From positions 17,360,001 to 17,424,000 of the forward strand of contig NC_082739.1 in assembly GCF_030144855.1 (NCBI RefSeq): a stretch of 64,000 nt of DNA, written 5' to 3'. The DNA is from Hypanus sabinus (taxonomy: Eukaryota). Shown piece by piece: positions 1 through 64,000 of this stretch. The notes under the pieces are model-generated. The model did not search any database. It was not told the origin of the DNA and saw only the letters and a list, made by a program, of their open reading frames with translations. The first letter of the stretch is position 1. Every line of letters begins with the position of its first letter. The position numbers and the translations under genes were made by a program.

Positions 1-907
1 TAAAGATTATTTTGCAGGATCCAGTGATAAAGACTAGCTCCCACCCAACATATGTGTTCACCAAATCAGGAGAACCTAGATGGTTGTCATGTTTTGTGAT
101 CTTAACTCCAACGTCAAGAAATTATAACCTCCACAGGTTAAGTATTGGTGAAATGGATTCACGTATCTTCAAGGCATTCTTCCTGTTGTATTTTAGAGTT
201 TCAGTTATTGAAGATTCTGTAAAATATGAACTTTTTATCTGCATGATTTTTTAGCTGTACAAAGCACAGAAAGCAGAATTATACAAAGAGGCACTCAACT
301 GTCTCACAGGTATCATTTATAAATGAATAAAATTGAAGATGTAACTGCCTATTATACAGTTTTATTTAACAAAGAGCTAAATAATTAACAGTGTTAGTGG
401 ATAAATACACAGAATTATGTTTCAATACAAGTCTTTGAAGTTGCCACACTGTCAGAGATATTGGAGGTTTGCAAAGGCTTTCTGCTTTCTGAGCAACCTT
501 GTTATGACAATGTATTGTTGCTACCAAGGTCAGGTTGTTGAGCACCGCCATGGATCAACCAGGGGCATGCAGGCAGGTGACAGATCACAGGACACCAGTT
601 CCAAAGACTGTAAGGTTCACATTGGGATGGGTGAATGAGATCAATATATTAGATGGTTGAGGTGGGGTGGGATGGAAGGTTTGTGATCACCTTTGAGCCT
701 CAGTAAATTGGAATGAAATTGTGAGAGGTTGGGGCAGGAGGAGGAGTTTGGAGAGGTATCTAAATAGTGAGAAGGGAGGACAGGATGGGATCAGGGGTAC
801 AACGTATCCTGGGGTCTGGTATTGGAGGTCTGAAAGACATTTGCAGCAAAGTAATTGTGTACAGAAGGTGAATTAACAATATTAGTGAACCTAACTATAA
901 TAGAACC

Positions 908-1125
908 TAAACAGAAAATGCTGGAAATCCTCCTCAGGGTTTCATCATCTGTGGAAAGATGAAGAGAGCTAATGTTCAGGTCCAAGATTTATTAACAGTC
1001 AAAGGGTCCTGTACTCAAAATATTAACTTTGTTTCTCTTTCCACAGACACTGCCTGACCTACAGAGTTCCTCCCGTAGGTTGTTTGTTGCTCCAGATTCC
1101 AGCATCGGCAGTCTCTTGTATCTTC
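908..1125. repeat. Degenerate Penelope-terminus-derived inverted repeat
   Basis: aaaatgctggaaa...catctgtggaaaga versus tttccacagacactgcctgacc...ccagattccagcatc; resembles the 13397-13625 family. Confidence 0.55.
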
Positions 1126-1412
1126 ATGTTGTTTAAGGGATATACATGCCAATGATTTATTGTAAAAGTTGTGTCAAAAGATGGGTAGAATGTATTTCAC
1201 TCCCTACAAGAACATTTGTGATTATGTCCCCCCAGCTTCAGAAGAGCTTGAATTGACCTGCAGCCAAAGATGGCTCTGGCAACCTATAGTGCGAGAGCAT
1301 TAAACATCCTATCAAAGTCGGTGCTAACATCAATGCTAACTATGTCATCTGCAAGAGTTCAACGGAATGTGGCGAGCCTGCATTTTAGCTTCTGTTGTAT
1401 GGGAGCAGGTAG

Positions 1413-1970
1413 NNNNNNNNNNNNNNNNNNNNNNNNNNNNNNNNNNNNNNNNNNNNNNNNNNNNNNNNNNNNNNNNNNNNNNNNNNNNNNNNNNNNNNNN
1501 NNNNNNNNNNNNNNNNNNNNNNNNNNNNNNNNNNNNNNNNNNNNNNNNNNNNNNNNNNNNNNNNNNNNNNNNNNNNNNNNNNNNNNNNNNNNNNNNNNNN
1601 NNNNNNNNNNNNNNNNNNNNNNNNNNNNNNNNNNNNNNNNNNNNNNNNNNNNNNNNNNNNNNNNNNNNNNNNNNNNNNNNNNNNNNNNNNNNNNNNNNNN
1701 NNNNNNNNNNNNNNNNNNNNNNNNNNNNNNNNNNNNNNNNNNNNNNNNNNNNNNNNNNNNNNNNNNNNNNNNNNNNNNNNNNNNNNNNNNNNNNNNNNNN
1801 NNNNNNNNNNNNNNNNNNNNNNNNNNNNNNNNNNNNNNNNNNNNNNNNNNNNNNNNNNNNNNNNNNNNNNNNNNNNNNNNNNNNNNNNNNNNNNNNNNNN
1901 NNNNNNNNNNNNNNNNNNNNNNNNNNNNNNNNNNNNNNNNNNNNNNNNNNNNNNNNNNNNNNNNNNNNNN
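1413..1970. other. Assembly gap (558 N)
   Basis: Run of N characters; ORFs spanning it are artefacts. Confidence 1.
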
Positions 1971-2108
1971 GGTGGCTTCCATACAAGAACACTTCAAAGG
2001 TCTGAGAATAAATTTACCAAATGTCTCAGAGTATCAGTCACCAATTGGGAAGACTTATTAAGAAATCAGAAGCAAAATCTACGCAAATCAAGGACCCCAT
2101 TCTCTCAC

Positions 2109-2242
2109 CAAGGCATGGAGTACAGTCCGTTATCTTCCTCAGTCCCTGGGATTCTCCAAATGTTCCAACAGGACAAGGTTGGGGAGATACACCAGTACCC
2201 TTCGGACAGTATGAACCTTGGGGGCAAGGTTCAGCTTGTTCT
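2109..2242 (-). CDS. Exon w31 (134 nt, 2->1)
   Basis: ttggcag|A GAA ... CTT G|gtgaga; [45 protein letters not shown]. Confidence 0.9.
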
Positions 2243-5200
2243 CTGCCAAGAAAGAGATGGGCATGAGGATGATTAGAAATGCCTAATCAAACCTTAAAGA
2301 AATATTGGTGAAATTAGGGGTTTTGCAATAGCATGAAATGAAAGGTAACTCATTTTATAATCTGCCCAAGATTAAAATACACAATTACCTGTCACATTTA
2401 CTCATGACCAGTTTCACCCCTAATATTACTTAGGTCACTTCATAGCTTGTCACACCAGACAGTCAGTCATTCTTGTCTGGTGCATAGTGTCAGGACTGGA
2501 TTCCTTTTGGATTAACTGGGTCACAAAATGAATGCTCCTGACTCGACCCTTGTTTTTTTTTAAAAAACGAGGCTGAGTGGCTAGCTCGACACTCAACCCG
2601 GCACAAATGGAAAGCGTGCCCTGGGGAGGGGGGGGGGGGGGGGTTGGGGAGCCACTGGGTTCGAACTTGGGAGCCTTCGCTTTCGAAGTCTGGCGCTGAT
2701 ACCACTGCACCACCAGCTGGCTATTTCTTCGGTGAGTAATAGAACTAAATTAGCCAACTGAAATCGAAGCACTAAAATATCTAAAAGGCAAAATGAAGCC
2801 TTCAAAGAAAGCTTGTGGGAATGAGGCAGTGAAAATATTGTAGGTTAATATGATAGGTGCAAGAATAGAACCAATACATTATAAGGATTTGAAATTCTAT
2901 GTAGTTTCATATAGAGGCCTTGATCTGACATACATTTACTGATGTGGAAATCAATTCACAATATGACTGTAAATGCTTGTTAAGCAGTTACAAAATGTGC
3001 TTGTATATTCTAATTTCATTTTATACTTGAAGCTTAAAATAATTACATACCATATATAAATTTAGAAAAATGCAGATATTCAAATTTTAGTTAAAATGAA
3101 CCTTCTGAAATATTAAATTCCATCTGCTTTGTGCTGAATTCCTATTAAATGTGATGGAGCATGTTCTGGTGGCTAATAGTTTACATGGGATAATATAGCA
3201 AGCAAACAAAGGAAAATAACCTCATCTGTCATGATTGCTAAATATGCATTTTACATTTAGAAATACAGTATTTACAGTTTAATTTGTATTCTATTTTTCT
3301 CCTTCCTTAATGTTTTGATTTCATTATGTGGCACTCACGGATGAAGGTTGCATGAACCTGATTTGACATCACTATCGAGACAGATCAAGCACTACACTCA
3401 CTCAAATCACGTAAATGAATTATAAACAAGTGTGATATAATGATTATAACACCTGGTCATTGCATGTCTGAGTCTAGAAGCTTCTGGTGTCTTGCATAGA
3501 TTTTGAAAGCGAATATGTGTCATCTCTATAAGAGTACATTCCAATGCAATGTACATTGCATCTTACCTGTTCGTGCACTGGTATCCTTCAGGGCAGGTGA
3601 AACATTCTTTTGCTCCTGTGTGGTTCACAAATTTCCCATTTTCACATGGTGTTGGCACAGCAGAACCCAATGGGCAATAGTGACCAACAGGACAAATGTC
3701 ACCTGAATTCATAGAAAGTATTAAACAACGTCTGAGTGATGCTCAAGAGAACATTGAGAATTTAGTAACAGCAGCACCTTGCTGCTGTTCTCCTGCATAA
3801 TTACCAGTATTATTTAATCTTACTGTGTATTCTGTAGTCATTCATACTTGCACAGAGCTCTATTGAGGGAGATCTGCTCAAGGTAGGAATAGGATTAGTG
3901 GTTAGGCACAAAAGTGCATTTCACTGATCCCAGAAAGATCAATTTAAAACCAAATGACACTAAAAAATTAAATAGAGGGTCTTGGAAGATTTGTTTCATA
4001 ATATAATCTGAGTTTTATTTACAGGTTTGTTTATCAGCATATCTCACTGCTGACTTAATATTCTCAGAAGCATTTTCAATAGGATATGTAACTATCTTTA
4101 CCCATTACATTGCAAATAAATACAATATAGATATACTTATGTTTTAGCATTTATTCTGTAAATAGAATTAGAGCTGTACTCTTTAAGGAATAGAATGTTT
4201 ATATTGGAAGACTTTTCAAAACATGTTTAAGCTCGCTCGAGAACTGCTTGAGAGATGATAGCATTTACTCTCATTGGCTATACGCAGAGCCAAATCAAAA
4301 ACAGTTGATAATTAAATATGGTACCTGTAATGCCGTCAAGAGGTGTGGCACTCTTTGCTCCCTGCTTACAATAAAATCCCGGGTCACAAAATTCTCCAGC
4401 ACTGTCTCTGCCCATTTTGCTACAATAGAAACCTTCAGAAATGCAAAATCAGGCTCATATCATGACAATAAACTTAGGCGTGAGCTCCAAAATGGCATGC
4501 TTTGTTAGACACTGTGGGTCAACGATCATTTCATTTGCACAAATGTATATTATTTATTCGTCCAGAGCCATCTAGATTTAAATAAGGACCTAAGCTGGTA
4601 AATGCACTCAAATATCAATGGTGAATATAGTTTTAATTGCACACAAACCTGAGGGACACAGTGCACAGTCTTCCTCACTCTTGCCTTGTGTTGTTGATCG
4701 GAACGTTCCAGATGGACATGGGATGGGTATGGCCGCAGCTTTGGGACAGTAGTGACCAGGAGGGCAAATGTCACCAGTGGGAGCTGGAGATTGGGATCCC
4801 TCGAGGCAGAAAAATCCTAAAGTGAAAAAAAACTCGGGACAGTGATTGAAAAGTGGTGGAATTAACAGCATTCTGGTTTGCCTTTGAACTCTAATCCAGT
4901 TTAACTTCAGAACATGTAGTAAGATGAGAAAGACTGAGGTGTCTTCCAGAGTTACTACTTGTGCATGGAATCTTTAGTCAGCTGGAAAAGGCATTCTTCA
5001 TCTTTGGTTAAGTATGCACATACTTTTACCTTAGACAATCAATTTTAATTCTGTTCAATCCTTCACATATTTCTAATGGCTTTTGCCAATCATAAAAATA
5101 GCCCACTTGACAGCCCATCGGAATACAAGATTTTGAAATCTTTTACATTATTAAATCAAGTACTACTCTGTCCCATTGCTTTATTCATGAATCATACTGT

Positions 5201-8200
5201 TAACCAAAACCTCATAGATATAGTAACACGACCCAAAGCTTGTAGTAAGTTAACAATTAGAAATCAATAGAACAAGAGAGCGTGAGAAGCTTGAAGGTGA
5301 GGTGGGTGGGGGGGGGGGGGGGGGGGGTCCAAGTAGAAAGAAAGTGCTGGAGATGTGATAAAAGTTCATCAATGGGGTGGTGGGGGTAAGATTCCTTGCT
5401 GGAAAAAAAGGGGGCAGTAGAAGGGATAGAGCTTACTTCCAGTTAATTTAGCAATAATTCAGTGGTAGTGATGCATTATAAATGTATGCCTATGGACACC
5501 TGCACATATGAAGGAGCTCCCCAAATTATTAAACTCAAACGAGAACCAGTCTTGAAAAGTATGCAACTTCCCCACCATAACCAGACTCTATTACGTCTTA
5601 AGAACATGGGCTGACAATTCCATTGCAGGAGGCCACTTGAAGGAGTTGCTTTGGAAATTGACAAGAAATTGCTGCTGTTTGTGCAATAATACTCTGTTAA
5701 ACAATGGAACAGCCGCTAATAAGGAACAGGCACAAAGGCAGTGTGGACCATCCTGATACTGCTCCACTGTAACTGGGCAGGGGAAGACAATAAATTAATG
5801 ATTGTGTTCAGGTTCATATCACATTATTCAGTACTGTATTCAATATTATGAAAATAAGGTTATCACACCAAATTATTTTTGTGTATTTTCTGACTTATGG
5901 ACAAAATCTGTAAAAATGGAAAATGTTTGTAAACTGGTGATGGCCTGAATAAGAAATTACCAGGACTCGATATGACACATTACCTGCCTGACAAGGCCCT
6001 GACACCGCAGTAGCTCCCATTTCATTGCAGTACTGTCCAGGGGTACAAGATTGACAGTGTGAGGCTCCAGTTAGTCCTCGTTTCTCGCTGTAAAAGCCAC
6101 AAGATTAAACGTTACATACCAAATGACAGATAGGAATGCAATAGTGTCAGTATTACTCTAAATCAGGGTTTCCCAACTTCTTTATGCCATGGACCAATAC
6201 CATTAAGCAAGTGGTCCATGGACGCCAGATTGAGAACCCCTGCTTTAAATATTTTCAGATGAATTCATTAAAGAGGAATACAAAATCATAAGGCCAAAGT
6301 CAATACTTCCCTTTCTTAATGTTTTGGAATTGTAAGAACAATTGTTACTGGGCAATTTTCAAAATTGTTGCACAAAACAATGAGTGACAAATTAAAATGG
6401 TGCACATTTAATTATAACCAAAAGAGATTAATATAAAATGGAAAACCAACAAGCATTGATTGGAATATTTCAAAATGAAAGGCACTGAGGCTGATGGAAG
6501 GATTAATCTACTTTAGTCTTTCAACAAAATCTGAGTATGTAATTCACCCCATCCCATCAAACATGAGTTAAAGTTCAAAAACTGATATCCAGATATAATG
6601 TTTGTGCCAGCTATGAAAGGTTAAACATCCACTGGATAACATTTCAAGCTGCCTGTTACACTTGCTGGTATTTAGGACAGCAATAAAGGTCCTCATTCTG
6701 CTTGGCAGTGCTCAGGGCTTCCTTTATCATTGCAGTAACTTCCACTTGGCTTTTACTACTAATGCAAGTCCCAGGTGGAGACCCAGGAATACTATCACAC
6801 AAAGATGTAGAAAGATTCTTCATTGCTGTTACCATAACAGTTTTATTTGACTAATTGGGGTTCAGCTCAAAGTTAACAACCCCCGAACCTGGAGGACTGG
6901 TGGACCACTCAGTCTGTCCTCTATCCTCTGACCTGTTTGGCATGGGTGACCCTACCAACAGCCTTGACTCCAGCCAATATAGCTCTCCAGGTCACTGAGG
7001 TATGTAAGCCACCAAGATATGACAAGGTTGTGGTCCTCTTGGAGCCACAAAGCTGGTGCCCAGTAAGAGGGCTTTAAAGGCTTCTGTCTAGCTTTACTCA
7101 TGCAGGAGCCTCCATTTGGAGAATCAGTCTTCAACCTTAAGATCAATATTGAAAAGGTGAGCAAAATTATTGGGTGTTTTGATAGTGAATTAATAATTAC
7201 ACAAAACTTTTTATACTTGCATTTAAATAACTGGCATTTAAAAACACTCACAATGGTGCTTCAACAGTGATTCTGTCTTATCAAAAATACCTGAAGGTTC
7301 CTTTTGGACAAGGCTGTGCTGTGATACTACCAGCTGGACAGTAGGATCCTGGTAAACACTGCTTTCCTGTAATCCCATCATTTGGGGTTGGTACAGTAGC
7401 TCCCTGGACACACAAGTACCCAGCACTGCACGGTCCAGATGGCTTAGTGTTTCCTGAGAAAAAAATAAAAAGACAATACATTCTACTTTCTGCATACAGC
7501 AATCTAATTAACCTTCGTAATACCAGGTGAATACCCCTTATCCAAAATGTTTGGGGCCAGAAGAGTTGTGGATTTTTTAGGATTTTGGAATATATAATGA
7601 GCTAGCTTGGGATCGCCATCATTTCCAACTCTGAATTTATGTGCTACTGATAAGAGGTCTTTGTCTTACGCTTGTTCTTCACACATATGTACTTAACAGT
7701 AAAAATTATTACAAACCACTAATATAATGAGCACATACCAGTCCTTATAGAGGGATCAAAAGTAGACAGAGTGAGCAGTTTCAAGTTCCTGGGCGTCAAG
7801 ATCTCAGAGGATCTAACCTGGTCCCAACATATCAATGAAGTTAGAAAGAAGGCAAGACAGCGGCTATACTGTATGAGGAGTTTGAAGAGCTTTGGCATGT
7901 CAACAAATATACTCAAAAACATCTATAGCTGTACCATGGGAGGGGGGGGGGGCTACTGCACAGGATCAAAAGAAGCTGCAGAGGGTTGTAAATCTAGTCA
8001 GCTCCATCTTGGGTACTAGCCTACAAAGTACCCAGGACATCTTCAAGGAGTGGTGTCTCAGAAAGACAGCGTCCATTATTAAGGACCTCCAGCACCCAGG
8101 GCATGCCCTTTTCTCACTGTTACCATCAGGTAGGAGGTACAGGAGCCTGAAGGCACACACTCAGTGATTCAGGAACAGATTTTTCCCCTCTGCCATCTGA

Positions 8201-11200
8201 TTCCTAAATAGACTTTGAATCTTTGGACACTACCTCATTTTCTTAATATATATTATTTCTGCTTTTTGCACGATGTTTAATCTATTCAATATACGTATAC
8301 TGTAATTGAATTACTTATTTTTTATTATTATTTTTATTATTATTTATTCTTCTTCTATATTATGTATTGCATTGAACTGCTGCTGCTAAGTTAACAAATT
8401 TCATGACACATGCGGTGATCATAAACCTGATTCTGATGTTAGCGCTAAATAAAAATTCACACTTCGGAGGTTTTAGGGTTTTGGAAATTCGAATAAGGAG
8501 TACTCAACCTCTATAGATTTTGGTGAATAGTAAATCTGAAAGCAGCTTGAACTTGAACTCAGTGTGCACTATTTCCCCGAATTTCTCTGTAGAGCAGGAT
8601 CAGGTTTATTTTTGGGATTCATTTTTGGGAGTATTTTTATTTCATTTGTTTAATTGGGGACTTCGGGAATTGTGAAGCTGAGGCGCAAGTGAAGCATAAG
8701 TGTCTAGAGGATACCTGAACCCAGACAGTACATTCCAGGATCACAAGGTAAACAGTCCAATGCATTGTGCATCCCGGTTCGATTCCCGTAGGTACCCTCA
8801 GGACAGAAGAACTGGCTTGCAGATGCAGTACCTGGTGGACAATATGAGCCTAATGGGCAGATGATAGGTTGATGAACTCCTTGAAGAGAGACACAGTGGG
8901 GTGGGGGGGTGGGTGGGAGGGATTGGAAGCAAACATATAAATAAATGAGAATGAAACACTAATAAATATAACGGCAAGCGTGAACTAGCCAGTTATACAT
9001 TTCTACATAATTTTATTCTTAAGATTATTCTCTGCCACATCAACAGAAAGGTATTCCATTGTTACCTTGTGATTGGCAGAAGAATCCTGCGGGACAAACT
9101 TCACACTCTTCCGTTGCCCATTTAGATTGGTAATGGCCTGGCGAACAGCTAGTTTGATTGGCACTTCCCTAGGAATTTGAGAGTGCTATTATATCAAGAT
9201 AATGCACCAGCATAATTTTAACTCACTGAGACAATGTCAGTCACTTTCATGAACCACTCTGTATTTGAGCAACTTCAGTCTTGTTTCACAGATATCCAAC
9301 ACTACTTATTCTTAACTTATTTTTTCTGTTTCTGTTTTCAATTATTCTTAACAAATTCTACTTGAAAACAAAGACTTCTGTGCTGGAGAAGAGATTCATA
9401 TGCAAGTGAGATACGATAGACATTGAGAGATCATTGGAATTCCGATAAACCTACACAAAGAAAGCACTCAATTAATGTCACATCTGTTTCTTTTAATTGG
9501 ATGGGATGCTAAATTCTAAATTACATAAAGTGGCAAATAATGGAATAGTAGAAATCCTTCATTTTAATGCACTAGCTTAAAACATCTCCAAATGGAGCAA
9601 CTAATATCTAGAATCAAAGTCATCCAGGGTTCAACTCAGATTCCACTGTTCGGTAATGTGCTGAAATTTTCAGCTATTCTTGGCATCAAGCTGGAATTAA
9701 ATAGCTGGCATCAGGATTGATCTTCCATGATCAACATCAGAGACTGTTACAGAAAGCCCAGTGATAAGTAATATCATCATCGTACTGAAATTTATTTGCA
9801 TCATTTCACTGTAAACCTGACAGTAGTTTCTAACACCTGCTTATACTTAGTGAAGTGCCTACAGCACTATCTATGAAACCCCATTTTTCCATAGGGAACC
9901 CCATTAGAGGTTTTTAAGATGGACTTAATGTTGAATTATAAAATAAATAAGTCAGCGTAAAATGTTACTAAGATTATGGCACCAATGAACAAAAATCTTA
10001 TCTTTTCAAATTAAACAGATTTTAAATAGTACACTAAGCAAATTATCCAGGCAAACAACTGCTTGTGCCTGAAAAAAAGTGTACGGTGGCTGTAATTAAT
10101 AGGCTACTGGAAAAATATTGGGGAGAAGGTTAAGTTTAATGAATATAACATATGATTTAAACATCACAATGGTCTTCCTTCAAATTGCATGCTACTTGCA
10201 CCATTTTAGAAAAACAAAAGAGAATATTAATTCTGCTGACCTCAGGGCAGAAATGACCTGGCGAACACGTGAACTCCAAAGGCCGTTGCACAATCTGCCC
10301 TCCTGGACAGTAGTATCCTGCACTGCAAACACCCGATGGAGTTGACAAGCCGTAACCTGTACAGTAATGACCGGATGGGCAAGGTCTGCAATCAGCTAAA
10401 GCAGCTCCTCCTAAAACAGCTTTGTGAGGAAAATGACAAAAAAAAAGTTAAAAACAGCAAGACAAAAAACATTATTTTATAGTCAATAAATGAGGACTTG
10501 TATCATTATCTTAAAAAATGTGTGTAGGGTAACATTTTATGTTATAGCTTTTGATAATACTTCTATTAGTATTCTTCTTGTAGATCGTATATTCCTAATA
10601 ATATTATTGATGATGACCAGAATGAAATTGTAGGTTCACACCAATTGAAGCCTTTCCACAGTAAACGTGCACCTTTTATTTCAGCTCCATATTATACATA
10701 AAAAGATTCATCTAAGAGGGCCACCAATTTAACCATTAACTTAATATGATTTGTGCTTTTGTACACCTTCAACAGGTGTGGCTGTAGTAAGACACAAGCT
10801 AGGTAACTCTTCTTAGGATCACTGCACACCAGAAAATGGGAAATTATTCAAGAAAATAACTGAATGAGATCTATCTGCTGAGGGACTCTTTCTTTTATGC
10901 TTATACAGAGGAAATGAGATGTTGCCTGCTTGCCATCTGCTGGCAACAAGAGGAAATGTAGCTGAATTAGATTTTAAAAATTTCAGCATGGAAGTTATTA
11001 TCCATATCTAGATTATTACATCAAAAGTATCAACATAAAATATGATAGAACAAAACTGTAATTAAATCCATTTGTTTACTGTTCTGTAGGACCAACAAAG
11101 AACTGGCTGGAGCACAAGGTTCCCTAAGATTCAGTAGGTTCATCTTCATACTGATATGAAAATACTGATGCAACTGTAGCCTAAAATATCCTGCCAGAAT

Positions 11201-14200
11201 ATAGGTAAGAATATTTATTAAGCAGCAATCAAAACACTGGAATTTCAAATGTCTTTTTGGTCTCCAACCTGGGTTAGGAGTTTTTAATTTCCCTTTCTTT
11301 TATCTTACGATGGAAAGGATAGATGATGGATATATTAGTAAAATGGAAGTGGTGGGGGGGGGGGGGAAGATCTTATTGGATGTCTAGGGTCAGCTTGGGG
11401 GGTCAATGTGGTCATTTGTGTCCAGATCTTATCAGATATTTGTACCTTCATAAGAAAATCATTAAAATTTTAACAAACCCTATAAAACTAGAACTCGAAA
11501 TCAATATTACTAATATTCTTACCCAACAGGGTCCCAGGAGGGCAAGGTTTTGAATAGCTTGTTCCTTCTGGACAGTAATGTCCTACAGGACAGGGCTTGG
11601 AGTTGGGAATTGTTGCAGTACCCTCACACAGAAACCCAGCAGTACATAGGCCAGTCGGAGCTGAGAGACCGGACTGCTCACAGTATAATCCAACATCACA
11701 TGGAACTGGTTCAGAAGAACCTTCAGGACAATAGAATCCTAAGGGAAGAAATCATTGTCACCTACTGATCAACTGTTAATTGAATAATAAGTTGTATGGA
11801 TAATACAATGATATACTGGATTAATATTATCAAGATGACTTGCTGGATACATGGAATGGGAAACTAAAGAGATGATAGGCAACCATAGATTCATTTTTAA
11901 GAACAAAATCACAGCATCACCTACTGTTTTTTCACCTCTAAAGATTCAACTGAAATATAGCTTATATAAAATCTTTACTATGGCTGTATAATCCCTTTAT
12001 ATTTCCATAATATACAGAATCCTCCATTTCTTTCTTGAGTAGAGGCCCAACCTTTCTCCTTCACCTGCACATGCATTCACCTGGTTAAACGTTAAATAAC
12101 TTCTTCAAATCTCCTCACTTTCTTCATACGAACAGTATAGCTCTGGGCACTCACATGGATTCAGCTACATCTGTTTTTTGCAGTATTGTTTCGGTCCTAC
12201 CCGAACACACTCCCTCAGCTCTATTTCCGCTACATCAGTAGCTGCACTGGTGCTGCTTCCCCTACTCTAGAAAAACTCACCATTCATTACTTTGAGGCCA
12301 AATACCACCTTGTCCTCATCTTCACAGGGTCTCATCTAAGTCACCTCATCTTTGTCTGGATCTCTCTGTCTCCATTTAAGAAGATAGTCTATCCAAATCC
12401 ATTACAAGCCTACTGATTCACACAGATAGCCTACTGTCTATCTAACCCTGCCTCCCGTAGGACTCTATTCCATTCTCCATCCATTGCATTTGCTGTGATG
12501 ATGAGCCTCTAAAAAGGGTTCATTCTAACTGAACTGTGCTTACCCCTACCATCATTAACAAAGCTCACGACAGTATCTCATTTGTTTCCTCTATCTCTGC
12601 TCTTATATTCTGGGACAGAACAAGGAGTTTCTCAGGTCCTCACTTTTCATCCTATCAGCTTCCCCATTCAACATATCACTTCTGCCACCTTCAGAAGAGA
12701 TTCCACAACTAGACATATTTTTCCTTACAGCATTTCAGAGAGTGAACCAACTCGTTACAGAGACGAAGTCAACTGAAGGCGCAGCAATGACATTGTCATC
12801 TATTATGATCCACATCATGCTCGACTCTAGTGATGTCTTACTACTATTACCACTGCAAAGGTCACAATGGCTTACCCACAGTGCTTCTGGCTTTCTGTGA
12901 TATCTGACCCTATGTGCACTTGAAGCATCCCTGTTGATTTTGGTTTAAAAATCAGTAGAATTTGACAGCAGAATATAATGCTAGGATTATATTCTACTAT
13001 TATATTCTATCATGTATTAGCATTCAAAAATGTTCATAATGTTTTAGTCTGGTGATATGATTTCCATTCAACTCTGAACCAACTGAAGTTCTCCATAATG
13101 CTCCTAGCTACATGATTTACATAACATTAGTATTTTTTTTAATTTGAAAAAAATAGTGGACTCCATTTAACTGGGACACATTGGGAAAACAGTGCATTTT
13201 GGCCCAATTAAGTGGCTCCCTAATTAGCCAAATTTTCATGGAAATAGTTTAAAAAGGTCTTAAAAAAAGACAAACTATGATTTGAGCAACAATTTATGTA
13301 TTAAATGAAATACAGAACAAATTGGAATACTACTAATATTACAGTACTATAAAATTGTGCCATAGTTCCTAATAGTTATTGATGGAATTCATCCAGCACA
13401 CACAAAATGCTGGTGGAACACAGCAGGCCAGGCAGCATCTATAGGGAGAAGCGCTGTCGACGTTTCAGGCCGAGACCTTTCGTCAGAACTAATGAAGGGT
13501 CTCGGCCCAAAACGTCGACAGTGCTTCTCCCTATAGATGGTGCCTGGCCTGCTGTGTTCCACCAGCATTTTATGTGTGTTGCTTGAATTTCCAGCATCTG
13601 CAGATTTCCTCGTGTTTGCCTTTGCAATTCATCCAGTGTTCTTTTGATTGACTGTAAATGAACAAAATCAGCGCAGACACCGAATGCAGATAATGTACTA
13701 CCTTCATACAATGTTTTTGATGGTTGCATCCTCCAAATCTTAATTTTCATTGCAATATTCAAGATGATTGTTGATACCTTCAAAATTTTTTGTAATGCCC
13801 AACTTGTTGAAGTAGTGAAATTGTTTCATTATCAATCCTAGCCATTTCTGACAACTCCAAGCAATGCTTGAAACCATAGGGAGCAAAACGGTTTTGAATC
13901 ACCTACTGCTTATTTACCACCAACTATCAATGACATAAAGCACAATTTTTTGAATAAGAACACACACAATTGACGCTATTTCAAAACTGCTTGCTCTAAA
14001 CATAGTCTAACAGCCACACAATTGCACGTGACTGATGTTAGTTGGAAACTATCGAACAGAAGGTCCCAGTTAAGAGGCATAGTGTCCCAAATAAACAAAA
14101 GGAATCACATCTATTTTCTAAATTAATATTTGTTTTTTTAATAGTTGTCCCAAATAAGTGGCTGCCCCGATTAACCAATGGCCCAATTAACCGGAATCCA

Positions 14201-17200
14201 CTGCATACTCTAATAATTGACATGTGTTAATGGATACCTGGAGGACAAACAAACTCTGTGAAGTTTCCACGCTGGTCAAGGGAGTGAGGGTGGGACCCAA
14301 GATACCTGGACACATTGGCTTGAATCTGAGTTTGGCTGTTGCATGTTCCACGTGGGCAATAAAAACCCGGGCGGCAAAGGCCTGAAGGAGCACTAAGACC
14401 TTTTCTGTCACAGACATGACCGGCTACAGAAGACAAATTCATTAAATAAGATATGGTTAATAATGAAAGAAAGCAATCAGAATTCAAGCTGAAGTTGGCA
14501 GTTACAGTTTAAATTTTATTCACCAGATATGATAGCCACCATAAATATCATATTCACTGCTGGGCCAAGGATCTGAACATTGTAAATATATCTTAAGGTG
14601 CATCCTTTACTGTTGGTTCATAACAAGGTTATATCAGGGTTGCAAGGTGACTTGTGACTATAAGTGCCCAGATGAATTTCACTAAAAGCATGATTAGACT
14701 TTGAAATGGTAATAAATGTGATTTACACTTGGTTAAGTTCTTTTATTTTAGATTGCAGAGTAAAACATCATGTGATTTAAATTTCTAGGTGCATCAGCAA
14801 CGTTTTTTTCATAATCAAATTCTCAAATTTTATTCCATACCCAACCCAACTAGCTAACTGCCCTAGTGAGCCACAGTCATTGGTTGTTTCACTAACCTGG
14901 ACAAGCAAGGCACTCCAAGTCACTGTGAGCTGTTGTTCTATTGTTATAAGTTCCAACTGGGCATGGATATTGAGTAGGATGTGAAGTACCTCCAGGGCAA
15001 TAATAACCTAATTTCAATCAAAGAGATAACTTTGTTATTTGTTACACGATCAGTATCAATTATGAAGAGCTTGCTGTAAGCAACGCTGTCACCATGAACA
15101 AAAGGTAGCATTGGCTTGTGGAATTTACCATCAGTAACAATGCAAGTTAATTTGGCAGATTTTCTATATGCAGATAAAAATGCACGTATCTGATATAAGA
15201 TGATTTTCAGATTAAAGGCTATTAAGTATGAAATTACCTGGCCAGCAAGGTGTCAAGAGAAATGATGTAGAGGATTCTGCACAGTAATACCCAGGTTTAC
15301 AGAGATCACACTCTGATTGACGGCTTCTGTCACTATAGCTCCCTGCTGGACATGAGGTTGGTTTTGAGCTCCCAGGTGGACAAAATGTACCTTCCAAACA
15401 TGGTCCTAAAATGAAAATTGTGTGCACATCATTGTGATGACCAGATATACTTATTACTATTGGAAGTAACTGGTAGTTGCATGTGTATCATAAATATGCA
15501 ATGCCTATTGTAAAACAAAAAGGCTAAAGGAAGATATGATAGAGGTGGTGACAATTGTGTAAGATTTGAGAGAATGAAAGGAGGACAATTACTCCAGCTG
15601 GGTTATGTATTGCAATGTGCCAGCAGAAAATTGAATCCAATTACATGTCTCTACAGTCATACGCTGCTCTGAAGAAGTATTAATATTTCACTATGCTGGC
15701 TGCAAGCTCACCTCCTATGCCTGTGTTGTTGCCTTCGGGTGTAGGAGTATCAACTCCCATCTGACAGTAATACCCAGGTGAACATGGCCCAGTCACTTGA
15801 TCTGCTCCATCTTCACTGCAGAAGAAACCAGCATCACATGGCGCGCAGTCAGGCAATGCCTGTAGTCCCAGAGCTGCACCATATGTACCTATGAAAGCAA
15901 AATATAAAATGTTTACAGCTGCTGAAGTTAACAATTGTTTGTCATAATGATGTCTGTGATCATAAAGATACATTGTCCAAAATACAATTAACATGTTTGG
16001 CTCCATTTTTAAGAGAAAGCCCAGCTTTGCGATTGGAATCGGTAGTCAGAGTTGTACTGGTCGACAGAAGCATTCACTTTCTAAATGCAACATCCATTAA
16101 AACTAAGCTTCTGCAATAATTAAGAAGTTCACAAAATGGAAAGGTTGAATGGCTATTTTTCCGGCATTGAACTATGACAGCGTTTATCGTAACACCATGT
16201 CAGTAGGCTCTCTATGTTGGTAAAATCTACAAACTTGTCGATGGAGTTAGAGTAGACTTTGATCACACAGTTGGGAGTGTCCAAGGAGTAGAATAGGGGG
16301 CTGAGGATGTAGCCTTGTGGGGCACCAGTATTGAAAATATTATTTGCCATTTACACTAAGAACCAAAGACGGGCTCCTGCTTACGACAAGACATTGAACA
16401 AAGAATATTGGTTGGGTCTTTAACTTACTCAGAAAAGGCACTTTGATCTCTACAAGTGAGAGCTGCTATGTTTTTTGCAAAGCTGATCTGGGCAAAAAAA
16501 GAAGGCCTTGTGGCCCTGGACAGTGAATATCCGTCACAACTGAAGGGGTTGAGGAGGAGATTGAAAGTACTGTGGTTTACAGAGAACCTTTCCTAAGCAA
16601 AAGTAAGAGAAATTAACTCAAGCACCAATTTCTACATTTGTTACCTTTTGGACATTTCTTCCAGTTGAGACCAGTTTGCGTTGGACAATAATATCCTTTA
16701 GGGCATTTTTCAATTCTATTACCATCAGTACAATAGTGTCCTGAAGGGCATATGTCACAGCCATCAGCATGTGTGTAGAGCATATATGTTCCTACAGAAA
16801 CAAAAGATAAGTTTCCTGTTCCAAAATTAAATAAATAAGGTTCCTAGAGCTTCAGAAGGGTTAAAACCTACATTGTGAAGGTAAAATTCATGAACATTGT
16901 AAGACCACAAGACATAGGAGCAGAATTAGACCATTTGGCCCAGCGAGTCTGCTCCGCCATTTCATCATGGTTGATCCAATTTTCCTCTCAACCCCAATTT
17001 CTTACCTTCCCCCCATATCCCTTCATGCCCTGACCAATCAAGAATCTATATACTCAATGACTTGGCCTCCACAGCTGTTCGTGACAAAGAATTCCATAGA
17101 TTCACCACTCTCTGGCAAAAAAAAAATCCTCTTCATCACTGTTCTGAAATAACGCTCCTATATTCTGAGACTGTGTCTGGTGGTCTTAGACTCTCCCACC

Positions 17201-20200
17201 ATAGAAAACATCCTCTCCATCAAGGCCTTTCACCATTCAGTGAGGTCACTCTTCCTTCTGAGTACCAGTGAATACAGGTCCAAAGCTATCAAATGCTCTT
17301 CATATGACAAGCTGTTCAATCCTGGAATCATTTTTATGAACCTCCTTTTCACCTTTTCTAGTTTCAGCACAACCTTTCGAAGATAAAGTGTCCAAAACTG
17401 CTCACAATACTCCAAGTGAGGCCTCACCAGTGCTTTATAAAGCCTCAACATTACAGCATTACATTCTAACTTTTACATTCTTGACCTCTTGAAATGAATG
17501 CTAACATTGCATTTGCCTTTCTCACCATAGATTCAACCTGTAAATTAACCTTAGTGAATTCTGCATAAGTACTCCCAAATCCCTTTGCTCCTCAGAGTTT
17601 TGTACTTTCTCTCCATTAAAAAATAGTCAACACTTTCATTTCTTTAAAATGTGCATGACCATACACTTCCTGACACTGCATTCCATTTGCCACATCTTTG
17701 TCCACTCTTCTAATCTGTCTAATTCCTTCTGTAGCCTCTCTGCTTCCTCAAAACTACCTGCTCTTCCCACCTATTTTCATATTGTCTGCAATCTTTATAA
17801 CAAAGGCATCAATTTCATCATCCAAATCATTGACATATAATGTAAAAAGAAACAGTCCCAACACAGACCCCTGTGGAACATCACTAGTCATCGGCAGCCA
17901 ATCAGAAACGACTCCCTTTACTCCCACTGCTTGCCTCTTGCCAATCAACCACTGCTTTATCCATGCTAGAATCTTACTTGAAATACCATGGCTTGTAACT
18001 TGTTAAGCAGCCTCATGTGTGGCATCTTGTCAAAGGCCTTCTGAAAATCCAAGTACACAACATCAACTGATTCTCCTTTATCTCTCCTGCTTGATATTTC
18101 TTCAAAGAATTCCACCAGTTTTGTCAGGCAAGATTTTCCCTTGAGGAAACCATGCTGATTACGGCCCATTTTATCACGTGCCTCCAAGTATCCTGAGACC
18201 ACATCCTTAATAATCCACTTCAACATCTTCCCAATCAGTGAGGTCAAACTAACTGGCCTATAATCTCTTTTCTTCTGTCCTTCTCCCTTCTTGAAGAGTG
18301 GAGTGACCTTTGCAAATTTCCAGTCTTCCAGAACTATTCCAGAATCTAGTGATTCTTGAAAGATCAATCAATCTCTTCAGCCACCTCTTTCAGAACATTG
18401 GGTGTACATCATCTGGTCCAGATTACATATCTACCTTCAGACCTTTCCGTTTCCCAAGAGCCTTCTCCCAAGTAATGGTAACTTCACATACATCATGACC
18501 CCTGACACCTGAACTTTCACCATATTGCTAGTGTCTTCCACTGTGAAGACTGATGCAAAATACTTATTTAGTTCAACTACCATTTCCTTGTCCCCCATTA
18601 CTATCTCTCCAGCATTGTTTTCCAGAGCTCCAATATCCACTCTCACCTCTCTGTTACACTTCATGTATCTGAAGAAACTTTTGGTATCCTCTTTAATATT
18701 ATTGGCTAGCTTAACTTTTGCATTTTATATTTACCTTCTTAATTGGTTTTTAGTTGTTTTCTGTTAGTTTTTAAAAGCTTCCCATTCCTCTAACTTCCCA
18801 CTATTTTGCTCTGTTATATGCTAGCCTCGGTTGTGTCATCTTGGCTTTAGAATACTTCTTCCTCTTTGGGATGTATCTATCCTGTGCCTTTTGAAATGCT
18901 TCCAAGAATTCCAGCAATTGCTACTCTACCATCATCACTGCCAGTGTTCTTTTCCAATCAATTCTGGTCAACTCCTCTCGCATGCCTCTGTAATTCCCTT
19001 CACTCCACTGTAATGCTGATACATCTGACTTTAGCTTCTCCTTTTCAATTTTCAGGGTGAATTCAATCATATTATGATCACTTTCACCTAAGGGTTCTTT
19101 TACCTTCAGCCCTCTAATCGATTCCAGTTCATTGCAAAACACCCAATCCAGAACATCTGTTCCCCAAGTGGGCTCAACCATGAGCTGCTCTAGAAAGCCA
19201 TCTCATAGGGATTCTAGAAATTACCTCTTCTGGAATCCAGCACCAACCAGATTTTCCCAATCTACGTCCATACTGAAATCCCACATGACCATTGTAACAT
19301 TGCCCTTTTGGCATGCATCTTATATCTCCTGTTGAAATTTGTAGGCCACGTCCTTCCTACTTTTCGGGGGTCTATGTATAACTCCCATGTGGAATTGCGA
19401 ATCCCTTGATTTACTTACTAATTTTTAACAAGTCAATAAAAATGTGTTGTCTGCACTGGAATTCCCTGAAACTTGATAGATTTAAAACCATGGACTAAGC
19501 AAAGATCTGCAAATTCTAGGCAATAATATTTTGCCACTCAAATTTCAGTGCTCATTGTAATTTCCTGATCCAAGAAATTCTGGGTCCTACCATCCATGGC
19601 TCTGCTTGGCTAACGCTCACACAAGGTGGAGGTTCAATGGAAGTTGGTTCACTGACATCATTGACTCATTTGGTGCTTCACTCACTTCCCAAAGGGCAGA
19701 CTAAGGTGGACTACAGTGAGAGGAAGAGTAAGGGAGAGGCTGATAACTATACATTAACTGGGGTAGTGTTCCTGCAGAAGAAAGACCTTATGATAACTGA
19801 AAAGTATTAAATTAATTTGGCAAGCTTTTAAATTGGTAAAATTAGTTGATTATTTTCATATGTATTGAGGTACAGTGAAATGCTTGCATTCTGTTCATAC
19901 CGAGTAATTCTGTACAACAGTGCTTTGAGGAAGCACAAGATAAAACTATAACAGAGTGCAGAGTAACAGCTATAAAGTGCAGTGTGGGTAGGTAATGCGG
20001 TGCAAGGTCATAATGAGGTAGATTGTGAGATCAACAGTCCATCTTATATTATGGAACTGTTTGATAGGCTTCTGTAACTTCTGGAGAGAGAAGAGAGGAT
20101 GTCTGGAGTAGTTGGGGCCTTTGATTATAGAACATAGAATAGTACAGCACAGTACAGACCCTTTGGCCCACAATGTTGTGCTGACCCTTAAACCCTGCCT

Positions 20201-23200
20201 CCCATATAACCCACCCCCACCTTAAATTCCTTCATATACCTGTCTAGTAGTCTCTTAAATTTCACTAGAGTATCTGCCTCCATCACTGACTCAGGCAGTG
20301 CATTCCACACACCAATCACTATCTGAGTAAAAACCCTTCCTCTAATATCCCCTTTGAACTTCCCTCCCCTTACCTTAAAGCCATGTCCACTTGTATTGAG
20401 CAGTGGTGCCCTGGGGAAGAGGCACTGGCTGTCCACTCTCTATTCCTCTTAATATTTTGTATACCTCTATCATGTCTCCTCTCATCCTCCTCCTCTCCAG
20501 AGAGTAAAGCCCTAGCTCCCTTAATCTCTGATCATAATGCATACTCTCCAAACCAGGCAGTATCCTGGTAATTCTCCTCTGTACCCTTTCCAATGCTTCC
20601 ACATCCTTCCTATAGTGAGGCAACCAGAACTGGACACAGTACTCCAAGTGTGGCCTAACCAGAGTTTTATAGAGCTGCATCATTACCTCGTGACTCTTAA
20701 ACTCTATCCCTTGACTTATGAAAGCTAACACTCCATAAGCTTTCTTAATTACCCTATCTACCTGTGAGGCAACTTTCAGGTATCTGTGGACATGTACCCC
20801 CAGATCCCTCTGCTCCTCCACACTACCAAGTATCCTGCCATTTACTTTGTACTTTGCCTTGGAGTTTGTCCTTCCAAAGTGTACCACCTCACACTTCTCC
20901 AGGTTGAACTCCAACTGCCACTTCTCATCCACCTTCTGCATCCTATCAATGTCTCTCTGCAATCTTCGACAATCCTCTACACTATCCACAACACCACCGA
21001 ACTTTGTGTCATCTGCAAACTTGCCAACCCACTCTTCTACCCCCACATCCAGGTCGTTAATAAAAATCACGAGAAGTAGAGGTCTCAGAACCAATCCTTG
21101 TGGGACACCACTAGTCACAACCCTCCAATCCGAATGTACTCCCTCCACCATGACCCTCTGCTTTCTGCAGGCAAGCCAATTCTGAATCCACCTGGCCAAA
21201 CTTCCCTGGATCCCATGCCTTCTGACTTTCTGAATAAGCCTACCGTGTGGAACCTTACTGTTGCTGGCTACTTTACTGATGCAATAAGAAGTGTCGACAG
21301 AGTCTATAGGGAGGTGACCATTTCCATGATGTGTGGTGTCCAGAATGCTTTACAGTTTCTTCAGTCTCATGTAGAGCTGTTGCCAATCAAGCTGTGATGC
21401 ATCCAGATAGGATGTTTTCTGTGGTGCATTGATAGAAATTGGTGAGGGTCAAAGGGGGCATGCCAAATTTCTTTAACTTCCTGAGCTTTCTTGGTCATAG
21501 CATTAACATGATTGGAACAGGACAAGCTATTGATAACCTACACTTCTTGGAACTTGAAGTTCTCAACCTTGCCGACCTCGGCACCATTGATGTAAACTGC
21601 TGCCTTCCAGAAGTCGATGACCAGCTCTTTGGTGTTGCAGTTATTGTGGGAAAGGTTATTGTCATGGCATCATGGCTCTAGGTCCTCTATCTCCTTCCTG
21701 TAGTCTAGTACATCATCACTTGAGATACAGCTCACATATTAGCTGCATACTTGTAGATGAGGTTACAGCAGAATCTGGCCACTCAACTGTGAGTGCATAG
21801 GGAGTAGAATAAGGCAAAAGGGACTCTGCCTTGCAGGCACCAGTGCTAAGGATAATCATGGCTGAGGTGTTGTTGCCTGTCCTTACTGATTGCTGTCTGT
21901 CAGACAGGAAGTCAGTTATCTAGTTGCAAAGGGAGATGTTGATTCCCAGGTGTAGGAGTTTGAAGATGACTTTGATTGGAATTATAGTATTGCATAATTA
22001 TAGTATTGACTGTTAGTCAATAAGCAATCGTCTAATATTGGTGTCTTGATTGTCCAAGTACTCCAGAGTTGAGCATAGGGCCAGGGAGATTGTGCCCGAC
22101 ATAGACTTTTTTCAGCAGTAGGTGAATTGCAATGGGTCACATTGTCTGTGAGGCTGAAGTTAATGCATGCCATGACCAGCCTCTCAAAGCACCTCAGGAT
22201 GGTAGGTGCCAGAGCCAGAAGGTCTATTTTTTAATTTAACTGCTATGGTAGTAGCAGAAACTGAAGAATTATGATTGGAGTGGATCTTGCTCAGAGTTGT
22301 TCAAAGCTCTCAAAAGTGTCAGCATTAACCCCTCAGCTAATTGTGTAGTTTTAGCTAGCTGCCCAGGATGCCAAAAACCTTGTGAACTCAGTTGTAGGAC
22401 CAAATGTGCAATTTAAGCCCAAACTGCTTCACTGTTTTGCATCTTGAAAAATTGAATTCTGTTTTCTATCCATTGAGATTTGTAAGTTATTTTGTTAAAC
22501 AATTATAAACACAAAAGATTCTGCAGTTGCTGGAAATCCAGAGCAACACACACAAAATGCTGGAGGAACTCACGGGTAAGGCACTATCCATGGAAATGAA
22601 TAACCAGTCAACACTTCGGGGCAAGACTCTACATCCAAACTCCTTGCACAAACAGATTCACTTGTTATGAATGCATGCTTGAAAGATTTACTTGCCATTT
22701 CTACATGCCCAAGGCTGGCTAGAAGCAGCTGGGCAATAATGCCCCACAGGGCACGGAGCACCCATGCTGCCATCCAAAGGGAAGGCACTTCTCGAACCAG
22801 AGACGCAGTAAAATCCAGCTGAACAGTCTCCTGGAAGAAAAGGGAGGAGATTTCTTTCAAAATTGAACTTGGAATTATAAATTTATTGCTCCATTGTTAA
22901 AAATGACAAATATAGGATTGACTTAAAAAACTGTTCATCTTTTAATTTCCTTCCAGTTTATTAAATCATTCTGGAAATGAACACTTTATATTCTGCAGTT
23001 ACACCTTCTATTTGATATATTCTGGTCAGTCCTGCTGACTGATTTGATACACAGAGATATATAAAAGCAATATAATGGAGTTAAATAGAGATAGATAAAA
23101 TACTTTATTATTTTAAAATTGTTCTGACATTATTTTTATTGCAGCCTTATTGGTAACAACTTAAAATAGACTGCTCCTTATGGTTTTGCAAGACTGAATC

Positions 23201-26200
23201 GGTCACATGCTAATTCCAATCTAAAGGGAGAATACAAGGTGTGCTGAAGGCTGAATCATCTTCCTAAAAACTGGAACAATTTATTCTCATAATTCTTAAT
23301 ATATTTCCCTCATACTGTCTTTAATCATATTAAACCAACAACACAAAAGGTTATCTTTCCTTTCGAAGTGGCTCTAGAGGTAATGTGCCTAATTGCTGTG
23401 AATTCATGTTTAGTGATATTACTACTTAAATAGTGACTTCGCAATCTTCATTCAACCATACAACTGTGTTGAAAACTGGTTTGGCTTTCTGGCAGAAGAA
23501 AAGCTTGGATGTAAAGCTGGGTACGAGAGAAACAGAACTGATTCTGTGGAAATACATTTTCTCCGACTTTTCTCTTGAACCCACACTTCCCAATCTTACC
23601 CTAGTCTGATAAACATGAGAATGGCTGCAGTTTCCAAACTATATTGGTGAACTCAAAGAGATAATGGAAGGAAGATCACTGTGATCTGAGTCTGGGTCAT
23701 ATCGCCCTATCATCAAAGATCCTGCCATCCAGGCAAAGCCATCTTCTCATAGTTACCATCATGCAAAAGCTCCAGAAGTTCAACACCACCAAGTTCAAGG
23801 CCCTCAATAGCCCTCAATCATTTGATTCTTGAACCAATCTGCATTACTCTAATCATTGCTTCAGTATAGCAACACCATGGCTACTTTGATCATTTTGCGG
23901 TACTTTGTCCTTTTTGCTGTAATTGTGTTCTTTCCTGTAAAACTTGGTTGTTTTTCTTGAGAACGCTGCTTATCTGTTGCAAGAAAGTTACTCATTTCTT
24001 AGTGCATATGACAATAAACTTGACTTTGATTTCATTTGCTGCTCAGCATGCTTTGCTATATTATTTGTTAAATTTTGAATGACATACTATTTGACTGAAT
24101 TAATATCATTTCATCATATTGAAGAACACATATTAAATTACCTTTGAACGTGATGTGATTAGACACATTTAATATTTAATATCACATTTAATATCCGATA
24201 CTTTATCGGAACAAATCCTTACCAGAAACATTACTTTGTCCTTGACTTTCACAATATTTTCCACCTGGACAAGGCAGACATTCATTTCTGGATGTCACAC
24301 CTGACAAAGGTTGGTAAGTTCCTGGGGGACAAGGTTTAGGACTGTTAGTCCCAGAAGGGCAGAAATAACCTGGTGGACACTTATCCCCTGTTTGATCTCC
24401 AAAAGGACTCCCTGTTCTGGCACCAAGCACACAATAATGCCCTGGGAAACAAGGTCCAGTTGGAGAAGCAAGCCCTGGGGAAAAAAAGATAAGAGGTAGA
24501 GAAATTGAACATTTGAAACACTCAAAATAATTGTAAAACACTATCTGGCAAATTCCATGATCCTACCTGGCTAATAGAGACTTTGGTCAGAGTACAGATC
24601 CAAGCATATGGTTACAGCATATCATGATGTAGAGAATAATACATTTACACAACTCTAGTATTTAATCTGACCTACAGTGGGTAATCAAGTACTTCATAAA
24701 ATTGTAACATTAAATCTGTACAATTGTAGAATAATAAATATTGAAGTTTATATAGGTTTAAAATAAGTTGAGAGTGGAACCAGAAACATTTTCTTGTGAA
24801 TAATATTATTTGTCTATGAAAATACTTAACAAAGAAAATACTGATGTTATCTCCAGTAACTGAGCTAGGAAGGAAAAATATGATTACAGCTGATTTGCTC
24901 ATGGTTGTAGTGTTTGGTTATATTCTTAATCGTGCCCCCTTCAAATCTAACCTCATTTTCATGTTTGCAAAATGCAATTTTGATTTTATAGTCCTGATAA
25001 ATGCCTGCTCCAGCAAAAATTTGAGCATTTTGTCGCCTACCAGATCCATGTGTTTATAACACTGTACTTGAACCTCTCCAGTCAAACTGCAGTTTTTTGG
25101 CACAGTGTCAAAGTCATTGGCATGCCATGAGATCATGACAAAGATAATCTGACCCTCTATCTCCAGCGCAATCTTTGACACAGATGACCACACCATCCTC
25201 CACCAATGTTTCTCTGCTACAGTATAACTGAATAGAACTGGCCTTGCTAGTTCCATTAAAATGTATCCACTGGAGTCAAGGAGATACCAGTGATGGTTTA
25301 TTTTCCTGTGGCCACATTTCTTTCTGGCATTCATGAAGGATATAGCCATCTACCCATTCTATTTCTTTTCCTGCTCTTCATGAATACAACATTGGCTTCC
25401 AGGTGTTTGGTGATTATTTCCTTTTTACTTCTGCATTCCCTTTCAGGGCTGTTCCATTATCTGAAATTATCAAACTAGTTGCACCAAATCCAGCTTTGGA
25501 TGAACAGACATTTCCTCAATTAAACACTAAGAAGACTAAACCAATGTCCATCATTCCCCACAGCCTCAAATTAAGGTAATGGCCCTTTAAAGCTGAATTG
25601 AGGAGGAATTTCTTCAGCCAAAGGGCAGAGACTCTGCAATTCATTGCCACAGAGGATGGAGAAAGCCAATTCATTTGGGTATATTTAAGGGAAAGATTGA
25701 GAGGCACTTGTTTGGATTATGAGAAGGCAGAACAGGGTTAAATAAAATATGATTGAATGGCAGAACAGACTTAATGGGCCAATGGCCTAATTCTGCTCCT
25801 ATTAAGGTCTAATTTGTTTGATAATATCCCTTTGAAACACCTTGTGCTTCAATTCTTAAGTTAAATGCACTAGAAGATATTCTTGCTGATTTTGTTGAAG
25901 ACTACAGACAAATCTGATTATGAATATCTTAGGAATGATTGAGTTATGGTTTTAATGAACAATGCATAATGTTAATAAGCTCCAAAAAGCTGGAGTTGGG
26001 TCTTAAACATTTGTGTACAGTGTCTGAAACTCGCCTACTCAATGAATTGGTTACATCATGTCTTCACAACTTGTGGATATAGAAATCAGTGTACCTTTTG
26101 TCCAGGTTTTTAATAATTAAAATAACTGGCATTGTATCTAGGTAAGTATCTGTCAGTAAGTGATGGGAATGTTCCTCCACCTCAATGATAGAATTCTTGT

Positions 26201-29200
26201 CTGATATTGTACTGAAAGAGTTAAAAGCCCACAGTCTCCATAATGAGCAGGTACATTAAATCAGGAAGATAAGTAAAGCAAGAGATCTTGATTCATAGGA
26301 TTCTTGAAGCTTTGAAGCATGCAGATGAGGTACATTAATGCATGTGAAATGACAAGATCACTTGTTATTTTCTTGGAGACAAGTGAGTCTGGTTCAGTTG
26401 ATAACATAAAACTTGTTAAGGAATAATTAGTTTCAGAATTGTAGCTGACTGGAATGCATAGATTAGAAAAGAAGTGTGGACTTTCTTGATTATATGAGTA
26501 GCAAACAAGCTCTTTGTACTTCTCGGCCGGATCTGTGCCAAGGATCCAAGGATCTCTGAGATTTTCTAGACCACTTGTTGTAAATTGGAGTGCCTGATGA
26601 GCAGAAAGGTGTGAGACTTGTTCTTTCATCAAGCATACTACACTCATTTTTATATATTTTTTTCCAATATCATCTTGTTATTCCTTAAACATCCTGTAGC
26701 AACCTTGACGTGTTCTTTCTCCCTCATTGATTTAAATCCTCAAAACGCATTTATTTCCTCTTATAGATATCAGAGATCTGCATTTCAAGCAATTCTAGTT
26801 GTTGATACAAAAACATTTTGAATTTCATAAATTTGAACAACACATGGAGGTTTAAGTGCTAAACTACTTTAATTATTTATTATCACATGCCAATAAGACA
26901 TCTATTTTATAGCTTTTATTTTCCTATACCTTCCATGTCACAGTAGAAACCTGGTGTACACAGAACACATTCCATAACAGATGACAGACCATCCCTAGGG
27001 CCAAATGTTCCAGCTGGGCATCTTATTCCATAGCCAGAACCTTGGGGGCAATAGTGCCCAGGTGGACACAGGTAACCAGTGATGTTATCTGAAGGGCAGG
27101 AGGTGGTGGCCCGCAGCAAGCAAACACAGCCTGGGTCACAAAGACCGGAGTAATGACTCAGACCTGAAAAACAATTGAAACAATTGAAAAATGAGCACTG
27201 CAAAAACTACTTTTGACAGAAGACATTTTGATAGGTACATGGATAGAAAAGACTTAGAGAGATTTGGGCCAAATACAGGCAAATGGGGCGAGCTTAGATG
27301 GGCATCTTGGTTGGCATGGATGAATTGGGACAAAGGACCAGTTTCCATGCTGTATTATTCTATAACTCAAAGAGTTGAAATATGCAAGGTCTCAGCAAGG
27401 AAATATCAAATTCTAACAAATGCACAAAAGGTACATGTTTTTCACCAGTGGTGATGTGAACTTTGGTGATAGTATCATTATTATTTACTTCATTCCTAAC
27501 TACTGAAGCAAGACTCTTACCTTCTACTGCACAATATTTCCCTCTTGGACATGCCTCACACTGCTCAGCACTGACTTGAGCCGTCTGGTTACTGTAAGAA
27601 CCCTGTGGACATGGATACTGGATTCCTTGAATGCAGTAATAGCCAGCTGGACAGTCAATGGGTTGGACTGAGACTGGTTTATTTTCGATGTGTTGTCCAG
27701 ACAGGTGGAGTGGACCACAATACCTAGAGCAATATAAACTAGCATTTTACTCGCCTGCAAATTTCATACATAAACATTTCAATGCAATGGAAAAAGTTAA
27801 ACAGCATTAAAACGGATGGCTTCATTGAGCGGACTCAATTTGTTGTTTTTTTTAAGCTGAGCTGCCTTCGTCTCATTAAACCATTAATCAGTTATGGCTT
27901 TCTCCTCCTGAGTCCTCCACAGATTCTCTTCACCTTTGATCCAGTCCCATTATCTTAGTTGTTTTATCAGTCTTAATTCAATGGTCAAACGTATAAAATT
28001 GCTCCCATGGACCATCTGGCTCTTAGTATAAACAAGAGAAAATCTGCAGATGCTGGAAATCTGAGCAACACACACTAAATGCTGAAGGAACTCAGCAGGC
28101 CAGGTATCATCGAGGAAAAGAGTACAGTCGGCATTTCAGGCCTGCTCTGGAGAAGTTTAATTCTTCTCTTTCCAGCATTTGCAGATTTTCTCTTGTTTGT
28201 AATTCGATTGCAACACTGTGAAGTCTCTTCCAGGGATGACTACCCTGAAGAAGTTTAAATCTTCCCATCCTGCCAAAGGGCTTTGGCCTGAAACATTTAC
28301 TGTACTCTTTTCCTAGATGCTACCTAGTTTGCTGAGTTCCTCCAGCATTTTGTGCATGTGTCTCTTAGCATGCATTGTTGCCATAAGTCATTGGAGCAGA
28401 AATAGGCTATGTGGCCCATCAAGTCTGCTCCACCATTTCATCAAGGCTGATCCATTTCCCTCTCAGCCCCAATCTCCTGACTTCTCCCTGTAACCCTTCA
28501 TGCTCTGACCAATCAAGAATTTATCAATTTCTGCCTTAAATATACATAACGACTTGGCCCATTATTGCCTATATCTACTTTAGCTGTATAATTCTGATCC
28601 CTTTACTGATGCCTCTTGCCTTCACAAAGCTTTACTATGCCAATATATCTTGGCTGTTCCTCTGTTCATTGGTCTCCCTTAAAAAGCTGTTCACTACATT
28701 CTACATTGGTTCATTTATTTTCAAAATAAACACAGGGATGAAAATATTCAATCCATTTCATGATCTCTCCCTATACCTCCTTGATCTTAAAAATTACTAT
28801 CCATCTTACACCTGCCCATTCCTTGGATAATCACCCCCTGCTTATGGCTCCATGCTTGGGATCTTCTCATCTAAAGCTTTTCTCTTTAGTTAACATGCTT
28901 CTGAAAATCCTTTTGTGAAAAGCAGAACACCAATTTCTCCCAAAACCGGAACAAGACGATGTTTAAATTAATATTTCTGTTTTGTGGAAACTTACTTTCC
29001 AAATGGGCATGGCTTGCAATGTATTTGTCCATTTTGATCCTGATACTGCCCAGGAGGACATGGCTTGGGATTTGAACTGCCAGAGGGACAGTGGTGATCA
29101 ATTGGACAAATGAACCCTGTGAAAGATAGAATGAATAGGTGAGCTGCAGACACACAATCTGCTGAAGGAACTCAGTGAGTCGAAGAGCATCTGTTGGGGG

Positions 29201-32200
29201 GATAGGAACTGTTGGCTTGTCAGGTTGAAAGCTTGGATAGGAGAAGGTTGGGATAAACTGTGGAAATAATGTCAAATGATGCTACCACAAACCTGACTGA
29301 GGTCAACATGCACTGACAGCAGATATCAAAAGTTGTGAAGACAAATAAGATAAGGGAGTAAAAGCAGAGGAGAGAGAAAGGACAGAGAAATGGAAAGTTA
29401 AAAAACTCACAAGAAAATGATTCAGCAAAGAGTCGAAGCAAAAATAGAAAATCAGTGGAGACCAAAAATAGAAATTGAAAGAGAAGGAGTAAATAAATGA
29501 GATGAGATAGATGTACATAGATAAGGAAGGAAGGAAAGATAGTGATATTGTAGGCACACACAAAATGCTGGAGGATCTCAGCAGACCAGGCAGCATCAAT
29601 GGAAAAGAGTAAATAGTTAATGTTTCGGGCTGAGATCCTTCATCAGGACTGGAAAAGAAGGGGAGAAGTCAGAATGAGAAGATGAGGGAAGAGGAGGAAG
29701 AAACACAAGGTGAGGTGAAACCGGGGTGGGGGGGGTTGAGGGTAAGAGGGGTGAAGTAAAGAGCTAGGAAGTTGATTAGTGAAAGAGATAAAGGGCTGGA
29801 GAAGGGGGAATCTGATAGGGGATAACAGAAGGCCATGGAAGAAAGGGAAGGGGAGAAGCACTTGAGGGAGGAGATGGGCAGGTGAGAAGGAAAGAAGAAT
29901 AGGGAATGGTGAAGGAGAAGAAAGGGGGTAATTACCGGAAGTTCAGGAAATTGATGTTCATGTCGTCAGATTGGAGGCTAACCATAAAGTGTTGCTCCTC
30001 CAACCTGAGTTGGCCTTATCCTGGAGGTACAGGAGGCCATGGACTGACATATTGGAATGGGAATAGTAATAGTGATATAGAACTCTATGTCCACAAGGTA
30101 ACTTAAAATGTTTAAACATTACCACAGGCATATAATCAGCCATTTGAAAGAGTTTCACAGACATCCTTCAGATGAAGGAGAAGATAATAGTTTAAGAAGT
30201 ATTTATTTCAGGGTCATTGATACTGTTCTCATTACCACCAATTTCACAGAACAAGCAAAGTGGCACATCAGGGGAAGGGGAAATAAAAATAACAAATCCT
30301 GGATACACTCAACAGGTCAGGCAACATTTGTGGAAAGAGAAACAAGAGTTAATGTTTCTATCTTTATTTCAGATTTCCAGCACCTACAACTGATTTACTG
30401 ACAAAATTCATTGAAAACTTGGTGGGTGTTAGGTAAGTCAAAAATAGACTTGATAATTTACATGTTATTTAACAGCTCCAAGTTGACCCTTCCCACCCAA
30501 TTGTGGTTACCCACTTATGCAAAGGAGAAAAAAGTTTTATAAGGGTTTCTGCTGCAGCAGGGAACGAATATTGATAATCCCCAATGTAAAGGATGAATGG
30601 TAAAGGTATAAGAAGAGATAGTGAAGTTAGAAGGGTGAATAGCGTAGAAGGTTAATGAAGAAAGTGGAGGCATGTGTTTTTCAGCTAATTAGCACTCAGT
30701 CATAGCAGGACAGTACATTCCATTCTTTCAGTATAATAGGCCTTGGTGGAGGGAAGGCTTACAAACACAGTGATGTCAACAATGACTGATTGCAAGGTCA
30801 CTTTCATCTGATTGAGCCTGTGCTGAAAGCAAAATGGGTGAAAATGCTGTACGCTGATGTTCCTTGCATGTGATTATGTATAAAAATGTCATACTTTGTT
30901 CATCTGCAGAGAAAGTGTGAACCATCTTCTCCTATTTGCAAGTACAAGATGGATGGAAACAAATGTATTTCTGTTTCACCCAATGAATGGATGGTATGAG
31001 CATTTCTTTTCAAAAAGTGGGCTGGATTATCCATTCACTCATATCCAAGGGGTAGATAAATTGAGAACAAAATCATAGCCTTTCACATTTGTGATTTCTT
31101 ACCTACTGGAGCTGGCTCTGATTGACCACTAGGACAGTAGTACCCTGCTTGACACTCTTTGGTAGCATTAATATTTGCAAATCCAGGACAGTAAAATCCA
31201 GGAGTACACAAATGACAGTGAGAGACATCTGTCTTACCTGAATCCAAAAAATAAATCCTTGTTAGAATTTATGCAGCACAAGTAATTCCTGTTGATACTA
31301 CTTTTGTTCAATTTGAAATGATATGTGGGCATTTACTAGTGGGTCTTGAGAACATGGACATTATCCTTAGAACACAGTTAATACCTCCACATTTGTATTG
31401 GATAGGAAATTTCAGAAAATATACTCACTGATGATAAAGGCTTATATCTACATCAATACGATGAGAAATTTGGACAGATGAAAAGAGATTTGGAAAAAAA
31501 ATTGAAATGGTCTTCCTGCAATCTTGTTGACTTGTCCTCCTTGCTGTGACAAATGCAAAGCAAAGAGATAGAAATATAGAAACCCTACAGCACAATACAG
31601 GCCCTTCGGCCCACAAAGCCGTGCCGAACATGTCCTTCCCTTAGAAAGTACCTAGGGTTACCCATAACCCTCTATTTTTCTAAGCTCAATGTATCTATCC
31701 AGGAGTCTCTTAAAAGACCCTATAATTTCTGCCCCCACCACTGTCGTTGGCAGCCTATTCCATGCTCTCATCACTCTCTGTGTAAAAAAACTTGCCTCTG
31801 ACATCTCCTTTGTACCGTCTTCCAGGCACCTTAAAACTATGCCCTCTCGTGTTAGCGATTTCAACCCTGGGAAAAAGCTTCTGACTATCCACACAATCAA
31901 TGCCTTTCATCATCTTGTACACCTCTATCAGGTCACCTCTCATCCTCCGTCACTCCAAGGAGAAAAGGCCGAATTCACTCAACCTATTCTCATAAGGCAT
32001 GCTCCCCAATCCAGGCAACATCCTTGTAAATCCCCTCTGCACCCTTTCTATGGTTTCCACATTCTTCCTGTAGTGAGGCGACCAGAACTGAGCACAATAC
32101 TCCAAGTGGGTTCTGACCAGGGTTCTATATAGTTGCAACATTACCTCTCAGCTCTTAAACTCAATCCCACGACTGATGAAGGCTAATGCAACATATGCCT

Positions 32201-35200
32201 TCTTAACCACAGCGTCAACCTGTGTAGGGGCTTTGAGTGTCCTATGGACTCAGACCCCAAGATCCCTCTGATCTTCCACACTGCTAAGAGTCTTAACATT
32301 AATACTATATTCTACCATCATATTTGACCTACCAAAATGAACCACCTCACACTTATCTGGATTGAACTCCATCTGCCACTTCTCAGCCCAGTTTTGCACC
32401 CAATCAATGTCCCGCTGTAACCTCTGACAGCCCTCCACACTATCCACAACACCGCCAACCTTTGTGTCATCAGCAAATTTACTAACCCATCCCTCCACTT
32501 CCTCATCCAGATCATTTATAAAAATCATGAAGAGTAGGGGTCCCAGAACAGATCCCTGAGGCACACCACTGGTCGCTGGCCTCCATGCAGAATATTACCC
32601 ATCTACAACCACTCTTTACCTTTTGCGGGCAAGCCAGTTCTGGATCCACAAAGCAATGTCCTCTTAGATCCCATGCCTCCTTACTTTCTCAATAAGTCTT
32701 GCATGGGGTACCTTATCAAATGCCCTGCTGAAATCCATATACACTACATCTACTGCTCTTCCTTCAACAATGTGTTTAGTCACATCCTCAAAAAATTCAA
32801 TTAGGCTCGTAAGGTATGACCTGCCTTTGACAAAGCCATGCTGACTATTCCTAATCATATTACACCTCTCCAAATGTTTATAAGATCCTGAGAGGCAGGA
32901 TTGCTCCATCAACTTACCAACCACTGAAGTAAGACTCACTGGTCTATAATTTCTTGGGCTATCTCTATGCCCTTTCTTGAATAAAGGAACAACATCTGGA
33001 ACCTTCCAATCCCCCAGAACCTCTCCCATACCCATTGATGGTGCAAAGATCATCACCAGAGGCTCAGCAATCTCCTCCCTCACCTCCCACAGAAGCCTGG
33101 GGTACATCTCATCCGGTCCCAGCGACTTATCCAACTTGATGCTTTCCGAAGTCTCTAGCACATCCTCTTCCTTAATATCTACGTTCTCAAGCTTTTCAGT
33201 CCACTGTAAGTCATCTCTACAATTGACAAAATCCTTTTCCATAGTGAATACTGAAGCAAAGTATTGATTAAGTACATCTGCCATCTCCTCCCATTCCATA
33301 TACACTTTTCCACTGTCACACTTGATTGGTCAGGTACTATATTGGTCAGATTGGTCAGACTGTTCAGCATGCAAAGTTATTAATATCTTAAGCTTAATGA
33401 GAAAGTTCTAAAATTCCTTAAATATCACCTGATGCTTCAGATAGTGTTTCAGAAATACACAGCAATCCACATTTCTCTTTTGCATGAAGTTGCTCAGCAT
33501 GACAGAGCTGAAGGACACCATAGTGTATTGTAATTCTCCTTTGTTAATGGTAGGAATGCCCACTATATTTTGTCCACATTTCCAGAATTGCTATTGGCAG
33601 TGAGCAGACAAATAACACATTCAATTGTCCATCTTATTCTCATTGTTTTCTTTATAATGTCTAAATGAAAGAAGATATGGATCACAAAATATTGGCGGAG
33701 ATTATTCTTCAGCATAAAAGGGACTTCAGGTGAACCAAGGCAACCAGATCATGTGGGATAGAGTGGAAAACAGGTAAACATGAAAAGTGGCAAACAAGCT
33801 CCAGGTAACAGTGAGCTCTCCCTATGGGAAAAATGGGTTGTGTGTGGATACCTTGGAAATGAGTTATCACAGTAGATCATCTGTCTCTGTGGTACCACAT
33901 ACAGGCCCTGCAGTCTACTATTAGGAAGGCATGGTAGAATTCATATGATACCCTATTTTCCATACAATATTAGTCTATATGGATAAAGAAAGTCAAAAAC
34001 AACCCCAGGACATTACATTTACTATACTATGCATGAGCCTTAGGCACATATATAAAGATAGTATGCCTAAGACTTTTTTTTGCACAGTACTGTAGTAATT
34101 TTATGTTTTGCACTGCGCTGTTGCTGCAAATATAATCATGATATAAGTGAGTGATGATAAACTTGATTCTGATATGGGTCTCCATTATGGACTGAAAGCA
34201 ATGTCACCATTAAATATACTGGCCTTTTGAGCACTTTATTCCTCACTTTATTTCCCTCTTTTATGGAATGTCTTCATCAGCCAGAGCACACATCAGCCAG
34301 ATTTCACAACACCAGCAATATATTACACTGACAAAGGAGATGAACAGTCCATTTAACAGACATATCATTTCACCCTTTTCAAGGCAATCTGTTTGCTCCA
34401 CCCATTTTCCACCCTGCCTTCTCCACTATCTAGAATAATTGGTTTTGATGATGAAGGGTCTTTGGCCAGAAATGTTACCTGTTTGTCTTTCTACAGGTGC
34501 TGCCCTGACCTGCAGAGTGTCCAGCATTTTCTGTTTTATCTCAGATTTCCAGCACCTGCAACTCTTTTTGATTTTCATTCACTATAGGAATTTGAAAGTC
34601 ACTTTCCAACAGCTATGACATAACTAGTGTCAATACTGAGAAGGGTAGACTTTTTTTTATTAGTTTGGAGTATGAAAGCTTACAGAACTAGTTTGAGAAA
34701 AAATGTATGCAAAATAAATCATTTTATGATTTTATTGAATAATGATACAAATCCAAGGGCTTGAATTTCTTATCCTTGGTCTCCAAATGAATTACATGTG
34801 TCTTGTTGTTACCTTTTGCACCTTTGTGGTGCATTGGGTGTCATTTTTTGTCATTTCCTTAGCATATCTGTTTTTTTACGAGGCTTAGTTGCTACCTTGA
34901 CGCTCAACCTAGCACGGATGGAAAGCATGGAAGGAGCCAGCCCGATTCAAACCAGCGTTATTTGCATCAAAGTCCCTTGCTGATGGCACTACACCACCGG
35001 CTGGTAGAATTACATGTGTAGAACTAATCAAAAAGATTACATTGTGGAAGGAAAAACTTTACCGATTTATAAAGTACTTATATGGTTAGTTGTACTCAGT
35101 GACCTTTCTTAAAAATATACTTGCTATTATGCAAAGAAAGCTACCAAACAGAAAGAAGCTATGGGTCTTACCAGCTGTACCAGCAAAAGACCCTGGTGGA

Positions 35201-38200
35201 CAGGGTGAGGCAGCTTTTGATCCTGCAGGACAATAATGTCCTGGTGGGCAAACATTCTCCGGTGGATCAGGTCTATAAGCGTTTCCATCACAAAAATAAC
35301 CAGCTCGACAGGGGCCAGAAGGAGTTGACAGAGCAAACCCATTGCAGTGTTCACCAGGATCGCATGGAACTGGATGTACAGCACCAGCTGGGCAGTAGCT
35401 CCCAGGCTTACACATACCACCTGAATAAGTTCATTACAAAACAGCTTATTATCATTCTTCAAAAATCTCTACTGGCTCATGCAAATTAATATCTTTTAAT
35501 AACTAATTCAGAAATGAGGGTAATTAAAATATTTCTGATCAAACAAGTTATTGAGCAGTGCTAAGTATAAACTTTGACCTCAGACCGTTTCATTATTTAC
35601 AAGTGAGAATTTACAATGCTTGTATCTCTGTCACTCACTTCTGGCAGCTCATTAATTAGCACATCATTGCTTGTTGCTCACGTGCCTTCCAGAAATGTTT
35701 AAAACTAAATCAGAATCACTGAATAAATTTGCTATGTTTACACTCTTGGTTGTTCCACACCCTTGCTATTTAGTTGCCAATCTGTTTCTGAATATCGACT
35801 CAGTTTCTGAATCTCCATTATCTTCAATGCATCTTGTTTACTTGGAAAACAAATCAACTAACTATTTCAGCAAATTATAGCATGTCTCTGTGCGATTTAG
35901 TTCTTTCATTAGAAGAGGAATGCTTGCTGGAGAACAAAACAAATTCTACGTACTTTCAACTCAGATACTTAAAGGGCAGATGCACAACTACAAAGTGAAG
36001 GAAATCAATTGGACCCTTAAAAGGGCCAACAGAAAAACCAGGAAACCTGACAAGGAGGAACCCTTCACAATCATTGTCTTCCCTATATTTCCACAGCTTC
36101 TGAAAGGATCGCCAGGATCCTGAAGAAATACTGGACAGATACCATCCACAAACCCGTGAGGAAACTCAAATCACAGCTTATACGGGTCACAGATAAACTG
36201 AAACCCAGGACAGCTGGCGTTTGCAGGATTCCTTGTGAATGTGGAGCAGCGTATATCAACCAGACAGGGCGCATGGTGGAAACCCACATCAAGGAGCACA
36301 GGAGGTTAATCCATTTGGGTTACCCGGAGAAATCGGTGGTAACAGAACACCTCATTTGCAATGGCACAAAATTACTGTGCAGTGCCAACAGTTTTTGGGA
36401 CTGCCTGGTGACAGAAGCCATTAAAATAAAACTGGAGGAAAAGAGTTTTAACAAAGGTGAAGGTCTTGCTCTAAGTAAGAACTGGAATTCAAAGTAAACA
36501 AGGTGGGACAGCAGAAACCTGATTTGGATGAGGACTAACCAGTCAGAAGGGATGGACTAGGGGAGTACCGATACCACCGGATTAGACTTGCCTAGGCATC
36601 ACCCCTGATGAAGATGGCAGTGTTTGTCATTGAAACGTTAGTAATCGATAATCGATACCTGTACCTGGTGGGAATCCCAAGAAGTGTTTATTTGTCCTAT
36701 ATGCCAGGAAAGCACTAGATCCTTTTTCAATAAAGGGATAACATTTAAAATTAACATTTAACCACAACCAACTGAGGTTTATATAACAAAGAGCTTCGAA
36801 GTTACAGCATTTGGTATGAAGAAATATTTCCTAACTGCACTCCAATTTTTAGATGATCCCTTCCCAATGCTTAATAGTAATAGTTCAAGATAATCTGCAT
36901 CCACCATGTTATTTTCACTAATGTTGTTAAACAGATCAGAGGTTGATTGATTGGATTAATAATAACAATGGATGGACGTACTGCAATTTACCTGTCATAT
37001 GATCTATGGGTGTTGCTGTCCTTGAACTTCCTGTACAGTAGTAGCCAGCATTGCATTTTCCAGTTGCAGCCACCAAGCCAGAGGAGTTACAGAATAATCC
37101 TGGCGGGCAGGGGAGACAATCAATTTCTGACCCACTACCTAAAAACAGGGAAAGCAGTTTTTACTTCCAGCATAACAAACGGGCCTACAGAAGAAAATAA
37201 ATATACCGGTAATAAGGCATTAGTTACCTTGCATAGGCCCAAAGTGTCCAATTGGACAGGGTAGAATATTCTCAGTACCTTTGGGGCAGTATGAACCTCT
37301 GGGGCACCTCTGACCTGTTATTCCATCAGTTGGATTTGGAGAGGAAGATCTTTCAATGCAATAATACCTGGAATTCAGACAATACATATTTCTATAACGT
37401 TTACACCATCATTCGCCGCTTCTTTTAGAAACATGCAACTGATGGAATTAAAACCAAAACACCAGCCAGCACTGGTTTCATTCACCACCTTTCAGTAATT
37501 TCACTCGCAAAAAATATTAGCTGAGAAAGAAATATGAAAGCTTCATCTTTAAAACTACATAACTTATCACCCACAATTCAATATTTATGAGCAATGGAAA
37601 CAAAAGAAATAATGACTTGAAACTTGATGAGATAGGCAGCAGCTGCAACACAAACAGCTGGCACTTACTCGAGTAAATATAAGCAATTTTGAGCATGCGT
37701 GTTCAAATGCAGATGCCCAAAGTGGCTGATAGATTTCTAGTTCAAAGTTCATAGGAAATTTTTTATCCGAGTACATATATGTTACCATATAAAACCCTGA
37801 GATTCATTTTCTTGCAGGCAATTATAGTAAATACAAAAAACACAATAGAATCAATGTAAGACCACACCCAATAGGACAGACAACAACAAATGTGCAAAAA
37901 AAAAAGCACAAATACAAAAGAAGAAAATAGAAATAATAACGACAATAAATAAAAATCAATAAATAGAAGGAACATGAGAAGAGCCCTTGAAAGTGAGTAC
38001 ATTGCTTGTGGGAACAGTTCAGTGACGGGGTAAATGAAGTTGAATGAAGTTATCCTCTCTGGTTCAAGAGCTTGATGGTTGAGGGGTAATAACTGTTCTG
38101 GAACCAGGTGGTTAGGATCCTGAGGCTGTTTAATCTTTTTCCTGATGGCAGCAGTGAGAAGACAGCATGGCCTAGATAGTGGGGTCCTTGATGATGGATG

Positions 38201-41200
38201 CTGCTTTCCTGTGTCAGCTCTCTGTGTAAATATGCTCAATAGTGGGGAGGGCTTTACCTATGATGGACTGGGCCATATCCATTACTTTTTGAAGGATTTT
38301 CCTTTAAGAACATTGGTGTTTTCCTACCAGACTGTGATGTAGCCAGTTAATACACTCTCCACCACACATCTATAGAAGTTGTCAGAGTTTTAGATGACAT
38401 ACAAATCTTAGTATACTTGTCCAAATGTAGAGGCACTGTTGTACTTTCTTTGTAATGGCACTAATGTGCTGGGCCCAGGACAGGTCTTCTGAAATGATAA
38501 CACCAGGGAATTTAAAGTTGCTGACCCTCTCCACCTCTGATGAGAACTGGCTCATGGACCTCTGGTTTCCTCCTCCTAAAGTAACTAATCAGCTCCTTGG
38601 TCTTGCTGACATTGAGTGAGAGATTGTTGTTATGGCACCACTCAGTCAGATTTTCAATTTCACTTGTATGGGCTGATTTATCACCATATTTGATTCAGCC
38701 TACAACAGCAGTGTCATCAGCAAACTTAAATATGGCATTGGAGCTGCGCTTAGCCTCACAGTCATCGGTATAAAGCGGGTAGAGCAGGGGCCTGAGCACA
38801 CAGCCTTATGTTGCACCTGTGCTGATGGAGATAGTGGAGGAGATGTTGTTGCTGATCTGAACTGACTGGGGTCAGCAAGTGAGGAAATCGAGGATCCATT
38901 TGCATAAGGGGGTATTGAAGCTTACTGATGACAATATTGAATGCCAAGCTGTAGTCAATAAGGAGCATCCTGATGCATTCATCTTCACTGCCCAGATAGT
39001 CTAGGGTTGAGTGAAAAACTGAAGAGATGGCATCTGCTGTGGACCTGTTGTGCTGGTAGGCAAATTGGAGTGTTTCCAAGTCACTTCTCAGGCAAGAGAT
39101 GACATGTTTATCACCAGCCTCTCAAATCACTTCATCACTGTGGATGGAAGTGCTACTGGATGATAGTCATTGATACAGACTACCACATTCTTCCAAGGCA
39201 CCGGTATAATGAAGCCTGCTTGTAACAGGTGGGCTTCTCAGACTTCTAAATTGAGAGGTTAAAGATCTCAGTGAACACTCCAGCCAGCTGATCAGCACAG
39301 ATCTTTGGTACTCAGCCGGGTACCCCATCTGGGCTGGATGCTTTCCGTAGGTTTACTCTCTCATTGGCCTCAGAGACTGAAATCACAGGATTATCAGGGG
39401 CTGTGGGAACTCGTGAAGGTTCCTCCATGTATTGATGGAGCAAGCATCAAAGGCATTGAGCTCATCTAGGAGTGAAGCCTTGCTGTCACCCATGTTACTT
39501 GGTTTCACTTTGTAGGAGGTGATAGCGTTCAAGCCCTGCCACAACTGTCGAGTATCCTTCACTGATTCAAGTGTGGTCCGGAATTGCTATTTCGCAGGTG
39601 AGATGACTTTCTGGAGATCATATCTGGACCTCTTGTATTCAACTTATTTGCCAGACTGGAATGTCATTGATCTGGCCCTCAGCAGATTGCAAATGTCATG
39701 ACTTCTGGTTGGGGAAGACGCTAAATGATTTTGTGGAGACATGCTCGTCTATGATTGCTTTTACAAAGTTCATGACCATCAAGGTGTATTTATTCAGATC
39801 CACAGATGAGTCCTTGAACATGGCCCAGTCCACTGACTCGAAGCAAACCACAGCTGCTCCTCAGCCTCCCGCGACCACCTCTTTGCTGTGCAAATCTGTT
39901 AACATACTCTGTCACTGGATTAATTGAAGGACCACAAATTTGCCAAGATGCTCCAGCACTTATAATGGGCAATCTACTCAATCACACTTCATCAGGATGT
40001 ACTGTATTTCGTTCAGGTGCCTGGATCCAATCTTTTTTAAATGGAGACTTCACAGTTATGAGCAAGAATAGAACAGCTTATAGTATTTGCATTTGTTTGA
40101 TTTTTTTTCATTTATTTATGCATTAAATTATCTGGTGGATTTTAATCTCTGATCATTTAATAGTTAACATTTGTAATAATTTATCTGATTTTGACATCAT
40201 TTGAATGCTTCTGACCAGCAGAAACATTTAGTTTGACTTGATAAATCTCCCGTGGAGCATCTGTGTATGCTTCAAGAATGTTTATACTAACTATTGATAC
40301 AAAAATGGCTAAAAATTAAAATTGCCATCTCACACCCTTCCCAGCAGTCTCCCGTTGGTTCAGTCAGGCCTTCTCGGTCACAGTACTTCCCACGAGGACA
40401 CAACAGACAATCTGAAACTGCACCCAACCCAGTATGGTTGCTAAATGTTCCAACTGGACATGGAGATTGGAAAGGCAACCCTGAACCTGGAATTGAAAGA
40501 GAACTGATGAGTCAGTGACAAGTCATAGTTATTGTTGAATTCATTCGTAGGTTTCTTAGGATCTATTATTGATCCCTAACTGGCCCTGAAGTGAATGCCT
40601 TAACAAGCCAGTGCAGAGAAAAGTTAAGAGCAGTCAACCTTTTTGTGGATCTGGAATATCATAAAGAGTGGCAGAAGTCCTTCTCTTAATGGTGAGCAAA
40701 ATGAACTTCTATGACAATTTAATATGGTATTTTTAATGTAATATTCATGAATTGCAACACCAGATTGATATTCCAGGCCTTTGTATGTTAGTTTGGTAAA
40801 TAAAACACCAAATTGATCTATTTTACAGTATTGAGCATGGGCCATAATTTTTCATTCATAATGTGTGATGCTGGTTCTTATTCCGTTACAATACACCCAT
40901 GTTCACTTTACAAATTAAAGTTGACTTGTACAACCTCTCTCCACAAGATTCCTCGCCCAAGTTTTTGAATGGAAACCACAGAAGACATCATTGGATATTA
41001 CAAATTAAACCCCTTGATATTTATTTACTGTCTGCAAAATCATTCAAGTTTTGTTTACATCTTCTGGGGAGCATCCCAGGTTTATTAACCGAAAGGTTAT
41101 TTGAAATGAGTCTCAGCCCAGCATTCTTGTTATTTAAAAGGACTAATTACCTTTTGTTTATAAATTATGCTCTGATTTCTATCAGAACCTTAGAATACCT

Positions 41201-44200
41201 ATATTCTACCAAATCTCTGCAATGAAACTCCTTCCGTATTACATTAAGCACTTAATTCAATTCTTGCTATACTAATTCTTGTACCACTCCATTCATTCTA
41301 TTAAATGTCTATCATCATAAGCTTATTAATCTAAATTATTTTTAATTTTTCTTTTTCTTTCCAGTTTGCTGGTATCAATTACAAATGTTATTGTGTTCTA
41401 ACTTTTTATGAGTGTGTTCACTTTATAAGAATCCCAATTGAAATTGTAAGCTAATTAAACATTACCTTCTGGGCAGTAATATCCTGCAGGACATGGGTGA
41501 GGTGCCTGCACTCCTTGCAAAGAGTTAGAAAAATTGCTGGATGTTAAATGACAGGAAAATCCAACAGGACAAGGAATGCAGGAGGCCTTAATGGAAAAAT
41601 AAGTTAATTAGATTGTTATCCATGAAATACATCCAAAAGTGTAAAATCTAAAATGGGGAAGAGTTAAATTTAATTAAGATTTTTTTTTTAAAAAAAGATG
41701 AAAACAGTGTTTGTGTGCAGAAATATATAAATTTGCAGTCAGAGTAGGTCACTTGACTCCTCAATTTTGCTCTTCCATTCAATAAGAATATTGCTGTTCG
41801 GTTTGTAACCTCAACTCTCCTTACCATCAGACCAACCTTTCATCTTGTCATTTTAACTCTCCCTTAAAACATTAGATTCTGCTTTTACAGCCTTGAAGGA
41901 AGAATCCTGAAGCCCAACGGCCTTCAGAGAAAAGAAAATCTCATCTTCATCTTAAACATGTGAACCACATATTGTTACAACAGTGACCCCAGTTCTAGAT
42001 TCTCTCACTGGAGTAAACATCCTCACCACCTTCACCTTTTCAAGACCTCTCAGTATTTTTCAGATTTCAGTCTGTCACCTTTCACTCTTTTAAACTTCAG
42101 TGGATACGGCCTAGCCTCTCCAAGCCTCTCATAATCCACCCATTCCAGGTATCAGTTTATTAACCTTCTCTGAATTGATTTCCTCAAGGTACCTCAAGGT
42201 AAGGTGACAATATAATTGATTTTCCGGGTATGGGCTTATAGACAACTGAAGCAGACCTCCCTACTTCTGTACTTCATTCTCCTCACAATAAACAATAACG
42301 TTGTTAGTTATCCTAGCTACTTGCTCTATGTGCTTACTATTTTTATGAAGCATGCAATGCAGACCTTTCTACATCTCAGAGATTTGCAAGCTCTCAACAG
42401 TTAGACAAAGTGCTTCTCTTATTTTTTCCTGTGTTAAAATGGTCAATTTCTTTATGTTGGGGCCCCTTCATCTCACCAAGTAAAAACAACCCTTTCTTAT
42501 CTCCTTTTTTGCTTCCTATTAGCCAGCCAATCCTTCTATGCCAAATGTACCTCTGCATACACTGTGTAACATCAGTCTACCCTGAGTTATGGGCAGAAAT
42601 TTAGATTTGACCACTTTTGGACTGGGACATTAAAACATGAAGATACAGGTGTAGGAGGAGGTGATTCTGTGATGGGAGAGTGGTGGAAGTCTGAATTTTC
42701 TGGGATTGCCCCAGCCTGTATCCCTTCATGCCTTGACCAATCAAAAATCTATCAATTTCTGCCTTAAACACACTCTTGGCTTCCACAGCCACTCTGTGGC
42801 AATGAATTCCACAGATTCACCACTCTCTGGCTTAAAGAACTCCTTCCCCATCTCCATTCTAACATGACACCTCTCTATTCCGAGGCTTTGTCCTCTGTTC
42901 TTAGACTCTCCCACCATAGGAAGCATCTTCTCCATGTCCACTCTATCAAGGCCTTTCACCATTCGATAATTTTCAATGAGGTCATCCCTCATCCTTCTGA
43001 ATTCCAGTGAATACAGGCCCAAAGCCATCAAATGCTCTTCATATGACAAGCCTTTCAATCCTGGAATCATTTTTGTGAGCCTTCTTTGAACCCTCTTCAG
43101 TTTCGTCACATCCTTTCTAAGATTAGGGTCTCAAAACTGTACTCAAAGTGAGGCCTCAACAGTGCTTTATAAAGTCTGAATGTTACATCCATGGTTTTAT
43201 ATTCTAGTCCTCTTGAAATGAATGCAAACATCGTATTTGCCTTCCTCACCATCGATTCAACATGCAAACTAACCATAAGGCAATCTTGCATAAGGATTTC
43301 CAAAGCAATTTGCATCTCAGTTTTTTGTATTTTCTCTCCATTTAGAAAATAGTCAACCCTTTCATGTCTTCTACCAAAGTGGGGAACCACACACTTCCTG
43401 ACACTGTGTTCCATCTACCCACTTCTTTGTCCATTCTCCTAAGCTGTCCAAGTCCTTCTGTAATCTCTCTACCTCCTCCAAACTATCTGCTCCTCCAGCT
43501 ATCTTCATATCATCTACAAACTTTGCAACAAAGCCAGCAATTCTATTATCAAAATCATTAACATATAACATAAAAAGAAACGGTTGCAACACAGACCCCT
43601 GGGGATCACCACTAGTCACCTGCAACCAACCAGAAAGGGCTCTCTTTATTCCCACTCTTTGCCTCCTGTCAATCAGTGATTGCTTTAGTCATGCTAGAAT
43701 CTTCCCTGTAATACTATGGGCTCGTAGCTTGTTAAGCAGCCTCTTGTGTGACACCTTGTCAAAGGCCTTCTGAAAATCCAATTACACAACATCAACTGAT
43801 TCTTTTTTGTCTATCCTACAGACATGGTGCAGTAATGCAACAGTGAATGATTCTGAGGATGAATTCAAATATTACACATTTTTATGCAATAGTATGCAAT
43901 GCAAATATTTAAACAATAAATTCTCTACAGGTGATTACTCCACATCTGAAATGAAGTGAAACTTCAGAGCTGGTTTATTATATTTGAAATCTGCAAGTAA
44001 AAATATATTTCTTCAAACTCAGAGAAAGATAAACTGGCCCGGAGGTAGGCATCATGGGTTCACTAGACTTGGGGTGAAGAGATTAAGATAATCTTAAACA
44101 CAGTGGAGTTTCGAAGAATAGGAGGTAACCCCATTGCAGACCCTTTGAATAACTTAAGGTGACTAGTTACATGGGAAATGAAAAGCCGATGCTGGAATAT

Positions 44201-47200
44201 GAAACAAAAACACAAATTACTGGTGGAACTCAGCCAATCAAGCAAAAGCTGTGGAAGGAGGCGCCAATGAATATTTTTGGTCATGGACCAAGAAAAGAGT
44301 AAAGGGGTAGTTATATACTTGATAACCAAGTGAGTGAAAGTTCCTGGGAATATAGATTTTGGGTTACAATCAGATCAATTATGATCTTATAAAATGGTGG
44401 AGCAGGCAAGTGTCCTAATTGTCTATTTATTTCCTGTGTTTGAAACATATCAGATAGTGCAGTCGGTCCACAGGTAAGATGCTGAGAGGCTATCCCTCTG
44501 GATGGGGAATATGTGCAAAACATTGTCTGCTCAGGATATTATTTGCTGTTTAAAACTGAGATGAGAAAGTATTTCTTTACTCAAAACATAGTGAATTTTT
44601 TGAATTCTCCACTTCTGAAGGATATGGATACTCAGTACACCCAAGACTTAGTGAGTGTTTTTGGCACTGAATAAATTGAAGGTTATGGGAAAATGGGTCA
44701 GGAATGCGAAAGAGATTGAGAATTGTTTTTGACATTGAAAGGCAAAGCAGGCTCATGGGCCTGTATGACTAATCCCTGCTTGGAATTCTCACATTATAGG
44801 TAAACTGCTCACAGCTGAGAGTCTGACTGCACTCATTTTCTATTATGTCCGTTCTATAACAGTACTGTGCAAAGGCCCAAGTCACATACTGTACACATAG
44901 CTAGGGTGCCTAAGACTTTTGCACAGTACTGGAGTAATTTTCTGTATTACACTGTACTGTTGCAAAAAACCCCACAGATTTTATGATATATGTGAGGGAT
45001 GATAAACCTGATTCTGGTATGGGTCTCTGTTGTGGACTGAGAGTGGGAAGAGGTCAGGGAGAGGGAAATCATGGTTGGGAAGGGAAGGGGAGAGAGCAGA
45101 AAGCACCAGAGAGACATTGGAATCAATTGATCTTGCCTGGTGTCTCAGGGCTGGATGTGTCATACCCATGCCACCCCCCCACCCTGGCACTCCTTCTGTC
45201 ACCTATCCCACACCCTCTCCTGTGGCATTCCACCCTTGCCATTCCCAACATCCTTTGCTCCTGCCAGATTTTACAAACTCGCTCTCTATCCTACATTGAC
45301 AAATACACCCCACTGTAAATCTGTGCCTAAGACGTTTGCAAAGTACTGTACATCCATAGCAAATGATGAGCATTCTTGTACACCTAATACGATTCCATAG
45401 TGCCTAGTGAAAATGTTTGCAGTGTCAGCAATCAGGGTTCAATTCCCACAATTTTCTGTAAGAAGTTTGTGCGTTCTCCCCGTGACTGTGTGGGTTTCCT
45501 CCAGTTTCCTGCCATTCTAAAAACGTATGGATTAGTAAAGGTTAGCAAGTTGTGGCCATGGCACAATCCTAACCCTAATGCATTTCATTGTATGTTTTGA
45601 TGTGCATGCGATAAATAAAGCTAATTTTTAATCTTGAGACTGCAGGTGCTGGAATCTGGTCCGATGGACTATCGTCATACTATACGGACTATCGAACATA
45701 CTTTGTACGTTTGGATGCTGTTCGTAGACTTCAGTTCAGCATTCAACACAATCATCCCTCAGAAACTGATTGGAAAGCTTAGCCTACTGGGCCTGAACAC
45801 CTCCCTCTGCAAATGGATCCTAGACTTCCTGACTGGGAGACCTCAGTCAGTCCGGATCGGGAGCAGCATCTCCAACACCATCACACTGAGCATGGGGGCT
45901 CCCCAGGGCTGCGAGCTCAGTCCACTGCTGTTCACTCTGCTGACCCACGACTGTGCTGCAACACACAGCTCGAACCACATCATCAAATTCGCCGATGACA
46001 CAACCGTGGTGGGTCTCATCAGCAAGAACGATGAATCAGCTTACAGAGAGGAGGTGCAGCAGCTTACGGACTGGTGCAGAGCCAACAACCTGTCTCTTAA
46101 TGTGAACAAAACAAAAGAAATGGTTGTTGACTTCAGGAGGGCACAGAGTGACCACTCTCCGCTGAAAATTGATGGCTCCTCAGTAGAGATTGTAAAAAAT
46201 TTCTTGGTGTTCACCTGACGGAGAATCTCACCTGGTCCCTTAACACCAGCTCCATAGCAAAGAAAGCCCAGCAGCGTCTCTACTTTCTGCAAAAGCTGAG
46301 GAAAGTCCATCTCACCCCCCCCCCCCCCATCCTCATCACATTCTACAGGGGTTGTATTGAGAGCATCCTGAGCAACTGCATCACTGCCTGGTTCAGAAAT
46401 TGCACCACCTTGGATCGCAAGACCCTGCAGCGGATAGTGAGGTCAGCTGAGAAGATCATCAGGGTCTCTCTTCCCGCTATCATGGACATTTACACTACAC
46501 GCTGCATCCGCAAAGCAGACAGCATTATGAAGGGCCCCATGCACCCCTCATACAACTTCTTCTCCCTCCTGACATCTGGAAAAAGGCTCCGAAGCATTCG
46601 GGCTCTCACGACCAGACTATGTAACAGTTTCTTCCCCCAAGCTATCAGACTCCTCAATACTCGAAGCCTGGACTGACACCTTGCCGTATTGTCCTGGTTA
46701 TTATTTATTGTAATGCCTGCACTGTTTTTGGGCACTTTACGCAGTCCTGTGTAGGTCTGTAGTCTAGTGTAGCTTTCTCTGTGTTGTTTTTTATTACGTA
46801 GTTCAATCTAGTTTTTCTACTGTGTCATAAAACACCATGGTCCTGAAAAATGCTGTCTCATTTTTACTATGTACTATACCAGCAGTTATGGTCAAAATGA
46901 CAATAAAAGTGACTCGACTTGACTTGATCTGCTGGAGGAACATAGGAAATCAAGCAGAATCTGTGAAGGTAAGGATCTGCCAATGTTTTGGATCAAAACC
47001 TTGCCTTAGGACTCTTGAATAATCTTGTACTTTGTACCTGTCCAGCCTGGTCCTGATATGTGCCAGAGGAACACGGTTGTTGTTCTGCACTTCCCTGAGG
47101 ACATTGGTGTCCTTTAGCACAAATGAAAGGAGCTGGTCTGCTGGAATTCTGGGCAGCTGGACAATAAAACCCAGCATCACAGGCTTGGGAAGGTGAAATG

Positions 47201-50200
47201 AGTCCTTTCCTGTCACAGGAAAATCCTAGCAAAGAAAACAAACTTTTCAATATTTTTCATGCTGCTGAGATACTAAAATTTACTAAAACTTTAATGTGCA
47301 AGATTATCTTTTATTCCAAATGTTCTGCTTAAAAGCTGATATTCAGAATCAAGCTCTGCAAGGCAGTGACCCCACCAAGAAGGATCCGTTTCACTTCACA
47401 TTAACATCACTCAACTGGTAGCAAGCTGGCATGTTTCACCAGGAGTGCCTCATTTACTTGGATTTTCAAAGGGCCTTTGTCAAAGTGCCACAAATGAGGC
47501 TGCTACACACAGTTGGAGCCCATGGTATTACAGGAAAGATACTAGCTTTGAGAGAAGATTGGCTAAATGGCGGGAGGCAAAGAGTGGGAAAAAAGGGGAC
47601 CTTTTCTGGTTTGTTGCTAGTGACTAGTGGTGTTCCACAGGGGCTGGTGTTGGGTCCATTATTTTTCACATTATATGTTAATGATCTGGATGATGGACTG
47701 ATACTTTGTGCCAAGTTTGCAAATAACAAGAAGATAGGTGGAGGGGCATGTGGTATTGAGGAAGGAGAGAGACTGCAGCAGAACTTAGCAGAATAGCAGA
47801 AAGAGCAAAGAAGTGGCAGATGGAATACAGTGTAGGGAAGCATATGGCCATGCACTTTGGGAGATGGAATAGCAAAGGAGGAGCAAAGGGTCTTGGGAAT
47901 CCTAGTGCATGATTACTTAGGGGTTAACTTACAGGTTGAGTCCATGTTGAGGAGGGCAAATGTAACGTTAGCATTCATTTTGAGAGGACTAAAATATAAA
48001 AGCAAGGATATAATGTTGATGCTATATAAGCATTAGTCAGACCATACTTAGAGTATTATGAGCAGTTTTGAGCCCCATATCCAAGAATGGATGTGCAAGC
48101 ATTGGAAATGTCCAGAGGAGGTTTATGGGAATGATATTGGGAACGAAAGGGTTCATATATATGAGGCTCTAGGCCTGTACTCACTGGAGTTCAGAAGGAG
48201 TGGGAAATCTCATTGAAAGCTACTGATTATTGAAAGGCCAAGATAGAGTGGATGTGGAGAGGATATTTCCTATAGTAGGAGCATCTAGGACCAGACTCAG
48301 AGTAGAAGGACATCCCTTTAGAACAGATATGACAAGGAATGTCTTTAGCCAGTGGGTGGTGAACTTGTGGAATTTATTGCCACAGGCAGCTGCGGAGGCC
48401 AAGTCATTGGATATATTTTAAGGTGGAAGTTGATAAGTTCTTGATTAGTAAGGATGTCAAAGGTTATGGGGAGAAGGCAAGAGAATGAGATTGAGAGGGA
48501 TAATAAGTCAGCCATGATGGAATGGTGGAGCAGACTTGATGAACTAAGCGACCTAATTATGCTCCTATAACTTATGGTCATATGGTAACTAGCATAACAT
48601 CCCTGTTAAATGCCATGCCTTTTCGATAATAATGTACAGTACTCTCCATGCATTCTAACTCCATTTGTGCTCTTTGGAAGTATGCTCCAAGACCCATTTT
48701 GTTCCTCTATATGATCAACATTACCCCATTTATTGCATAATCCCTTCAGCATTGCATTTCCCCAAATATACTACTTCGTATTTCTCTGGATTTAATTCCA
48801 TTTGCAGGATTCACTCACTAGTTTCCTGTTGTAGGGTTAGAACCTGGCACCGCTGTGAGAGGTAACACAGATTTTCCCTCCATCAAATACCTGAACACAG
48901 CAGTGAAACTTTGGCCACAACTATGCTTTGCTTAGCAGAATCATTTACCAGAGGGTTTTCAGAAATCCTATTTGCATCCTGATCAGTGGAAGCCTGCATT
49001 AACATGAGGAAAGGGAAAGCAGCTTTGATCACATCAAGCTACTCCCCAAAACTGATGTATTACTCATGAATCGCAGCTACTTTGACAATGCAGGAAATCC
49101 AACAGTCAATTTTCAGACAGCAATTCAGTTTTATTTTTAAGATGTGGCCATCATCAGCTAAGCCAGAATTTATGCCTAACTGCCTTTCAAAAGGTGCTGT
49201 GAAGCCACCTTCTTGAACTGCTGCAGTTTTTCTGGTGAAAGTTCTCCCGTGATACCGCTGGGCAGAGAGCTCCAGCATTTAAAATTAGTAATAACAAGGT
49301 GCTGAAGAAGGAATAAATTACAAAGATTCCAAGATGTCTTTTGCATAGAATTCTGGGGCCGCCTTCTTCAAACTACGAGGGCAGTCCTTTTCGATTTAGT
49401 GCCTAACCTGAGCATTGGCAATTACAATAATACAGAATATAGTATTGCAGTGACATACCAGTCCAGATTACTCACTTAAATCCTTGGTATTGATCTTGAA
49501 TCTAAAATCTTTTAACCCAGTGAGGGAGATGTTACAACAGATACTATTTATGATATTCAATCTTTGCATATACAGATGAAACTCCTTAAGAAATAGATAT
49601 TCTTATATTTATGTTCCACTGGAATTTTGTCATGGAAATTGGCAGTGAACTGTGTAATTTTACACATTTTTTTTTACATATAATTAACAAACTTTACAGT
49701 ATAGCATAAGTTACCAAATTTATGATCTCCCAGAAAAAGCCAGGTTGAGTTAGAAGAACAATAATAGAGGTGGAGCCAGCCAGACTAAACCAAATATTCT
49801 TGAGCTCATTGATGTACTTGAAGCAAAGGGCAATGAAGTGATTACCTGGGGGGCATGAAAGACAATCTTCTACCCTGGAGTTCTGAGAGCTGTTGCTATA
49901 ATAACCAAGTGGACATGGCTGAGGAGCAGTAGCTCCACTGACACAGAAATGTCCTGAAGGACAGGCTTTTCCAGAAATACCATCATTTGGAGTTGGAGTT
50001 GTCGCCATCTTCACACAGTAATATCCAGCAGCACAGAGTCCTGTGACACCTGCTTGACCAACCCCTTCACAGTAACGTCCTAAGGGAAACAATAAAGATA
50101 TCAATTTCAAAGAGTATTACATTTTCTTAGTAAAGTGTCATTCATCTATTGCTCTCTGACAAAGCGCTCGAGGAAATTTTCACTTCAAAATTCCAGATAA

Positions 50201-53200
50201 AGATTTTTGTTTCTTTGGGCCTGCAGAAACCTGAGTAAAACAGTTCAATTTTTAATGCCAAATCAATTTCCATGGGCAATTTTTAAGTTTAGAAATGATT
50301 TCACATTAGTAATACAATGATAAGAAACTATTAACAGCAACGGCAAACTATCTTTTGACACCAGGAGTGCAGAGTGATATTTTGGGAGTCTTAATTAGAC
50401 AACTGTAACCAGAGTGCCGGAGAGGAATCCAGCAATGGCATCTAGAAGCTCAGAAAAACCTTCAAGGAACAGGAATGAGTGACAGTGGCAAAATAAGCCT
50501 GAAAGTTAAAATAGAATTTTCTGAGTAAATTACTCTTTTCTTTGTAAACATTCAAAGCAATGTTGAAATGAAGCCATTGCTACAAAGGGGTATGGAAAAA
50601 GTGGAGAGGTGTTTTGAAATTCAGGACTCCATGAAGTGGGTTCACAACTCATGAAAACAGCTCTGATGTGCTATTGTGGTCCCTCAGTAAACGAGATACA
50701 GTATGCAGATAATGGGTCATTTGTGCATATACAGAGGCTAAGCTCCAAGTCATTGTAGACTATACTGAAGCATTAAGAATACGAGTTTTATACTTAACAT
50801 CTCCTATCACCACCCAGCCCCTGCTGTACAACACCATTCTCAATAACAAAGGATCATAATGAGATCTTAGAAATTTCAATTCTCTTCCCATTTCTCAGGA
50901 GCTAACTTTCAGTGAAGGTGGAAAGGATATTCACTATCCAGGTTCAGGAGGCTTTTTGCTAAACTCAGCTTTTTAGCACAGCAGAAGAAACTGTTCAAGG
51001 TTCACGGTGTTTATTGTTAATGTTTATTTGTAGTATTTCATCATCTTTGAGGAATAATACTTTCAAGGATCAGGAAGTGTCCTGTTAACTGAGTCTCCAA
51101 TCTGATCAGAAGAAAAAAGTATTGTGTGTTAAGGCTCCTGCCATCTGACCTAATCAATGCAACTGCGGGGGGGGGGGGGGGGGAAGCGATGCAGATGACT
51201 GCCAAAAACAAAGTTATAAATATTGGAAGACAGTAAGGGGGAAGGAGTTACAGAGATGAGCACAGTGTCCACTCTTCAGCCTTGATTTGCGAAGGAACTC
51301 TTCCCAGAGCATAGTTTCCTAGAGCCTTTTTTAGGCCAATGGCATGTTCATCCGTACAAATCTTGGTTAAAGTTATTACTCAAAATAAATGTGTTCTATT
51401 TAAGAGTACAGAGAAAAATCATAAGGATGTTGCTGGTACTTGAGGACCTGAGTTATACGGAAAGGATGAATAGGTTAGGACTTCATTCCCTGGAGCATAG
51501 GAGAATGAGGGGAGATTTGATAGAAGTATAAAAAAAATGAGGGTTATAGATAGGGTAAGTGCAATCAGACTTTTTCCACTGATGTTGGGCGAGAGGTCAT
51601 AGGTTAAGGGTGAAAGGTTATATTTTTTAAGGGGAACCTGAAGGGGTCTTTATCACCCAGAGGGTGGTGAGAATGTGGAATGTGCTACCAGTGGAATAGG
51701 TGGATGCAGGTTTGATTTCAACATTTAAGAGAAGATTGGATAGGTACATGGATGGGAAGTCTATAGTCCAGGTTCAAGTCGATGGGATTAGGCAGAATAA
51801 TAGCTTGACACCAAGTAGATGGGCCAAAGGGCCTGTTTCTGCGCTGTAGTGATTCTATGACTGTGAATCTATGACTGTTTAAAATAAAACAGTGACGTTT
51901 AATCTGCTTTGTTAGCTGGAATTATATCCTCCTTGGTTTGGTGGAGGGGGAATCACCACTCAAAATAGTAATTATTGAGAGCTAAGACCCTTTGGAAGAA
52001 ACTAAAATAGTTGAGTTAATAAGCGGTCCCGCTGCAATCCAGGAGAGACGATGCTGGAGGCGGTATAGCATGGAGTCTGTGTTTGGTTGGGAGCTTCCTC
52101 TCCTGTCAGCACTACACTCTAGCGTTTGACCAGCAGCTGGACAGGCTGGATTGCTGGGAGTTGTACCATTAACTTGCACGTTCCTCAGGGACTTGGACCC
52201 AGGGATGTGTGTTTTCTTGCGAAATGATGTGTTTTTGTTTCTCTCTCGCTATTTTGAATGTATGTTACACACCTGGGCCCCAGATGATCACTGCCTCGTT
52301 TGACTGTATCCATGTATGGTCTGAATGATAATTAAACTAGATTTTATTTGATAGTATTTTGAAATATAGGCTAATATAATTTCCCAAAAACTTTTAGACA
52401 CCTATATCCAAAAGACTAACGGTCTTGGCTTAAGTTTAAGACTCTGGAACAGGTACACTTAATAGCATCACAAAGGCAGACATTAATGATGCTATTCATT
52501 GTCATCTTTAGTGCACCAACACAGCCTTTGGATGGCTAATGAAATGTGCATTTGAAGATCAATATCTCAAAATTTTACCAGGCACCAGTGATTGCTGCCC
52601 TTCTTTATACTTCTAAGGCTCAGAATACTTACAAATGCACCTAACTGCAATGAAAACCAATAGTCTCGCTACTAAATGATTTCAGTCCACAAGAAGGATT
52701 ACTTACCCAACATTAACGCCCTCTCCAAGACCAACATCCCCAGCACTGAAATCTTAATTACAATTCCAAACAATGTCATTTGACTACCAAACATTAGACT
52801 CCTGAAACAGTCGTACTGTTCTAAGCTGGCAGGGGAAGATACTACCAAGTGTGACAGACAACAACTTAGACAAATAGCATCTTGATAAAATACTGCATTC
52901 CTAGTACCTAGAGGGAATTTCTAGCACTTGGTTGCTCTAAATGGAGAAGGGGCCTTTGGATTTGCACTGAGACCTCAAGTGCATAAATTTGGAATGCACA
53001 GAAGCTCAGTATAAACAGTAGAAGGAGTGTTACTTCCCAATAACCCTACTGTCCATCTGGTCAGACTCCTCCTCTACCAACTTTGGAAAGTCCATGGTTC
53101 TCACATTGGCCTTAGTCACCTCAGAATCTACAGAGCTTGAAGTGAAAGTCATCCCTGATGCTGAAGTGCCACCAAAGAAAGAGTAATAGAGGGATTTGGT

Positions 53201-56200
53201 GAAAGGGATGTAATGCAGCTGCCCATTTAGGCATCAGAATCCCATAAAGAGCGACAAGATAAATGATCAGATATTTGTTTTTGGCAGTATTGCTTAAAAC
53301 ATAAATATTAATCAAACCACTTTAAAACCTAACATCGTGAAAGTCATTTTTAGAATAAGATCATTAAAGCTGCTGTCAAATGTGAAAAGATTGAAACAAT
53401 AGACTATCACACTTTCTAAAATGTCTGAATAAAATTCCTAAAACATTTCTGTGTTAAGAGCAGAGGTATGCCGATTTTTTTCCTGCAAACAATAGAGATG
53501 TACACAGATATTCATCTGAACATTGAACACTTTTAATCAAATTAAAGATGGCCCTAGTTTTGTTCAGAAGTGGAATAATCTGAATTCAATACTAAAATTA
53601 TCTGTAAGTTAAATAGTTAGGTGGCCCAGTCACCAAGGCTCTAAGAGCTAAAAGGAGATTAGGATGAGCCATGATATAGAAGTGTGAAATATTTCATTTG
53701 ATAATTTTTCAACTAGAATTTTGAGAGAAACAGAAATTTCACTACTACACAATAACAAAAACTGCCAAATAATTTGCTCGCAACTGTAATCTTACACTCA
53801 GTGGTCATTTTACTAGCTACACCTGCTTGCTATGGCAAATATCCAATCAGCCAATTGTGTGGCAGTTACTTAATGCACAAAACCATACAGACATTATCAA
53901 GCAGTTCAGTTGCTTTTCAGACCAAACATCGGAATGGGGATGAAATGTGATCTAAGTGACTTTGACCGTGCCTGTTGTTTGACCTTTGACTGTTAGTGCC
54001 AGATGGGGTGGTTTGAGTATCTCGGAAACTGCAGATCTCCTGGGATTTTCATGCACAACAGTCTCTAGAGTTTAGAGAGAATGGTGCAAAAAACAAAAAA
54101 AAAGATCAAATGATGTGGGCAAAAATGCCTTAGTAATGGGAGCTCAGAGGAGAATAACCAGATTGGCTCAAGGATTAAAGTATTTCTCATTTTTATCTTA
54201 ATATTTTGTCATGGAATTTGTATGTCAACTTTATTTCAATCTTTGAGCTCCACTCCCCACACCACAAGAGTTTGTGAGCAGACAACAAAGACACATTCTA
54301 GGATGTTATTGGCTTATCCTGGTGGACACTGTTCCCCAGGCTAACAATGATCATTCTTCTATTCCAAAAGCACTATAGATATTTCCATCTACAGTTAGTC
54401 TATCAGGCCAAACTCACAGAACTCAGGACTCCTAGAACAGTGAGTTCCTAAATAAGGCAACAATTATACCAGTGCCTAAGAAGAGTAGTGTGAGCTGCCT
54501 TAATGACTATTGCGCAGTAGCACTCACAGCTACAGTGATGAAATGCTTTGAGAGGTTGGTCATGGCTAGATTGAACTGTTGCCTCAGCAAGGACCTGAAC
54601 CCACTGCAATTTGCCTTTCACCACAAAAGACCTATGGCAGATACAACCTCAATGGCTCTTCACATGGCCTTAGAAGATCACCTGGACAATACAAACACCT
54701 ATGTCAGGATGCTGTTTGTTGACTATAGCCCAGCATTTAACACAATCATTCCCACAGTCCTCATTGAAAAGCTGCAGAACCTGGGCCTCTACCTCCCTCT
54801 GTAATTGGATCCTTGACTTTCTAACCGGAAGACCACAATCTGTGCAGATTGGTGATAATATCTTCTCCTTGTTGATAATCAACACTGGTGCACCTCAGGG
54901 ATGTGTGTTTAGCCCACTACTCTATTCTCTCTATACCCATAACTGTGTGGCTAGGCATAGCTCAAATATCATCTGTATATTTGCTGATGATGCAACCATT
55001 GTTGTGAGAATCTCAGATGGAGATGAGAAGGTGTACAGGAGTGAGGTACACCAGCTAATTGTGGGGTGTCATAGCAAAAACCTTACACTCAAAGTCAGTA
55101 AGATGAAAGAGCTGATTGTGGACTTCAGGAAGGGTAAGGCGAGGGAAAACGAACCGATCCTCATAGAGGGATCAGAAGTGGAGAGAGTGAGCAATTACAA
55201 GTTCCTGAGTGTCAAGATCTCCGAGGATCTATCCTGGTCTGAACATATTGATGCAGCTATAAAGGCAAAGCAGTGGCTATATTTCATTTGGAGTTTAAAG
55301 AGATTTGGTTTGTCACCTAAAACACTTCTATATATGTACTGTGGAGAGCATTCTGAAAGGCTACATCACTAGTATGGGGGGTGGGGGGGGGGGGGGGCTA
55401 CTGCACAGACCTGAAAGAAGCTGCAGAAAGTCGTAAAATTAGTCATTTCCATCTTGGTTACTAGTCTCTGTAGTATTCAAAACATCTTCAAGGGGCAGTG
55501 CCTCAGAAAGTTGATGTCCATTATTAAGGACTCCCGTCACCCAGGGCACACCCTATCCTCATTGTTACAGTGAAGAAGGTACAGAAGCCTGAAGGCACAA
55601 ACTCAGTGATTCAGGAACAGCTTCTTCCCCTCTGTCATACGATTCCAAATGGACGTTGAACCCATGAACATTACCTCACTTTTTAAAAATATACTGTTAT
55701 TTTTGTTTTTGCACTATTTTTAAACTATTCAATATACATATATATATATATACTGTAATTGATTTACTTTTTTTTCCTTTCTATATTATCATGTATCACA
55801 TTGAACTGCTGCTGCTAAGTTAACAAATTTCACAACACATGCCAATGATAATAAACCTGATTCTGAGTTACGTAAAGTCTTTCAGTTCTGTCACACTTGG
55901 ATAATCAAAGGAAATTAATTTTGAATCAGGGGCAAATGTGCATTCAATTATTTTTACACAGTCCCCATGAGATGTTTGTGAAAATTAAGGCAAATGATTG
56001 ACCTAGCTAAGAAACTGGATATGAACCAGAAGGAGAAGATAATAGGCAGGAATTCAATAGACATAATGTGACTAGTAGTATCCCAAAGGGAGTTGTGTTA
56101 ATGCCACAGCTAATGATTTCCTCATTTTGGGGTGATAAAGCTGTTGGATCTTAACAGCAGAACATACCTAATGCCTATTTATGTTCTTAATTCCCACGTT

Positions 56201-59200
56201 CTACCGTGCAGTACTTACTAATGAACAAATTAATGAACCATTGTCTATTAATGGAGAGTTGTGTGCAATTTTGCTGATGGTGCATTAACCTGATCTACTA
56301 CAAATGGGTCTGAAGTCCAGCTGCTCAGAATCAATAAGATTCCAAAAAGTTGCAACAACAATTTACTTTTGTTGGTTTTAACTTTTGAACTGCAACATTT
56401 TGTTCCAGATCTTCTCCTGAGATTAATGAAGTTGACATAGAATGAAAATAGGACATCACGAGTTTAAGATTGTTTGAAGCAGAACGGTTCCACTTGACAA
56501 ATTGGAAGAAATGAGAAAGATTTAAGTGACAACATTGAAGCAATGGCTCTGCACTCTCTAGGTCACAGTGTAGCTAGGAAGTGTGCCAATGGAATCCAAA
56601 CATTTATCTCTCTGGTACCCAAAGGTGGGTTTTGTATACTTTTGTAATCCTTTTTCAATGCCAAGGTTTTCTAGTTTTTCCTCTGTTACCCTGGACTGTG
56701 ACGTCAGGGATCCACTTTGACATTCTGCTTTCTTTGTTGGCCCTATACCTGTCATCAGTGAGCACAATTGGAAACAATACTGAAGATGTCAGGAGCAGGT
56801 GGATTATACATGCTGATGATGGCCTTATTTGACTTGCTTTATTGGCAGCTGTCATTTCTTCTTCATTGAACATTGTGCAGTTCTTCGTTTATTCCTATCA
56901 GATATTGAGGCCAAGATAGCGTAGATGTTTCCAATATCAGGAGCGTCTAGGACCCGAGAGCACAGCCTCATGGTAGAAGTATGTCTCTTTAGAACAGAGT
57001 TTCTTCAGCCAGGGGATAGTGAATCTGGGGAATTCATTGCTTCAGATGGTTGTGGAGGGAAAATCATTGGGGATATTTAAAGCTGAGGTTGATGTGTTCT
57101 TGGTTAATAAGGGCATCAAAGATTATGTGGAGAAGGCAGGAGAATGGGGTTGAGAAGGGAAACCATGATTGAATGGGGGAGCAGATTCAGTGGGCTAAAT
57201 GGCCTCAACGTATGTCTCATGGTCTTATTATTATTTACTTAAAGTACATGGTATCACACCTCCCCAAGGTAACACCGCTGAATCCTTGAATGGCAGATTG
57301 CATAAAAATAAACCTCCAGTAACTAAAATTCCACATATAGTACGTTGTTTGAAAAAAAGCACCTCTAATGTATATTTAATTTTTACATTTATTATAATTA
57401 AGAAATGCTAGAATAGAAATAATATTTTAATTTTCTACCTGCATCACATGGCTCGCAGTCCAAAACACTTGTCCTTCCTGATTGTTGGTTATAAGTCCCT
57501 CTGGGGCAGGGAAATTTGTCTTTAGATTCTGTTCCCGGAGGGCAGTAATAGCCAGGTGGGCAGATATTATCTTCATAAGATGAAGTATTTGAAGGACAGA
57601 AGTAACTGTGGGGAAGCAACAGAGTTAGGGAGAACTCCTGGAATACAAAAAAATGTTTAGTTTTACATCTTGTGGACTGTGTGTCTGTCTCTAAACAGAG
57701 ACAGACACTTACACTATAATATGTGCCAAGTGTTCTAAAAAGTGGAAAATATTATTTAGGCCACAAATCTGAAGCATTGTCATCACTTTCTGCTTCCATG
57801 ATTGCTGCTTGACTTATTATTTCCAGCATTTCCTGCTCAAGATTAAATACTATTTTATACAAAAGTACTATTTTAAACATCATCTGAATGGAATCTGGAG
57901 ACACAAGCCAGGAGCACAGCAAAACGGCCAGAATGGAAACGGTCCAAAGTAAAAAGGCAAAAGATTTAGTAGTCTCTAGTTCAACAGTTTCCCATACATA
58001 CTGCAAATGGAAAATAAATGTGAATTTAAATGTGACTGATGTGATGTGAAGTACTGAAGCACATTCAGACCAGCTTATAAATAATATATCACTGTTCAGA
58101 ATTGCTGGTGTCACTATCAAAAGCTGCTGTGCACAGATGAATGAGATAGGCTGTGCATGTATGGCGTACTCTCGTGTGTAGGTTGATGAGCCGCGTCTGT
58201 TGTGTTGACTGCTGTTTTTTCCATCTCATCTCACTGATTGAGATATCTTCTGATCATCTCTGCTCTGTGTCTCCCATTCCCTCTTTCCTATTGCTCATCA
58301 CCCTGCTTATTCACTGTCATTTCTGTTTCCCGAAGCTATCTGTCTGCTCCCATCTGATTTCCCACCCTCAAGATCTCTCACCTCCTACTCAATTTCTTGC
58401 TCCCCTTGAGCTCCTGAGATTCTGATTGAACCTAAACTTTTCAATCCAGGAAAGCTGAAAATTGATGACACTGTGCACGTGGCTTAAATGAAGATGGGTG
58501 GAGGAGGATAGTGCAGAGGCTTTTAATGTCTACCATAGAAAAGCAGACCATTCCTGTCAAAAGATACTGACAACTCATCAACACATTAGTTACTTTTCCA
58601 AAATCCTAAATGCATCTTCCAGAAATGTTGTTTATTAGTGGGTACAGCAACCCACAAGGGAACTGCCACTGAACATGTGGCAGTACTTTAGATCTCAGTG
58701 TACTGCACACTGATAAGTATCTTTACTTTGCCAGAAAATCAAACAGGTCTTTCAGAAAACTATGTTCATAATCATTTCTACACTGGGAATGCACAAATTG
58801 TCCACTGTTGTTTTTTTGTACCCTTTTGTCATTGTATTATGAGCTAGAAACAAGCGTTTTATACCCATCTGTTCCTTAAATATTCACCTAACTTGGCATG
58901 ATTTTCTTCCTCATTACCCTGGTGGTGGACTGGTAGAGCATACCACCTGGCTGTATTAAAATTAATCCATGTTTTCCCTACTGTTGATTGTATGATTGGT
59001 TTACTGCCCAACACGAGCAGTGAGATTATATTTGTATATGTAGATTAAACATGTATCATGTCTTGATGTTTCAATGTTTCCAATAGTCTTGCCAAAGTGG
59101 TTTAATCAAATGGAAATTACCCTTCAACACATGGACTGCAGGAACTCTGACCTTCAAGAGCATTGTAGGTTCCTGCAGGACATCCCAATGGAAAAGTTGT

Positions 59201-62200
59201 TCCACTCAGACAGAAGTGCCCTGCAATGTGCCATGATGTAAAGTCAGTGTGATCATACAAAAATGAACTACAGAGATTAATATGACATTTACCAAATGCT
59301 TAAAACATTGAGCAAGTGAAACATAATCCTAACATAACCTAATATTTTGTGTCAGATGCAATTGCGAGTAATTGCAACAATTGATACAATAAACCATAAT
59401 GCATTAGGTGTTGTCATCTTACTTCAGTACACAGTTCAGCTTGTTTTATGACATTAAAAATAAAGATGATGAATGTCAAAAACACAAGAGGCTTTTGACA
59501 AGTTAATGCAAAATAGTAAATTGTTTTAGATCCTTTCATAGCATTTGAATGCCCCAAATCGATTTACAACCAAGGAAGAACTTTTGTAAGTGAAAATTAA
59601 AAGAAACTGATGCTGTAAATTTAAGTAGAAAACAAAAATGCTGGAAGTACTCATTTGACTAAGACAACTGTGATGCTTCAAAGAGCAGAATATGAGGTCA
59701 TTCTTAACCTCAGCCATTAAGCTCTATAATGAGTCAACCTACAGCTAGGGAAGTGATGATCCCCTCTTAGCCTGTTTGTGGTAACTTATTTGTTATTCTT
59801 TCTCATGTTTATATCTGTGCACTTGTATAATGCTACTGTGACACTGTAATTTCCTTTGGGATCAATTAAGTATCTAACTATTTAGGTCAAAGACCTGTTG
59901 TCAGAACTATGAAAGGAAACAAAAGGAGCTGTTAAACTATAATGTAGGAGATGGGGCGTGTCACCAATAAGGTAAAACCAAGGTGACCATGGAGATAAAC
60001 ACTGAACAAGATAATCTGATCAATGAGTGAAAGGGAGCAGTTACAGAGTGAGAATACAGACAACATAACGCAGGAGTTCTGAAATGCAGAGCACTTGGAC
60101 TCAATACTGAATTCTATTACTTCATATAATTTGATATTACAGTCATCCATCTGTAGTTTTAGGTCAGTTTATTTATCTTTTCCCCATAAATTTCCTCTGG
60201 GAGTGGAAAAAAATTCCCGGCCTGACCTGCTGGACATGTCCTAAGCAACGCACACAAAATGTTGGAGGAACTCAGCAGGCCAGGCAGCATCTATGGAAAG
60301 GAGTACAGTTGACGTTTCGTTTTGGGCCCAAACCTTTCAGCAAGACTGAAGGGTTTTCCATAGATGCTGCCTGGCCTGCCGAATTCCTCCAGCATTTTTT
60401 GTGTGTTGCTCAGATTTCCAGCCTCTGCAAGTTTTCTCTTGTCTGCAATTGGACATATCCTACTGATGTGCATTTCACAACTCTTACACGCTTTTGTCTC
60501 GGTTCTTTTTCTCTTAACTGCTCCCATTCACTCTTTCAGTTTATCCCTAAGGCCACACTGGTTTTGCCCTGAGATATTCCCCTCCTCCATCTTCTGTGCA
60601 GCCTTAAAATGGTTCTTTTGTCCACCCTCTTAGTTCTGACCTGAAATGTTGACTCCATTTCTTTTCCCATTGATCTGAGTATTCCAGCATTTTCTATTGT
60701 TAATGGTAAACATTTTTGTAATATCATTACTGTTGAAATTTTGGAAATCAAACAGTTGAAGGCATTGTGCAAGGTTCCAGAAACAGTAGAGTAGTAATGA
60801 TCAGCAGAGTCTGTTCTTTGATATTGGTCCTCATTAGTTTCAAAATAGTCACAGATTTTTTTTTCCCCTTCCTTGGTAAAGCAGACGGGCTTCAGTTTAA
60901 CATTAAATCCATAAACTGCTTAACAGTGCAGCATTCTCAGAGAGTGATAACGTCACACTCTCTTGGCACAGCTGTAGTGTGTCAATTTAAATATTTTACG
61001 CTAGGACCTGAAATTATAATTATCTGGTTTTAAGCAGGAACACTCCCAAATGAACCACACATTTTAAATAATTCAATTACTTGCTTCAACATTAAAAATA
61101 GGTTAACTGCTCAGTCATCAAATGTCATCAAGTTATCCGTTCTAATTCTTTCCTAAACCTCATGAACGTTTCCATCCCACAAAATTTATGTTTGAAAACC
61201 TGGGATTGTTGTTACAAAATCACTCTTTCTCTAAAGATTCTGCTCTTCAAAATATTGATGTTTCTCTGTGTTTGTTTTGTTTTGCATTTAGAATGTTTAA
61301 TAACAAAATTTCTCTGGAAATCCTGTGTTGTTTGTGGCTGAGAGAAGGAAAACAATTTTTGGACAGTGGCTAAGGCTGAGTGAAGATTCTGGGCAAGATT
61401 TGCTGAAGGTGAGCAGACCTTGTATTCTGCTAAGGTCCCTGATGTTGGTCCTGATTCTATCAAGAATCAGTTCGATTTAACTTGAAACTTTATAGAGGCA
61501 TTCCAAAATTTACCAGCATTTGCCACCTTAACTGCTTGTGATGATGTTTGGCCAGTTTATAAGCAGGATTTGTCTGCAGACAAGCAGTTAAGGAATGCTC
61601 CAATTTATAGTTGTTAATTTATCTTAGTCTAGATTGAAGTCCTTCAACCTCTAACATAGAGAGGAGAAAATCAATCTATTTCTGATATTGGGTAAATATC
61701 CACACTGGAACATTTGACTGTAATAACCTGTGCTGTCAACAGCTGAATGGCTGATTCACTAACGAAGGGTCTTGACTTCACTCAGAGACTTTAATGGCGT
61801 GCTTACTGCTTAAAACAGTCTCTTGAAAGGAAGCAGAAACTAACATTATTGGGGATAAAAAGACAGATAATTGTTCAGTCAACCCAGCAATTTCTAGGTT
61901 CTATATATATTCTTTGATAATAAATGCACTTTGAATCTTTCCAATATCATCCATAATGGTCACTCATTTAATAAATATTTTGGTAGCAAAAGAAAAAATT
62001 GTGAGGATAAAATGAAAGAAAATTTAGCAGCAATTAGTTGTAAAATTAACATTTAACAACTGATTGATGGAACAGGCCAAATCAAATGGATTTTTAAAAA
62101 CTTTTTATGAATTCAGTCTCTGTTCTGAACATTCCCCCAGAGGTTTGTCACATTATTTATAGAAAAGTACAAAAATGAATATTTGTTCTGAGTTTGGAAG

Positions 62201-62544
62201 CAGCCCTTTTCATTCAGAACAATTTAGCTAAGCCAGTAGTTTTCAACATTTGTTACATATTCAGGTTGTTAATCTAAAGTTGTCACAATAAAAAATATAG
62301 CAGTTGTGGCCACAAAGAACATTAATACTTAGCTCTAGGTATTCTAGGTAAAGCACTAATAGACAGATAAAAAGTCCAAAATGTACCTACCTGGAGGGCA
62401 GGGTCCTCCAGTGCCATCTGCGACTGGATTCTTTGGCAGTTTTGCTCCTCGTAAGCAATAGAAACCTTCCCAGCATTCACCTGATGGTGTCACGAGACCT
62501 TCTGAGCCACAGTAATGACCGTAGATACAAGGAGTACAGTCACT
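2109..62544 (-). CDS. Giant multi-exon cysteine-rich repeat protein (CPxGxYC; Ephrin_rec_like/GCC2_GCC3-like), internal portion: 31 exons, 1665 codons in window
   Basis: 31 exons with AG acceptors and GT donors (one GC) join with matching phase into one stop-free frame of CPxGxYC/CxAGYYC repeats. No start or stop codon is in the window. The family label comes from motif recognition, not a database search. Confidence 0.93.
2563..2721 (-). mobile_element. tRNA-derived SINE
   Basis: Minus strand has an A-box-like TGGTGCAGTGG and a B-box-like AGTTCGAACCC, a body shared with 34870-35004, and an adjacent A/T-rich tail. Confidence 0.75.
3567..3702 (-). CDS. Exon w30 (136 nt, 1->2)
   Basis: aattcag|GT GAC ... 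AAC AG|gtaaga; [45 protein letters not shown]. Confidence 0.91.
4325..4432 (-). CDS. Exon w29 (108 nt, 1->1)
   Basis: tctgaag|GT TTC ... ACA G|gtacca; [36 protein letters not shown]. Confidence 0.88.
4649..4816 (-). CDS. Exon w28 (168 nt, 1->1)
   Basis: actttag|GA TTT ... TCA G|gtttgt; [23 protein letters not shown]...CALCPSG. Confidence 0.91.
5984..6087 (-). CDS. Exon w27 (104 nt, 2->1)
   Basis: tttacag|C GAG ... GCA G|gtaatg; [35 protein letters not shown]. Confidence 0.9.
6164..6242. mobile_element. hAT-type MITE (79 bp)
   Basis: Termini CAGGGTTTCCCAA / TTGAGAACCCCTG; 8-bp target duplication ctctaaat/ctttaaat. Confidence 0.8.
7291..7453 (-). CDS. Exon w26 (163 nt, 1->2)
   Basis: ttctcag|GA AAC ... 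TTC AG|gtattt; [14 protein letters not shown]...CPKGTFS. Confidence 0.92.
7523..8511. mobile_element. Tigger/pogo-type non-autonomous element interrupted by a Rex1-like LINE
   Basis: TIR-like ends CAGGTGAATACCCCTTATCC / GAATAAGGAGTACTCAACCT, with TA on both flanks. Confidence 0.7.
7727..8437 (+). mobile_element. Rex1/Babar-type LINE 3' fragment
   Basis: [18 protein letters not shown]...KARQRLY and [18 protein letters not shown]; 3' tail ataaacctgattctgat; closely similar to 55140-55866. Confidence 0.85.
8715..8879 (-). CDS. Exon w25 (165 nt, 1->1)
   Basis: cttcaag|GA GTT ... TCA G|gtatcc; [28 protein letters not shown]...[11 protein letters not shown]. Confidence 0.91.
9066..9168 (-). CDS. 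Exon w24 (103 nt, 0->1)
   Basis: ttcctag|GGA ... CAA G|gtaaca; [35 protein letters not shown]. Confidence 0.9.
10241..10419 (-). CDS. Exon w23 (179 nt, 1->0)
   Basis: cacaaag|CT GTT ... GAG|gtcagc; [20 protein letters not shown]...CSPGHFCPE; a second in-frame acceptor would start the exon at 10410. Confidence 0.87.
11523..11738 (-). CDS. Exon w22 (216 nt, 1->1)
   Basis: cccttag|GA TTC ... TTG G|gtaaga; [37 protein letters not shown]...CPPGTLL. Confidence 0.92.
12050..12740 (+). mobile_element. Highly decayed Penelope-like RT fragment
   Basis: Remnants of the GVAMGT..GPSY motif and [11 protein letters not shown] (decayed RYIDD). Confidence 0.6.
13154..14203. mobile_element. Tigger/pogo-type non-autonomous DNA transposon
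   Basis: Inverted ends AGTGGACTCCATTTAACTGGG / CCCAATTAACCGGAATCCACTG; hosts the 13397-13625 insertion. Confidence 0.7.
13397..13625. mobile_element. Palindromic Penelope-derived short element with hammerhead cores and 11-bp TSD
   Basis: ~90-bp inverted arms (13397-13486 / 13489-13578); AATTCATCCAG at 13386-13396 and 13626-13636. Confidence 0.8.
14238..14423 (-). CDS. Exon w21 (186 nt, 1->1)
   Basis: tctgtag|CC GGT ... CCA G|gtatcc; [26 protein letters not shown]...EFVCPPG. Confidence 0.9.
14897..15007 (-). CDS. Exon w20 (111 nt, 1->1)
   Basis: aaattag|GT TAT ... CCA G|gttagt; [36 protein letters not shown]. Confidence 0.89.
15238..15405 (-). CDS. Exon w19 (168 nt, 1->1)
   Basis: attttag|GA CCA ... 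CCA G|gtaatt; [21 protein letters not shown]...TPCWPG. Confidence 0.92.
15712..15888 (-). CDS. Exon w18 (177 nt, 1->1)
   Basis: ttcatag|GT ACA ... GGA G|gtgagc; [23 protein letters not shown]...NNTGIGG. Confidence 0.92.
16155..16340 (-). mobile_element. Rex1-like RT fragment
   Basis: [17 protein letters not shown] motif. Confidence 0.65.
16645..16791 (-). CDS. Exon w17 (147 nt, 1->1)
   Basis: tctgtag|GA ACA ... AAA G|gtaaca; [49 protein letters not shown]. Confidence 0.91.
16900..19388 (-). mobile_element. CR1 LINE, 5'-truncated and frameshifted (endonuclease C-terminus, RT, 3' end)
   Basis: [11 protein letters not shown]; YRPVSLTS...DFQKAFDK; VPQGSVLG; RPHLEYC. Confidence 0.92.
19835..22220 (-). 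mobile_element. Decayed Rex1-like LINE split by a younger CR1
   Basis: RT-like segment 21257-22220 (LQFTYC, APARQSPF) and 3' part 19835-20126 read as contiguous across the CR1. Confidence 0.65.
20127..21256 (-). mobile_element. CR1 LINE 3' fragment, relatively intact
   Basis: 274-aa ORF with GVPQG, FADDTK and [11 protein letters not shown]; short tandem 3' tail (atagaacatagaa). Confidence 0.93.
22513..22640 (-). repeat. Penelope-terminus-derived short repeat (decayed)
   Basis: aagattctgcagttgctggaaatccagagcaacacacacaaaatgctggaggaactca, shared with other copies in the window. Confidence 0.7.
22696..22830 (-). CDS. Exon w16 (135 nt, 1->1; GC donor)
   Basis: cttccag|GA GAC ... AAT G|gcaagt; [45 protein letters not shown]. 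Confidence 0.87.
23690..24032 (+). mobile_element. Rex1-like 3' fragment
   Basis: atcaaagatcctgccatccagg (IKDPxHP-like); tail acaataaacttgactttga. Confidence 0.55.
24223..24474 (-). CDS. Exon w15 (252 nt, 1->1)
   Basis: ttccccag|GG CTT ... TCT G|gtaagg; [14 protein letters not shown]...[13 protein letters not shown]. Confidence 0.93.
25556..25812 (+). mobile_element. CR1 3' end fragment
   Basis: gaggaatttcttcagccaaagg...gaatggcagaacagacttaatgggccaatggcctaattctgctcct. Confidence 0.7.
26930..27163 (-). CDS. Exon w14 (234 nt, 1->1)
   Basis: ttttcag|GT CTG ... GAA G|gtatag; [25 protein letters not shown]...[11 protein letters not shown]. Confidence 0.92.
27205..27368 (+). mobile_element. CR1 3' end fragment
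   Basis: ttgataggtacatggatag...aaaggaccagtttccatgctgtattattctat. Confidence 0.7.
27521..27723 (-). CDS. Exon w13 (203 nt, 2->1)
   Basis: gctctag|G TAT ... GAA G|gtaaga; [30 protein letters not shown]...[11 protein letters not shown]. Confidence 0.91.
28030..28360. repeat. Penelope-terminus-derived inverted composite
   Basis: aaacaagagaaaatctgcagatgctgg arm, inverted partial arms and a decayed aaggg...gcctgaaac motif. Confidence 0.7.
28383..28560 (-). mobile_element. CR1 3' end fragment
   Basis: Similar to 16900-17070. Confidence 0.7.
28996..29116 (-). CDS. Exon w12 (121 nt, 1->2)
   Basis: ttcacag|GG TTC ... GGA AA|gtaagt; [40 protein letters not shown]. Confidence 0.91.
29554..30065 (-). 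mobile_element. Penelope-like (Neptune-type) 3' fragment: endonuclease C-terminus and terminal repeat with hammerhead-like core
   Basis: [33 protein letters not shown]; then CAGTC-CTGATGA...GAAAC at 29614-29652. Confidence 0.75.
31103..31237 (-). CDS. Exon w11 (135 nt, 1->1)
   Basis: ggattcag|GT AAG ... GTA G|gtaaga; [45 protein letters not shown]. Confidence 0.9.
   Translation of the reverse strand, partial: VRQMSLTVICVLLDFTVLDLQILMLPKSVKQGTTVLVVNQSQLQ
31568..33332 (-). mobile_element. CR1 LINE fragment (RT and 3' end)
   Basis: [44 protein letters not shown]. Confidence 0.93.
34022..34197 (+). mobile_element. Truncated copy of the Tc1-TIR/LINE-tail composite
   Basis: Collinear with 44860-45040. 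Confidence 0.65.
34445..34575 (+). repeat. Decayed Penelope terminal repeat
   Basis: tgatgaagggtctttggccagaaatgtt...ccagcattttctg...tttccagcacctgca. Confidence 0.6.
34870..35004 (-). mobile_element. tRNA-derived SINE (same family as 2563-2721)
   Basis: acgaggcttagttgctaccttgacgctcaacctagcacggatggaaagc...cactacaccaccggctgg. Confidence 0.72.
35172..35420 (-). CDS. Exon w10 (249 nt, 1->1)
   Basis: attcag|GT GGT ... GCT G|gtaaga; [12 protein letters not shown]...[11 protein letters not shown]. Confidence 0.93.
35955..36730 (+). mobile_element. Penelope-like element 3' fragment with GIY-YIG endonuclease
   Basis: [19 protein letters not shown]...HIKEH (decayed GVY..YIG); hammerhead core downstream at 36605-36639. 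Confidence 0.88.
36598..36645 (+). ncRNA. Minimal type I hammerhead-ribozyme-like motif in the Penelope terminal repeat
   Basis: CTGATGA 36605-36611; 7-bp stem II gatggca/tgtcatt; GAAAC 36632-36636; GTT triplet; stem I imperfect. Confidence 0.6.
36992..37138 (-). CDS. Exon w9 (147 nt, 1->1)
   Basis: tttttag|GT AGT ... ACA G|gtaaat; [34 protein letters not shown]...; preceded by an 89-nt intron. Confidence 0.91.
37228..37367 (-). CDS. Exon w8 (140 nt, 2->1)
   Basis: ttccag|G TAT ... CAA G|gtaact; [30 protein letters not shown]...HFGPMQG. Confidence 0.91.
37739..39925 (-). mobile_element. Rex1/Babar-type LINE fragment (~2.2 kb, decayed)
   Basis: [16 protein letters not shown]...[12 protein letters not shown]; FADD; 3' tail. 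Confidence 0.88.
40336..40486 (-). CDS. Exon w7 (151 nt, 1->2)
   Basis: ttccag|GT TCA ... GAA GG|gtgtga (donor chosen by the phase of the next exon); [19 protein letters not shown]...GDCWEG. Confidence 0.88.
41466..41586 (-). CDS. Exon w6 (121 nt, 0->1)
   Basis: ccattaag|GCC ... GAA G|gtaatg; [41 protein letters not shown]. Confidence 0.9.
41733..42570 (-). mobile_element. Old decayed CR1 3' fragment
   Basis: Patchy similarity to the CR1 3' region (cccattccaggtatcagt...aaccttctctgaa). Confidence 0.55.
42710..43818 (-). mobile_element. CR1 LINE 3' fragment
   Basis: [32 protein letters not shown]. Confidence 0.9.
44860..45348 (+). mobile_element. Non-autonomous Tc1-TIR element containing a LINE 3' tail
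   Basis: CAGTACTGTGCAAA at the left end; inverted copies at 44906-44931 and 45323-45348; internal gatgataaacctgattctg. Confidence 0.7.
45398..45632 (+). mobile_element. V-SINE-like element
   Basis: B-box-like GGTTCAATTCC followed by V-domain-like gtttgtgcgttctccccgtgactgtgtgggtttcctcc. Confidence 0.65.
45705..46927 (+). mobile_element. Rex1/Babar-type LINE 3' fragment, well preserved
   Basis: [41 protein letters not shown]; gactcgacttgacttga tail. Confidence 0.93.
47038..47225 (-). CDS. Exon w5 (188 nt, 1->0)
   Basis: ttgctag|GA TTT ... CAG|gtacaa; [21 protein letters not shown]...YQDQAGQ. Confidence 0.92.
47452..48586 (+). mobile_element. CR1 LINE 3' fragment
   Basis: [18 protein letters not shown]; 3' tail cttatggtcatatggt. 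Confidence 0.9.
49846..50079 (-). CDS. Exon w4 (234 nt, 1->1; one complete 78-aa unit)
   Basis: cccttag|GA CGT ... CCA G|gtaatc; [21 protein letters not shown]...CLSCPPG. Confidence 0.93.
51395..51876 (+). mobile_element. CR1 3' end fragment
   Basis: gagaatgaggggagatttgatagaagtat...gggcctgtttctgcgctgtagtgattctatgact. Confidence 0.8.
53795..54172 (+). mobile_element. Tc1-like transposon 5' fragment (TIR and decayed HTH coding region)
   Basis: TA-CACTCAGTGG start; [12 protein letters not shown]...[21 protein letters not shown]. Confidence 0.78.
54452..55866 (+). mobile_element. Rex1/Babar-type LINE fragment
   Basis: [37 protein letters not shown]; tail ataaacctgattctga. Confidence 0.92.
56900..57228 (+). 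mobile_element. CR1 3' end fragment
   Basis: Similar to 48230-48580. Confidence 0.75.
57439..57605 (-). CDS. Exon w3 (167 nt, 2->1)
   Basis: ccccacag|T TAC ... GCA G|gtagaa; [24 protein letters not shown]...CEPCDAG. Confidence 0.92.
59121..59220 (-). CDS. Exon w2 (100 nt, 1->2)
   Basis: ttgcag|GG CAC ... GAA GG|gtaatt; [33 protein letters not shown]; absent from ORF track. Confidence 0.9.
60244..60445. repeat. Palindromic Penelope-terminus-derived element
   Basis: Arm gcaacgcacacaaaatgttggaggaactcagcaggccaggcagcatctatggaaa and its inverted copy at 60354-60410. Confidence 0.75.
62391..62544 (-). CDS. Exon w1 (154 nt, phase 0->1)
   Basis: ttttcag|AGT ... CCA G|gtaggt; [30 protein letters not shown]...GPCPPG. 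Confidence 0.92.
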
Positions 62545-62577
62545 CTGAAAAAGACAATTGATAATAAGCTGTGACAA

Positions 62578-62715
62578 TAGAGATTCTGCAGATGCTGGAA
62601 ATCTGGAGCATTTGGAGCTCCATCCTATTGAAGGGTCTCAGTCTGAAACACTGACTGCTCATTTCCCTCCACAGATGCTGCCTGACTTGCTGAGTTCCTC
62701 TTGCATATTGTGTGA
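62578..62715. repeat. Penelope-terminus-derived inverted composite (decayed)
   Basis: agattctgcagatgctggaaatctggagc followed by gaagggtctcagtctgaaac...agatgctgcctgacttgctgagttcctc. Confidence 0.65.
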
Positions 62716-63437
62716 GATAATAAACAGTAATGTACTGCCTTGGATTCCATATTTAGGATCTTAAAATCTGTGATAAATGAAACAATATTACCACAGTATC
62801 TTCAATACAGAATATTTTTGTGAGGGAATAAATTATTTTTCCTTACTTTGAAAAATTCTGAGAATTCTGGAAATGCTGGCTGAATTCAGGTTACATAAAA
62901 GATATTTTTTTTTAAAAAAAAGTCTTGTGAAACCACAAGAGTCACATCAACAAGCTACCAACCATTTCCACTGATGACTCTTCAAATAACACTTCAGGCT
63001 ATTGAAGGACCAATATGCCAGGCATTGCACATATTTGGAATCCATTCCCGAGACTGGGCTTGAGATGCCAGCTGTCACGAAGTCTGTGCTATGCCTTGAC
63101 AAGGTATATTTTGTATTTAAGCCAAATTCAGCAGGCTTAATCAACATTGTGTATCTAAACTATGGGACAACAGAGGCTGCATATCTACTGTAGCTAATTC
63201 ACGCAAGTGCTTCAAGCTATGTGATGAAATTCTTTTCATTTATTTTCCATAACAAGATGTGGAAATCCTATTAACTGCTACATCCAATTTGTGCAGTAGC
63301 ACAAGATAACCTAGAAATAATCTTTAATATCTGATGTTATTGAATTTATGGGGTAATTTCTTTCAAGCAGAAAAAATAGAGGAAGAATTATATTGCTTAA
63401 AGTACATATATGAATTACAATTGGTACATGGTTGTAA

Positions 63438-63610
63438 AACATAGAACAGTACAGCACAGGAACAGGTCCTTCAGCCCACCATACCTGTGCTGACCACGAT
63501 GTAGATCTAAACTAATCCCATCGACATGCATATGGTTCATCTCCTTCCACTCCCTGCCTGTCTGTGTGTCTAAATTGTTTTTGCACCTGCGTCTATCAGT
63601 TCTGACAAGT
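63438..63610 (-). mobile_element. CR1 3' end fragment
   Basis: aaacatagaacagtacagcacaggaacaggtccttcagccc, similar to 20127-20190. Confidence 0.7.
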
Positions 63611-64000
63611 AAAAAAAAAAATTCTATCATTTATTTAATGTTTTCAGATCCAATGCATATCAGAAATTAAAAAGAATACATCTAACAGATGTGTCTATGT
63701 GTAAGCTTATGTCTTACAAAGTTGTTTTGCAAAGAATGGGCACTGGCTAGTTCAGAGGTCAATTTTTAAGGGAATTCCCAGGATGGATGCAGAGATGTTT
63801 CCACTTTTGGGAACTTCAGTATTGTGGGCCCTAAAAAAAGGTCACCATGAAATTCTACCAGAAACAAAGACAGAATGTCTTTATTCAGTGTAGTTGGAAT
63901 TTGAAAGCTGAAAACCAAAAAGAACAGTTGAAGTAAATAGTTTGGATTGCTTAATGGCATTATGGAGAAAGGAAAGAGTGAATTCAATTGACTTTATTAC

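What the first reader, a model, noticed from the sequence alone, without database searches (positions are those of the whole stretch)
2109..62544. Giant, apparently intact CPxGxYC-repeat extracellular protein spread over 31 small exons
Seen: 31 phase-compatible exons give 1665 stop-free codons of one repeat type. The core unit is about 78 aa with 8 Cys (YC..G....G.C.AGYYC......P.DG.TG..CP.G.YCP.G.....CP.GT......G......C..C..G), and no other domain appears in 60 kb. The full protein must be longer. About 17 N-x-S/T sequons are present (e.g. NTS, NSS, NHT, NAT, NQT, NIT, NVS, NRT). Established: CPxG-Y repeats of the Ephrin_rec_like/GCC2_GCC3 class occur as a few copies in SCUBE, SVEP1 and Eph receptors and as long arrays in protist surface proteins such as apicomplexan CRMPs. 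Inference: this is a functionally uncharacterised vertebrate rod-like glycoprotein (surface, sensory, gamete or mucosal). From memory it may be related to zebrafish si:ch211-286b4.4 and may lack a human counterpart; neither is verified.
Basis: partly seen in the sequence, partly recalled or inferred. Interest (0 to 1): 0.85.

Follow-up and report, generated by a model that had tools for sequence, protein, structure and literature searches.

The report
Middle of giant cysteine-repeat membrane protein gene
The window holds 31 real, transcribed and selectively constrained exons from the middle of a roughly 7,900-residue cell-surface protein built almost entirely of disulfide-rich repeats; the gene is already predicted in a sister stingray and has relatives from protists to mice, but none has been studied in the papers I could search.

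Summary
On the minus strand, 31 exons (2109-62544; 4,996 nt) splice into 1,665 stop-free codons made of one repeat of about 78 residues with 8 Cys.

The model aligns without gaps, at 96.9% identity, to residues 3174-4838 of a 7,861-residue "uncharacterized protein" annotated in the stingray Hemitrygon akajei. That protein has a signal peptide, about 7,100 residues of repeats, one membrane helix and a 666-residue cytoplasmic tail.

A 6,682-nt spliced contig in a public run matches exons 13-22 exactly, including a GC-AG intron. A second run confirms three of those junctions.

Exon differences give dN/dS of about 0.22, and none of the 51 amino-acid differences touches a Cys.

AlphaFold2 models the repeats very confidently (pLDDT 96). 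The nearest solved fold is the cysteine-rich part of the Chlamydomonas mastigoneme protein MST1, followed by ELAPOR1 and TNF receptors.

Tail homology places the gene in the family that includes fish si:ch211-286b4.4, bird and reptile "zonadhesin-like" proteins (a misnomer) and rodent "predicted gene 9195". The tail is conserved as far as Trichoplax, Hydra, ichthyosporeans and Bodo.

No functional study was found. The gene is real and intact but already annotated, so I rate it a new member of a known kind. Its function is inferred: a very long glycosylated surface rod.

The parts
62391..62544 (-). exon 1 of the window (154 nt; P0169 residues about 3174-3224)
   Evidence: AG/GT sites, phase 0-1; gap-free match to P0169
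59121..59220 (-). exon 2 (100 nt)
57439..57605 (-). exon 3 (167 nt)
49846..50079 (-). exon 4 (234 nt)
   Evidence: weak Ephrin_rec_like hit for this exon alone
47038..47225 (-). exon 5 (188 nt)
   Evidence: identical in protein to P0169
41466..41586 (-). exon 6 (121 nt)
40336..40486 (-). exon 7 (151 nt)
37228..37367 (-). exon 8 (140 nt), followed by an 89-nt intron
36992..37138 (-). exon 9 (147 nt)
35172..35420 (-). exon 10 (249 nt)
31103..31237 (-). exon 11 (135 nt)
28996..29116 (-). exon 12 (121 nt)
27521..27723 (-). exon 13 (203 nt)
   Evidence: spliced contig of run X14 lies on 27519-27723
26930..27163 (-). exon 14 (234 nt)
   Evidence: X14 contig piece 26929-27161, contiguous in the record with exons 13 and 15
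24223..24474 (-). exon 15 (252 nt)
   Evidence: X14 piece 24222-24473; joint 22829/24222 seen in X14 and X13; Ephrin_rec_like 22.0 bits alone
22696..22830 (-). exon 16 (135 nt), with a GC donor (ATG|GCAAGT) before a 5.9-kb GC-AG intron
   Evidence: X14 piece 22695-22829, record 4829-4963, continues at record 4962 on exon 17; sequence read
16645..16791 (-). exon 17 (147 nt)
   Evidence: X14 piece 16642-16792; X13 joint 15885/16642
15712..15888 (-). exon 18 (177 nt)
   Evidence: X14 and X13 pieces 15711-15885
15238..15405 (-). exon 19 (168 nt)
   Evidence: X14 piece 15236-15404; X13 joint 15404/15711
14897..15007 (-). exon 20 (111 nt)
   Evidence: X14 piece 14897-15005
14238..14423 (-). exon 21 (186 nt), with an atypically long loop between two Cys; kept whole in the mRNA
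   Evidence: X14 piece 14237-14423
11523..11738 (-). exon 22 (216 nt)
   Evidence: X14 piece 11523-11737, joint 11737/14237
10241..10419 (-). exon 23 (179 nt)
9066..9168 (-). exon 24 (103 nt)
8715..8879 (-). exon 25 (165 nt)
7291..7453 (-). exon 26 (163 nt)
5984..6087 (-). exon 27 (104 nt)
4649..4816 (-). exon 28 (168 nt)
4325..4432 (-). exon 29 (108 nt)
   Evidence: repeat-profile envelope
3567..3702 (-). exon 30 (136 nt)
2109..2242 (-). exon 31, the last in the window (134 nt; ends at P0169 residue about 4838); the gene continues beyond the window
   Evidence: no flanking exon found in 1-2108 or 62545-64000

Best explanation
What is shown. The window carries the middle fifth (1,665 of about 7,860 codons, 31 exons, minus strand) of an intact gene. 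The gene is transcribed in close relatives and is under purifying selection. Its ortholog in Hemitrygon akajei is annotated as an 'uncharacterized protein'. That protein is a type I membrane protein with a signal peptide, about 7,100 residues consisting almost only of divergent Ephrin_rec_like / TNFR-Cys modules (about 78-residue units with 8 Cys), one transmembrane helix and a 666-residue cytoplasmic tail.

What the models indicate. The repeats are predicted to form a well-ordered, disulfide-stapled chain of small beta-hairpin modules. The nearest solved structure is the cysteine-rich tandem of the mastigoneme protein MST1.

What is inferred. I read the ectodomain as a very long, stiff, N-glycosylated stalk. 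At the roughly 1.1 nm per disulfide reported for MST1, it would be about 0.1 micrometre for the window's part and about 0.4 micrometre for the whole protein. Its job would then be structural: a surface filament, spacer or tether projecting from the plasma membrane. It would be coupled to the cell interior through a conserved coiled-coil and a zincin-like tail domain that lacks the catalytic Glu.

My odds for each step:
- gene identity and intactness, about 0.97;
- rod-like disulfide-ladder architecture, about 0.8;
- a structural filament or spacer role rather than a ligand receptor, about 0.4.
For: Gene model and identity:
- 31 exons, 1,665 codons, 0 stops.
- Gap-free alignment at 96.9% identity to P0169 residues 3174-4838.

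Transcription and splicing:
- One 6,682-nt contig in run X14 lies on exons 13-22 with contiguous record coordinates. Nine junctions match the model, including the GC-AG intron.
- Run X13 confirms junctions 15/16, 17/18 and 18/19.
- DNA runs X1 and X6 carry the introns.

Selective constraint:
- Exons 13-22 show 35 nt differences, of which about 15 are nonsynonymous and 20 synonymous. This gives omega of about 0.22, and a binomial P of 1.7e-5 against neutrality.
- None of the 51 amino-acid differences touches any of the 179 Cys (P = 0.003).

Architecture of the ortholog:
- N-terminal hydrophobic leader, one TM segment at 7175-7195, Ephrin_rec_like at 8e-53 in the first 1,200 residues, and 755 Cys with 74 sequons in the ectodomain.

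Fold:
- AF2 gives pLDDT 96.4 and pTM 0.80 for 238 residues corresponding to exons 15-18.
- Foldseek matches MST1 at E 3e-9, ELAPOR1 at 1e-3 and the SCUBE cysteine-rich region at 1e-6.
- The MST1 cysteine-rich tandem is described as a disulfide ladder with about 11 A spacing (PMC10602792).

Tail:
- It is conserved from the ray to Trichoplax, Hydra, Chromosphaera and Bodo.
- It models as a long helix plus a domain resembling the minimal zincins abylysin, selecase and Wss1 (Z 8.0-8.9), with an HxxAH motif and never HExxH.
Against: - No expression data exist for the window's own species. The RNA evidence comes from close relatives at about 2% divergence, and runs X13 and X14 are only guessed to be RNA. 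Their intron-skipping contigs, at junctions with GT-AG ends, are the argument that they are RNA.
- The tissue and subcellular location are unknown.
- The rod length is extrapolated from one 238-residue model and from MST1 geometry. I could not measure the model's coordinates.
- Ephrin_rec_like/TNFR modules are ligand-binding in Eph receptors, TNFRs and SCUBEs, so a receptor role is equally compatible with the fold.
- The Z-scores of 8-9 for the tail domain lie in the range the tool flags as possibly only a common arrangement.
- The estimated synonymous divergence (about 4.7%) exceeds the intron divergence seen for another relative (about 2%), so the omega value is rough.
Confidence: 0.6

Rival explanations
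1. It is a ligand-binding adhesion or signalling receptor. The long array of TNFR-Cys/Ephrin_rec_like modules offers many binding sites for soluble or cell-bound ligands, as in TNFRs, Eph receptors and the SCUBE co-receptors, and the conserved tail transduces the signal.
For: - The fold matches TNFR family members, ELAPOR1 and the SCUBE cysteine-rich regions.
- The family has a conserved 550-residue cytoplasmic tail with a globular domain, which is more than a passive anchor needs.
- The moderate omega of 0.22, with all replacements outside Cys, is compatible with surface loops evolving.
Against: - About 100 near-identical-architecture units, with no distinct N-terminal ligand-binding head, is unusual for a receptor.
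- The best structural match is a filament protein.
- No kinase, death domain or other known signalling domain is found in the tail.
Confidence: 0.25
2. It is a component of ciliary or flagellar surface hairs or glycocalyx, an animal counterpart of mastigoneme-type filaments, anchored in the ciliary membrane.
For: - The top solved-structure matches are the Chlamydomonas mastigoneme protein MST1 (E 3e-9 to 6e-6).
- Every named taxon in the 120-row hit lists has cilia or flagella, and no arthropod, nematode, fungus or land plant is listed.
- The zebrafish family member is listed among 14 genes that were on average about 49-fold higher in testis than in ovary (10.1101/650218).
Against: - MST1 also has Ig-like domains and a polyproline helix, lacks a TM segment, and shares only the cysteine-rich module type (PMC10602792).
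- TM-scores are low (0.39-0.48).
- The hit lists are truncated and length-filtered, so absence from a taxon is not shown.
- There are no localisation data.
Confidence: 0.12
3. In the window's species the locus is a decaying or silent copy, and only the relatives express a functional gene.
For: No run from the window's own organism was identified. The best holders share only 0.3-0.43 of the 31-mers.
Against: - 4,996 nt are stop-free across 31 exons with all splice sites intact.
- There are no indels relative to P0169, nonsynonymous changes are in deficit, and all 179 Cys are retained.
Confidence: 0.02
4. It is a secreted matrix or egg-coat protein of the zonadhesin / SCO-spondin / CREMP kind, as the automatic names of relatives suggest.
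For: Relatives are named 'zonadhesin-like', 'SCO-spondin' or 'SCO-spondin-like' by annotation pipelines.
Against: - Pfam finds only Ephrin_rec_like (plus Il2rg at the extreme C-end) in P0169. No MAM, VWD, TIL, C8, TSP1 or LDLa domain is found.
- All full-length family members checked have a C-terminal TM helix and a cytoplasmic tail.
- Chicken CREMP has VWFD and C8 domains and a different 2-disulfide module (10.1101/2025.09.16.676614).
Confidence: 0.01

Closest known systems
Hemitrygon akajei 'uncharacterized protein isoform X3' (P0169, 7,861 residues; NCBI/UniRef)
   Same: Ortholog. Residues 3174-4838 align without gaps to the window's spliced product at 96.9% identity, with identical exon junctions. 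The nonsynonymous variants of run X14 reproduce its residues.
   Different: There are 51 amino-acid differences, so the window comes from a closely related but different stingray lineage. P0169 is a prediction with no known function.
Vertebrate si:ch211-286b4.4 / 'zonadhesin-like' / 'SCO-spondin-like' / 'predicted gene 9195' family (e.g. Betta P0214, chicken P0220, Anolis P0198, alligator P0195, frogs P0002/P0173, ferret P0265, Peromyscus P0305, bamboo shark P0249)
   Same: Same architecture: signal peptide where the model is complete, thousands of residues of the same repeat, one TM helix and a homologous cytoplasmic tail. Tail identity is 52% to the shark and 29-37% to bony vertebrates over about 500-700 residues.
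   Different: These proteins are shorter (about 2,500-5,400 residues) and only about 35-47% identical in the repeats. Unit-by-unit orthology with the ray's 7,861-residue protein was not resolved. Over the repeats the ray is closer to amphioxus and hemichordate proteins (43-55%).
Chlamydomonas mastigoneme protein MST1 (PDB 8wa2, 9b4h, 8tx1)
   Same: Best solved-structure match for the repeat model (E 3e-9; 236-338 aligned columns). Its cysteine-rich tandem is a ladder of disulfides and was itself compared to the Eph receptor cysteine-rich domain (PMC10602792).
   Different: MST1 has nine Ig-like domains and a polyproline-II helix, polymerises into a filament and has no TM segment. Sequence identity is 18-24% and TM-score 0.38-0.48. 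This is resemblance, not membership.
SCUBE1-3 and ELAPOR1/2 cysteine-rich (GCC2_GCC3 / TNFR-like) regions; Eph receptor and TNFR cysteine-rich domains
   Same: Same module type: Pfam PF07699, and Foldseek E 1e-6 to 1e-4 against the AlphaFold models and 1e-3 against the ELAPOR1 cryo-EM structure.
   Different: Those proteins carry 3-6 modules alongside other domains (CUB, EGF, kinase, MRH). Here about 100 units make up essentially the whole ectodomain.
Protist giant Ephrin_rec_like proteins (Chromosphaera, Fabomonas, Kipferlia, Bodo saltans 'membrane-associated protein', Salpingoeca PTSG_01976) and apicomplexan CRMPs
   Same: Long arrays of the same repeat, up to about 7,800 residues in those named here. 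Several share the cytoplasmic tail domain with the ray protein, for example Chromosphaera at E 7e-27 and Bodo at 8e-11.
   Different: Identity is 30-36% in the repeats. CRMPs were not retrieved or tested here; from general knowledge they are multi-pass membrane proteins.

Membership tests
Pfam PF07699 Ephrin_rec_like (GCC2_GCC3) repeat proteins | Sequence score above the Pfam gathering threshold (23.1 bits) | tested here: met
   The orthologous stretch P0169:3174-4838 (96.9% identical to the window product) scores 56.6 bits, E 2e-15. Single window exons fall just below threshold (best 22.0 bits, exon 15) because the domain is split by introns.
Pfam PF07699 Ephrin_rec_like (GCC2_GCC3) repeat proteins | TNFR-like small disulfide-rich beta-hairpin module fold | tested here: met
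   AF2 pLDDT 96.4. Foldseek hits to the SCUBE GCC2_GCC3 regions, ELAPOR1/2 and TNFRs.
Giant TM family (si:ch211-286b4.4 / Gm9195-like / P0169) | Ectodomain of thousands of residues made only of the ~78-residue, 8-Cys unit | tested here: met
   1,665 residues of it in the window and no other domain. Cys and Gly columns are invariant across 40 family members.
Giant TM family (si:ch211-286b4.4 / Gm9195-like / P0169) | Signal peptide, single C-terminal TM helix and homologous cytoplasmic tail | tested here: inconclusive
   These parts lie outside the window. They are present in the ortholog P0169 and in all full-length relatives checked except a Ptychodera flava model that has no TM-like segment. 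For the window's own gene this is an inference from 96.9% identity.
Zonadhesin / SCO-spondin (names given automatically to relatives) | MAM, VWD, TIL, mucin (zonadhesin) or TSP1, LDLa, VWD, EMI (SCO-spondin) domains | tested here: not met
   The precomputed Pfam for P0169 lists only PF07699 and PF15874. My scans of residues 1-1200, 3174-4838 and 6600-7861 found none of these domains.
Avian CREMP (cysteine-rich eggshell membrane protein) | Runs of 4-Cys follistatin-N-like modules plus three VWFD and two C8 domains; secreted | tested here: not met
   Different unit (8 Cys per 78 residues), no VWFD or C8, and a TM helix in the relatives.
Mastigoneme MST1-type filament proteins | Ig-like domains, cysteine-rich tandem and polyproline-II helix; self-assembly into filaments on cilia | tested here: inconclusive
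   Only the cysteine-rich tandem is shared. The Pfam scans that covered about half of P0169 found no Ig domain. Assembly and localisation cannot be tested with these tools.
Zincin metallopeptidases (tail domain of the family, outside the window) | HExxH motif with catalytic Glu on the active-site helix | tested here: not met
   The fold resembles minigluzincins and Wss1 (Z 8.0-8.9), but the motif is H-x-x-A-H or degenerate in all 38 aligned tails, with no Glu at position 2.

The most novel reading that the evidence does not exclude
The gene belongs to an ancient, possibly LECA-age, family of giant single-pass membrane proteins that nobody has characterised. The family would build sub-micrometre, disulfide-laddered surface filaments, perhaps on cilia, flagella or microvilli, as membrane-anchored counterparts of mastigonemes. 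A conserved coiled-coil plus a catalytically dead zincin-like domain would couple them to the cell interior. Rays would retain an unusually long version (about 100 units).
Probability: 0.2. Interest if true: 0.8.

Novelty: new member of a known kind. Interest (0 to 1): 0.5.

Why it matters
The window itself adds a verified, RNA-supported exon model for part of one of the largest protein-coding genes of a cartilaginous fish. It also shows that the automatic names 'zonadhesin-like' and 'SCO-spondin-like' used for relatives are wrong.

The wider point is that a 2,500-8,000-residue membrane protein family has no described function, even though it is present in mouse-like rodents, chicken, zebrafish-type teleosts, frogs, sharks, invertebrates and several protist lineages. 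The family has a conserved cytoplasmic domain.

The structural link to mastigoneme filaments, the testis-biased expression of the zebrafish member and the taxon pattern give a concrete hypothesis. It can be tested by localisation and knockout in fish or mouse.

Tried and rejected
- Splice-site and composition DP alone mis-set four exons (16, 17, 21, 29). A second DP weighted by repeat-profile envelopes introduced a stop. Both were replaced by the protein-guided model.
- Pfam on single exons gave only sub-threshold hits.
- A sequence search of the PDB with the 1,665-residue stretch found nothing at E <= 0.001. A profile of the tail found only coiled-coil noise.
- The ESM Atlas feature search of the tail domain gave only uninformative phage 'hypothetical' clusters.
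- Literature searches for the domain names, si:ch211-286b4.4, Gm9195, CXorf65 and locus tags returned only gene-list mentions.
- CREMP, zonadhesin and SCO-spondin identities were considered and rejected (see the membership test).
- The PF15874 (Il2rg/CXorf65-like) domain occurs only at the extreme C-end of P0169 and the alligator model. It was absent from the tails of five other family members. I treat it as a possible read-through into a neighbouring gene, not as a family feature.
- No flanking exons were found at the window's edges. The N run at 1413-1970 was left untouched.

Full report

The window is vertebrate-like DNA: 39.5% G+C with one N run at 1413-1970.

- A six-frame scan for CPxG, GxYC and CxxCxxG motifs found exactly 31 stop-free segments. 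All lie on the minus strand between 2041 and 62637.
- A profile HMM built from 12 repeat units hit those 31 segments significantly. It hit nothing else on either strand, so the large introns (up to 7.4 kb) hide no further exon of this type.
- Dynamic programming over AG/GT sites with phase compatibility gave a 1,636-codon stop-free chain.

**2. Identification**

- phmmer with exon 15 (83 residues) against 1.8 billion representatives gave more than 8,000 hits. These include giant proteins with up to 103 matched stretches, from frogs, teleosts, invertebrates and protists.
- A search seeded with a frog member returned a 7,861-residue 'uncharacterized protein' of the red stingray Hemitrygon akajei, P0169.
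- My spliced model matched P0169 residues 3174-4838.
- Using P0169 as a guide, every junction could be placed at an AG/GT pair with no length change.
- The final model has 31 exons, 4,996 nt, 1,665 codons and no stop. It shows 51 mismatches and no indel against P0169, which is 96.9% identity.
- The only non-GT donor is exon 16, ATG|GCAAGT, a consensus GC donor.
- Sixteen exons are phase 1-1 and the rest are pairwise compatible.
- The window therefore comes from a close relative of H. akajei and holds about one fifth of the gene. No neighbouring exon lies in the window's margins.

**3. Transcription and splicing**

No run of the window's own organism was found. The best holders share 0.3-0.43 of the 31-mers.

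- Run X14 contains one 6,682-nt contig. Its pieces lie on exons 13, 14, 15, 16 and 17-22, with contiguous record coordinates 4139-5967.
- Every skipped interval ends in CT..AC on the plus strand, which is GT..AG on the gene's strand. Piece ends agree with my exon ends within the stated 1-5 nt of ambiguity.
- Exon 16 (record 4829-4963) runs straight into exon 17 (record 4962-5112). This confirms the 5.9-kb GC-AG intron.
- The odd 186-nt exon 21 is retained whole.
- Run X13, from another organism, confirms junctions 15/16, 17/18 and 18/19.
- DNA runs X1 and X6 carry contigs that run through the introns.
- All nonsynonymous variants in X14 reproduce the P0169 residue, so X14 is H. akajei or the same lineage.

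**4. Selective constraint**

- Over exons 13-22 (1,829 nt) the X14 contig differs at 35 positions, and 15 codons differ in protein.
- With 1,401 nonsynonymous and 426 synonymous sites, dN is about 0.011, dS about 0.049 and omega about 0.22. The deficit of replacements has a binomial P of 1.7e-5.
- Of the 22 differences the tool listed individually, 13 are synonymous.
- None of the 51 replacements across the window touches one of the 179 Cys (P = 0.003).
- Intron divergence to another relative (X1) is about 2% against about 1.1% in exons.
- The synonymous estimate is higher than the intron figure, so omega is approximate.

**5. Architecture of the whole protein, from the ortholog**

- P0169 starts with a hydrophobic leader and has one TM-like segment at 7175-7195. 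It carries 755 Cys and 74 sequons in the 7,174-residue ectodomain, and about 99 repeat-profile hits.
- Pfam finds Ephrin_rec_like (8e-53 in residues 1-1200; 56.6 bits in 3174-4838). The only other hits are overlapping cysteine-rich families on the same stretch of the first 1,200 residues (NCD3G, TNFR_ELAPOR1_6th) and PF15874 (Il2rg/CXorf65-like) at the extreme C-end.
- PF15874 is absent from five other family tails. It may reflect read-through into a neighbouring gene.

**6. Family**

- The 721-residue TM-plus-tail region of P0169 is homologous along its length to the tails of several vertebrate proteins:
  - bamboo shark, 52%;
  - paddlefish, alligator, Anolis, birds, frogs and teleosts, 29-37%;
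  - among the teleosts, a Betta protein named si:ch211-286b4.4.
- A tail-only search from the ferret protein found felid 'zonadhesin-like' proteins, bat and guinea-pig proteins, and Peromyscus 'predicted gene 9195'. No primate was among the 15 hits, which does not settle the human question.
- The tail is also recognisable in Trichoplax, Hydra, hemichordates, tunicates, ichthyosporeans and Bodo saltans (E 8e-11).
- Over the repeats, the ray protein is closest to amphioxus and hemichordate proteins (43-55%) rather than to other vertebrates (35-47%). Unit-level orthology was not resolved.

**7. Structure**

- AF2 with a 40-sequence alignment modelled 238 residues, corresponding to exons 15-18, at pLDDT 96.4 and pTM 0.80.
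- Foldseek against the PDB put the Chlamydomonas mastigoneme protein MST1 first (E 3e-9 to 6e-6), then ELAPOR1 and TNF receptors.
- Among reviewed proteins, the SCUBE1-3 and ELAPOR1/2 cysteine-rich regions lead.
- The MST1 paper describes its cysteine-rich tandem as a disulfide ladder with about 11 A spacing, similar to the Eph receptor cysteine-rich domain (PMC10602792).
- By extrapolation, which is inference only, about 89 disulfides in the window's part would span roughly 0.1 micrometre, and the whole ectodomain roughly 0.4 micrometre.
- The tail model has a long helix and a confident alpha/beta domain. That domain resembles the minimal zincins abylysin, selecase and Wss1 (Z 8.0-8.9).
- The helix motif is HxxAH, or degenerate, in all 38 aligned sequences and never HExxH. 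This suggests a non-catalytic zincin-like domain.

**8. Literature**

Searches found only list mentions.

- Zebrafish si:ch211-286b4.4 is among 14 genes that were on average about 49-fold higher in testis than in ovary (10.1101/650218).
- Gm9195 appears in an NKT-cell signature and in a table of ATAC-seq elements enriched in inner hair cells.
- CREMP, another chicken repeat protein often labelled zonadhesin-like, is a different family with VWFD and C8 domains.
- The library covers open-access papers only, so a study elsewhere cannot be excluded.

**9. Verdict**

- The gene is intact, it is spliced and expressed in close relatives, and it is under constraint.
- It encodes part of a giant type I membrane protein of the Ephrin_rec_like repeat class.
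- It is already predicted in a sister species and has many database relatives, so it is a new member of a known kind.
- The function of the family is unknown. My best inference is a long, glycosylated, disulfide-stapled surface rod acting as a filament, spacer or tether (about 0.4). A ligand-receptor role (about 0.25) and a specifically ciliary filament (about 0.12, a special case of the first) are the main alternatives.

Noticed in passing
window 20375-21199 (-), 32664-33305 (-), 45634-46218 (+), 54701-55372 (+): Open reading frames inside introns encode reverse-transcriptase fragments (Pfam RVT_1, E 2e-20 to 9e-9). These are LINE-type retroelement remnants on both strands.
   Followed up: partly
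window 13310-13852, 23644-24165, 25558-25905, 27124-27471: These intronic stretches have contig word depth of thousands to tens of thousands in DNA runs of relatives. They are also present in the RNA-like runs, so they are high-copy interspersed repeats.
   Followed up: no
window 22694-22695 (minus-strand donor of exon 16): A GC-AG intron of 5.9 kb with a perfect GCAAGT donor. It is used in the spliced contig of run X14.
   Followed up: yes
window 37139-37227: An unusually short 89-nt intron lies between exons 8 and 9. The median intron in this gene segment is about 1.3 kb.
   Followed up: no
window 14238-14423 (exon 21): One repeat unit carries a loop about twice the usual length between two Cys, and the loop contains two sequons. 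It is retained in the mRNA and conserved in length in H. akajei.
   Followed up: partly
P0169 residues 7500-7625 (outside the window; same gene): The conserved cytoplasmic domain of the family models as a zincin-like fold (Z 8-9 to abylysin, selecase and Wss1). It has an HxxAH motif lacking the catalytic Glu in all 38 aligned sequences, from vertebrates to ichthyosporeans.
   Followed up: partly
P0169 residues 7724-7808 and alligator P0195: A PF15874 (Il2rg / CXorf65-like) domain sits at the extreme C-terminus of only these two models. This could be conserved neighbourhood with a CXorf65-like gene and read-through annotation, or a true alternative 3' end.
   Followed up: partly
hit lists: No arthropod, nematode, fungal or land-plant protein appears among the 120 best hits of either search, and every named taxon has cilia or flagella. 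This is only a weak lead, because the lists are truncated and length-filtered.
   Followed up: no
window 1413-1970: A run of 558 N just downstream (in gene orientation) of the last exon found. The next exon was not seen in the readable margins.
   Followed up: no
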